Shown piece after piece: positions 1 to 64,000 of a DNA stretch of 64,000 bases (the first letter of the stretch is position 1; each line of letters starts with the position of its first letter). Made by a program: the position numbers and the translations under genes. Under the pieces are notes generated by a model. That model saw only the letters and a list, made by a program, of their open reading frames with translations, had not been told where the DNA came from and ran no database searches. The DNA lies in the NCBI GenBank assembly GCA_002269645.1, contig NIVC01000216.1:56806-120805 (forward strand), written 5' to 3'. Source of the stretch: Macrostomum lignano. Taxonomy: Eukaryota.

Positions 1-1452
1 AACGCGCGCCTGCCTGCCCGAGCCGTCGGCGTCGGCAATGGCAAACTTGCCAGAAATATCATTAACTTGTTGAGCAAAATTTTTAGCCTCAGTTTTGGCG
101 CCAAATTGAACTTCATAGGGCTCAGACTCCGCACTGCGCAGGTAGGCTACCACATTCTTCAGGTAAGGATTATTGTCCGGCGGCTCCGCAATCCACGGCT
201 GATTCCAGCGAAATTCCGGCTCACCAACGCGGCACGAATTTGCTGCCTCAAGCTGGCGCCGGCGCAGCTCCAAGAGTTTGCGGCAGGCCCGACTGTCGGC
301 CTGAAAGCCGTTGAGCAGCACCCGCTCGGCCAGGTCGCGCAGCAGATTGGAATAGGCCAGCTGGAGATGCTGGCGCTCCTCGTCGGTTGTGCCCGACCGC
401 GACACCTGCTGGCCTAGCGAGTCGATTAGGCGATGAAATCGTTGCCAAAGCTCGTCGGATTGGACGGCGTGAAGGAAATCCACGAGTTCGATCAGATTCT
501 CATTAGCGAATGAGCGCTGGCTAAGGTAGGACCATTTTTCCTGGGACATTGTCAGGCGGAACTCGCCTCGGCGATAACGGCTCTCCGCTGACTGCAGCAG
601 GCTGTCCACCAGGGTGCAAAGCAGACGCCGGCCACCGCCTGACATTTGAGTCGCATGCGGATGGCAAGTGTTAGGGCATATTTGGCTAAGGCATTTCTGG
701 TTCCGCCTCCTTACATTCCTTTTACATACCTTATGACTTCAGTCTTCATACTTAGCTCGCTCCCCATCTCTGCCTTCTGTTCTCACGTGTTTCCTTGTTT
801 CTCTCTCATGCCTCCCCACTTCCTTCCCGTGTCTCTATTCTCTATAGTATCTCTCCCTCTCTCGCTTTCCACCTCTCCCCTCTCTTGCCGTCTCTCCCCT
901 CTCCTTCCCATCTCTCCACTCTTCTGTCTCTCCCCTATCTCGCTTCACATCTCTCCCATCCTTGCCATCTCTCCCCTCTCCTTCCCATCACTCCACTCTC
1001 TCGCTTCCCACCTCTCCCCTCTTCCTTTCTCTCCCCCATCTCGCTTCTCATCTCTCCCATCACTTGCCATTGCTCCCTCTCCTTCCCATCTCTCACCTCT
1101 TTGCTTCCCACCTCTCCCCTCTCCTTCCCATCTCTCCCCTCTCTTGCCATCTTTCCCTCTCTTGCCATCTCTCCCCTCTCTTGCCATCTTTCCCCTCTGC
1201 TTCCCATATCTCCCCTCTCTTGCCATCTTTCCTTCTGCTTCCCATATCTACCTCTTTCCCCTCTCCTCCCATCTCTTCCCTCTCTCCCATCTCTTCCCTC
1301 TCCTTCCCATCTCTCCCTCTCTTCATATCATTCCCATGTCTCTCGCCTCTTCCCGTTTCAGCTTACTTGACTGCCGGGACCGGCCAGCCAGAAACGATCG
1401 CAAAGTTTTAGCAATAAAACTAGCAGAGTTAGCCACGCTCATGTTAACAAAG
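1..1452 (-). repeat. Near-identical duplicate of 3585-5050 (3' part of the 2OG-oxygenase-like gene), ending at an assembly gap
   Basis: Position 1 matches 3585 and the unique sequence continues to 1452 = ~5050. Differences are mainly indels in the CT-rich intron. Followed by an N run at 1453-1596. Confidence 0.9.
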
Positions 1453-1596
1453 NNNNNNNNNNNNNNNNNNNNNNNNNNNNNNNNNNNNNNNNNNNNNNNN
1501 NNNNNNNNNNNNNNNNNNNNNNNNNNNNNNNNNNNNNNNNNNNNNNNNNNNNNNNNNNNNNNNNNNNNNNNNNNNNNNNNNNNNNNNNNNNNNNNN
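1453..1596. other. Assembly gap (N run)
   Basis: 144 consecutive N. Confidence 1.
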
Positions 1597-1597
1597 T

Positions 1598-1850
1598 GGG
1601 TAAACGGCGAGAGTAACAATTAATGCAATCAGATAGACAAGAGCTTCGCCAGCTTATCAGACAAAAGTACTACAAATTTATGGAACAAGAGTTTCTATTC
1701 AGGGTAAACAGCGGGAGCAACTATGACTGCAATTAGATAGTCAAGTGCTTCGGCATATAAAGAGTATCAGAAAAGAATTTTTTGATGTCAGGGACAAATT
1801 TTTTCCAGGGATACTCGCTATCAAATCACTTACGGCTGGGTAAACAGCGC
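1598..1850 (+). repeat. Three tandem diverged copies of the 28S rRNA R2-target segment (two full, one partial)
   Basis: Compared with the conserved eukaryotic 28S 64-mer GGGTAAACGGCGGGAGTAACTATGACTCTCTTAAGGTAGCCAAATGCCTCGTCATCTAATTAGT: 1598-1661 matches 45/64 and 1702-1765 matches 49/64, both ungapped. 1838-1849 matches 11/12 at the 5' end only. Confidence 0.8.
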
Positions 1851-2439
1851 ATACAGTTCACTGACTACGCCTGTATCTAGAAAATGATTAATTGATCGAA
1901 AAAACCAAAAAAGATGCTCCTAAGAGATGCACAAACTACACCAACATATATTTAAAGACAGTTATAAACACGAATTAGACACGAAAAATTAGCTCGTAAA
2001 TAAACAAATGCAGCTACTCGGCAGTAGCATGAACAGATTTTTTCACTACTAATTTCGACAATTACTAGAAAAAATATGTGAACACGCATAAATGTGAAAT
2101 TAGTGCAATCGTGTTTCTTTTTTAGTTGGCAAAGGAAGCTTAATGCACAAAGGTTACAAATGCTTATTTACTGTGTTGCTGATTGTAGCAAAACAAAAAG
2201 TTAAAATGCAACTCGGAAATTATATGAAAGTAATAGTAAAAAGATATTTGTCCTTACCGAACATCCAAAAAGTAATTCATTTTCGACGTACAATGACACA
2301 AAATACAAAAAGGAAAATTCCATACTGTATATAAAAATCAGGACTAATTAGCGACAAAACAACTCGCAACAAAAACAATATATAGCTGTTTATGAATCAA
2401 CGAATAAAATTTGACAGTATTTTCCATTTCGGTTTGTCT

Positions 2440-3230
2440 TAGATCTAGCCGCCGCCACCACTATCAATACTGACTAGCTTTTGATCTAGCCGCCGCTATC
2501 ATTATCAATACTGGCTAGTCTTTGATCTAGCCACCCCTATCATTATCAATCTGGCTAGTCTTTGATCTAGCCGCCGCTATCATTATCAATACTGGCTAGT
2601 CTTTGATCTAGCCGCCGCTATCATTATCAATACTGGCTAGTCTTTGATCTAGCCACCCCTATCATTATCAATCTGGCTAGTCTTTGATCTAGCCGCCGCT
2701 ATCATTATCAATACTGGCTAGTCTTTGATCTAGCCACCCCTATCATTATCAATCTGGCTAGTCTTTGATCTAGCCGCCGCTATCATTATCAATACTGGCT
2801 AGTCTTTGATCTAGCCACCCCTATCATTATCAATCTGGCTAGTCTTTGATCTAGCCGCCGCTATCATTATCAAAACTGGCTAGTCTTTGATCTAGCCGCC
2901 GCCATCGCTATCAATACTAGCTAGTATTTGATCTAGCCGCCGCTATCACTATCAATACTGGCTAGTCTTTGATCTAGCCGCCCCTATCATTATCAATCTG
3001 GCTAGTCTTTGATCTAGCCGCTGCTGTCACTATCAATAGTGGCTAGTCCTTGATCTAGCCGCCGCTATCACTATCAATACTGGCTAGTCTTTGATCTAGC
3101 CGCTGCTGTCACTATCAAAACTGGCTAGTCTTTGATCTAGCCGCCCCTTTTATTATCACTACTGGCTAGTCTTTGATCTAGCCGCCCCTATAATTATCAA
3201 TACTGGCTAGTCTTTGATCTAGCCACTACT
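2440..3230. repeat. ~39-40 bp minisatellite (GATCTAGCCGCCGCTATCATTATCAATACTGGCTAGTCTTT)
   Basis: About 19-20 visible tandem copies. Confidence 0.95.
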
Positions 3231-3353
3231 ACTACCATAAAATCTGCCTTTAATCTCACGGCTGCTACCATTAACTCACAAAGGGACAATCCGCGATACA
3301 ATTTAAAGTACATTCAAAACTGCCAGAGTTTATAAACTCCATGCAACTCAGAG

Positions 3354-5435
3354 CTAATCAAACATGATTAAACTGCTACTATCGCTGACATTAACGTTCC
3401 CTTCTCGGTCGGTGAGGTTGGAATTGACGGACTGGTCCATTGCGTGTTGCTCCTCAGACTCCTCAGGCTGCTGGCTGCAGCTGCTCAGCCTATCCAGGCA
3501 GTCAGTCAATCGGCCGAATTCGGCTAAATCCGCATAGTATCGTCGAATCGTTTCATCATGCGCAGATCTCAGTTTGCGCACAACAACGCGCGCCTGCCTG
3601 CCCGAGCCGTCGGCGTCGGCAATGGCAAACTTGCCAGAAATATCATTAACTTGTTGAGCAAAATTTTTAGCCTCAGTTTTGGCGCCAAATTGAACTTCAT
3701 AGGGCTCAGACTCCGCACTGCGCAGGTAGGCTACCACATTCTTCAGGTAAGGATTATTGTCCGGCGGCTCCGCAATCCACGGCTGATTCCAGCGAAATTC
3801 CGGCTCACCAACGCGGCACGAATTTGCTGCCTCAAGCTGGCGCCGGCGCAGCTCCAAGAGTTTGCGGCAGGCCCGACTGTCGGCCTGAAAGCCGTTGAGC
3901 AGCACCCGCTCGGCCAGGTCGCGCAGCAGATTGGAATAGGCCAGCTGGAGATGCTGGCGCTCCTCGTCGGTTGTGCCCGACCGCGACACCTGCTGGCCTA
4001 GCGAGTCGATTAGGCGATGAAATCGTTGCCAAAGCTCGTCGGATTGGACGGCGTGAAGGAAATCCACGAGTTCGATCAGATTCTCATTAGCGAATGAGCG
4101 CTGGCTAAGGTAGGACCATTTTTCCTGGGACATTGTCAGGCGGAACTCGCCTCGGCGATAACGGCTCTCCGCTGACTGCAGCAGGCTGTCCACCAGGGTG
4201 CAAAGCAGACGCCGGCCACCGCCTGACATTTGAGTCGCATGCGGATGGCAAGTGTTAGGGCATATTTGGCTAAGGCATTTCTGGTTCCGCCTCCTTACAT
4301 TCCTTTTACATACCTTATGACTTCAGTCTTCATACTTAGCTCGCTCCCCATCTCTGCCTTCTGTTCTCACGTGTTTCCTTGTTTCTCTTCTCATGCCTCC
4401 CCACTTCCTTCCCGTGTCTCTATTCTCTATAGTATCTCTCCCTCTCTCGCTTTCCACCTCTCCCCTCTCTTGCCGTCTCTCCCCTCTCCTTCCCATCTCT
4501 CCACTCTTCCTGTCTCTCCCCTATCTCGCTTCACATCTCTCCCATCTCTTGCCATCTCTCCCCTCTCCTTCCCATCACTCCACTCTCTCGCTTCCCACCT
4601 CTCCCCTCTTCCTTTCTCTCCCCCATCTCGCTTCTCATCTCTCCCATCACTTGCCATTGCTCCCCTCTCCTTCCCATCTCTCCACTCTCTTGCTTCCCAC
4701 CTCTCCCCTCTCCTTCCCATCTCTCCCCTCTCTTGCCATCTTTCCCCTCTCTTGCCATCTCTCCCCTCTCTTGCCATCTTTCCCCTCTGCTTCCCATATC
4801 TCCCCTCTCTTGCCATCTTTCCCTTCTGCTTCCCATATCTACCCTCTTTCCCCTCTCCTCCCCATCTCTTCCCTCTCTCCCCATCTCTTCCCTCTCCTTC
4901 CCATCTCTCCCCTCTCCTTCCATATCATTCCCATGTCTCTCGCCTCTTCCCGTTCTCAGCTTACTTGACTGCCGGGACCGGCCAGCCAGAAACGATCGCA
5001 AAGTTTTAGCAATAAAACTAGCAGAGTTAGCCACGCTCATGTTAACAAAGTCCACCAGCCTGCGACAGAGGCCCTCGTGCTCGCAGGCCAGCAGACACTG
5101 CAGGCCGAATCGGACAGTGGGATTGTCCCCCCTGCCCGCATTGTTGTTGCCATCGCGGGCGGCCACTGCGCCGCTAGTGGCCGATTCAAGCGCTCGAATC
5201 AGCAGCACGGCCAGCGGCTGCGGCAGCGCGGTGGAACTGCAGGCGCTGACGGCAGCCTCCAGACTGGGGCACCATCTGAGGGTGATCGTTGGCTGAGCTG
5301 CTCAAGAGGCATTCGTGTGTGCGACATTGTAGCAATAGGAGTGACAGACAGACAGACACTAAGACAGACACTAAGACAGACAGACAGGCACTAAGACAGA
5401 CAGTAAGACAGACAGACAGACAGACAGACAGAGAA

Positions 5436-5528
<93 letters not shown>

Positions 5529-5531
5529 GAA

Positions 5532-5578
<47 letters not shown>

Positions 5579-7256
5579 CACAGACACACGGACAGGCACG
5601 CACACAAACAGACCTGGCCAGGTAGGTGAGGTGGGCAGAGGGCACGGCGCGCATCAGCCTCAGCATGCTGGTCTCCATAGCGGGCCAGCCGAACCTGGCA
5701 GCCAATCCGTACAGCCGGTCAGCCGTGGTGACGTTGCGGACGCCCAGACAGACCATCTGGCCGTGGGAGGCCGGCATCTCCCTGGCCAGGACTTCGCCAA
5801 CGAATTTATTGGCCAGACTGGCGTCGTCGAGCTGGCCGAGGACGCGGAGCAGTTCAGCGTCAGCCGGCACCTTCAATGAGCGCCGCAGTCTGGGCCAGTC
5901 GGTCTCGCTGGCGAACGCGTCAAGCAGACAGCGCATCATAACTTGCAGGCCGGGATCGCAGCGGCGACCGAAATGAAGGGTTAAGCTGACCTGCGATAAA
6001 AATGAGACCAGTGAGAACTTCAGGATACCAATGAGACCTTCAGGTCTATTCAAGGACTACAGGATACTATCCAAGGAGTACAGGATAACTATCCAAGGAG
6101 TACAGGATAACTATCCAAGGACAACAGGATACTATCCAAGGACTACAGGATACTATTTAAGGATTACAGGATACTACTCAAGGACTACAATATTCTATTC
6201 AAGGACAACAGGATACTATCCAAGGACTACAGGACACTATCCAAGGACTACAGGATACTATCCAATGACTACAGGATACTATCCAAGGACTACAGGATAA
6301 CTATCCAAGGACTACAGGATACTATTCAAGGACTACAGGACACTATTCAAGGACTACAGGATGCTATCCAAGGACTACAGGATACTATCCAAGGACTACG
6401 GGATACTATTCAAGGACTACAGGATAACTATTCAAGGACTACAGGATAACTATTCAAGGACTACAGGATACTATTCAAGGACTACAGGACACTATTCAAG
6501 GACTACAGGATACTATTCAAGGACTACAGGACACTATTCAAGGACTCCAGGACACTACTCAAGGACTACAGGACACTATTCAAGGACTCCAGGACACTAC
6601 TCAAGGACTATAGGATGCCTCTGAAACCCTTAGAACCCGCACCAAAGCGCTTAGGCCGCAGCCGCGGGCCAAATCAAAGCTCCGTTCAGCCGGCCAGGCA
6701 ACCAGGGCGAACTGTTTAGCGTCGGTTGCTATAGCAGCCGCGTCGGCAACCGGATCCGCGTCGGCGTTCATAAGCTCGTCGCGATCGAGCTGCAACTCGG
6801 ACACTCGCATTCCGCACACGTACTCGAACAGCGCCCCGTCCAGGCTGTAGAAATGCTTGAAAGACAGGAATTCCACTGGCGGCGTTGCGCCGGCAAGCGC
6901 CGCTGAGATGCCGGCCATTGGCTGGCTGAGTGACGCGGCGGCGTCGCGGGCGTTCAAATCGCCATCGGCTGCGGCCACTTCAACCAGCAGCGGAACTGTA
7001 GCCTGGGTGGCTGCCGATTCCGGCGCCTGCTGCGGCTGTTGCTGTTGCTGCTGCAGCTGGCGACGCCGCCGATAGGCGCTATCGCGCCGTTCGCGCCAGT
7101 CCGGCTGCAGCAAGGCGATGAAGCATTCCAGCTTCACGCGACTTGGCCATTCCTCTTGCAGTAGGCGCAACACGTAACGATCTTCCCCTTGTAGAGCGGC
7201 GGCGCCGTCCCTGGGGTAGTAGTAGTAGTAGTAGTAGTACTCGTAGTAGTGGTAGC

Positions 7257-7293
<37 letters not shown>

Positions 7294-10200
7294 ATAATAA
7301 TAATAGTAGTAGTAGTAGTAGTAGTGTTAGTAGTAGTAGTGTTAGTAGTGTTGGTAGTAGTAGTAGTAGTAGTGGTAGCAGTAGTAGTAGTAGTAGTAGT
7401 AATAATAATAATAGTAGTAGTAGTAGTAGTAGTGTTAGTAGTGGTAGCAGTAGTAGTAGTAGTAGTAATAATAGTAGTAGTAGTAGTAGTAGTAGTAGTG
7501 TTAGTAGAGGTAGTAGTAGTAGTAGTAGTAGTGTTAGTAGAGGTAGTAGTAGTGGTAGCAGTAGTAGTAGTAGTGGTAGCAGTAGTAGTGGTAGCAGTAG
7601 TAGCAGTAGTAGTAATAGTAGTAGTAGTAGTAGTAATGGTAGTAGTAGTAGTAGCAGCAGCAGTTGTAGTAGCAGTAGTAGTGGTAGCAGTAGCAGTAGT
7701 AGCAGTAGTAGTAGTAGTAGTAGTAGTAGTAGTTGTAGCAGTAGTAGTAGTAGTAGTAGTTGTTGTTGTTGTAGCAGCAGTAGTAGTAGTAGTAGTAGTA
7801 CCTGCTTCTTACCTGGCCATCTGCTCAACCGTATAGCGACCTCGCAGAGCCCAAGCAATCCGAACAGCCGGAAAATCCGGTTCAGCTAGGTGCTTCAACA
7901 ATTCAGCAATATCCTCTCGAGGAGACGGAGTTCCCGTTTGCTGTTGTTGCTGTTGCTGCTGCTGCTGCGTTGGCGAACTGCGGTAGCCGTCTGCGATGAC
8001 AGCAAACTGTAACAGCAGCTGACAGCCGGAGGTCATTCGCTCGAGTTTGAGCTGCAGAATAAGAAGGGAATTTAATTAACTGAACATTTTGCTACCTTTA
8101 CATTTCTGACTGTCTTAGTAGTGCTGCTGTCCAGGTGTCTAAATATGTGTCTACATGTTTGTAAGTACCTACAAGCCTCTCTGTTTTATTGTCTGCCTGG
8201 TGTCTCTCTTAATGTCTGTCTTGGTGTCTGCATTGGTGTCTGTCTTGGTGTCTGCATTGGTGTCTGTCTTGGTGTCTGCATTGGTGTCTGTCTTGGTGTC
8301 TGCATTGGTGTCTGTCTTGGTGTCTGTCTTGGTGTCTGCCTTGGTGTCTGTCTTGGTGTCTGTCTTGGTGTCTGTCTTAGAATCTGTCTTGGTGTCTGCA
8401 TTGGTGTCTGTCTTGGTGTCTGCATTGGTGTCTGTCTTGGTGTCTGCATTGGTGTCTGCATTGGTGTCTGTCTTGGTGTCTGCCTTGGTGTCTGCATTGG
8501 TGTCTGTCTTGGTGTCTGTCTTAGCATCTGTCTTGGTGTCTGCATTGGTGTCTGTCTTGGTGTCTGTCTTGGTGTCTGCATTGGTGTCTGTCTTGGTGTC
8601 TGCATTGGTGTCTGTCTTGGTGTCTGTCTTAGTGTCTGTCTTAGCATCTGTCTTGGTGTCTGCATTGGTGTCTGTCTTGGGGTCTGCATTGGTGTCTGTC
8701 TTGGTGTCTGCATTGGTGTCTGTCTTGGTGTCTGCATTGGTGTCTGTCTTGGTGTCTGTCTTAGCATCTGTCTTGGTGTCTGCATTGGTGTCTGTCTTGG
8801 TGTCTGCATTGGTGTCTGTCTTGGTGTCTGTCTTAATGTCTGCATTGGTGTCTGTCTTGGTGTCTGTCTTGGTGTCTGCATTGGTGTCTGTCTTGGTGTC
8901 TGCATTGGTGTCTGTCTTGGTGTCTGCATTGGTGTCTGTCTTGGTGTCTGTCTTGGTGTCTGTCTTGGTGTCTGCATTGGTGTCTGTCTTGGTGTCTGCA
9001 TTGGTGTCTGTCTTGGTGTCTGTCTTAATGTCTGCATTGGTGTCTGTCTTGGTGTCTGTCTTGGTGTCTGCATTGGTGTCTGTCTTGGTGTCTGTCTTAG
9101 CATCTGTCTTGGTGTCTGCATTGGTGTCTGTCTTGGTGTCTGTCTTGGTGTCTGCATTGGTGTCTGTCTTGGTGTCTGCATTGGTGTCTGTCTTGGTGTC
9201 TGTCTTGGTGTCTGTCTTAGCATCTGTCTTGGTGTCTGCATTGGTGTCTGTCTTGGGGTCTGCATTGGTGTCTGTCTTGGTGTCTGCATTGGTGTCTGTC
9301 TTGGTGTCTGCATTGGTGTCTGTCTTGGTGTCTGTCTTAGCATCTGTCTTGGTGTCTGCATTGGTGTCTGTCTTGGTGTCTGTCTTGGCGTCTGTCTTGG
9401 TATCTGCATTGGTGTCTGTCTTAATGTCTGTCCTGGTGTCTGTCTTGGTGTCTGCATTGGTGTCTGTCTTGGTGTCTGTCTTAGCATCTGTCTTGGTGTC
9501 TGCATTGGTGTCTGTCTTGGTGTCTGCATTGGTATCTGCATTGGTGTCTGCATTGGTGTCTGTCTTAATGTCTGTCCTGGTGTCTGTCTTAGCATCTGTC
9601 TTGGTGTCTGCATTGGTGTCTGCATTGGTGTCTGTCTTGGTGTCTGTCTTAATGTCTGTCCTGGTGTCTGTCTTGGTATCTGCATTGGTGTCTGTCTTAA
9701 TGTCTGTCCTGGTGTCTGTCTTAGGATCTGTCTTGGTGTCTGCATTGGTGTCTGTCTTGGTGTCTGTCTTGGTGTCTGCATTGGTGTCTGTCTTAGCATC
9801 TGTCTTGGTGTCTGCATTGGTGTCTGTCTTGGTGTCTGCCTTGGTGTCTGTCTTAATGTCTGGCCTGGTGTCTGTCTTGGTGTCTCTTAATTTGTCTTGA
9901 TATCGGTTTTAGTGACGCTTTCAATGCCTACCCTAGTGTTTTGTCTTGATGTCTGTACTAATGCAAGTCTTGGTGTTTGTCTCAATGCCTGTCTTACTGT
10001 CTTAGCGCCAGCCCGTCTGCCACAGTTCACTCACATCAGCGCCAACTCCAGTTTGATCGCAGGGCAGGCAAACGTAGCTGCAATTGAAAGTCTCAGTAGC
10101 TGCACCAACAGACGATTCAGACGAATCATCCGCCCGAGGCTGCTCGCGGCAGTCGACAGACAGATCGGCCTGAGCGGACACCGCGGCCGCATCGTCTCCC

Positions 10201-11024
10201 AGCTCCAACAGGCGGCCAGCAACGCTCAGCCGGCCGCCGGAAAACAGCGACGGCGGTCTAATCAACAAAATCGCCAACGGAGCCTGGCAAGAAAAGTTTC
10301 GCTCGTTATTGTCGCCGTTGTCACCGCTGAGACAAGCCTCGGCCAGGTCGGTAGCTCCGCGAACGTCGCCAGCCGTCAGAGCGACCGCCGCTTGAGCCGG
10401 GTCGCAGCCGGCCTCCAGCACTAGCAGGCGGAGGAACTCGCAACGCCAACGCGGCGACAGATCGGCGATAGCATCGTCGCCGCCATATCTGACGCCGTAG
10501 ATTGAGCTGGCGGCTGACGCGGCCAGAGACTGCACAGCCGGCAGGAATGCGGCATTGTTGAACTCCACACGATCCTGGCACGCCTGAGACACTCCGACGG
10601 CAGCAATGGACGACTCGACGCATTCGGCCTCTTTGTCGAGCTGCTGCGAACTCGACAAGAATCGAATAACTACAGGCTCGCAGCAGGTTGCCAACAGTTC
10701 GAAAGTGACCGGAGACGGCACCAGCGGCAGCGGAACCGACTGATCGGAGATGGACAGGCCAGGGGCCGAGGGCACTTCGCTAGCCGAGCCAGCTTTGAAT
10801 GCTTTCACCGCGCGCAATCCAACTGAGAGTCCTTGAGCAGTCAGAGTCGGACTAGTTGTCCTGCCAGTTGGCACATGCTCCGACACACGTCTGGCCGCCC
10901 TAGCGGCGAATGCTATCGATAATCGTTGACGAAATGCGGCGCGCTCCTCGGACGGACTGATTAAACGGGCTCTCTTCGCATCCGGAGGCGATGATGAGGA
11001 ATGGTTGGTAGGCGAGTCTGGCAT
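3354..11024 (-). CDS. Multi-exon 2OG-Fe(II) oxygenase-superfamily-like protein (fungal/oomycete-type family), catalytic residues apparently lost
   Basis: Exons ~11024-10035, 8051-7813, 7210-~6636, 5990-~5605, ~5306-4965 and 4222-3354. GT/AG sites with matching phases were checked for introns 1, 2 and 5; the donors of introns 3 and 4 are uncertain. Motifs [51 protein letters not shown] and the C-terminal FRWNQP...VVAYLRS...VVRK...YYADLAE resemble this family as recalled. Confidence 0.6.
4340..4950. repeat. CT-rich low-complexity intronic tract (also at 755-1355)
   Basis: Pyrimidine-rich degenerate repeats inside the last intron. Confidence 0.9.
5343..5600. repeat. (GACA)n microsatellite, intronic
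   Basis: Direct tandem repeat. Confidence 0.97.
6050..6612. repeat. 20-21 bp minisatellite (CAAGGACTACAGGATACTAT), intronic
   Basis: Direct tandem repeat. Confidence 0.95.
7217..7800. repeat. (AGT)n microsatellite, intronic
   Basis: Trinucleotide repeat filling intron 2 of the 2OG-like gene. Confidence 0.97.
8195..9890. repeat. 12-bp minisatellite TTGGTGTCTG(TC/CA), intronic
   Basis: About 140 units of two alternating variants in intron 1. Confidence 0.97.
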
Positions 11025-11599
11025 TCTCTAACTGTATTGATAATTGCTGCAAATATTACAGAAAACTGATTTAAATAACTGCAAATAGAAACTGCAGACC
11101 TACGAGCTACAAAAGTAACATTAAAAAGTGCGAGATCAAAGTCCAGATAAAATGCTTCGATTTACTGCATTGCTGCTAAATATTTATATTTTAAAAGATA
11201 CTTCTAACGTGGCCACGTAAAGAAGACATGAATGTTTATAAAGCAACATGTGTGTCCGCGTTTTTCTTACCAGCTAGGCTACTACAGTATGTATCTTCAC
11301 GCAATTGAAAATGCTTGCAAGGAAACTTCAAGTAATTAAATCGCATTAATCACCGTAAAACTGCTGCAATGATGGCAAATCTGATGACAAGTTGCTACTA
11401 CTATTAGAATTGAAGGCTATAAAAAGCATCTCATTCTTCATCCAAGCCAAGGAAGCAAACTAAGGATACCGGTAATCTCACCCTCTGTATTGGATAACCT
11501 CACTCGATTCTGTATATTTGATAATCTCAGCCTGGACATCCTCCTGTATCGGGTAATCCCATTCTATAAATAAAATAATCCAATCCAGTACACCGGACA

Positions 11600-12180
11600 A
11601 TCTCACCCTGTATACCGGAAAATCTCACCCTGTATACCTGATAATCTCACCCTGTATACCGGATAATTTCACCCTGTACAGCGGATGATCTCACCCTGTA
11701 CATCGGATAATCGCACCCTGTATATCGGATAATCTCACCCTATAAATCGATCAAATAGTCTCACCCTGTACATCGGATAATCTCACCCTGTATATCAGAT
11801 AATCTCACCCTACAAATCTAATAGTCTCACCCTGTACATCGGATAATCGCACCCTGTATATCGGATAATCTCACCCTATAAATCGATCAAATAGTCTCAC
11901 CCTGTACATCGGATAATCTCACCCTGTATATCAGATAATCTCACCCTACAAATCTAATAGTCTCACCCTGTACATCGGATAATCGCACCCTGTATATCGG
12001 ATAATCTCACCCTATAAATCGATCAAATAGTCTCACCCTGTACATCGGATAATCTCACCCTGTACATCAGAAAATCTCACTCTACAAATCGAATAGTCTC
12101 ACCCTGTACATCGGATAATCTCACCCTGTACATCGGATAATCTCACCCTATAAACCGAATAGTCTCACACTGTATATCGG
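11600..12180. repeat. ~20-22 bp minisatellite (GGATAATCTCACCCTGTACATC) with higher-order units
   Basis: Direct tandem repeat. Confidence 0.93.
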
Positions 12181-12337
12181 AAAACAAAGCTATCAAAATC
12201 CCACTGTCTATCAAAGTCAGTCGACCATAATAACCTTCACTCTACTGCTGTTTATATTAAAGGCAGATAATTTACAAGAAAGTAAAATTTGGCAGACGAG
12301 AATAGCGAACAAAGGAAATAAAACAAAGTACAAATCG

Positions 12338-15300
12338 CTACAACAGACAGGCCAGCGCGTGCCTATAAGCCTGGCACCGATGGCTGGCAGACACCAGCAC
12401 CAGGTCCCGATCGACGCACAGATTCAATTGATCGTGCTCGCGCCATCGAAACTTCGAACCCAATTGTAAACTGGCCAATAACTGGTGACTTTTACTATCG
12501 AACAGGTGTACGCTGCCTTCAAAGCACTCTCTGCCGGGATGGTACTGTCCGCACAGAATAGCCAGCACGCCTAATTCGTCTTCGTAGTCAACACAATGAA
12601 CCGAGCGAGGATTAAAAAAGAATCCATCGTTGTGGGCCTCCCGATGCCGCTGTCGGACCAGCCGGCCAGATCGAGTGGCAGCTTCGCCAGACCGAATCTG
12701 CTGCTCCATCTCGGCCTCGAATTGAAATTCGGTTACTAAGCAATCTTCTGTAGCTTTCAATACGCTGACAGAGTGCAGCTGAGTCAGTATGATCCTGCCA
12801 GACTCGTCTGGGTGAAATGCAACTAGGCGATTAGTGTCGGAATCGGCGTGCTCTGGAACGGTCAGTTCGAGTCGCTTGGTAGCATTTGGGCCAGTTTTAA
12901 CTAGTGGCTCAATCAAGAACAGGCCGGTATTGCCGTTGCTTCTGCTGCTACTATTGGCTGCTTTTAGTAGCAAATTATTATTACTATAGCTACAAGCAGG
13001 CGGCGAATACAGTACATGCCAAGGCGATTTTCCAAATTCGGCTTCGCTCTGATCGCAGTCCAGCTCAAACAGGCAGGGAGGCAGGCGGCTCACAAGATAG
13101 GGAGTCACTCTGAGCTGGCCATTGTCTAATTCAAATGGCGCCAAGCCATCCAGCACAGTAGCCTCGGACAGGATCTGGTCCATATTGTACACGCGCACAG
13201 ACCTGCCCGAACAGTGCACTATTAGTGCGCCTTGAACGGCCCGAATGTTTTTAGTGCCGCGAGGCGCCGCCGACGCTAAGACGCTGATTAAAGTGCCGAA
13301 GGCCAGAGCCGGAACGTCTAGGATAAGAAAGCTTTTAGTGATGCTTTGCTGCCGTTGCTGCTGCTGCTGAGAGCATAGCGTGGAGTCCAGCACAACAGAA
13401 TAGCCGGCATCGTACCAGTCTAGGGCCATGAATCTGCAAATTTATAAGCTTTATTCATTTTCAAATGCAGAAAACTATCATTCTAAAATAAATTAGCAAG
13501 TTCTCCTTCTAAGCTTTCCTTAATATTAAATCCTCACCCCTTAAAATCACTTTCAAAGACATCACCCCCTTTTATGAAAATCCCCTTTATGTTTCCTTTT
13601 CAAAGAGATATTCCATTAAGCTTCTCTTTCATAGAAATATCCCTCTTAAGCTTCCCCTTTCATAGAAATTTTCCCCTTAAGCTTCCTCTTTCATAGAAAT
13701 CCTCCTTCTTTGCGCTTTCCCTTCCATAGAAATGTCCCATTAAGCTTTCCCTTTCATAGAAAATCCTATTAAGCTTTCCCTTTCATGGAAAAATGCTATT
13801 AAGCTTCCCCTTTCATAGAAAAATGCTATTAAGCTTCCCCTTTCATAGAAAAATCCTATTAAGCTTCCCCTTTCATAGAAAAATCCTATTAAGCTTCCCC
13901 TTTCATAGAAAAATCCTATTAAGCTTCCCCTTTCATAGAAAAATCCTATTAAGCTTCCCCTTTCATAGAAAAATCCTATTAAGCTTCCCCTTTCATAGAA
14001 AAATCCTATTAAGCTTCCCCTTTCATAGAAAAATCCTATTAAGCTTCCCCTTTCATAGAAAAATCCTATTAAGCTTCCCCTTTCATAGAAAAATCCTATT
14101 AAGCTTCCCCTTTCATAGAAAAATCCTATTAAGCTTCCCCTTTCATAGAAAAATCCTATTAAGCTTCCCCTTTCATAGAAAAATCCTATTAAGCTTCCCC
14201 TTTCATAGAAAAATCCTATTAAGCTTCCCCTTTCATAGAAAAATCCTATTAAGCTTCCCCTTTCATAGAAAAATCCTATTAAGCTTCCCCTTTCATAGAA
14301 AAATCCTATTAAGCTTCCCCTTTCATAGAAAAATCCTATTAAGCTTCCCCTTTCATAGAAAAATCCTATTAAGCTTCCCCTTTCATAGAAAAATCCTATT
14401 AAGCTTCCCCTTTCATAGAAAAATCCTATTAAGCTTCCCCTTTCATAGAAAAATCCTATTAAGCTTCCCCTTTCATAGAAAAATCCTATTAAGCTTCCCC
14501 TTTCATAGAAAAATCCTATTAAGCTTCCCCTTTCATAGAAAAATCCTATTAAGCTTCCCCTTTCATAGAAAAATCCTATTAAGCTTCCCCTTTCATAGAA
14601 AAATCCTATTAAGCTTCCCCTTTCATAGAAAAATCCTATTAAGCTTCCCCTTTCATAGAAAAATCCTATTAAGCTTCCCCTTTCATAGAAAAATCCTATT
14701 AAGCTTCCCCTTTCATAGAAAAATCCTATTAAGCTTCCCCTTTCATAGAAAAATCCTATTAAGCTTCCCCTTTCATAGAAAAATCCTATTAAGCTTCCCC
14801 TTTCATAGAAAAATCCTATTAAGCTTTCCCTTTCATAGAAAATCCTATTAAGCTTCCCCTTTCATAGAAAAATCCTATTAAGCTTTCCCTTTCATAGAAA
14901 TCCTCCCCTTGCGCTTCCCCGTCCATAGAAATGTCCCATTAAGCTTCCCCTTTCATAGAAAAATCCCATTAAGCTTCCCCTTTCATAGAAATATCCTATT
15001 AAGCTTCCCCTTTCATAGAAATCCTCCCCTTGCGCTTCCCCTTCCATAGAAATGTCCCATTAAGCTTCCCCTTTCAAAGAAATATCCCATTAAACTTCCC
15101 CTTTCCTAGAAATATCCCATTAAGCTTTCCCTTTCATCCCACCCTTCAGCCTCCCCTTTCTCAGAAATTCCACTTTTCAGACTCCCCTTTCATATAAATC
15201 CCACCCCTCAGCCTCTCATTCAATAGAAATCTCCCCCAAAGATTCCCCTTAATAGGAATATGCCATATGCCATGGACAAACAACAGTATCAAGCTGCACT

Positions 15301-15737
15301 ACCGCAACCACTCACTTAATCCCTGTCCTACTAAACGACACCATCCGATCCAGCTGCAGTTGATCAGCCCAGGTGAGGCACAGCTGCAACAGGCAGTTAT
15401 TTCGACTCAAAGTCAGCACGGCGGCAGAGTGGCCGCAGGCGGCCCTGTCTGGCACAGAGTAGTACACGGTCTCGCCAGACCGGGTGGACACCATCCCTTG
15501 GCGCTGAGTGATACTGGCAGCGCCTAATCCGCCAAGGCGACGCAAAGCCAGACGACCTTGTCGCCGTTCAACAGAGCAGACTCTGACGCCGCCGTGCGGG
15601 AACACTAGGCGAGACATGAACAGCAGGGGCCGCTCTTTGTCCGAGTACAATAGTACACGACTCTGATCAGCGGACTCCTGCTCAGCATTGTCGCACGCAT
15701 GATTCCTATCCTTACTATGCAATCGGGTAGTATACAA
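12338..15737 (-). CDS. DCAF17: DDB1- and CUL4-associated factor 17 (two exons, ~505 aa)
   Basis: Join 15737-15316 (donor AA|GTGAGT) with 13433-12338 (acceptor TTGCAG|A); phases match. Motifs PWH, FHPDESGRII, TRSGRLVR, VDYEDEL and DRDLVL match recalled vertebrate DCAF17. Confidence 0.88.
13600..15130. repeat. 30-bp minisatellite AAGCTTCCCCTTTCATAGAAAAATCCTATT in the DCAF17 intron
   Basis: 32 perfect copies at 13861-14820, with degenerate flanking copies. Confidence 0.98.
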
Positions 15738-15799
15738 TAGTTTAATTAATTGACAACCATAATAATTGCCAATATTCCAATTGCGATAGCGGCAACCGC

Positions 15800-15890
15800 G
15801 GCCTCTGCGCCATTCTTCAATTAGTTTAACAGCATTGATTGGCCTCGCTAATAATGGAGGACGCTTCTGATTGGCTGACTGAAAATCATT
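15800..15890 (-). promoter_or_regulatory. Putative DCAF17 promoter with two CCAAT boxes
   Basis: GATTGG at ~15837 and ~15869 reads CCAATC on the minus strand, ~100-130 bp upstream of the ATG, in a GC-rich patch. Confidence 0.4.
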
Positions 15891-15997
15891 TTAACATAGC
15901 CTTTGGTCAATGTCTAGGATCTGGGACTATTGCCCCCCTTTGGCACTATATTTGGTGAGACTATTAGTTTATAAATTTCATTTCTAAACTTTTTTAG

Positions 15998-16123
15998 AAA
16001 CAAAAACTTTATAGCATGTCTCTGCTTTTAATAGAATGGAAACAAAAACTTTATAGCATGTCTCTGCTTTTAATAGAATGGAAACAAAAACTTTCTAGCG
16101 TGTCTCTGCTTTTAATAGAATGA
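15998..16123. repeat. 42-bp direct repeat x3
   Basis: AAACAAAAACTTTATAGCATGTCTCTGCTTTTAATAGAATGG in tandem. Confidence 0.9.
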
Positions 16124-16982
16124 CTCTTTTAACTTTCAACATTTTAACTTTTTGGGCAAAATTCTCATAAAACACATAATTATTTATTATTCTAACTTTG
16201 CGTCTTCAAATGTTTGATTTCTGTCTTATATAGGTTTTTCTAAGGTTTTATAAGAGTACACAGTCACAGAAAGTATATAAATGGTCCATAGATTTCCCCA
16301 AATAATCTTTTTGACTATGGGATATAACCAAATATTCTACTAATAGCTACATATTTCAATAACCAATCAATGAAATAAGGTTATGTAAGGTTATATAAGC
16401 CTATCTATCAATAATAACCATATGGCCAATCATATAATATATATTAGAACAAAAAATGAAGGCTTAAACTAATTGTTTACTACTATGCTAGATTTCAGTA
16501 AAAAATGGCTTAATTTGTATCAAAGTTAACCAATTTATGTACATATATTATACTTATATACCCTAAGAAATAACATTAAACAAACTATTAAATTATATTT
16601 ATAAGAATATATACTTAACCTACATGTAATTAAAATATCAAATTTTCATATATAGTATAAAGTATATCTAATACTAATAACAATTAGTTTAGCTCTATAG
16701 GAGCTTTTAGAGTTCTAATTTATAATAATTTATGATCATTATAGATCAAATAACTTAAACATAATGCTGAAACAGATAATGCATTATACATACCAAAATG
16801 AATACCACTTTTGACCCTTTTGCAGTATACAGCTTAAGTGTGCCAGATGCCTACACTAATTAATACACACAGGACTAGGGGAAATATTGTAGAGAACAGT
16901 TAATCATATCCTAATGCACTGCTTAAAGTAACATCTAAAAAAATCAATTTAAACTTGCAATCTATTGTTAGAATAAGTCATA

Positions 16983-17750
16983 ATGAGTCATCTATTTTTA
17001 GAAATCTATTTTAGAATGAGTCATATACAAACAGAAGTGACTCAGAGCCCTATGTAGGACCAACATTTATTTGATCAAGGAACTGGTTCCCAGGAGTTGT
17101 TTTTGCTTAATTCCATATATGGTAATGACCAAACATTCATGACCCCTTAAACATGTGTGACCTAAATAAATAACTGATTTTACTTGTAAACCAGTTTTTT
17201 ACCAAAATTTTATATTAAATAAAAGCAAAAATCTGAGTAAAAAATTCAGACTTGGAGCAATCTTAAGGAAGACTTTGGAAGACATTAACAAAGAAGACCT
17301 ATCTCTGAGAGACAAAATCTAGACTGATTGGTAAGCATTTGCCAGATTTAGTTCTTTGTTATAGCACTAATAAGTTGATTAATTGAGTTTACAAGAGCCA
17401 CTTATTGTTGACACATTTGAAAAAGGCCTCCATGTTTCTAGAGGATTTATTGATTTGATTTGAGTTACAAAGATGTAACAAAAAAGACACCCTTAGGAAG
17501 ACCTATTACAGATACTTAGAGAATTCAATTGTTCATTAGGGTGCACATTCTATTATTAACTCCAAGCTTGAGGACTGTCGAGAATTCTGATTTGTTTTCA
17601 TTTTGGTCAACCCACAAATAAAGTTAAGGACTTCAAGAGACAGCAGCTACTCATTGAAACTGGCTGCCATCATTGCTCAACAAGCTAGCTAGCCTTAAAA
17701 CCAACAAGACTCCAAAAACTACCAACTATAAAAGGATCCACTGCAGTAAG
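16983..17750 (+). pseudogene. Decayed gag-like reading frame
   Basis: Stop-riddled frame with ...LIVDTFEKGL... (FxxGL gag-like) followed by CFHFGQPTNKVKDF, which has CX2CX4HX4C spacing but only the first Cys retained. Confidence 0.35.
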
Positions 17751-18450
17751 AGTTATTTGATTTTGCAATTTGCATATACCAAGGCACTTGTTCCCCAGTG
17801 TTTAGAAGTAGGAGTTTGAAGTGACTGATCACCACTCTTAAACTTTTTAATATCCTTTGGTAAACTTGAGATAAGTCAAGCCTTAGCTCCACCTCTCCTT
17901 TACTTGCTGCTATGCTACACTTCTTTATGCTATATTGCACCTGATTATTGCACATTTCTTTGGGGTTTGGCTTTTTTTAGCTTATTATAAGATATTGAAT
18001 ATTATTATATAAAATTGTTAAGTAATGATACATTGAATATATGCAAACTAATTTATCAATAAATCAAAATTATTTACATATTTGTTTATATAGTGAGCCA
18101 ATGCTCATTTAGGTTTGTTTTTTTATTGCATGTTTTATAATATTTAAATGACTAATTAAAGCATAGGGACTTCTAACATTAGTTACCTTATAAATGCCTT
18201 GTTTTCTCTTCAATATCTATCAAATGGACAAGTATTTTTCAATTGCCATTGTATAATGGCTTTCCAATTTGTAGAAGGAAAGTATGGTTCATAGCTACTA
18301 TTGTATAATAAGCATCTATATAAAATTAATAAACTAAGAGTATCTTGTATGCTGCTATACTATTTGTAGTGCCAAAACACAATTAGAAGGTGGAATTATA
18401 ACAATAAGTGGATAGCACAACTATAGTCAGAGACTGATTAAAGAATAAAT

Positions 18451-19191
18451 ATGATGGCTTTGAAGTATAGGCTCTATAGTTTTAATATCAATCAACCATC
18501 AAAGCAGCTACACACATTGTTTGATGAAGTATCTAGTAGATATCTAGCTAAAATTTTGATTGGCTTTCTACAGGTAGAATAGTGCATATGGCACTCTAGA
18601 GGCTCTATGCAACCAGGATTTCTAACATCAATTGATGAAGCCATTGAGTTGCTTGAAACAGAAGGCCACTTGCAGTACTATGGAATAAAGATGCCAAGAA
18701 AGTATACTAAGGCAGTATCTAGGCAACTAGCAATTTTTGCTCGTCTAGATTTGCTAGTTAGATTGGAAAGAAAGGGGCAAGTCTTCATTGATAGAACATT
18801 CTATGTAGTTTTGTAACCTTTTTATCAACTTGTCACCACTGGTATAACCAAACAAGGTTGCTTTTTTCTGACCTTTTCCTACCTCTTCCTGATAATAGGC
18901 AAGTCAAAGGCAATTTATCATTTGGTATAAACAAAGCTTTAGCAGCTATGCCCATTGTTTCAGCTACTAGAAATTATGGTCAACTTTAAGATTATATTGC
19001 GCAATTCATTTTCTAAGACCTTTGCAGAAGCTAACTATATTTGGTTGACAATTTCACTTCTCTTAGGCCATCTTGACAAAGCTTAAAAAGCTAGGCCTTT
19101 AGGCTAACATGCTGTGCATTACTGATATCTAGCATTATACCCACCTACTTATGTGCTTACCATTGTTACTAGTTGTGAGCTATATAGATAG
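18451..19191 (+). pseudogene. Decayed tyrosine-recombinase/integrase-like reading frame
   Basis: A single frame of ~245 codons with in-frame stops and no frameshift. Contains FARLDLLVRL, TKQG, ILRNSFSKTFAEA and ISLLLGH, resembling the R...K...HxLRHSF...LLGH motifs of XerCD/phage integrases. Confidence 0.4.
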
Positions 19192-20298
19192 GCTATAATA
19201 ATCTTTTTGGCCATATAAATGTACTTATTTGTTTATATACCTAACAGTGTCTTATTGGGGTCTCTATTTAATTGATGGCTATAGATAATTGGGCATAACC
19301 CCTAGTTTCTTACATTCAACTATTTTTGATGATAAAAAACAACATAATAGACTAAAACAAGTTAGTCAATAGCAGTCAAAAGTCAAGAGGCCATTTTAAA
19401 TTGCCTCTGGTTTGATAGATCAAAAGTTTCAAAATAATCAAAAGTTTCATAGATGGGACTTAAGAGATAGAGTTTTAAGTTCTAACTAACCAACTCCAAC
19501 AAAGTTCTTCCAACAAAGGAGTTGGCCTGGTTGTAAGATGGAGAGCCAGTTCAATTGGACTAAGCATTAGGTTGTCTGGCCATAGGCCATGTCATTTCTG
19601 AAATTAAAAAAATTACATTAAAATAATTTAATGCAAGAAACTAGGATTATACCAGTTGATTTAAAATAAACATATAAAAAATATTTTTTAAAAACCTTAA
19701 ACATTAATTGATCAAACCTTAAGCTTTTAATTATTATATAATATAAATTTTACATATCTATATGCCAATAGATATTATAATAAATGTTTATTATAAGGTA
19801 TAATAATATAGCAAGTTATTTTTACTTTTTAATTTAATAAGGGTTTACAAACTTAAAACTTTATTGGGTGGCCAGAATTGATAACAACATCACACTTAAA
19901 ATTATAGCTATGAGATGTATATATCCTACCACATAGTATAGGTCTAACTAATAAGCTACATAGCTTGTATGTAGTACATAGAATAGGAATAGACCATCTT
20001 TCTACTTTTCTAATATTCTTCAACATATAATGTTGCTAATTAGCAATAGAAACAAAATGTATATTGATTATTGTGTCAATGATAAAAGAGAAATCAAGGA
20101 TTCAAGTAAAGTCCTAGTTAAATTCCTAGTTAAATTCATTCCTAGTTCATTCCTAGTTAAATCATCTTGAAATCCAATCTAGCAATTAAAATTAAGTCAA
20201 GAACTCAAAAGTTATTGATATTTGTATTTTATAGAATTGAGAAACATTTTAAGATTTCTATTTCTAATATAGAATAGAGGCTATAGTAGAAATTATCT

Positions 20299-20676
20299 GG
20301 GTTTTTAAAGGTTAGAAATCCAGTTGCCAGCTGGCCCTTAGGGCTCAAAATCCAGTTGCTAATGGCTATTTTTGGTTGCCCATTGGCAACTAGCCAAATT
20401 CTCAAGGATGGATATTTCTAAGGCTATGTTTGAAAAGCAGAAATTTGTTCTTTCAACTCTAAGATTGCTATCTATGCTTCAAATAATAACAAACTAATAA
20501 TTCCATCATATTGATTTATATGGCACTTTTATTACATTTACAAAATCATTTTTTTAAAATTGGCAAACTGGCACAAGGAAAATAAAGTTGCCAGATTAGC
20601 CTTTGATGCCAAAAATCCAATTGCCAATGAGATTTTCAAGGGGCCAAAAAGCCCTGTATGGCCTAAAAAACCCAAG
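20299..20676. mobile_element. Degenerate MITE-like element, CpG-decayed
   Basis: Imperfect inverted termini CTGGGTTTTTAAAGG / CCTAAAAAACCCAAG and internal AAATCCAGTTGCC repeats. No TSD established. Confidence 0.45.
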
Positions 20677-20774
20677 AGTAAAATAAATGCTTCATATATC
20701 AAAAGTTTAAAGATAGGCCTACACTTCAATCTTAGGGCCTATAATGCATTATAAATGAGAAATATATGCTTTAG

Positions 20775-21068
20775 CATACATGCGCAACCTCCAAAATTTG
20801 GTCGGCCATGCAACTTAGTTTTAACAAAAATGCGACGTAGTTTTTGGCTAAAATGCGACTTACATGTAAAAACCTGAAGCAAAATTAATGCAACTTTGGG
20901 TAAACAGCAGGGGTAACTATGACTGTCTTATTAAGCCAAAATGCCTCGTCAGCTACTTAGTACTACTACTTGGGTGTTTTTTTGAGTGGGCATTTTTGCG
21001 ACTTCCTTGGTTGGCCGCCAAATCAGTCGGCCAGATCGGCCAACTTGGCCCACTGTTGCGCATGTATG
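20775..21068. mobile_element. 294-bp MITE (8-bp TSD, hAT/P-like) carrying a 28S R2-site-like segment
   Basis: Perfect 14-bp TIRs CATACATGCGCAAC / GTTGCGCATGTATG and TSD TGCTTTAG at 20767-20774 and 21069-21076. The internal 20898-20961 matches the 28S 64-mer at 51/64 ungapped, with gapped similarity extending back to ~20835. Confidence 0.92.
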
Positions 21069-21377
21069 TGCTTTAGGTGCACTGCATTGAAAATAGCACT
21101 CTTACTATAAGCCTAAGAAAGGTATTTGTTATGGCTATTAGTCATTTTGGCAATAAGATATTTTGGCAATAAATACTTTAATAATAAGACATTTAGAAGC
21201 TCATAACATAACATTCATTTTAGCAACAATTTTAGGCCATTTTGGCAAATTTTCCAAATATATCAACTTAAAAAAATAAAGAAACAGCTGCTATTTAAAA
21301 TTAAATGGACTGATTAATTCTATTTTTTATTTCAATGACTTTTATTCAATTTTAAATCAATAAGTTTTCAACTAGGC

Positions 21378-21785
21378 ACATTTTGCGGATGGTGGGGTGT
21401 ACGCCGGAAAATTCCAGCATACACTTGATTGCTATGGCGTACACCAGCTTACATTTCTTGGCTATGTACAGTGTGGCATACAGTGTGGTATATGGCGACT
21501 GGTGTAGAAATTAATATAAAGAATTTTTTTGTGCTTTTTCTGTGTTAAGTTATTTCAAAAACCATTTTTCTGCTACTATTTTCTCATTTACTAATCATTT
21601 TAATTACCAGAATTGTCACGACAATTGTCATGTCATTATCAATTTTTTGTAGTTTAAATTTAAATTTAAATATTTATTGATTTTTTACCATTTTTAAGTT
21701 GGCGTACATTTAAAATCTATTGGCATACAATTGAAAATTCAATAAAAATGTGTCTAGCATACACAGAAAACCTTCCGCAATATGG
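21378..21785. mobile_element. Degenerate MITE-like element
   Basis: Imperfect ~29-bp inverted termini (CACATTTTGCGGATGGTGGGGTGTACGCC / AGCATACACAGAAAACCTTCCGCAATATGG). Confidence 0.45.
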
Positions 21786-24758
21786 AAATAGGCCTATTTT
21801 AACAAAGTGTAGGCTATATATACATAAGTTAACATGATTAACTTTTATTTTTAATTTGCTATTCTAATTATACTTTATAGTAATATATTATTATCCTTGT
21901 CACCTAATTTATACTAATTATAGTTTGTTTTACCCATCAAATAATTAAATACAAATAGAAATTGTTTGTTATATCAAGACATATTCTTAAATTTATATTG
22001 TTAGGCTTTTGCCAAAATTTCTACCTCTTTTGGACTATTGGCAATATAAAAACTATTGTCACAAAAAATTCATTTGTCTCAAAATTGTAGCCAAAGTCAG
22101 TGTCTATCACTAAAATGCCTAGTTACCAAAGTCAAAGTGACTAATAGCCTTTGCTGCGAGTGCTACTTGTAATTTCAAGATATCTAGATTATGAAACTGG
22201 GCTATCTTCAAGTTTTGTTTGTTTAATTCCAACACCCACCCCCACCACCCTTGAATAGAGGGCGAAATAATTCCAGAAATAATTAAATGAACGAAACTTG
22301 AAGATTGCCTGAAACTGAAATGTTGACATTATCAAATTTTAACCTTATGACTAGATCAGTAATGTGTATCACTTATTATAAAATGGAAGTGGCTACTATT
22401 TGTTTTCTACATTTTGAAACTTTGACCTTGTTAATTTTTTTAAAGTGGTTACTAACTATTTGAGTTTTTGATATTGTGAAATTTTGAGATTGTGAACCTC
22501 CCCTATCTCTAAATCAACTTTATAATTCTTCTTTCTCATCTATTTGTAAGATAGGTCCAAATAAGCTAGCAAATTCCAAATTGTTCTTTAAAGAAAGCAG
22601 AGCCTTTGAATAGGCGATAGGCCTAGGCTTAGCTGAAAGTTTAAGCAATGTTCTATAACTGGCAGTGCCTGGCAGTTGGCACTACCTAGCTAGCCTTACT
22701 TATACAGTTATACAGCTAACTTATACAGTTACTTATCCAGCTAGGCCTAGTGCTTCCTAATACTAGGCCTAATCGTAGACTACTAGTATACTGGATCCTA
22801 CTAGTATACTAGCTCACCTCAAACCTTTGCAGCTTTGCTTAGTTCCCTTTTGAAGTGTAATAGGCCTAGTTGCTACAATATCAACCAAACCCAATTAAAG
22901 TTTGAAAATAATTGACAGCTGTCAATTTTATCTTTCCTTAATTACAGCTGACTATAAAAACTGCAATCATAAAAATTGAATTTTATAAATTGAATAACTC
23001 CGAAGATGAATAATCAGGAAAATAGGTCATTTTGCTATTTTTTCTAAGAAATACAAGTAGGCCTACCAAATAAAGTCTAATTCTCAGAAAATTTTGCCCT
23101 AGAATAGCCTTAAATGCGTTAGTATGTCTGTTTAATTTATATTTATACTTATGTATATAAAGTTTAACATATTTTGTTTTTCTAAGATTTCACTGCATTC
23201 TCGAATACGAGTGGAGCTTCGAAGCGAAGCGATGCCAGCTTGCAAGAAAGGATTTGATTAGTCATTTCAAGTGGTCCCCAGCAGCCAAGTCGAGTAGTAA
23301 GTGGCAGTTCCCACTCGCTGGGTGGGGATACGAGGATATATATTACCGTTTTCGGAAATTTCCTAATTGGTCCATTCATTTTATGATAAGTTAATTGTCT
23401 TAATTATTTTTTGCATTGCATTTATCTGATCTAGAATTTGTGACACGGATTATTGTAAATTCAAACTTTACCGGAATTTCCGGAATTTTACGTGGCGCCT
23501 ACGCCTAGCTATGGTTATTACCAGCCGTGCCAATTCCGACTGCCAATTCCGAAGGTTTTTTTTCGCCCGATACTGATCAACCGCCGTAGGCCTTGGCCTG
23601 GCTCCCAAATTCAGGCCGACTTCGGCCTTTGCTTCTTGTATGCAATGCCATTTCGAACTCTCATTCTCAAGTCCTAGCAAAAGTATGTGCATTTAGAAGT
23701 ATTACTTTTTATTTATGGCATGCGTTTCTGCATGACTTCATCTGGGAATAATGGTAAATGTAATTGAATTTATTATAGACTTACCAACAGCTTCATACCT
23801 GTACATTCATATACATGCCACAGCTTCCTGTAGCTCGGCGCCCTCTCCTTCGCGCTGCAGCTGTGAACTGATTGAAACTGATCAGTCTCGTACATCTACA
23901 GCTATAGACTACATGTGTACATGTACATGTTAAATTACTCAAGACTGTTTTTTCTAGGACTGCTATATACGTCACTACGTGTACATGTAGATGATTCAGT
24001 CAGGTTTTTTGTACTCCCATAGTTTGCATTGGCCAAAACGGATCAAAAAGGTAAAATTACGAACAGTAAAATTTAACTGTGTGTTAACGGGAAAGTTACA
24101 CACTTTACTTGCATTATATTTTTCATGCTTGCATTATATTGGCATGTTAAATAGACATAGCACGATCTAGCCAGTAAATCTTACATGTAGCCGCGAAGTG
24201 GCAGCCCTGTCAATAGGGTGGAGTGGGGTTTCCAGGTTTGAAGAAAAATATTACAATTAAAACTTTAATTCAACAAATGAAGAAAAAACGAACTTACAAT
24301 ATAAAACAACATTTTTGGAAAAAGTTAAAATCCTAAAATTTTAAAGTACCGACAATTAAACAGTTTATACACTTCACGTTTGCTGTACACCTTGCATTAT
24401 TTACATTATTTAGATACACTGCGATATTTCAATATTTCAATAATATACTTTACCCGCCCGGCTGCTTCGGTCATTTTTGCAAAGCTTTGGCCAACAAATA
24501 TCAAGAAGCACTGCACAGCTTGTTGGATTAAACTGGTTCGGAATGACGATAACAATAACATAAAATATTGCGATAGCGCTGAGTCAACAAGAACGATTAA
24601 AGATTAAATCAATAAGTCCCTGAAGCTGGCTCAACACTTGGTGAAGTCAAAACAGACCAGTCAACATGCTATCATTTTTCGCAAGAAATGCTTTGCAAAC
24701 ATCAACAAGTCAATAGAGCAGGAAAGCTATTGTGTATAAGACGCAGCATTTACATGTA

Positions 24759-24836
24759 CAGTGGCTGGTCCAAAGGAGGTCAAGGAGGTCAACTGCCCCC
24801 ACCCTTTGTGGAAACATTTTTGGATCCGCCCTTGGA
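24759..24836. mobile_element. Tiny hAT-like MITE remnant
   Basis: CAGTGGCTGGTCCAAAG ... TTTGGATCCGCCCTTG, similar to CAGGGGCGGATCC-type termini. Confidence 0.4.
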
Positions 24837-24910
24837 GCAATTTGGATTTAGAATTGGAGCAATTCTAAAAAATTTCTCAGCAACCAATAATCCCTTGTTC
24901 TGTCCACATA

Positions 24911-25210
24911 GGGGCTGTAGCGCCCAGTGGTTGGAGCGTCGAACTCCCGACTTGAAAGGTCGGGGGTTCGATTCTCGACCTACACTCGGAACAATTTGCG
25001 TCCTTGAGCAAGACACTTAACTCTGCATTGCTTCAGTTCACCCAGCTGTAAAATAGGTGCCAGCATTATAGCTGGTGTAATTGAGGGTGTGTGTGGCGAC
25101 CCCCCCCCCCAAACAGCCGTACGCAGCCTTCAGATGCACTGCGCAATAGCTGCGGCTAAGCTGTCGGTTGCACCCATTAGGGTAGGTGTTATCAATTATT
25201 ATCATTGTCC
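24911..25210 (+). mobile_element. tRNA-derived SINE with CORE-like central domain
   Basis: tRNA-like head with an A box (TAGCGCCCAGTGG) and a B box (GGTTCGATTC). GTCCTTGAGCAAGACACTTAAC...TTCAGTTCACCCAGCTGTAAAATAGGT resembles the CORE-SINE domain. Short ATT-rich tail. Confidence 0.8.
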
Positions 25211-26039
25211 CTGGCAACTTTCAGCGATCCCAGTGTGTAACTGTAGCAGTGTTGACTCTGAAAGTGTCCATTATACTACTCAACAGCCTCTGATAAGGCG
25301 CAGAATTGCTCGACCAAACAGCAGAACGGACAGGACAAATGCAATTGAGGCCACCACTTTCGTCGGCTCCTGGATAATATTGTCCTGCAAATTAAGCATA
25401 GGGAAATAGTTTAAAGAAAATATCTAGTATTTCTACTGTAAGTAGAGTGACCAGAAACTAATAGAAAAATAAAAATTTCTCTCTCTGTAATGACTCATCG
25501 CCACCTTTTCCTTGGCCAGGGGAAGGGGCGGGGGGGCTCTACAAATGAATGTTTAAAAATAGACATTACGTACACCGCTTCTGCGCAGCATGCGAGTAGC
25601 GCCTGCGCATATTTATGTAGTCAGACATACAAGTCTACATTTTCAGCTTAAAAAAGGACTTTATGGCCAATTTCCTAGATAGCGCATTTTTTCACTTGCC
25701 TAAAGTCCCGTCTAAATCCTCTCTATGCCAGGATCTCTATCTAAATCCCCTCCTGGCCACATCGCCAGACTCCCTATGACTTCCTTTATCCAATTTATGC
25801 TTATACACTCGTTTAAGTGAGGTCTGGGTGCAAACATGTTAATTATTATTACCGCGTGTACCCGTACGCTTGTAAATGTAAAGAAATTCGAGAGATGAAT
25901 CATAAATGAATCATTTCCGTAGACCTTAGTGATTAGACACTATCACACTATAGTCTAGAATTCTTTACTTTTAGGGTCGACTAAGGAAGTACGTACAATG
26001 TGTAGTTTATTTTAGCTATAGAAACTGGCTGTGGGGGAC

Positions 26040-26556
26040 AACTTGGCGCTACCCCTCTCGTTATTGCGTGAGTTTGCACTACCGCTACCCTCTCCAAAGG
26101 AATTGGCGCTACCCTCTCTAAAGGAATTGGCGCTACCCTCTCCAAAAGAATAGCGCTACCCTCTCCAAAGGAATTGGCGCTACCCTCTCCAAAGGAATTG
26201 GCGCTACCCTCTCCAAAGGAATTGGCGCTACCCTCTCCAAAGGAATTGGCGCTACCCTCTCCAAAGGAATTGGCGCTATACCCTATCCAAAGGAATTGGC
26301 GCTATACCCTATCCAAAGGAATTGGCGCTATACCCTATCCAAAGGAATTGGCGCTACCCTCTCCAAAGGAATTGGCGCTATACCCTATCCAAAGGAATTG
26401 GCGCTATACCCTATCCAAAGGAATTGGCGCTATACCCTATCCAAAGGAATTGGCGCTACCCTCTCCAAAGGAATTGGCGCTACCCTCTCCAAAGGAATTG
26501 GCGCTACCCTCTCCAAAAGAACTGGCGCTATCCTCTCCAAAAGAATTGGCGCTGTC
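26040..26556. repeat. 20/22-bp minisatellite (CCCTCTCCAAAGGAATTGGCGCTA)
   Basis: Direct tandem repeat. Confidence 0.95.
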
Positions 26557-26854
26557 CCTCGGACTTTTTAACTCGCTTTCGCACCTGAGCCAAAAATATT
26601 GATAAGAAATGTTTTGCCTGTTCAAAACCGTGCTCTTGAATTCTAATCAGAAAATGGTGTTATGCAGCTTGGCCTGCCCTTGCCCTTCCTGCGTTCACGC
26701 GAAGATATTACGGCCGCTTCTTCCATGCAGTTTTATATATAGCTTGAAAATGAAAAGTAGCCACCCTGCCAAGCGTCCAGGGACCGCGCCCATTCCTAGG
26801 GTTTAGATATTTGTTCAATTCAGAGTTCGTTAAAACAAAAGCAAACATAGCGAA

Positions 26855-29800
26855 TCACTTAGCAACTAAGGGTAAAACACAGCTTTCCACTCTAAATTCT
26901 TGTCTATATGGTCTCCATTGTTCTTTGCAGATTCTTGAAGTCCAGTGAGAGCTGGTCACCGTTGCCAAAACGCTATCATGTAGGTCTAAATATTCATTGT
27001 ATGTCGAATATAAAATGTGTTGACTAATTGTAGACATTCCATCGATCTCAGCAACTTCATAATACAACTAAATCAAGTGAGCAGTGTGTGAGCAGATTAA
27101 TGCGCGGTGGGTCACAGGATTCACAATGCCAGTGTTTTTTCAATATTTGAGTTTTAGGCGTAAATTTTTGAGAAATGGAAGTTTGAGTTGGACCACCTGG
27201 TCGTTTGGGTGTGGATGAAGTGTCTGCGCACGCTATTCATATGTCAGCAGCGTGCTAGACTGGGCGAATAGGAGTTGGAGACTCGGTGAAATGCGATAAT
27301 TGACGGGCGCATATAGTGAGAATTAGTGATAGGAGAGAATCGGGAATAGGCATGAGAGTTGGCGAAAGATTAGAATCGCGCAAGGTAAGAATGGGGTCCA
27401 TGAGAATTGCCCGCAGACGAACCGCCCGCCGAGATTTGCCCGCAGTGCATTTTGCCCGCGAGTGAATTCTGTCTGCATGCCCCCCCCCCCGAAAATATGC
27501 ATTTGATATGCAGTTACTATCAAAACGTTTGATCGGGTAAATCTATTTATTAAGACTTACTAAGCATTGGGGAGGCAGTGCAGACAAAATCTGCCGTGTA
27601 GCCAAAATGCGCTGCAGGAAAAAAGCATTGCGGGCAAACCTTGGCGGGAAAAAACTCGGTGGGCAATTCACTCGCCGGCAAAATGCACCGCGGGCAAATC
27701 TCGGCGGGCAACTCGTCTGCGGGCATTTCTCGTGCTCCCGTAAGAATGGGCACAAGATGAGAATCGGCGAAAGGTGAGAATCAGGAATAAGTGATAGTGC
27801 AGGGAATAGGTCGGCGAAAGATAAGAAAAGGCAAAAGGTGAGAATCGCGCAAGGTGGGAGCCGGCGAAAGATGAGAATCGGCGAAAGATAAAAATCGGTA
27901 AAATATGAGAATCGCGCAAGGTAAGATTGGGCACAAGATGAGAATCGCGCAAGGTAAGATTGGGCACAAGATGAGAATCGCGCAAGGTAAGATTGGGCAC
28001 AAGATGAGAATCGCGCAAGGTAAGATTGGGCACAAGATGAGAATCGCGCAAGGTAAGATTGGGCACAAGATGAGAATCGCGCAAGGTAAGATTGGGCACA
28101 AGATGAGAATCGCGCAAGGTAAGATTGGGCACAAGATGAGAATCGCGCAAGGTAAGATTGGGCACAAGATGAGAATCGCGCAAGGCAAGAATAGGCACAC
28201 AAGATGAGAATCAGCGATACGGTGAGAATCGATGAAATGGACAACGGCGAGAATCGCGAGCAGAAAATGAGCAGCAGGAGAAGCCGTCTGCATTCCAGGA
28301 CTCACCCAGCCGCCGGCTCTGACAACCCAGGCCGATGCGGTTTTGCGGAAATAATCCAGCGACCAGTTGTAGACCTGGCAGAATGCCAAGCGGTCTGAGC
28401 ACTCGGCCGCCGTCAGAGCCAGCTCTGTGCAGAACAGCAGAATGCTGCAGCACTGGCCTCGGATGTCGCCACGCCTGTGCTGCCTAGCGATCGCTTTGAG
28501 CTGATTCTCGAACTGTTGGCGGCTCATGCTGTGCAGATTCACCTGAGGCGGGATTGGAGCAGATGGGATTGCTATCTCATTCTATCTAGGTCAAATAAGG
28601 AGGGGGGGCATCCCAAGCCGGAAAAAGCACAACTCCGAAGAGCGCTTTCTTATCATAACTCTGAAAGCTTTAGCAACGCCCAACGCTATTTTGGTTTTCG
28701 GAGTTGTGCTATTTCGGGTTAATGATATTTCAGGTTTATGATAGTTCGGGTTTGTATTGGGAAGTGATTTCGGAGTTGTGATTTTTCGGTTCATGATGGC
28801 GACCCCCACTATAGGACTATTCAAGAATCTGTTGAGGTCTATAATAAAGACTATTCGAGACAGTGGCGCAACCAGGGGGGGGGGCGGGGGGCGGTCGCTA
28901 TTGAGGTAAAATAAGAACTATTTAAGAAGCTGTTGAGGTCAAATAAAGACTATTCGAGAAGCTGTTGAGGTCAAATATAGACTATTCGAGAAGCTGTTGA
29001 GTTCAAATATAGACTATTCGAGAAGCTGTTGAGGTCAAATAAGAACTATTTAAGAAGCTGTTGAGGTCAAATAAAGACTATTCGAGAAGCTGTTGAGGTC
29101 AAATAAGAACTATTCGAGATGCTGTTGAGGTCAAATAAGAACTATTCGAGAAGCTGTTGAGGTCAAATAAAGACTATTCGAGATGCTGTTGAGGTCAAAT
29201 AAAGACTATTCGAGAAGCTGTTGAGGTCAAATAAAGACTATTTGAGAAGCTGTTGAGGTCAAATAAAGACTATTCGAGAAGCTGTTGAGGTCAAAAAAAG
29301 ACTATTCGAGATGCTGTTGATGTCAAATATAGACTATTCGAGAAGCTGTTGAGGTCAAATAAAGACTATTTGAGAAGCTGTTGAGGTCAAATAAAGACTA
29401 TTCGAGAAGCTGTTGAGGTCAAAAAAAGACTATTCGAGATGCTGTTGATGTCAAATAAGAACTATTCGAGATGCTGTTGAGGTCAAATAAGAACTATTCG
29501 AGATGCTGTTGAGGTCAAATAAAGACTATTCGAGATGCTGTTGAGGTCAAATAAGAACTATTCGAGATGCTGTTGAGGTCAAATAAAGACTATTCGAGAA
29601 GCTGTTGAGGTCAAATAAGAACTATTCGAGATGCTGTTGAGGTCAAATATAGACTATTCGAGAAGCTGTTGAGGTCAAATAAAGACTATTCGAGATGCTG
29701 TTGAGGTCAAATAAAGACTATTCGAGAAGCTGTTGAGGTCAAATACTCGTAAGGGCACAATTTGAATAGTTGTCAAAATCATCTGAAGAATATACTCGTA

Positions 29801-32748
29801 AGGGCACAATTTGAATAGTTGTCAAAATCATCTGAAGAATATACTCGTAAAGTCAGTATTTGCTGACTATCTTGCTACTGCCAAAAATTTCAGCGCACTT
29901 TAATTCGATATAAATAACCGTGAATCGAATGTTAATAATATTAATACTTATACTACCGCCCAAAGCCAGGCGGTGAGCTAAAAATATCGACAAATGTTTA
30001 TGAACATCTTAATTGCCAACGGACTGAAAGTCACCAGTCGGACAGACAAATTTAAACTTTAAATTCTGTTATAGAAGTTATAGAATAATAGCAATTATCG
30101 ATTCGAGTTAAGAATAATTGGATTCTCTGTTTTACATCTATAAATTGTAGAAATACGGCTGGAGTAACTATACATGTGCAATTAGTATAAAATACCTCGT
30201 CATCTAGTTAGACTGACTTAGACCCTAGCGGCTTACCTCAACTCCCTTTCCTTCAAGTTATGGGCCCCCAAACCGGGGATTGAAAGAATCGGGGGCGCCG
30301 AGATGACCTCAAACTGACCTTGACCTCAACCTTGTCCGCTCGGGGCCAGTGGGCGGCGCCACAACAAGCATAAGCTGTGTTTGCAGATTGAATTTATTAT
30401 TAATATCGTCTGACATCTTTGGCATAATTCCATGCAGTCTAATGCTCTATAGCCTCAAGTGTAATTGCCTACTTGCACGTTGGACTGAGTATTTTCTGAC
30501 GAAATTGTATGCTGTCCAATGCTGATATGTATTAATACATGCATTGTCTGTCCCTAACTCTTGCCTCTAGACCTGGCCAAGGTCAGCCAATTTTCATAGT
30601 TCTTACCTCCCTATATCCTTATCTCCTCTCTCCTTATCTCCCCTCCCTCCTTATCTCCTCTCTCTCCTTATCTCCTCTCTCTCCTTATCTCTCCTCTCTC
30701 CTTATCTCCCCTCTCATTATCTCCCCTCTCTCCTTATCTCCTCTCTCTCCTTATCTCCCCTCTTTCCTTATCTCTCCTCTCTCCTTATCTCCTCTCTCTC
30801 TTCTTATCTCCCCTCTCTCCTTATCTCCCCTCTCATTATCTCCCCTCTCTCCTTATCTCCTCTCTCTCCTTATCTCCCCTCTTTCCTTATCTCTCCTCTC
30901 TCCTTATCTCCTCTCTCTCTTTATCTCTCCTCTCTCCTTATCTCCCCTCTCATTATCTCCCCTCTCTCCTTATCTCCTCTCTCTCCTTATCTCCCCTCTT
31001 TCCTTATCTCTCCTCTCTCCTTATCTCCTCTCTCTCTTCTTATCTCCCCTCTCTCCTTATCTCCCCTCTCATTATCTCCCCTCTCTCCTTATCTCCTCTC
31101 TCTCCTTATCTCCCCTCTTTCCTTATCTCTCCTCTCTCCTTATCTCCTCTCTCTCTTTATCTCTCCTCTCTCCTTATCTCCCCTCTCATTATCTCCCCTC
31201 TCTCCTTATCTCCTCTCTCTCCTTATCTCCCCTCTTTCCTTATCTCTCCTCTCTCCTTATCTCCTCTCTCTCTTCTTATCTCCCCTCTCTCCTTATCTCC
31301 CCTCTCATTATCTCCCCTCTCTCCTTATCTCCTCTCTCTCCTTATCTCTCCTCTCTCCTTATCTACCCTCTTCTTATCTCCCCTCTCTTCTTATCTCCCC
31401 TCTCTCCTTATCTCCCCTCTCATTATCTCCCCTCTCTCCTTATCTCCTCTCTCTCCTTATCTCCCCTCTTTCCTTATCTCTCCTCTCTCCTTATCTCCTC
31501 TCTCTCTTTATCTCTCCTCTCTCCTTATCTCCCCTCTCATTATCTCCCCTCTCTCCTTATCTCCTCTCTCTCCTTATCTCCCCTCTTTCCTTATCTCTCC
31601 TCTCTCCTTATCTCCTCTCTCTCTTCTTATCTCCCCTCTCTCCTTATCTCCCCTCTCATTATCTCCCCTCTCTCCTTATCTCCTCTCTCTCCTTATCTCC
31701 CCTCTTTCCTTATCTCTCCTCTCTCCTTATCTCCTCTCTCTCTTTATCTCTCCTCTCTCCTTATCTCCCCTCTCATTATCTCCCCTCTCTCCTTATCTCC
31801 TCTCTCTCCTTATCTCCCCTCTTTCCTTATCTCTCCTCTCTCCTTATCTCCTCTCTCTCTTCTTATCTCCCCTCTCTCCTTATCTCCCCTCTCATTATCT
31901 CCCCTCTCTCCTTATCTCCTCTCTCTCCTTATCTCTCCTCTTTCCTTATCTCTCCTCTCTCCTTATCTCCTCTCTCTCTTTATCTCTCCTCTCTCCTTAT
32001 CTCCCCTCTCATTATCTCCCCTCTCTCCTTATCTCCTCTCTCTCCTTATCTCCCCTCTTTCCTTATCTCTCCTCTCTCCTTATCTCCTCTCTCTCTTTAT
32101 CTCTCCTCTCTCCTTATCTCCCCTCTCTGCCTCGCCCACTGGCTCTGTCTCCTTCACTTTTCTTCTCTTAATCTATCTATCTAATTATTCTTTCTGCGTT
32201 TTCAAATTATAATTGAATCCACAATGATACAAAATCACAAAGAATAAAAAACTAGTTGTAACTCACTCATAACTACGAGCGTACACTGAGTAAAATCACC
32301 TGTCTAACCCTCCGAATAACCGCGAATCCGTGCCGAGTAGAGCGCAGCTCAGCCGTCACAGCGAACAAAGTCGCCGCAGCTGCTAGGCACTTTTGACATC
32401 GTTCGGCTACGGCCGGACTGCTCTCACTAAAAGCGAATTTTGTCGTGGTAAACGGAATGAGTAAACGGAATGAGTAATAATATGTGCGTGTAAATGGTCA
32501 GAAGCTTCGTCATCTAATTAGTAAACTCACACTCTGCCGCCACTGTTTTCGAGCACTTCGACCATCTGAGCGGCCTGCTCAGTGCTGAGTCTGGGCCCCT
32601 CCAGCGCCAATCGGAAGCACTGTCGAACAATGAGCTGCGAATCCTGCTCAATGTTGTGCACCCGTCGAGTACTACTAGCCCGAGGAAAGTAGGGCCCCGA
32701 GTCGGCGTCGACCGTACCATCCGCTGCTACATCGCCGCCACTAATCAT
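26855..32748 (-). CDS. Divergent Bcl-2 family protein (BH4-BH3-BH1-BH2)
   Basis: Exons 32748-32531 (IEQDSQLIVRQCFRLAL, BH4-like), 32426-32300 (ATLFAVTAELRSTR, BH3-like) and 28542-28306 (BH1 region plus LDYFRKTASAWVVRAGGW, BH2, BOK-like) join in frame through GTGAGT/TTTTAG and GTGATT/CTCAG sites. The terminal exon 27067-26855 is in phase but uncertain, and the N-terminus is uncertain. Confidence 0.72.
27340..28215. repeat. 33-bp minisatellite (GAGAATCGCGCAAGGTAAGATTGGGCACAAGAT)
   Basis: Direct tandem repeat, interrupted by a MITE. Confidence 0.93.
27394..27739. mobile_element. 346-bp foldback MITE, 9-bp TSD (Mutator-like)
   Basis: Long imperfect TIRs (~75 bp) and TSD GTAAGAATG at 27385-27393 and 27740-27748. 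Confidence 0.85.
28600..28807. mobile_element. Short MITE-like inverted-repeat element
   Basis: GGGGGCATCCCAAGCCGGAAAAAGCACAACTCCGAA versus TTCGGAGTTGTGATTTTTCGGTTCATGATGGCGACCCC. TSD not resolved. Confidence 0.5.
28830..29742. repeat. 33/34-bp minisatellite (GAAGCTGTTGAGGTCAAATAAAGACTATTCGA)
   Basis: Direct tandem repeat, followed by a 49-bp direct repeat x2 at 29743-29848. Confidence 0.95.
30149..30212 (+). repeat. Diverged copy of the 28S rRNA R2-target segment
   Basis: 41/64 ungapped. ACGGCTGGAGTAACTAT and AAATACCTCGTCATCTAGTTAG lie at the exact 28S spacing. Confidence 0.7.
30605..32128. repeat. CT-rich satellite (CTCTCTCCTTATCTC variants) in the Bcl-2-like intron
   Basis: 1.5 kb pyrimidine-rich tandem array. 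Confidence 0.97.
32447..32522 (+). repeat. Diverged copy of the 28S rRNA R2-target segment inside a 104-nt intron
   Basis: 32459-32522 matches 43/64 ungapped, including a perfect TCGTCATCTAATTAGT. A 13-bp tandem duplication GTAAACGGAATGA lies at 32448-32473. Confidence 0.72.
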
Positions 32749-33189
32749 CGACTCGTGGGAATCTCTAACGCCAGATCGAAGGTCACGATACTGCTGCTTG
32801 TGGACGCGGAGTTCCGACTGCGAGACCGGCGCCTGGCTAGGAGGCCACTGCCAGCGGCTGCCAGATTAAGACTGCCAGATCGCGTCTTCATGATGGAGCG
32901 TCCAGCTGCTGTTGCTGCCGCTGTCGACGAACTGGACGGTGCCGATGGCGATGCTGGTGTAGATGACATTTCCTCTGCAATAAGTCGAAATCAAAGCAAA
33001 TACCGCTAAGAAACTACGGCGGGGTGGAGGCGAGTCTTAGAAGACTTTAAGAAAGGGCCTCGGCTTAGCACTAGCAGACAGTAGGTGGGGGTTGGCTGTT
33101 TTTTTCAATTCAGTTTGGTTTTTCAGGCCTGTGGTTGGCGCTATATAATCGAGTCTATTTTTAGCTCAGCCTCAACTGACCAATAGGAG

Positions 33190-33350
33190 GAGAGTAGCAG
33201 GGAAAGGGTTTTTATGACCCGCCGGTCCCAGCGAATGTGCGATCGCGCGATCCTTAATAAGGGTAAGGGTGAGGCGTGGGAAAATAGGATCGGACTTAGT
33301 CGCGCCGACCAATAAAGAAGAGAGTTATTTGGGGCGGAGCGGAACTTGGG
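33190..33350. promoter_or_regulatory. Promoter-like GC patch (CCAAT box and GC box)
   Basis: CCAAT at ~33308 and GGGGCGGAG at ~33331, upstream of the Bcl-2-like locus. Confidence 0.35.
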
Positions 33351-33939
33351 CTGGGTATCAAAGGGAACCAACCAACCAGCCAGTCATCAAAAAGATAGTC
33401 AAGACAGACACCGTCACCAATCCCCCTTTCAAAGGCACCACGAGACGAAGAAAAACATCAACAGGTTCAATGCAGGACACAATATAGGAGTTTAGAGTTC
33501 AATTCTTATCGCTATATGATATTGGAGTCTGGACAGAGCTAACCCTTTGTCGAAGGAAACCGTTTGTGTGCCGCTTACATCCGAGAATTATGTATGTAAA
33601 CAGAGGAGTAGAAAAATACTTGAAGCTAAAAGCCATATGGGTGGGGATGGGAAGTAAAAAGACACTTTACTTTCGTTTCAACTATCGTGCATCAGGTCAA
33701 GTTTATTTTTCTAGGTTCAAAAACCCTGTGTTAAGTCGATGTGTTATCGTATATGAATGTAAAACAGACAAGATACTATCGTAGATCATATATTAGATAA
33801 GATTAAAAAATCGAAAGTTCGCATAGCCCAGAGCCATTTTTCTCTATTTAGACAATAAATTGGCTACGAGTATTAATAAGCTTGCTAATAATGGAATTAA
33901 ATAGGTCACGATGAATATTGAGTGGGAGATAGAGAGAGA

Positions 33940-34315
33940 GTGAGAGTGCGAGAGTGAGAGAGAGGGAGAGAGGGAGGGAGGGAGAAAGGGAGAGGGGGTA
34001 GTGGGAGAGTGGGAGAGAGGGAGAGAAGGAGAGTGGGAGAGAGAGAGAGAGGGAGAAGGAGAGTGGGAGAGAGAGAGAGAGGGAGAAGGAGAGTGGAGAG
34101 TGGGAGAGTGGGAGAGAGGGAGAGTGGGAGAGAGGAAGAGGAGAGTGGGAGAGGGAGAGTGGGAGAGTGGGAGAGGGAGAGTGGGAGAGAGGGAGAGAGG
34201 GAGAGTGGGAGAGTGGGAGAGTGGGAGAGGGAGAGAGGGAGAGTGGGAGAGAGGAAGAGGGAGAGTGGAAGAGGGAGAGTGGGAGAGTGGGAGAGGGAGA
34301 GTGGGAAAGGGAGAA
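33940..34315. repeat. GA-rich purine repeat (GGGAGAGT variants)
   Basis: Direct low-complexity array. Confidence 0.95.
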
Positions 34316-34912
34316 TGGGACGTCAAGTCTTTATGAATACAAACTCCAGAGAAATCAATAGGATAAAAATGGTATTCCTCAGAGGCCACCGCAAACAAGG
34401 ACAACTAAAGTATATACACAGGGTACGTTGCTTTAGTTGTCATTTCCGCGGAACAGGGGGCAGAGTGGGCACTGTCCTCCCCCCTGACACTTGGAGTTCG
34501 GGAAGGGGATTTTTATCGACAATAAGAATAAGAATTCGAGCAATGCAGTTGTGTATTCCTTTGAAATGGGCAGTATCGCATATTATAATTGCATGCGTAT
34601 TATAATTGAAGTGGAATGTATAAAGCCGTATAAATTTAAGATACTCGTATCCTACCAAGAGTTCTTTGTTATGAACTCCATTTGGGTACATGGGAGGGTT
34701 ACAAATCGCGTTAAAGCCCTCACGCACAAATTGGAAATTTTTATCCGCAAAAGTCAAAACTACATGTATACTTCAAAATATCATAAATTATGTATGCAAA
34801 AAAAAGTTGATTTTAAGTCGGTTGAGTGGTCTTTATATACTAGGGAGCATAATTGGGAAAAGCGAAGAGGTGTTTAGAAAAGGGACGTTATAGAACGACT
34901 TATCAGAGAATA

Positions 34913-35463
34913 GTGCTGGCGCCCCTGGTGCTGGCGCCCCTGGTGCTGGCGCCCCTGGTGCTGGCGCCCCTGGTGCTGGCGCCCCTGGTGCTGGCGCCCC
35001 TGGTGCTGGCGCCCCTGGTGCTGGCGCCCCTGGTGCTGGCGCCCCTGGTGCTGGCGCCCCTGGTGCTGGCGCCCCTGGTGCTGGCGCCCCTGGTGCTGGC
35101 GCCCCTGGTGCTGGCGCCCCTGGTGCTGGCGCCCCTGGTGCTGGCGCCCCTGGTGCTGGCGCCCCTGGTGCTGGCGCCCCTGGTGCTGGCGCCCCTGGTG
35201 CTGGCGCCCCTGGTGCTGGCGCCCCTGGTGCTGGCGCCCCTGGTGCTGGCGCCCCTGGTGCTGGCGCCCCTGGTGCTGGCGCCCCTGGTGCTGGCGCCCC
35301 TGGTGCTGGCGCCCCTGGTGCTGGCGCCCCTGGTGCTGGCGCCCCTGGTGCTGGCGCCCCTGGTGCTGGCGCCCCTGGTGCTAAAGCCCCTGGTGCTGGC
35401 GCCCCTGGTGCTAAAGCCCCTGGTGCTAAAGCCCCTGGTGCTAAAGCCCCTGGTGCTAAAGCC
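34913..35463. repeat. 15-bp minisatellite GCCCCTGGTGCTGGC
   Basis: About 36 copies; a TAAA variant occurs at the 3' end. Confidence 0.98.
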
Positions 35464-36377
35464 TCTATTGCCCACCTTAATCAAAACCAAAAGGCATTTA
35501 AAGCATTTAGAAATCATAATTGATGCAGCGGTGCAGACTTACCTTGAAATTGAATCGCAGACAGAGGGCCAGAGCTAGTTATTATTGTGTTAAATTGCAC
35601 GCATTAGGGCGATGGCAAGTTTTAGCGCAATATCATAGATAAAAAATATTGCTTTAGAGATAATCTGCCCGTTTAATTCAATCGTGTCGCGCCAATTAAT
35701 TAATTAACGTTTGTTATAAAGCTAAGACAACGGTCTCGTCAACGGTACGCTATTTAGAGAGAAGAGCTTCTAATTCCTCTACAACCCCTGCGTGCACCGA
35801 TTTAAATAAATTAAACCTCTCACAGACACATTCGAAACGCACACCGCACGGCAGGGGGTCTGAAGGGGGTAAGGAAAGAGCAGAATTAAGAGTTAAGTCA
35901 CGTGAAAAAACTTGGATTCGCCGCCTTGTGGGGTGGGGTGGCTTTTTGGACGAGGGATTCACCGCCTGACCTCATAAACCCTTCTTTACCCTTCTACCCC
36001 CCATGTTTATGGCCCGGCGCGTGATGAGACTGTCCTGGTAGTATGGGGGAGGTGGGGTGGGCGCGCTAGAGCCAGTCTGGGCCAATAAGAGCGCACACGG
36101 ACTGGCTGCATGTAGCGACACACAGCGAGGCTGTGGCTGGAGGGATTTGGCTTGGAGTGGCTAGATTGCTAGACGCTAGTTCTGAACTCAAAATCACTGG
36201 CTTTGTTTACCGGCTAATAAGGACGGAAGAAAAGCAAAGTAAATATTATTTACTGTTTCTTAAGCTTTATGTGCTCAAAGCTATTCAGTAATCATGCGGT
36301 ATTAATGACAATGTGTAACTAAAGAAATATAACATCAAAATGTTAACTTTTTCAGTATTGAAAAGAGCAGCCTTTGC

Positions 36378-38175
36378 AGTGTCTTAGGGGCGACATTTCA
36401 GTGTCTTAGAGGCGCCATTGCAGTGTTGTAGAGGCGCTACTGGGGTACCTCTCATTTCGCCGATTCATTCTCGTTTCGCCGATTCTCGTTTCGCCGAATC
36501 TTATTTCGCCGATTCTCGGTTCGCCGACATTCTCATTTCGCCGATTCTCATTTCGCCGACATTCTCATTTCGCCGATTCTCGGTTCGCCGAAATTAGTTT
36601 CATAACCATCTGGACATTAGACCATAGCCCGTAAGCCCAAATGGGCTGCAAAAAGCTATATTACCAATACAATACTTTATTTTTTCAAGCCATAGACATC
36701 TAAATCACACTTGCATTAGTGTAGTTGTCTATGGTCTAATGTACAGATGGTTATGAAACTAATTTCGGCGAACCGAGAATCGGCGAAATGAGAATGTCGG
36801 CGAAACGAGAATCGGCGAAATGAGAATGTCGGCGAACCGAGAATCGGCGAAATGAGAATGTCGGCGAACCGAGAATCGGCGAAATGAGAATGTCGGCGAA
36901 ACGAGAATCGGCGAAATGAGAATGTCGGCGAAACGAGAATCGGCGAAACGAGAATCGGCGAAATGAGAGGTACCCGCGCTACTGCAGTGTCTTAGAGGCG
37001 CCATTTCAGTATCTTAGAGGCGACATTTCAGTGTCTTAGAGGCGCCATTTCAGTGTCTTAGAGGAGCCATTGCAGTGTCTTAGGGGCGACATTTCAGTGT
37101 CTTAGAAGCGCCATTTCAGTGTCTTAGAGGCGCCATTTCAGTGTCTTAGAGGCGCCATTTCAGTGTCTTAGAGGCTCCATTTCAGTGTCTTAGAGGCGCC
37201 ATTTCAGTGTATTAGAGGCGCCATTTCAGTGTCTTAGAGGCGCCATTTCAGTGTCTTAGAGGCGCCATTTCAGTGTCTTAGAGGCGCCATTTCAGTGTCC
37301 TAGAGAAGCCATTGCAGTGTCTTAGGGGCGACATTTCAGTGTCTTAGAGGCGCCATTTCAGTGTCTTAGAGGCGCCATTGCAGTATCTTAGAGGCGCCAT
37401 TGCAGTGTCTTAGAGGCGCCATTTCAGTGTCTTAGAGGCGCCATTTCAGTGTCCTAGAGGCGCCATTGCAGTGTCTTAGAGGCGCCATTTCAGTGTCCTA
37501 GAGAAGCCATTGCAGTGTCTTAGGGGCGACATTTCAGTGTCTTAGAGGCGCCATTTCAGTATCTTAGAGGCGACATTTCAGTGTCTTAGAGGCGCCATTT
37601 CAGTGTCTTAGAGGAGCCATTGCAGTGTCTTAGGGGCGACATTTCAGTGTCTTAGAAGCGCCATTTCAGTGTCTTAGAGGCGCCATTTCAGTGTCTTAGA
37701 GGCGCCATTTCAGTGTCTTAGAGGCGCCATTTCAGTGTCTTAGAGGCGCCATTTCAGTGTCTTAGAGGCGCCATTTCAGTGTCTTAGAGGCGCCATTTCA
37801 GTGTCTTAGAGGCGCCATTTCAGTGTCTTAGAGGCGCCATTTCAGTGTCCTAGAGGCGCCATTGCAGTGTCTTAGAGGCGCCATTTCAGTGTCCTAGAGA
37901 AGCCATTGCAGTGTCTTAGGGGCGACATTTCAGTGTCTTAGAGGCGCCATTTCAGTGTCTTAGAGGCGCCATTGCAGTATCTTAGAGGCGCCATTGCAGT
38001 GTCTTAGAGGCGCCATTGCAGTATCTTAGAGGCACCATTGCAGTGTCTTAGAGGCGCCATTGCAGTATCTTAGAGGCGCCATTGCAGTATCTTAGAGGCG
38101 CCATTTCAGTGTCTTAGAGGCGCCATTGCAGTATCTTAGAGGCGCCATTGCGGTGTCTTAGAGGCGCCATTGCAG
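36378..38175. repeat. 22-bp minisatellite CAGTGTCTTAGAGGCGCCATTT
   Basis: Long tandem array interrupted by a MITE. Confidence 0.97.
36443..36975. mobile_element. 533-bp foldback MITE, 9-bp TSD (Mutator-like)
   Basis: Perfect terminal GGGTACCTCTCATTTCGCCGATT / AATCGGCGAAATGAGAGGTACCC, subterminal tandem repeats, an internal inverted block, and TSD GCGCTACTG at 36434-36442 and 36976-36984. Confidence 0.92.
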
Positions 38176-38699
38176 GATCATAGAGGCGCCACTCAAGCAT
38201 AAAAAAGCGCGCAACCTATTTCAGCAAATTTGGCTAGCAACGTGAACGTCAACTACTAAAAATTATAATTTACTAAACTACCGTAATCTGAAACAGCTGA
38301 ACAGCAGTATTTCGTTCTATGATATATTACCCATGCATAGTCTGGTCTGGTATGTTGGCAGCACCTGCAGCGTCCTGCAAGCAATGGCATCCATGAATGC
38401 CATGCAGCGTTAGCCAAACGTCAAAGTCAATTTACTCTGTATCTATTTCATTTTGAGTGGCCCTGCGGTGAAGCTCTGTTTGGTTGAAGCCAATCCTCTC
38501 ATTTATTATAGAAGAAAGTTACTTTGCTATTTTTCCCTCTGTTGCCATGTCCATAATGGTTTTCTATGTGATTTTTAAGCTAAAAAATTAAGTAAGGAAG
38601 CTCTTTTCAGTAAAATATTACTGTATCAAATTTATGAATTCTGACATCCTGTATTGAACACGAACACTCATGGATATCAAAAGCTTGCCACCGAAAGTT

Positions 38700-40125
38700 T
38701 CTCCAGTGTGTGGATCTAGTGTCTCCAGGGTGTGGATCTAGTGTCTCGAGTGTGTGGATCTAGTGTCTCCAGTTTGGGGATCTAGTGTCTCCAGGGTATG
38801 GATCTAGTGTCTCCAGGGTGTGGATCTAGTGTCTCCAGGGTGTGGATCTAGTGTCTCCAGGGTGGATCTAGTGTCTCCTGTGTGTGGATCTACAGTGTCT
38901 CCGGTGTGTGGATCTAGTGTCTCCAGGGTGTGGATCTAGTGTCTCCAGGGTGGATCTAGTGTCTCCAGGGTGGATCTAGTGTCTCCAGGGTGGATCTAGT
39001 GTCTCCAGGGTGGATCTAGTGTCTCCTGTGTGTGGATCTACAGTGTCTCCGGTGTGTGGATCTAGTGTCTCCAGTGTGTGGATCTAGTGTCTCCAGGGTG
39101 GATCTAGTGTCTCCAGGGTGTGGATCTAGTGTCTACAGGGTGGATCTAGTGTCTCCAGGGTGGATCTAGTGTCTCCGGTGTGTGGATCTAGTGTCTCCAG
39201 GGTGTGGATCTAGTGTCTCCAGGGTGGATCTAGTGTCTCCAGGGTGTGGATCTAGTGTCTCCAGTGTGTGGATCTAGTGTCTCCTGTGTGTGGATCTAGT
39301 GTCTCCAGGGTGGATCTAGTGTCTCCAGTGTGTGGATCTAGTGTCTCCAGGGTGTGGATCTAGTGTCTCCAGTGTGTGGATCTAGTGTCTCCAGGGTGTG
39401 GATCTAGTGTCTCCAGGGTGGATCTAGTGTCTCCAGTGTGTGGATCTAGTGTCTCCATTGTGTGGATCTAGTGTCTCCAGTGTGTGGATCTAGTGTCTCC
39501 AGTGTGTGGATCTAGTGTCTCCAGGGTGTGGATCTAGTGTCTCCAGTGGGTGGATCTAGTGTCTCCAGTGTGTTGATCTAGTGTCTCCGGGTGTGGATCT
39601 AGTGTCTCCAGTGTGTTGATCTAGTGTCTCCGGGTGTGGATCTAGTGTCTCCAGGGTGGATCTAGTGTCTCCGGGTGTGGATCTAGCTCGTACAGTGTCT
39701 CCAGTGTGTGGATCTAGTGTCTCCATTGTGTGGATCTAGTGTCTCCAGTGTGTGGATCTAGTGTCTCCAGTGTGTGGATCTGGTGTCTCCAGTGGGTGGA
39801 TCTAGTGTCTCCAGTGTGTTGATCTAGTGTCTCCGGGTGTGGATCTAGTGTCTCCAGTGTGTTGATCTAGTGTCTCCGGGTGTGGATCTAGTGTCTCCAG
39901 TGTGTGGATCTAGTGTCTCCAGTGTGTTGATCTAGTGTCTCCGGGTGTGGATCTTGTGTCTCCAGTGTGTTGATCTAGTGTCTCCGGGTGTGGATCTAGT
40001 GTCTCCAGGGTGGATCTAGTGTCTCCGGGTGTGGATCTAGCTCGTACAGTGTCTCCAGTGTGTGGATCTAGTGTCTCCATTGTGTGGATCTAGTGTCTCC
40101 ATTGTGTGGATCTAGTGTCTCCAGT
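38700..40125. repeat. 20-22 bp minisatellite (GTGTGGATCTAGTGTCTCCAG)
   Basis: Direct tandem repeat. Confidence 0.97.
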
Positions 40126-40689
40126 TTGTGAATTTACAGTCTTTCCTTCAACCTGCGCCTGCAGCGTATATCACACACTATATTGGTGAACCTATTCACC
40201 TGACGCATCATCTAAGCGCGACCGTCTGTATATCACCCTTTAGAGGTGAATTTCTGGCTACGAAGGTACGAGCTATGTCAGATCATGAGATTAAATCAGA
40301 ACTCATGCCAGACAGACGCGGTGCAAATGCACGCGTTTAAGGCTTGCTTTTAAGTGCGGAGCAGACATGACGAAATGCTGCATGGATAGAGTTTTGTCAC
40401 TGGGAATGGTGGCAATGTACTTATACCGCTGTTGCAGTACGCGCCAGGGCTAACCCCGACAGACATGCAGATATGAGTCACCGCAAGTCAGTATTATAGC
40501 TAACCCGAGTCCTTTTGCAACCGCCCCAAAACTCCTCTCTGAGGCTGAGGCTGAGGCTTTTTCCTCTCAGTAGGCAACGAATTCAGACCTGGATATATTC
40601 CTCACTTTATCAAATAAATCTCGAGAGAGTGTACCCATGAAGACTTTACCTCGAGAATGTATCCATGGATACTTCACCTCGGGAATGTA

Positions 40690-41755
40690 CCCATGAATTA
40701 GACTGCACCTTCAGAATGAATGTACCCATAGAGACTTCATCTTCAGAATGTACTCATTAGAGACTTCACCTTCAGAATGTATTCATTAGAGACTTCACCT
40801 TCAGAATGTACCCATAGATACTTCACCTTCAGAATGTATTCATTAGAGACTTCACCTTCAGAATGTACCCATAGAGACTTCATCTTCAGAATGTACCCAA
40901 AGATACTTCACCTTCAGAATGTACCCATAGAGACTTCACCTTCAGAATGTATTCATTAGAGACTTCACCTTCAGAATGTACCCATAGAAACTTCACCTTC
41001 AGAATGTAAGCATAGAGACTTCACCTTCAGAATGTACCCATAGATACTTCACCTTCAGAATGTACCCATAGAGACTTCACCTTCAGAATGTACCCATAGA
41101 TACTTCACCTTCAGAATGTATTCATTAGAGACTTCACCTTCAGAATGTACCCATAGAGACTTCACCTTCAGAATGTACCCATAGAGACTTCACCTTCAGA
41201 ATGTACCCATAGATACTTCACCTTCAGAATGTACCCATAGATACTTCACCTTCAGAATGTACCCATAGAGACTTCACCTTCAGAATGTACCCATAGATAC
41301 TTCACCTTCAGAATGTACCCATAGATACTTCACCTTCAGAATGTACCCATAGATACTTCACCTTCAGAATGTACCCATAGAGACTTCACCTTCAGAATGT
41401 ACCCATAGATACTTCACCTTCAGAATTTATTCATTAGAGACTTCACCTTCAGAATGTACCCATAGAAACTTCACCTTCAGAATGTACCCATAGAGACTTC
41501 ACCTTCAGAATGTACCCATAGAAACTTCACCTTCAGAATGTACCCATAGAGACTTCACCTTCAGAATGTACCCATAGAGACTTCACCTTCAGAATGTACC
41601 CATAGAGACTTCATCTTCAGAATGTACCCATAGAGACTTCACCTTCAGAATGTACCCATAGAGACTTCACCTTCAGAATGTACCCATAGAGACTTCATCT
41701 TCAGAATGTACCCATAGAGACTTCACCTTCAGAATGTACCCATAGAGACTTTACC
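40690..41755. repeat. 28-bp minisatellite GACTTCACCTTCAGAATGTACCCATAGA
   Basis: Direct tandem repeat. Confidence 0.97.
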
Positions 41756-43409
41756 TCAAGAATGTACAAGTAGACTTCTCGTCAAGAATTTACTAAAAAA
41801 GTCTTCACCTCAAGATTTACCTCGAGAACGTACCCTTGGAGAACTACCATTCACATAGAGAACAAACTCAAGGAGAATCGATAATGTGCTTTGAAATACC
41901 TAATTAAGTTGACTACTTTGTCCGAAAATCAATGTTCAATAAGCGGATCATTCAACTAATACAATCATCAAATTGTCTCATTCGACTCTCGTTGCGTAAA
42001 AATTTCGACCCAAACAGCTCTAATAGTACGTTCGAGTCTCAAAAAAACTTGAGCTGCTTACAGCCGAAGCGCTGTACATCGGCAGTGCAGAGAGGCGTCA
42101 CGTGGTTTCCGCCGCTCGCCCCACACAGCTTGCACGGTGAATTCAATTGTCCCTGCCGCGACAACTATACGAGCTATTAATAGTATAACTGTCTATCCGA
42201 AAAATCAGGGAATCATAATGCGCTATTCGCTCTACTACGAAGTAGTATGATACAAGGAAAACGGTCGATATTTTTATTGTCAAGTATAATTATTGCCACG
42301 CGGGGGGGGGGGAAGAGTCGCACTGGTCTGAATATTTTAGAGGCATTTTTTTAGCGCCTGACTTGTCTGCCCACGTCGTCTCGTTGTGTTGGCACTCAAT
42401 TCAAACCGTTGAGGTTCGCCACACAGGGAATCGAACCCACGGGGGATCTTTGGAGCGAGATGAGGACGCTTTGTACGCTTGCAACTTGCAAACATTCGGG
42501 TAAAGTTCAAGATGTCTTGGGCACAGATACTATAAACATATATATATAGTATAGTATCTATAGTATAGTGTTTTTAGTATCTGTGGTCTTGGGAGCCCTT
42601 TCAGGAGCGAGTTTTCCCCCAGTCGTTTCGGATATTCGGGGTTCGGATATCCCCAGATCAACAGCAGAGTTCCTTGCCAGGAAGATCGCATGAACGGATC
42701 TCTTAAAGTGTTTGTTGTTGTATTGAAAGCAGCCTGCAGCGAATGACGGGTCCATTTGTAGAGGAGAGATGGGGAGCAGGCTGTGAAACAAGCAGGGAGG
42801 AAGAGAGCTAACCAGCGAGGAAATAAGGGGAGTGGGAAGGAAATGTGTCAAGGGGAGTTTCGTCCCTTTGGGACCAAGCAGTTGGGCGGAGCTGCTGCTG
42901 CTGCTGGCTTGTGCTCACGGGTCGCCGCCTCCAATATACACAGTGAAGAAAGAAGCATTAGCAAGAGCTCACAGAAACGCATAGACTGAACATCTTTGTT
43001 TTTTTTTCCTTGCCTTTTGTAAGCAAAATTTCTAAAACTTAAAAATTCACTTTAACCAGGATTCAATCATTACTGAATCCAACTGCAAAGCTTTGTACGA
43101 GTAGAAGAGGCTAGCGGCGCTGTAATGTCCTGCTCCTGCGGAATCAACACCCTGCCCAGGGCGAGTCGACGCGCATCGTACATCCCGCTGGCCCAGGCGA
43201 TGCCGGTGTCAACAACTGGAGAGACTAACTGCTCAACAATGCAGCAGAGGCTGAGAGCTTCATCGTCGCTGACCGGCGATACTTGTACTGAATTGTTCTG
43301 GCCGCCTGCTGGAGTCGAAAGGAACACGGTTGGTTTTTTGCAACTGAGCCTGTTCGAGAAACTGGGAAAATGGCTAATGCCTTAATTGAGGGTGCTTACT
43401 GGTTGGGGA

Positions 43410-43720
43410 GTGAGATGGCTGTCTTATTGAAGGCTGTGGCAGGCTAGGGAGTGAGGCGGCTGTCTTATTGGGGCTGTGGCAGGCTAGGTAGTGAGGTGGT
43501 TGTCTTATTGGGACTGTGGCAGGCTAGGGAGTGAGGCGGCTGTCTTATTGGGGCTGTGACAGGCTAGGGAGTGAGGCGGCTGTCTTATTGGGCTGTGGCA
43601 GGCTAGGGAGTGAGGCGGCTGTCTTATTGGGGCTGTGGCAGGCTAGGGAGTGAGGCGGCTGTCCGATTGAGGGCTGTGGCTGAGGGCTGTGGGGAGTGAG
43701 CTGGCTGTCTTAGTAAGGGG
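43410..43720. repeat. ~40-bp minisatellite (GGCTGTGGCAGGCTAGGGAGTGAGGCGGCTGTCTTATTGG)
   Basis: About 6-7 copies. Confidence 0.9.
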
Positions 43721-43984
43721 AAGGTTAGAAATAAGGTGGCTGCCTAACAAAAAATTGGTTATACGTATCCATCGATAAGCAATGATTAATCCATCGATTT
43801 TTTAGCTGCCATCTCTCACGTGCGGCCAGTCTAACGCGCCCATTGCTCGGCGCAATCAGGCTTGGCTTGCTAGTAGCAGCGGGTCACTTGCTGCGACAGA
43901 AAACTGGGCGGCTGCAGCCTCTGGATTTGGGGTGAGATTGGGCTGATGAGAACAATAGTCTCCCAATCCCGATACCTTCAGTTC

Positions 43985-44935
43985 TTCAGTCTCGATATCC
44001 CCAGTCTCTCAGTCCGGATATTCCTAGTCTCTCAGTCCGGATATCCCCAGTCCCTCAGTCCGGATATCCCCAGTCTTTCAGTCCGGATATCCCCAGTCCC
44101 TCAGTCCGGATATCCCCAGTCTTTCAGTCCGGATATCCCCAGTCTCTCTGTCCGGGTATCCCCAGTCTGTCAGTCCGGATATCCCTAGTCTCTCAGTCCG
44201 GATATCCCCAGTCTCTCAGTCCGGATATCCCCAGTCTCTCTGTCCGGATATCCTCAGTCTCTCAGTCCGGATATTCCCAGTCTCTCTGTCCGGATATCTC
44301 CAGTCTCTCAGTCCGGAAATCCCTAGTCTTTCAGTCCGGAAATCCCCAGTCCCTCAGTCCGGATATCCTCAGTCTCTCAGTCCGGATATCCCCAGTCTCT
44401 CAGTCCGGAGATCCCCAGTCCCCCAGTCCGGATATCCTCAGTCTCTCAATCCGGATATCCTCAGTCTCTCAGTCCGGATATCCCCAGTCTCTCAGTCCGG
44501 ATATCCCCAGTCCCCCAGTCCGGATATCCTCAATCTCTCAGTCCGGATATCCGCAGTCTCTCAGTCCGGATATCCCCAGTCCCCCAGTCCGGATATCCTC
44601 AGTCTTTCAATCCGGATATCCTCAGTCTCTCAGTCCGGATATCCGCAGTCTCTCAGTCCGGATATCCCCAGTCCCCCAGTCCCGATATCCTCAGTCTCTC
44701 AGTCCGGATATCCCCAGTCCCCCAGTCCGGATATCCTCAGTCTCTCAGTCCGGATATCCCCAGTCTCTCAGTCCGGATATCCTCACTCTCTCAGTCCGGA
44801 TATCCTCAGTCTCTCAGTCCGGATATCCTCACTCTCTCAGTCCGGATATCCTCAGTCTCTCAGTCCGGATATCCTCACTCTCTCAGTCCGGATATCCTCA
44901 GTCTCTCAGTCCGGATATCCCCAGTCTCTCTGTCC
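43985..44935. repeat. 23-bp minisatellite (ATCCCCAGTCTCTCAGTCCGGAT)
   Basis: Direct tandem repeat. Confidence 0.96.
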
Positions 44936-45664
44936 CACAATCCCCATTCGGTTTCTTTCACAAAATTCTCGCTATAATAGACGTGTTGCTGAAAACACTA
45001 GAGAAAGATTTACAACAGATTCCTTTGTGAGCTGTCTGCCTTCCACGAGTTATCCTGTGCTACATACACTGCGCTACAGAACTTGTATCAAAATAAGTAA
45101 CCACGCCATCATGTAAAGCAACTTTCTTACGAGCAGGCGAGCAAGCCAAAATAAAACCGTGGCTGAAACTTTGCTTCTTTTATCCTGACTTGTAAGCTAC
45201 TTTGCTTGCCGCTCTCATTTCCTTGTGTATGAAAAAGGCGAGCCCAACCCCGTGTCAAGTCGTGTCAAGTCAAACCCTCGGGGATTCGGGGGCCAGCGGG
45301 CCAGCATGGGTGATGGAAGGCCGACCAGATTTTGCCCAATTAATTAGGGATTTTCGTCGGACTCGACCTCTCGGCTGGAGAAAAGAAAACTGGGCGATTC
45401 CCCGTCAGTCGCTTTGCTGCAAAGCTCGGGTAGCTCAGGCGGAGATTAGAGATGCGTGTTTACTAATAATAAGATCGAACGCAGCAAGGGTGCAGGCTGG
45501 TTCTGGTAGAGTTTAATACGACCGTAAAACTCTTACGATGTCAATTTTTTCACCAAACCTGAATCTACACGAATCTTCAGGAAACGGTAGAATTTCCACG
45601 AACACGCCTTTTAAGAAACGCTCAGAATCCCAAAAACGAATAGCATAGTTCCCAAACCAGAATC

Positions 45665-45905
45665 TAAACCAAGCCCGAATCTTCACAAACCCGAATCTTC
45701 ACAATTCAGAATCTTTACAAACCCGAATCTTTACAAACCCGAATCTTCACAAACCCGAATCTTCACAAACCCGAATCTTCACAAACCCGAATCTTCACAA
45801 ACCCGAATCTTCACAAACCCGAATCTTTGCGAACCGAAGCTTCACAAGCCCGAATCTTCATAAATCAGAATCTTCACAAACCTGAAACTTTACAGACCCG
45901 AATCC
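45665..45905. repeat. 16-bp minisatellite AAACCCGAATCTTCAC
   Basis: Direct tandem repeat. Confidence 0.9.
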
Positions 45906-46360
45906 TAACCTACTCGAATCTCTCTACTCTCTCTTCGTCCCTCTACCCTCTTGCTACCATCTCTTTACCCTCTCTAAAATCTATCTCTCCTGCCTTTTCT
46001 CTAGCCTCTTTACCTAATTCCTATCTCCCCCTCGTACCTTTACCAGTGATATTATCCCTTAAATTTTCTCTCCCGAATTCAGGAGACATAGGGAAATCTG
46101 CAAAACTGAATTCCTTATTCTCTCAAGGTTTAAAAGTACAGCGCGGGGTGTAAAACTGAGGGGCCCGCAACGCGACAGTTAAGCAACCGGCGCACTACAG
46201 TATTAAGTTTCTTTCCGAGCTGTTGGGATGGGGGCACGGTTCATACCGGATTGCGCGTCTCGTCTGGTGGAGTTTGAGAGGATTAGGGATGAGCACAGCG
46301 GCTGTGGCGGGTTGCTCAACCTTGCTTACTTTAAATAAGGCTTTGGGAATGTGTCAACTT

Positions 46361-47018
<658 letters not shown>

Positions 47019-47439
47019 AATGTCGCGGATCCTACCTGAGTCCCGCAGCCCCATTACATACTAACATTCTATTCCAACAATAGTTGGCAGCCATCCATTC
47101 ATCAGCAGAGTTTGCGTAACGGTAGCATTTTGCCCCTTGTGGAAGGGAAACACTTAAAGAACTTTTGAATTCAGCAGCAGCCGGCAGAAGCAGCTAGAGA
47201 TTGCCAGAGCAGGAAAATCCTTGTCGGAGAGAGCCAAGCAAGGGCTCAGACTCCTAATTTGTCATTTTGGCGTGCTTGAATGGCGCCAGGTGCTGCAGAG
47301 CAACTCTGAATGAATAATCAGCCTCTTCTTGCAGGATGAGCTGCGTCCGATAAGAGGGTGCAGACGCAATCCTAAGTGGAGGAGGAGCGGTGGGAGGGTT
47401 TGGCCCAGGGCGCCAAGCGCACCATTGTCTTCTTGGCTT

Positions 47440-47570
47440 TTCAATTGTCTGCTTTTCCACCGTCTCACCGCTTGGGAGCGAAGGGCGGGGCAGGCGGACG
47501 CTGAATTGGCCTGAGCTGTCAGTCTGAGCTGGCACACGCCAATCAAGAAGGGGGGGCTGGACTTTAAGCG
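47440..47570 (+). promoter_or_regulatory. Putative promoter (GC box, CCAAT) of the neprilysin-like gene
   Basis: GGGCGGGGC at ~47484 and CCAAT at ~47539, about 430-480 bp upstream of the ATG at 47966. Confidence 0.35.
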
Positions 47571-47577
47571 GCTGTAG

Positions 47578-47955
47578 GTGCTGTGACCCCAGCTCACTCC
47601 AATCCGATCGGTGCTGACCCCAGCTCACTCCACTCCGATCGGTGCTGTGACCCCAGCTCACTCCACTCCGATTGGTGCTGTGACCCCAGCTCACTCCACT
47701 CCGATCGGTGCTGACCCCAGCTCACTCCACTCCGATCGGTGCTGTGACCCCAGCTCACTCCACTCCGATTGGTGCTGTGACCCCAGCTCACTCCACTCCG
47801 ATCGGTGCTGTGACCCCAGCTCACTCCACTCCGATTGGTGCTGTGACCCCAGCTCACTCCACTCCGATCGGTGCTGTGACCCCAGCTCACTCCAATCCGA
47901 TCGGTGCTGTGACCCCAGCTCACTCCACTCCGATCGGTGCTGTGACCTCAGCTCA
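47578..47955. repeat. 33-bp minisatellite (GTGCTGTGACCCCAGCTCACTCCACTCCGATCG)
   Basis: About 11 copies immediately upstream of the ATG. Confidence 0.95.
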
Positions 47956-47965
47956 CGGCAACCCA

Positions 47966-50049
47966 ATGGTGCACTCGCTGAACCCACAGACGCAAGCCCG
48001 GAACTTCCCTCCAGTACCTCTCGGACTTCGTCGCCAGTTTGGCACCTCGCCAGCCATCGCATCCTTGGCGACGACCTCTGGCAGCATGACAACGGCCGCT
48101 ACGTCGCTTCGAGGACCAGACGAGCGTCTACTGATACCGTCGCTGACTGCCGAGAGGCAACGTCAAGCGCGTCTGCAACGTGGCACCAACGCTCCTAGTA
48201 ACGATGAGGAGTGCTGGCCTCTTCTGGCAGTCAGCTTGACGCTTTGTGCCGTCTCCCTGCTGCTGCTGGCCATCGGAGGCCTTTTTCTTGGCGTCCACCT
48301 TCGACAGCGATCTCGCGGGTCCCCACCTTCTCCAAACGAATCAACCATCTCGCCAGAAGCGGCGGCTGCAGCGGCGGCGGAGGCTGAAACAGCTGATTCA
48401 TCAACTGCGGTCACTTGGCAGCCGGCATCGACAAGCCAACCCCCTGGATCGACATCAGCTGACATCAAGGATTCGTACAGTAGAAAATTCGAATACGGCT
48501 TTGACTATGACGCCATGGGAGCGAGGATTCGAGCTCTAATAGACAGGCGCGTCAGGCCTTGCGACAATTTTCATAATTTCGCGTGCGGTCGCCTCGGTGA
48601 GTACCTGGACGACTCTGCCGACCGATTTCAGCTGCCACGGGCCAGCGACCTGCTCCAGCTGGCCGGAGTTCGGCTTCGTTCCGAGGTAAAGATTGCCATG
48701 GAAACCGGCGCCGCGCCGCCGAGTCTGATGACGGCTTATCAACGCTGCATAATCTCTGGCAGCTCAACTGGCGCCTGCTTGCGCGCCCTGATCTGGTCAA
48801 CGCCGGAAGCGGTCAAGTCATTGACGCAAGCTCACCAGCTCAATGTGACCGCGCTCCATATGTCGTTGTCAGATCTGTTCGCCAGGTGAGTGAGAACGGC
48901 AGCTACCTCTGTAGCAACAGCTCCTATAACCTGACGCTGCACAACTCACTTAATTCACTTCCTTGGGCCATCCTAATTCCAACAAGTTTGTACTTAATCA
49001 TGGAGCGAGGATGGAGGAACGGTAAGGCGTCCTTATCCTCGCACCAAAGCTCTAGGGCTTGGTTCTGACTCTGTCAAAGCATAAGGCTAGAAAACCAAAC
49101 AAGAGCATGCCATCAACTGAATGTCACGAGCCACGAGTCATCAAACTGAAACAACCTACCTCCAGCTCCCCAGCCCCCAAGCCCTCAGCAATTCACCCGA
49201 CTCATTTTTTTATGCTGCCGCAAAACATGCAGAGTAGTTTCGGAGCTCCGCAACCTGGTCGCCGCTTCACCCTCGCTGACCGGCCACACCCGCCGCTGGA
49301 TGGACTCGCGCCTATCCCGCCTCTACCTGTACGTGGACTCTGTCGGCAATGGCGGCGCAGCGCCCGCGCCTCTGTCCGCCAGAATTTTATTCGCCCTCAG
49401 AGGCGCAAGCGCAGACGAAAGCATCAGCAACGACACTCATAGCCGATGTCGCACCGAGTCCTGCAGAACCAGCTCGCCAGACTGGTCGTTCGGCTCTGCG
49501 TGCATCTGCCTGAGCAATTCCAGCGAAGCGGACATCGCCGTGTCCCTGTCCGCCCTCCGGCCGGAGCTCTACTCGCCAGGCCTGCCGTCGTCTTTGGCGC
49601 ACGCCTTCATGGGCGCCAGGCTGGCCGAGGCGGCGTTCGGCGCCGTCGGGCCCGCGCACCGGCGCCGGTACTACTCTACGGAGAGCGAGGCGCGCGCCTC
49701 GGCCGCCGTCGGCTGTCTCAACCGGCAACTCCGGCTGCCATCGGGTGGCCGATCGTTGACCAGGAGCGTCGCCAGCCTCGCCGGCCTGAGAGCGGCGCTG
49801 GCGGCTTTTCTGCGGCCAGATGGTGGCCGCCGCCAGGCTGAGCCAATAGAGCTGGCCGAGTTCTTCATCAACTGGGCGCAGACTCAGTGCTCGCTGACTG
49901 ACGCCTCCGCAGTAGAGAAGTTGATCAACTGGGCTGTCGTCGAATCGTCCGATTTGGCAGCTGACGCGTTTGCGAGAGCTTTCAACTGCAGCAGTGAGGA
50001 CGCTATGACGCCTGCGGCTGGTCGGGAAGAGCTTTGCCGATTTCCCTGA
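47966..50049 (+). CDS. Neprilysin (peptidase M13)-like type II membrane protein, catalytically inactive, ~578 aa
   Basis: Join 47966-48885 (AG|GTGAGT) with 49233-50049 (ATGCAG|A), in phase. Has a TM segment, IDRRVRPCDNFHNFACG, FFINWAQTQC and FARAFNC. HExxH reads AEAAF and ENxAD reads RSVAS. Confidence 0.8.
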
Positions 50050-50719
50050 CAGATTCTATTAGTTGTAGATTCCTCTCTAACGAGTAGCTCAACGGTTACC
50101 CCGCCAAAGTGCACTTGGCCGACCGAAAAGATGACGAAAAAGCCAGGGCCGCTGCACACCTTGTGTGTGAATACGTTCCTGCGTACGAATCTGTGCTCAG
50201 GGGTCAGCCTCGAGTTTAAGTTCTCCAGGAAAGCATAACAGCTTTTCAATATCCGATTCTCCAGTTTAACTAGAACCTTGCAGAGCCACTCTCTGAGGTG
50301 TCAAAATTTACATCGTCAGCCTGAAGGACGTTCGGGATATTCAAAACAATGATTGTATAGCTGTACTAATTATATTTAGTTTTAGATTAACATTTTTTGG
50401 CCTCCCTTCATTATTTATCAGCCTGATCGCGCCTAACTTCATATCAAGTGTGTGACCAGTTTTTTTTCATGAGAGAATATAAGCTATCTTCCGTCCATCA
50501 GGTCTTGAGCATTCAAATGTATTCTGTATACTCAAATCTCATCTCATAATCGTACACCGATACGTATATTACTCCTAATTGTTTGGTGCGTGTACTCGTA
50601 AGTTTTGTGTGGTATTACAGTTGTAATCAATATCTGCATTGTAAATTGAACAATTTATGACTTTTATACAATTACAAGCTTCAAATACTGTGTACCAGAG
50701 TTGACGTACGCAGCCCCTC

Positions 50720-51305
50720 TCACATGGTGGTTAGGTGGGCGCCCCTGTCTTTTAGGTGGTTAGGTGGGCGCCCCTGTCTCTTAGGTGGTTAGGTGGGCGC
50801 CCCTGTCTCTTAGGTGGTTAGGTGGGAGCCCCTGTCTCTTAGGTGGTTAGGTGGGAGCCCCTGTCTCTTAGGTGGTTAGGTGGGCGCCCCTGTCTCTTAG
50901 GTGGTTAGGTGGGCGCCCCTGTCTTTTAGGTGGTTAGGTGGGCGACCCTGTCTCTTAGGTGGTTAGGTGGGCGCCCCTGTCTCTTAGGTGGTTAGGTGGG
51001 CGCCCCTGTCTCTTAGGTGGTTAGGTGGGCGCCCCTGTCTCTTAGGTGGCTAGGTGGGCGCCCCTGTCTCTTAGGTGGTTAGATGGGCGCCCCTGTCTCT
51101 TAGGTGGTTAGGTGGGAGCCCCTGTCTCTTAGGTGGTTAGGTGGGCGCCCCTGTCTCTTAGGTGGTTAGGTGGGAGCCCCTGTCTCTTAGGTGGGCGCCT
51201 CTGTCTCTTAAGTGGGCGGCCCTGTCTCTTAGGTGGGCGCCCCTGTCCCTTAGGTGGGCGCCCCTGTCTCTTAGGTTGGCGCCCCTGTCTCTTAGGTGGG
51301 CGCCC
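50720..51305. repeat. 29-bp minisatellite TAGGTGGTTAGGTGGGCGCCCCTGTCTCT
   Basis: Direct tandem repeat with shorter 20-bp units at the 3' end. Confidence 0.95.
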
Positions 51306-51474
51306 CTACTCCCGTATTCCAGTCTGGTGGATGCCACGCCCAAGAGGGGACAAAACTTTGAGCTGCTGTCTTTCATCGAGCTGGGTTACCTGGTTTTTGG
51401 CGAAGTGCAATTTTACTGGGGGCGATTGGGAAGGGGGGGGGGCACGGCCCCCTTTTTTGTCTTGTTGACGCGCT

Positions 51475-52610
51475 AGAATGTAATATTCCTGCACGAAAAC
51501 GAGTGCGTCAATGGCAAAAGCACGAGTGCGCGAAGCGCACGAGTGCATTTTGCCATAGACGCACGAGTTTGCGTGTAGGAAAATCATTGTCTTTTGACCA
51601 TAGACAAAGTCATTCCTGCACGGTTTTCGAGAAACGTTAAGAAGAGATGAAAATTGAGTGGAGAGTTTATATAAAAGTGTATAAAGCTTATTGACTATGG
51701 CGTCTGTAATCGAATCGGCTCTGAATCCTCCATAAATTGATTTTCGCTACGCTACGGTGTCTGGATTAAGTGGCGACGAAATGTTTATTGAAAGTGTGTT
51801 CAGCATTGTGTGCGACCTACAGTTGTTACGGAGCTGCATGAAGCTGGCTTTTCTGTCGAAAAAATTGCGAAGGTGACAGGTCACAAGGCGAGCAATTCTT
51901 TATTCTTAGTAAGTTTATTGACACATGGACAAGGAATTTATTAAACACCACCTCTATTCACAGAATAGCGCGTCGGTAGAACGATACATCCGGAGAGGCA
52001 AGAAGAGGGACTCGATCATGGCAGGGATGAGTGATCAGCTGACAGTCGCTCTAGCTGGAACTATGCCGGCACCAAGTTCTACATTGAGCGAAGCTCCTGC
52101 AAGGGCTGTTACAACTACCGACCCGTGCGCCCTGAGCGACGCTCCTACAAGGGCTGTTGCGACTACCGACCCGTGCGGATCAGCGTCAATGTCAACTGTC
52201 AAGAAGTCACTGGTTGTTGAAGAATCGACCACCACACTTGTAGCAGCCCCCACTAAGCGGATGAAGATTTTGGCAAACGGCGAAACGAATGTTGTGCAGT
52301 TTATTTTCGAGTAAATGCCGAGAGGGGTGTGAGTAGGTCTATAGACTCATTAACTGTTTCCCTAGTTCCACTTATTATCCTTTTTGTTCTTCCATATTGT
52401 TATTGATTACATATTCAGTTGCTTCTAAAAAACTGTTAAATCGTGCAGGAATGAAGTCATTCCTGCACGATAAGCTAACGTATGTCAAGTGATTTCTACC
52501 ATAGACACAGACATTCCTGCACGATAATAAATCGAAAAAATCATTCCTGCACGCTGTGGTCAAACGACAATGCTTAGTTTGCAATTCCTCAACTAATCAT
52601 TTATTATAGC
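51475..52610 (+). mobile_element. Crypton-type element remnant with the C-terminal half of a tyrosine recombinase
   Basis: HCVRPTVVTELHEAGFSVEKIAKVTGHK (51804-51887), then an intron, then NSASVERY...VVQFIFE* (51964-52314): the Crypton HxxR...TGH...Y signature. (TC)ATTCCTGCACG repeats at both ends and a GCACGAGTGCGCGAAGCGCACGAGTGC quasi-palindrome. Element boundaries approximate. Confidence 0.75.
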
Positions 52611-53214
52611 TTCCTGGCCAATGTGAGCAAAATTGTCATTACCTGATTAAGCGCTACCATTTTTAACCCACAGTCAGTAAGAATTGTCATTAGTACAACA
52701 GCATTTATAGGCTTAGTCTGATCCTATACATTTTTCACTCGCAGTAATCCATTTTGTCTCATCAGTCAGTCAACAAACAGCAAGAGAAGATTATTGATAA
52801 GTTTTTTTCTACATGCGTGCATTAGCTCTGCGGGTGGTGCTGATACGAGTAACTGACGCTAATGGAAGCAGCTTGTTACACCATTGTGCTCCGTCTCATT
52901 CCGAGAGAAGAAAGAACGTTCCATGATTTTTTTTATAGCTGCCTCACATGACAAAGTTTTTTTAAAGAAAACTAAGATTCCAGACTTTTCAAGCATTTTA
53001 CATACTACTATCTAGCAAAACAAGTAGACAGTTTCGATGCATGAATTGAAATTTAGAAGAAATCAGTCTTGCATTTAGTATCAGAGTCGAGACTTGATTC
53101 CATTGGTTGGTTATTCAGTCGACTGGCGTCTATAAAGCGATGATAGCTCACTCAAACCAAGCTACTCCAAGCCCAGAACGTTTGTGGTCCCAACTCAGTT
53201 AATCAGCTGATAAG

Positions 53215-53973
53215 ATGAAGCTGCTCAGCTTCCTGATTGTCGCTCTGTCGCAGACTCCTCTGATCTGCAGCAGCAAATGCAGAGTTCAGTTCCATGCTGT
53301 CACGGCTCTCAACTGTGTGAGAAGCGAGTTCGTGCGAACTCACCCGGAGGTCACCACCCTCAAGACGTGCTCGATGCTCTGCGCCAATGTCGCGCACTGC
53401 CAGGCGTTCAGCATGTCCGACGGTCCGTGCCAGCTGTTCGTGTTTCACAGGTGCAGCAAGAACGTGAGAGACTGCAGCTGCAATCGCACAGCGCAGCTGT
53501 TTGTGAGGCAGCAGCCGGGACTGCCGATGGGAGCCCTGTGTCCTGCTGGCTACGCTGACGACCTGTGCGGCACCAAGTACAAGTTCATGAGCTGTGCGGG
53601 AAACTGGACCAGGTGCAAGGAGATGTGCGACGCGGAGGCTGGACTCGTCATCATGGCCGAGCTGAGTGATGCAGCGGCGCGAGACAAAGTCGGAAAGCTG
53701 GCGGCCGAGCAACTGGCTGGCGTGGCGGCCGTCAACACAGTTTACGTGGGAGGCTGGCAGCTGCCGGGCAGCTCGGAGCCGTCAGGAGGCTGGCAGTGGG
53801 CCAGCTGCGGTCTCAACATCTCGGCTGCAGTGTGGAGCAGCGGAGAGCCGAACAACTTTGAAGGTGTGGAAGATAGAGCTGGGGTCTACCTTAACGGAGG
53901 CTTGCTTGACCTGCCTACAAACTATGAGTACTCAGGCGGAGGCTACTGCCAGTGCGTGTCACCGTTTGACTGA
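53215..53973 (+). CDS. Secreted PAN/apple + C-type lectin domain protein, 252 aa, intronless
   Basis: Hydrophobic N-terminus, PAN-like C-x3-C-x5-C-x2-F, and a CTLD with VYVGG, WQW and WSSGEPNN (EPN motif). Confidence 0.85.
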   Translation: MKLLSFLIVALSQTPLICSSKCRVQFHAVTALNCVRSEFVRTHPEVTTLKTCSMLCANVAHCQAFSMSDGPCQLFVFHRCSKNVRDCSCNRTAQLFVRQQPGLPMGALCPAGYADDLCGTKYKFMSCAGNWTRCKEMCDAEAGLVIMAELSDAAARDKVGKLAAEQLAGVAAVNTVYVGGWQLPGSSEPSGGWQWASCGLNISAAVWSSGEPNNFEGVEDRAGVYLNGGLLDLPTNYEYSGGGYCQCVSPFD

Positions 53974-54968
53974 GTCGCAAAACATGGCAAAACTGCGAAA
54001 AATATTGCTTGCTTATGATACTCGTAATAATTCTTATTTTTCGTCGAATATTTTTTCGATATTGTTTATTGTCAATTGCAGTAGCAGTTTCTGAGCCTGC
54101 CATACAACAACAGCACCCCGATGTCATAAACTTTTTTTATCTTCTTGCCTAGTCAAGAGGCATCATCTATGCTGGTGGAGTTTAAATTGTGAGAATAATA
54201 AAGCCTTTAATAAAGTTGTAAATTTTTCATGGCCATGTTGCAATAGAAAAGGCAAGCCCGATACTAAACTCTGCACAAGCGGATTGAGCGTTTTAGTGAT
54301 AAAATTTTGCATTCTGTGTATAGGGGAGATTTTACGTGTCGCTCCGACATGGACAAGGCTTGCTACGTTTACGAGGCTACTTGTAATATATTATTCTCTA
54401 AGTCTCTGTTGTTTTGCGTCAAGTATTGTGCTGTTGAATATCTACAGTATACTGGTTTAAGCAAGGACCACTAGAAACACAACGGTAACTTCTAGTGGTT
54501 CTTGTGTTTAGAGGTTTGGGTACTTACCTAGACAGTTCAAGGTTTGGGTAATCAGTAATCACCTAGATAGGTTCATTGGTAAAACAGTTAAGCATTTTAC
54601 AAATCTGGAGTAAGAACGCAAGGCATTGAAGCGGAAACATTTATGCAGTGCAAAAAATTACTTCAACTCCTTAATGACGTTTCGAGGTAGCGTGGCTTGT
54701 GTACTTTTACATGTCTAAATGTACAGGTACATTTATAATGATAGAGTTTTGCGATATTTACTACAAAAAGTTGACACTGTGAGCAAAAGGATGCACACCT
54801 GTGTGCATTGAGATGGTTTTTCAGCAGTTCAGTAATCTAGAACTATTAGCTACTCTACGTGTAGGCAGATGCGATGGCTTACTGTGAGTAGGATGAGTAG
54901 CGTACGAATATTTGAGATCTTCCAATCTCATGATCGGTACTATACAAAAAGAATAGCTTAGCTCTGCA

Positions 54969-57900
54969 TTAAGCCTTTCCCCGCCGCCTGTTTCTAATAT
55001 AGTAATTATAGTAGTCTCCTCGGTCGGCCAGGGTGCCTCTCAGACGGACGAGCAGCTGGCACAGATAGTGATGTCCGCCCGAATGCCGACGGCCGCGTCG
55101 ACCACGCCGACCACGCCTGCTGGCAGTTTGATTGCAGTTGGCCGGCTTGAACCAGCGATTGCGGAAGACAAAAGCGCAGTTGCCGGCTCTGCTGGATCTC
55201 GGCCACCAGGGCTGGTAGGCCGCCGGCTGACCACTGGGCTGAAGCCAGGCTCCGCTGCTGGCTCGGTGTAGCCCTGAGATCAATTGAAAAACCGATTCAT
55301 GGAATTTACTGTTACCGAACTATCGTTAACAAAGAATTTTTTAATAGAAGTAAAAATAGTTTTTAAGAACTACGGATAAATTTTGTTAGTTGAAACCATC
55401 TTCGTTTTCTTATATTTTGTTTATCACTTACTTTATATGCTACTTTCCAAATTATAATATTTTTCAACTATTATATTTGTCAGTTTTCAATAGAATTTTG
55501 CCAAAAATTGATTGTAAAAATTACAAACCGTAAATTCAAAACTCGCAACAATCATAAATGACATTGGCAAGTTTTCCCAGTTTTCGTACCGAAACAAATT
55601 TTTTTCTTTAAAAAAAGAAATTTCTCTGTATGCTAACTTAAACGATTGCTTAAACGATTTTTTCCTATCCACGCAGTTTATTTTTTACTCGGAAATTGGC
55701 CTCCAAAAGTTACACGATCTTTGAGTTTAACGTTCCGTTATACTGCAGTGGTCCTTGGTACTGTGTGCTATTTCAATACTTCAGACATTCAAGCACAGGC
55801 CTCACCAATCCAATAGCGCTTCCGACTGCGCAGATGCTGTTTGATCCAGCGCAGCTCTTTGTAGCTTCGGATTTCGGCCAGTCTGGCGCCAAATTTTGAG
55901 CACTCGGTCCTGGCCTCGCTTCCGGTTAGGCGGTTACGGAAATATTTCACGCAGGAGACGCCTGACATTGCCGTCCAGCCTGTTGGGAAGATTAGAGGAA
56001 GAAAAGAGGAGCTTTTGCCAAAGTGCTCACAACCATTCAGCGAAAATTTATTTATTATGACAGCCCTCAACAATAAGCTTGCCAGCCTCCCAGTTTATGG
56101 GTTCTCCCAGCCGCAATATAATCAACAAGCGGCCGGTACACTCTACTGCTCTCAGCTGCAACCCAGCGCTACAGTATTTACAATTTGCAGTATATTTACA
56201 GTATTTTTTACAATCGGCAGACGATGTATTTTATTGAAACGAACTGGCCAGGTACCAACAAAACACTGGCACTCTCTACCTTATTAGTTTTGTAATTAAG
56301 CCCTATAAAGAAAAAGTGAGAAACGCATAAAGCAGGGGGGAGCCACCACCGCCAACCCCTCAGCGTGCGGCTAATTGCGTGCTATTTGCTTTGTAAGTCT
56401 GTCGCTCTCTTCTGCCCTTCCCGCAGGCTATGCCGATGAACTGAGTATAGTGCTTTTTAACGATGCAATTTGAACCAAAACTGAAAAATTGAATGCCGAA
56501 AAATGAAGCCGAAGACAGGCTTCTTGCTTTTTCAGTTAGTTAGTCGCACTTGCCCCCCGATATAGCGCGCTGCAGTGTGGATTCATGTCGATGCTGTTTA
56601 TTTTACGCTCGTACCAGATGAAATGCCAATTCAAGCATAGTTACTTTCTACACAGAATTTTGTTTACTTATCGCACATCAAGCTATCGCCAGACGCGGAC
56701 ATGCCAAGCTATGAAGCCAAGTTCGGAAGAAGTTTAATTAAGAAAGGTTGATTGGTGGAGAGAGCCTTACCAGCCGGACAAGAGATCGGCTTGTCTCTAT
56801 ACCGCTGCTGGACCTCCGGACTGCCGCCAGTCTGACTCGCTAGCACACTCTCAAGCGTGACCCATAGAGCTCCGTTGCAGATGTACTTTCTCCCACTGCC
56901 GGGATCCGATCGCTGCTCGCCGCTCAGGTAGATTGTGCAGCGTGGAAACTGCATGTGCAAGGTTTACCAATACGATGGTGCTTTAGTAAGTCATCCAAGT
57001 TTACATGAAGACTAAAATAGACTTACCCCTCTGCTATCTTTGTAGTTGCCTCGAAGTTCCTCTTCGTGTAACCGTTTCAGCTCTTCACCCGATGGCACGA
57101 GAACTTCCGACCTTTCAAGTGAGCCACCGTTCGCAGCCACCGTCGGCACCACTGGTCGTTTAACTGGAAGCGGCTTGACTGGTTTGGGCGGCCGCGGCTG
57201 ACCGAGCGGCTCCTGTGGCTGATCGCTGAGCTGTAAAAATAATTAACTCTCTGTGGTTTATTTTAAGGTTTAAAAGAACACATTTTTGGAAATCATTTTT
57301 GGTAAATCAACGCCCACCTGTCTGTTCCTGGCAAAGTACTGCAGGTAGTGTCTGAACAGCGCCATATCATTTGATCTTGACGGCTCAAAACGATCGCTAG
57401 AGATGCCGCAGCCGTCATCCATTCTTTTGCGCCTTCGGCTGTTGGGATTCAGCAGAACCACAACGGTGCTGGAGTTTCTGCCGACCAGACAGTTGCCCGG
57501 CGACACAAGGCTGATGCGCAGCTTGGCGCGCTTGGTGTCGTTGCGTCGTTGGGCAATATGGATTTTGATCTGAGCTGCTCTCTCGCCTATGCGTTCCGAA
57601 TGAAAAATGGAGATGTGTGTGTTTGTTAGACTTCTCTTGCGCAGACCTACGTCATGCCTAGATAGTTGCTTCTCTTAAGGACAGTTTTTTCGGTCCCGGT
57701 CACGACTCATTTAAAGCGAATGTGATTCCGAGTGTGAATTGTAAGTCTGTCCTCTCTTCACTTTGTTGCGCAGGATCATGCATACATATTAGGTCTTTCG
57801 TTGGGAAACTGCAGAAAATTCTAAAGTCTTGTAATTTTGATACATTAATAAAATCGTTTGCGTATAATTCGTATAATTACGAGCTAGTTCCAACTAAAAT

Positions 57901-60900
57901 TAATTCTAAATATTTGTTTTTGAGTACTTTCGTTTCACTTTCCAGCATCTTTACATCATGCAGAAACTAACCCGGATTGAAGTTGAGTATGCTGCCGGAG
58001 ATTAAGGAGAAGTGGGCTCGGTCGTCTGGGCTGCCAGGTGACGTTTCAAAGCGTACGAAAGCAGGCCGATTCAGGGCTCCCTTGCGAAAGACGTCTAGCT
58101 TGAGGGTGCCCGAGCTGAGACAGCGGATCCGATATCGACGCTGTTCGAACCCTACTACTGACCAGGTCAGGTGGACTCGCTTTCTGTCTGACACTTGTCG
58201 GCCATCTCGACCGTTGCTAGCAACAATTTCGAATGCGTCTTCGATCTCATCTGAACTGCGACGGGGATTATTGAAACGGTAGGTCAGACGACCGGAGTTA
58301 ATGTCAGTCTGTGCGAACCCAACAGCACCAGGCAAATCTCCCAGCCAAAGATGCCCGAGGGCTGGCTGGGCGGCGACGCGGAACACCGCCGTTTCTGGCA
58401 CAGCCAGGATTGACCGGTTGTCAAACCGGAAGCCGGCTCCGCTGGCGCTGAATCCTGCTAACTCGCTGGGACATGCCGCGCGCAGAATTGTCACATTACT
58501 GTCGTCACCACTGTTGGAAGGCGATCTAACAACGATGCTAAACGTATGGGTTCGATCGGTCGCCTGTCGCATTACTGCCGGGTCGTTGATTACAAATAGG
58601 AAACTATCTCGACCGCTTGGTGAAACATTGGTGCTTCGATAATCCACCATGCTGGAATTCAAATCGGTTTGGCTGAAGGTGTCGTCAGGTCCGAGGCCGA
58701 CGGATCTGGAGCGCACCAATATGCCATGCTTGGGCAAAGAAATCAAACGGTAGTGCGGTTCTGGACGGGTGGTAACAGCACTGCGCCCGGTCGTCATCAA
58801 TAAATTTTCTGGTCCTATGTTGGCCGCCGAATGAGCCGCGAGAGACAATGGAACCGATTTCAGAAGCCGAGGAGGTGGCACAGATGGAGACAGGGGTAGA
58901 AGTCGAACGAACCAGCTGCTGGAAGCTACTTGGTTGTCCCAAGCAGCATTGAGTTGTATCAAAATGTCAACCGGTTCGCTACAGCAACTAGCATTAAACA
59001 CTATAAGCCCAGTCGCTATGTCTGATGCTAGCAACTCCGTCGTCACAGCCGACGAATTTTGTTCGCCTTTCTTACAGAGCTTCCAGCAACTGCCATTCGG
59101 ACGAATCGCCTGAAGACTGGCTGAAGGAGGCTGCGTACCAAAAACGCGAACCTTGACATCAGTTTCCGCTATGCTGACAGTTGATCCAACCTCTAATTCA
59201 GTCGGGTTCGTTATCAACTGAAGCGGAGAATGTGGACTTGAAGAACTAGGCAGAACTTGAATTTCCAAGCGAGCCAACGAAGCCGAGAATTTTCCATCTT
59301 CTGGGACGAACTGAGCTTGCTCAACAGAAACTCCTGAGTTACCTTCCTCTAAGTTGCCAGTGAGAGGTGGCACATGGACAAACAGTCGGTTGAGTTGCAC
59401 ATCCCGTTGCGTGATTTTCTCGCCGAGCCTAAGCGGTGTCAAATTCAAGCGGGTGTGCCTCGACCAACTCAGCAATGTCGAAGCCACAAGCAGTTGAGCT
59501 CTGCTAGGAAGCTGTACAAGCGATAGTGTCAAGTTATCCTTTGGCGTATCTCGATCTCTAATTAGCAAGTGGCGCTCGGTTACGGGCACTGTCTCTCCTG
59601 GTCTTAGTTGCAGTCTGTCTGTTGGCTCTACTAGCCTAGGCGGTAAATCGTTGGTTGTAATGATGGAGATGCGGCATTTTCGGACTACACGATACACTGG
59701 GTCCCTGGCCTCGATAACAAAGCTATCAGAAAGTGAGGTCACGTCCTGATCCTGCTTATAAACCAGGCTCATGTTTCCTGCAAGTTCGCTCATGGTGAAG
59801 TCACGATTTGCATTCAAAGTCACCTGCTCAGCGGTTTCTGTGCTCAGCCAATGACGGTACAGCGTGCCAATTTCCGGCAGGTCGACGATCTTCAGTTTAA
59901 TATCTTCTTCGGGTTTGTCGGCGTCGCTCACAGACAGAATCAAAGTGTCGAGGATGCGTGTTTCACCTTTTTGAATTGAGAAATCAGACAGGAAAAGACG
60001 CGGTGGCTCATCTGTCACGGGGTAGATAACAACCCTGACGGGCACAGAGGTAGAGTCTCGGCGACCATCAGATGCGCGAATTCCAAATGTGTCATTGGTG
60101 TGCTCAACGCCGCAATGCCGCGTATGAACGAAGAAAACGTGACCGTCTGTTAGCTGCCGTTTGGTGAACTCGAGAACCGTAGTCTCGCTCCCGCTATGGC
60201 TGTAAATTATTTTAGAGCGCAAATTAAGAACCATTGATCAATATGAAAGAAAGGAATACGAGATAAAGTTAATCTTACGGCTGCTTCAATCGGATTTCCC
60301 CGTATCGAGGTGGCTGCGACACAGATAGCTGCAGATCTTCCGCCGGCGTGTCTGGATCAGTCGCTCGGATCAGGTTGCCAGTAAGTACCGAGCGGCCGCC
60401 CTCCGGTACCAGCAGGTGAATGCCCTCGGACACCATGGGTCCCTTGTTGTCCACAGGCAGAATCGATATGTTCAAGCTGTGCGTTAGCCATTCGCCGTTG
60501 TTATATATGTACAGTTGACAAGTGTCCGTCACCGAATCGGGACCGATTTCCCCGCCTGTGTGTTGGTAGACGACCCGGCCAGAGCTGAGATCCTCGTGAC
60601 TAAACTGACTGACGCTGCTAGTCGAAATGGTGCCCCCAGCCAGGGCAATTTCACCGCGGGTTGGACGTGTCCCAACCAGGTAAGCTGTTGGTCCGACGCT
60701 GACGCGACCTTGTACAGCCCTTGGCAGCATTTCAGGCGACAAGCGAACTTGACCACCTTCCGGTACGAGCACCGTGTTGTTGACGAACCCGGCCACAGTT
60801 TCGCTGGTCTCCTCCAGTTGCGGCTGCTCCTGTTCTCGTTGATGCTGAGATGGGGCATTTTGTACTGGCATTGGCTCCAGTGGCTCGCTGACGTTGATGC

Positions 60901-63900
60901 TAATAGTACAGTTTGGACCGAAATTTTTGCCATCAGTTGCTTGCACAGAGAAGGAATCTTGACTCACAGTTGAACCGTTATGTCGATACCTGAGATTGAA
61001 GCAATGGCAAGTTGAGTGCTGCTTAGGAGTTTTGCTTGGATTTTAATTGTTGAGACCGGCATCTGACGGACAAGAAGCAGACAGCTAATTATTTCTGGAT
61101 TTTTATGGTCGGAAAGAAAACAGAAGAGCCAAGCACTTGGTGCAGTGGATCCTAATTTAGCATCACATAGTTACGCAACCACTCAATAAAGGTTTGAGTA
61201 TTTTTATCGCTGCTTGGCATCAAATTCTTAGGTTTGCTCCTTAGCAAGGCGCACATGCTATTTCTGCTGTGAATCGTTTTTTGCCTTCCTCATAATTTAG
61301 TTGCTCGACAGTAGCTGACCCAACTGGGCAAACAGGGTCAGCTTCGCTTAGACTTGAGTCTGCCAGCAGTCCACGCCCCTCCCACGATATTATTTGAGCC
61401 ATACCAGATTGAGCTTGAGTAATTCTGAGTGTGTTTGCGCACCATTGAGTGTGCCTGGCTCAAGTGGTCCCTACTCAAGTGGTCTATAGCGACCGCTTTC
61501 ATATTTTCTTTCCCACTGTCTACAAGCCTCATGAGGCTTGAGGAGACGTACTTGGCTCATGACAGCAGGTGATCTCTTCTGCCACTCGTCTTACCTCGAA
61601 TACTTCATTTTTGGGGCGGGCAATCCGAGAGGCAACTGGAGAATAGCGAAAGAAATATTCAAGCCAATGAAATTCAGCTACTCGGCAAGCAGTGAAAGGA
61701 AAGCGCACGCAAAGGCTTGCAGAATTGCTGGGAAACTACGAGCAGACTCGTAGGAGACGATGAGTTTTTAATTCTATGCTGTTGTTTCGGCATAACGGTC
61801 TCGCTTGAACTAGCATGGTGCGTTTGTTTCGAATTAAGCAATGACTCAATTCCATGTCTTGGTCTTTTATTAAAAATGATCAAACTACCATTAAATTTGT
61901 TTTCAACCATGCACAGTACTTACTGGATGCTGCGTTGTCGAACACGGCCAACATTGAAGCGTTGTCCGACTTTCAACACCGTCCCCTCTTGAACTAGTTG
62001 GCCATAGCGAGGGCCTCTGACCAGTATCAGTTCGAGTCGCTCCGGCCCAGTATCACTGTCCGTCGCAATCAACTGATGCCCATCTAATGAAGTATGACTG
62101 TTTCGTGTTACGGAGGCAACCGCACCAAAGGCGCTGCTGTTGCTACAGATTCGAAGTCTCGGCTTCATATCATCGACCTCTCGAACAAAAAACGACAGCT
62201 TGTGCGGCAGTGCGCGATTCCGATTGAAGTCGAGCGGCTGTAGCAACATTTCAACAGGCCTGCCCGAAGAACCAACGTCTTCTAACGGTGGTACATACCT
62301 CACATAGCCATTGTTAATGTCTTCCTGGCTGAACCAAGTCAGTGTTGCGATCTCCTGAATCTTTGTCGAGGACGAAGACAATCGTCGAGCATCAATCAGA
62401 CGTCCGGCATCTAGGCTAAGGTTGGCTCCGATAGTAGTGAAATGCGGCTGGAGCAGCACCTCGTATCCGATTTGACTTGGCGACAAGCCGACTGTCTCAT
62501 AGTTGAGAATGCTTCTATTGATTCGAAGACCCTCTCGTTGCGTTTCTGGCAGGGAAAGAATCACACGATGACGAATAGACTTATTTTCCAAGGTGGCCTT
62601 GGGCTGAATAACGATTTGTATTACTAATTCAGTTAAATCGGATTGACCGATCTGGCGGATTTTCAATGAATCCATTTCAGTTATTGAATCTCCATGATTA
62701 ACGTAGCAAATTGTTCTGGTGAACAAATCTGCAAGTGTGAACTGCTCGACAGAACCAACTCTTCCCGATTGTGTTGACTTGGTTGTTAGCTCAGACATGA
62801 TAAGACCACCTGCGACTGGCTGTTGTGTAACTCTGTACTGCAGCTGCACCCCATCTGCCAATAGATATTTTAGGACACTCTCATTAATTGCTTCCTCTCC
62901 AATGCAAAGCGTTCCAGATGGCGTCAACCGTATCTTATTCGAGATTTTAGTGAAGACGCAGCGTCCCAGTTTCGAACAACACGGATTGGAAACTGAAAGG
63001 AGACACGGATGCCTCGAAAGACGGCGCGCAATCCGATGCTATCGTGTCTTGGCAAGTTGCCGTTGTGTATATAGGCGATGCGAAACTTCCAGAAGCGAGC
63101 CAGCCTTCTAGAGTTAAAAGAACGCAGTGGCGCGCCGTTTATTGTAAGACGACCGCTGTAGGGATCGCGTTTAACACGAAAACGTACAGTTTCGGACCAG
63201 CTGGCGCTTTGCAGATTGTGCGGTCGGAGCAAAGCAGTTCCGCCTGTACAGACTCGCATGGGGCTCGTGAACAGCTGCAGGCGCCTGTGCTGCACTCTGC
63301 TGACCAGCTGCAGTGTTACTTCAGGACCCACTCGCAACAGGGTGTCAATAGGTCTGAGTCGAAGATGAAATTGAATCCTGTCAGCTGAAGTGACGCCAAG
63401 TACTTGAAGAGCGATATGGCCAGAGCGGAGGTCTGCCAGCTCGAAGCCATCCAGAGGGATGGATCCGGCTCTCTGATATCAACGAGGGTAACGTTAAGAC
63501 CTGTAGATGCAACGACTGTGAACTCCAGTAGCTGCACAACTAGATTAGTGACGTTAGCTAAAACTAAATTTTTCGGCAGAGTGGCTGGCAGACCGCCTGA
63601 GTACGAAATATCAAAATACCGGTGTGAGGAGCGCAAAGTCGGTAAAGGCAGCGAAGCCGCATCCGTGGTTGGTGTCAAACGGATGCTCAGATAGATGTTT
63701 TCATACAGCGTCTCCGATGCGCTGGCACCGAACCGCAGCACTTTCACAGATACCGGCAGATAGTCGAACTCAAGTCCTACTTTGGTGCCGATCCTTTCAT
63801 ATTTGTACGCCGACAGTAGGAACAGGTGACAGTCAAGCCGGAACTCCTGCATCACTTGTTCGCGATCATTCAGCAGCCGACCAGCCAGTGGCCATGCCTG

Positions 63901-64000
63901 AAGGTGCGCCATTCCGCGTCGATGCTCAATTGTACACCTCTCAGTCTGGGGATCGTAGGCAAATCTGATCGCATTAGAACTGATCGGCTGTGTGCGGCCT
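54969..64000 (-). CDS. FREM1/FRAS1-family extracellular matrix protein (CSPG repeats, Calx-beta, C-terminal C-type lectin); 5' end outside the window
   Basis: Exons >64000-61924 (with two apparent frameshifts), 60989-60279, 60199-57972, 57586-57318, 57230-57027, 56948-56771, 55979-55806 and 55273-54969, with phase-consistent GT/AG sites. Repeated CSPG motifs (FSQxDI...YxH.G.E...D.F), a Calx-beta-like segment and a terminal CTLD give the FREM1-like architecture. Confidence 0.85.

Follow-up and report, generated by a model that had tools for sequence, protein, structure and literature searches.

Within the window, the whole 64,000-nt stretch of DNA that was analysed, five segments resembling part of 28S rRNA lie on the plus strand. 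The host sequence is Macrostomum lignano nuclear DNA, the species being identified by annotated M. lignano proteins that match at 100% identity. All annotated genes mapped within 1-33 kb are on the minus strand, and one of them, a Bax-like gene, carries two of the segments in its introns. Homolog searches returned one UniRef-only protein for the Bax-like ORF and no match for a cadherin-like ORF. The features, in order of position, are as follows.

1598-1661, plus strand: 28S-like core, copy 1, matching 28S at 45/64 positions; first tandem unit, beginning 1 nt past an assembly gap
1702-1765, plus strand: 28S-like core, copy 2, 49/64; second tandem unit
1838-1849, plus strand: truncated start of a third tandem unit, GGGTAAACAGCG
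20767-20774: left target-site duplication, 8 bp, TGCTTTAG (from comparison with the empty site)
20775-21068, plus strand: MITE-like non-autonomous DNA transposon, 294 bp, with a 28S-like core mid-element (from an alignment break and the empty site)
20775-20788, plus strand: left terminal inverted repeat, CATACATGCGCAAC (inverted-repeat search)
20898-20961, plus strand: 28S-like core, copy 3, 51/64 (64-mer scan)
21055-21068, minus strand: right terminal inverted repeat, complementary to the left at 14/14 positions (inverted-repeat search)
21069-21076: right target-site duplication, 8 bp, TGCTTTAG (from comparison with the empty site)
30149-30212, plus strand: 28S-like core, copy 4, 41/64, between two minisatellites (64-mer scan)
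32427-32530, minus strand: first intron of the Bax-like gene, 104 nt, GTGAGT...TTTTAG (tblastn, with splice sites read from the sequence)
32459-32522, plus strand: 28S-like core, copy 5, 43/64 (64-mer scan)

The five copies were recovered by an ungapped, unseeded scan of both strands of the window with a 28S 64-mer, at a threshold of at least 32/64 matches, and their positions and scores agree exactly with those in the initial annotation. The best match in 50 locally shuffled windows averaged 32.4 and reached at most 35, and all five copies stand well clear of this chance level. An nhmmer search with a 300-nt 28S segment returned the identical five loci. The 28S reference is the canonical eukaryotic sequence and may differ from M. 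lignano's own 28S. The 64-mer corresponds to the region of helices 68-71, with its central ~13 nt forming the R2/Pokey/I-PpoI site. Its length is preserved in all five copies, as aligned in the ungapped scan. Neither Rfam nor nhmmer with the 300-nt segment detected any further rRNA sequence in the window. The partial copy previously reported at 1838 is present but comprises merely 12 nt. Likewise, the orientation antisense to neighbouring genes is as described, but counted as four independent events the strand bias alone is not significant (P ~1/8).

Across four independent copies, the resemblance to 28S ends at a common 3' point, ...TTAGT (reference positions 131-134). Its 5' extent varies, from reference positions 37-47 to 73, and three copies have an identical 5' start. 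In local alignments compared with shuffles, the flanks outside the 64-mer had no significant likeness to 28S, and outside the core they could not be aligned between copies. Longer 28S homology was unsupported for every copy by the same comparison, including the ~120 nt of further 3' homology that nhmmer assigned to copy 30149. For copy 20898, similarity may reach ~25-30 nt further 5' (to ~20868-20875), an extension that depends on the aligner and is non-significant alone.

Differences from 28S are concentrated in the middle of the segment. Mismatches occupy 46 of 80 sites in the centre (positions 25-40) compared to 45 of 240 in the flanks (Fisher P = 2e-10), and a sliding 16-nt window places the mismatch peak at positions 25-40 (column-permutation P < 1e-4). 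A contrast of this kind had been reported with the warning that copies found by seeding on the flanks could produce it; because it is present in unseeded matches with significant tests, it is not a seeding artefact. None of the five copies retains an intact TTAAGGTAGC, as previously stated. Similarly, the intact TTAAGG/TAGC with continuous 28S context that defines an R2 target site is absent from the copies. The flanks themselves diverge from 28S at 13-29% of positions. They are kept about equally, with 99/120 identities in the 5' flank and 96/120 in the 3' flank, which does not bear out the earlier impression that the best-kept block is the one 22-34 nt upstream of the nick. At least seven changes within 13 nt at constant length are not explained by simple decay; apart from this localised rewriting at the R2/Pokey/I-PpoI site, no feature calls for more than ordinary decay.

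The copies also have bases in common that 28S lacks. In all five, unlike canonical 28S, position 28 is G and position 36 is A, and T at position 40 is found in three of four independent lineages. Longer shared strings include TGCAAT[T/C]AG in three copies, GCTTCG in 1598, 1702 and 32459, AAAAT[G/A]CCTCG in 20898 and 30149, and TGCAATTAG in 1702 and 30149; among the shared strings are 9-mers absent from 28S. The non-rDNA characters claimed for these copies are therefore real. Because G28 and A36 are fixed across the five copies, the sequences point to one already-altered progenitor and not to independent rDNA debris. Pairwise identity between copies is 53-67%, and each copy is about as near to 28S as to any other copy. 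Numerically, this approaches the pattern that had been proposed as a sign of independent captures, in which every copy is nearer to 28S than to its fellow copies; the fixed derived positions oppose that reading. The same pattern would also be expected if the copies had decayed in star-like fashion from a progenitor whose flanks were 28S-like.

The mode of movement is clearest for copy 20898. A homeologous contig, NIVC01001003.1, lacks the 294-bp element and is otherwise 98% identical there, with the blastn alignment breaking at the element. The empty site is precise, reading ...GAGAAATATA TGCTTTAG GTGCACTG... with a single TGCTTTAG, and the insertion is therefore recent. Copy 20898 lies within an intact, recently inserted MITE-like DNA transposon with terminal repeats, a target-site duplication and subterminal TGCGAC repeats. 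Against 28S, the core of this transposon shows 13/64 mismatches, a divergence far greater than the age of the insertion allows, and was therefore inherited from the source element, not captured at insertion. With up to two mismatches allowed, no second copy of the 14-bp terminal repeat pair was found in the window and three homeologous stretches (L001, L002 and L004), a weak negative in a sample of ~64 kb plus three stretches that is small and consists of homeologous DNA. Searches of the window with the 294-bp element by blastn and nhmmer recovered only the core, with no shared flanks; flank homology between copies would be undetectable anyway, because their pairwise identity is merely 53-67%. 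No convincing inverted repeats were found around the other four copies, and one copy in five thus has recognisable transposon ends.

Two further matches involving these ends were considered. The right terminal repeat agrees at 11/14 positions with the stretch of 28S right after the core (P = 0.015 for a match anywhere in the segment; P = 2e-4 at the core boundary, a post hoc value). A 28S origin of the terminal repeat was rejected, since the match is only suggestive and the arms are otherwise not 28S-like. A sequence resembling the terminal repeat within copy 30149 was also set aside, as such matches occur in the window at the number expected by chance.

The other copies are older than copy 20898 and older than the split of the homeologous contigs, and are intronic or intergenic. 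All four are present in every homeologous contig that covers their sites; two of these contigs were reached via protein cluster members. Copies 1598 and 1702, together with the fragment at 1838, are a small local tandem duplication with a unit length of ~104-136 nt. Each of the two full units differs by one substitution from its homolog in the homeologous stretch L001, where no further tandem unit was found upstream of the homolog of copy 1598. The second intron of the Bax-like gene, 3.7 kb long, contains copy 30149. Copy 32459 lies in the 104-nt first intron of the same gene, between exon 1 (32969-32530) and exon 2 (32425-32282), as placed by tblastn of protein P0007, and the antisense 28S-like element makes up ~76 of the 104 nt. 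It is preceded by a 13-nt internal duplication, GTAAACGGAATGA twice, from ~32447. Reading of the sequence of this one gene revealed no target duplication across the splice junctions, the signature of an introner, and we found no introners tied to Macrostomum in the literature. Copies 30149 and 32459 are identical in the homeologous stretches L002 and L003. Substitutions between homeologs, 2/128 nt in copies against a background of ~6% and 0/128 nt against ~2%, show that the copies are not conserved in excess of their surroundings.

Searches for RNA, coding or retroposon features were negative at the levels applied. Rfam, with its LSU model included, gave no match at the copy loci at either the gathering threshold or E <= 10. 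An alignment of four copies with flanks yielded no conserved fold (-1.5 kcal/mol, with essentially no covariation), and helix-69 pairing is broken, as the initial annotation noted for most copies. The 104-nt intron has no C box, terminal D box or terminal H/ACA boxes, and no A or B boxes of an internal pol III promoter were evident in the copy sequences inspected. No R2-like gene, reverse transcriptase or R2-type domain was found when 20 of the 57 ORFs with 120 aa or more were scanned against Pfam, and the R2-like ORF that the initial annotation proposed to look for is thus missing from the large ORFs scanned. No tail is common to the copies, and the four older ones are not flanked by target duplications. 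A similar repeat family described for Macrostomum was not found in the literature.

We consider it probable that these copies are members of an old dispersed family of non-coding repeats in M. lignano, with a transposon-borne, 28S-derived core that goes back to one altered progenitor. In this scheme, a segment of ~64-95 nt from 28S rDNA helices 68-71 would have formed the family core, and the central ~13 nt of the progenitor would have been rewritten before the family spread, without repeated capture of rDNA. The core would travel as a passenger inside non-autonomous DNA transposons, moved by cut-and-paste by a transposase encoded elsewhere; the 8-bp target duplication is consistent with hAT- or P-like elements. 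Tandem duplication may have amplified the core locally. The four older copies presumably came by transposition as well, and the 28S module probably has no function of its own. The rewritten centre may be the record of a single early event, which could have been error-prone repair of, or a residue at, an rDNA copy struck at the insertion hot-spot. Alternatively, lineages without the cut site may have survived better. The shared derived bases and the 294-bp element uphold the idea that the repeat is mobile, rDNA-derived and undescribed, and that its copies go back to a common non-rDNA ancestor. Modules derived from rDNA are already known in transposable elements; a 2024 review (PMC10946416) names SINE28 and the IGS repeats of Pokey among them.

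Other origins could account for parts of these observations. The common 3' end of four independent copies and their variable 5' extent are what would be expected if the core were the 3'-terminal part of a non-LTR retrotransposon, or of a non-autonomous derivative, with a 28S-derived 3' UTR; most copies would then be 5'-truncated retrocopies, one of which was picked up by a MITE. R2 lineages with 28S-derived 3' UTRs and flatworm R2 families without target specificity are both documented (PMC5035012). We regard this origin as rather unlikely, given that no poly(A) or microsatellite tail is shared between the copies, that the four older ones lack target duplications, that three have the same 5' start, and that no reverse-transcriptase ORF was present among the 20 large ORFs scanned; moreover, the sole datable insertion bears the hallmarks of a DNA transposon. 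It is improbable that the copies are independent debris, that is, 28S filler at breaks or pseudogene scraps that have decayed separately. As debris would predict, no copy resembles the other copies more closely than it resembles 28S, and sequences beyond the core do not align between copies. However, separate events would not readily yield G28 and A36 in all five copies or 9-mers absent from 28S, nor would they sample the same 64-nt piece, with the same boundaries, of a gene of several kilobases while leaving no other rRNA segment detected in the window. The core in the MITE is also far older than the MITE insertion.

Functional readings find less agreement with the data. The initial annotation suggested that the copies are decoy or docking sites, 28S mimics whose flanks bind an R2-like or other rDNA-specific endonuclease that cannot cut them. 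The host might maintain such sites, or transposon lineages might be selected for them if carriers of an intact site are invaded and inactivated. The degraded block, which is significant in unseeded matches, has the R2 nick at its centre, total length is kept in every copy, and R2 elements are known in flatworms (PMC5035012). We nevertheless judge this role very unlikely: of these features only the position of the degraded block favours it, and the 20 large ORFs scanned include no R2-like gene. In addition, the known upstream binding block is not kept better than the other flank, the flanks still differ from 28S by 13-29%, conservation between homeologs is not in excess of background, and one early rewriting inherited by all copies accounts for most of the pattern. 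A small RNA, either a snoRNA-like guide antisense to 28S from an intron on the minus strand or a pol III transcript from the plus strand mimicking helices 68-71, seems extremely unlikely. Copy 32459 does take up a short intron, where it runs antisense to 28S and is complementary to it over 16 nt without a mismatch, with CUGA directly after, and T-runs occur at most 25 nt after three copies. Against such an RNA, terminal C/D or H/ACA boxes are missing, the position that would be guided is mismatched, Rfam is empty at the sites, the predicted fold is negligible with helix 69 unpaired, and neither boxes nor T-runs are common to all copies. The copies are most likely an ordinary mobile repeat bearing an rDNA fragment and not a docking site for an R2 enzyme.

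If the family proves abundant, it would be a second 28S-derived mobile family beside SINE28, the sole case listed in the 2024 review (PMC10946416). It would then be the first to have a DNA transposon as its carrier, and also the first to come from the functional core of 28S. Copies of this kind could be mistaken in annotation for rDNA fragments, R2 targets or nucleolar-organiser signals, which would affect FISH and read-mapping studies of karyotype evolution in Macrostomum. The rewritten R2/Pokey/I-PpoI site could record how rDNA copies damaged at the hot-spot leave the array. It is hardly probable that the element is a transposon-borne mimic of the R2/Pokey target, with flanks that bind an rDNA-specific endonuclease or integrase and a cut site that was selected away. 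If it were, the genome might hold thousands of uncuttable decoys, or the carrier might escape rDNA-specific invasion, and this would be an undescribed form of competition or immunity between mobile elements.

A pattern scan of metagenomes returned 74 loci, nearly all of them chance matches in coding sequence. The 28S-like matches among them (L010/L049, L050 and L039) are of three kinds, none of which belongs to the M. lignano family. L010/L049 and L050, which are decayed R2 5' junctions and tandem 28S half-sites of other animals, resemble the M. lignano copies in being diverged versions of the same 28S segment outside intact rDNA, and L050 shows short tandem amplification like that of the M. 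lignano cluster. In contrast, both stop at the TTAA/R2 site, where L010 continues into an R2-like zinc-finger/Myb region and L050 into an unrelated repeat, and they cannot be aligned with the M. lignano family outside the 28S part. R2 elements with a 28S-derived 3' UTR and the non-specific R2NS of flatworms (Kojima, Seto and Fujiwara 2016, PMC5035012) likewise combine a mobile element with a diverged 28S copy around the R2 site, and flatworms host atypical R2 lineages. The 28S-like 3' UTRs of R2 include only sequence upstream of the R2 site and are joined to an R2 ORF, whereas the M. lignano copies include both sides of the site around a rewritten centre, with no reverse-transcriptase ORF nearby.

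The carrier of copy 20898 resembles MITEs with 8-bp target duplications (hAT, P and similar elements) in its non-coding 294-bp length, 14-bp terminal inverted repeats, subterminal repeats and precise empty site. It is unlike them in holding a 28S-derived module, and no autonomous partner or second copy was seen in the DNA searched. Elements of the hAT superfamily have 8-bp target duplications of the form nTnnnnAn and terminal repeats that start with YARNG. The duplication TGCTTTAG has the expected length and an A at position 7 but misfits at position 2, where it has G, and the terminal repeat starts with CATAC.

SINE28, which derives from the 3' end of 28S, is, like the M. lignano copies, a dispersed repeat family of 28S rRNA origin. 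It is a retroposon, whereas the M. lignano family comes from the helix 68-71 core, has no tail or retroposition signature, and has a datable copy that moved as a DNA transposon. SINE28 is found in mammals (Longo et al. 2015, via PMC10946416). The Pokey/mPok elements of Daphnia belong to piggyBac, carry internal repeats derived from rDNA and insert at TTAA in the same 28S segment (PMC10946416; PMC3849761). They have in common with the M. lignano element that a DNA transposon or MITE carries internal rDNA-derived sequence and is linked to the same region of 28S. The internal repeats of Pokey come from the intergenic spacer, its duplications are TTAA, and the 28S site is its target, whereas the M. 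lignano element makes an 8-bp duplication and carries the 28S segment as cargo.

The window was scanned on both strands, unseeded and ungapped, with GGGTAAACGGCGGGAGTAACTATGACTCTCTTAAGGTAGCCAAATGCCTCGTCATCTAATTAGT, the canonical eukaryotic 28S 64-mer, from which M. lignano's own 28S may differ; exactly five matches reached the threshold of 32/64.

Matches to the 28S 64-mer, by start position in the window
1598, + strand: copy 1, 45/64
1702, + strand: copy 2, 49/64
20898, + strand: copy 3, 51/64
30149, + strand: copy 4, 41/64
32459, + strand: copy 5, 43/64

The coordinates and match counts in the initial annotation were reproduced, as was the placement of all copies on the + strand (5/5), and the observation of five 28S-like copies is confirmed. 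In 500-nt block shuffles the best match was at most 35/64 in 50/50 windows, compared to 41-51/64 for the copies, and nhmmer with a 300-nt 28S segment recovered the same five loci. Extensions of 28S similarity past the 64-mer were not significant against shuffles for any copy. The reported loss of TTAAGGTAGC holds, with none of the five copies retaining it; the partial copy at 1838 is present, but comprises merely the first 12 nt of one unit.

M. lignano is described in two studies as a recent polyploid (PMC5704211, PMC10733133). NIVC01001003.1 and NIVC01001370.1 (GCA_002269645.1) align colinearly to the window (94-99% identity), and their homeologous stretches (L001 and L002 on the former, L003 and L004 on the latter) are natural comparators; our comparisons cover the window and these stretches. 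The copies had been described as antisense to neighbouring genes, and the genes mapped in 1-33 kb (a 1117-aa gene, DCAF17-like and Bax-like) are indeed all on the minus strand; ORF 12338-13429(-) is 100% identical to an annotated Macrostomum lignano DCAF17-like protein. The window is also exceptionally dense in minisatellites with 17-44-nt units (for example, 2436-3224, 8213-9885, 13615-15137, 30609-32128, 36985-38191, 38696-40124 and 40626-41767). Their copy numbers vary among the three homeologous contigs, and many long window "ORFs" are minisatellites read in frame. A weak Rfam match to the archaeal C/D box family sR4 at 40578-40642(-) (26.8 bits, E = 0.057) falls far short of the gathering score, sits at the edge of a 28-nt minisatellite and is probably spurious.

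Direct evidence for mobility comes from copy 20898. The alignment of the window with L001 is interrupted at window 20775-21064. L001 carries an empty site, ...GAGAAATATA-TGCTTTAG-GTGCACTG..., where the window has TGCTTTAG, then 294 bp (20775-21068), then a second TGCTTTAG, an 8-bp target duplication. Both ends of the 294 bp are a perfect 14-bp inverted repeat, CATACATGCGCAAC, with subterminal TGCGAC repeats within. With its target duplication and precise empty site, this is a textbook MITE insertion; a microhomology deletion in L001 is ruled out, as the inverted and direct repeats adjoin each other at both ends. Around the element, the window and the L001 contig are 98% identical, and the insertion is therefore recent. 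The core within it already differs from 28S at 13/64 positions, so it came with a source element and was not picked up from rDNA when the element inserted.

The MITE lies inside an AT-rich island (16000-22300, about 30% GC) without long ORFs. The third homeolog, NIVC01001370.1, lacks the entire MITE neighbourhood: window 20497-22315 is replaced there by 276 bp (L004 5291-5567), so this segment probably consists of old, nested insertions. The right terminal repeat GTTGCGCATGTATG (21055-21068) matches 28S GACGCGCATGAATG, which directly follows the 64-mer, at 11/14, starting exactly at the 28S base after the point where the core would end (post hoc P = 0.015 anywhere in the 300-nt 28S segment). 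Apart from this the arms do not resemble 28S, and we give the match little weight; it could be chance, or transposon end and core could once have been contiguous 28S sequence.

The other four copies are older. Copies 1598 and 1702 are found in L001 with one substitution in each, and copies 30149 and 32459 recur unchanged in L002 and L003. A local tandem duplication of two units plus the beginning of a third accounts for the matches at 1598, 1702 and 1838; the L001 sequence that precedes the first unit does not resemble the unit, so no large satellite is concealed in the assembly gap. Copy 1598 begins 1 nt past this 144-N gap (1453-1596), which joins window 1-1452 to its 98.9% duplicate at 3585-5050. 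The duplicated sequence takes in part of the 1117-aa gene's last exon and reflects either mis-joined scaffolds or haplotigs or a segmental duplication spanning about 3.6 kb. Copies 30149 and 32459 lie in the Bax-like gene.

Bax-like exons, from tblastn of the Bax-like protein, and the intron between them
32969-32530, minus strand: exon 1
32427-32530, minus strand: intron 1, 104 nt, GTGAGT...TTTTAG
32425-32282, minus strand: exon 2

The antisense element of copy 32459 makes up about 76 of the 104 nt of intron 1, and copy 30149 is within the next intron (3.7 kb). As a sign that the element created this short intron, a duplication across the splice junctions was sought and not found, and such an origin is unsupported. 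A 13-nt tandem duplication, GTAAACGGAATGA x2, at the 5' end of copy 32459 (32447-32472) is common to the three homeologs.

Sequence characters shared among the copies bear on their ancestry. In agreement with the non-rDNA characters originally reported, position 28 is G and position 36 is A in 5/5 copies, compared to C and G in canonical 28S; position 40 is T in 3/4 independent lineages. The 9-mer TGCAATTAG occurs in copies 1702 and 30149 with a 2-nt offset, compared with TGCAATCAG in copy 1598; GCTTCG is common to copies 1598, 1702 and 32459, and AAAAT[G/A]CCTCG to copies 20898 and 30149. The source region is the same short piece of the several-kilobase 28S gene in 5/5 copies, and four independent copies share the 3' limit ...TTAGT. 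Independent rDNA debris, with each copy closer to 28S than to the others, was the alternative initially raised; the two similarities are about equal for each of the five copies, a closeness to 28S also predicted if the copies decayed in a star-like manner from a progenitor whose flanks resembled 28S, and the shared derived characters favour a common ancestor. Because G28 and A36 are common to all five, the copies would descend from one already-modified progenitor, provided that these universally conserved positions carry the canonical bases in M. lignano 28S.

The contrast between a degraded centre and kept flanks is real in the five unseeded matches, with mismatches to 28S at 46/80 in the centre (positions 25-40) and 45/240 in the flanks. 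Leaving out the tandem duplicate gives 38/64 in the centre and 34/192 in the flanks (Fisher P about 1e-9), and the peak at positions 25-40 in a sliding 16-nt window was reproduced by 0/10,000 column permutations. The two flanks match 28S about equally (99/120 and 96/120), so the stretch that R2 protein is said to read does not stand out. The progenitor centre, roughly CTATGACTGCAATTAGATAGTCAA compared to 28S CTATGACTCTCTTAAGGTAGCCAA, has about seven substitutions in 13 nt with length unchanged, and these 13 nt coincide exactly with the R2/Pokey/I-PpoI site. Ordinary decay does not produce such a localised rewritten centre. It may stem from error-prone repair of an rDNA copy struck at this hot-spot, or be a residue left there, before fragment capture; carriers without a site open to invasion by rDNA-specific elements may have survived; or the copies may be decoys that R2 binds and does not cut. 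This rewriting is the one odd feature deserving a genome-wide check.

The decoy or docking reading itself found no support: beyond the equal flanks, Pfam returned no reverse transcriptase, transposase or R2-type domain in the 20 ORFs scanned out of 57 that are 120 aa or longer, and core conservation between homeologs suggests no convincing excess (2 substitutions/128 nt for 1598 and 1702 against a background of about 6%; 0/128 nt for 30149 and 32459 against about 2%). Rfam gave no match at the copies' loci even at E <= 10, and four copies with flanks gave a consensus fold of -1.5 kcal/mol with essentially zero covariation. In the minus-strand RNA of copy 32459, 16 nt are perfectly complementary to 28S and are followed by CUGA, but a C box and a terminal D box are absent and the would-be guided nucleotide is mismatched.

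The main rival is that the copies are 5'-truncated 3' ends of a non-LTR element, since R2 lineages whose 3' UTR derives from 28S, and R2 families of flatworms that are no longer target-specific, are known (PMC5035012). The shared 3' boundary fits such an origin, but the copies have no tails, target duplications are absent around the four older copies, the 20 ORFs scanned include no reverse transcriptase, and the sole datable copy has the hallmarks of a DNA transposon. The proposal of a mobile repeat derived from rDNA, with one altered ancestor for all copies, is supported directly for the MITE-borne copy, and we infer it for the family.

Analogous 28S-like cases, unrelated to the M. lignano copies, appeared in a metagenome pattern scan. 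Contig Ga0209628_10096938 (L010, 280-760; identical in L049) carries a decayed R2 5' junction, in which a diverged 28S upstream flank ends in CTTAAG; beyond it lie a C2H2 zinc-finger motif and a Myb-like motif with stop codons. In Ga0114957_1007516 (L050, 650-1250, minus strand), the 28S 5' half (GGGTAAACGGCGGGAGTAACTATGACTGCCTTAATACG...) is repeated in tandem about ten times, in units of roughly 52 nt that end at the TTAA/R2 site, have a direct repeat on both sides of the array and adjoin (TTAGG)n, the arthropod-type telomeric repeat. The copies described here look like a transposable element with an rDNA-derived module, a kind already known: a 2024 review tabulates rDNA-derived sequences within transposable elements, mostly 5S promoters in SINEs and TRIMs, together with Pokey intergenic-spacer repeats and, as the table's sole 28S-derived entry, mammalian SINE28 (PMC10946416).
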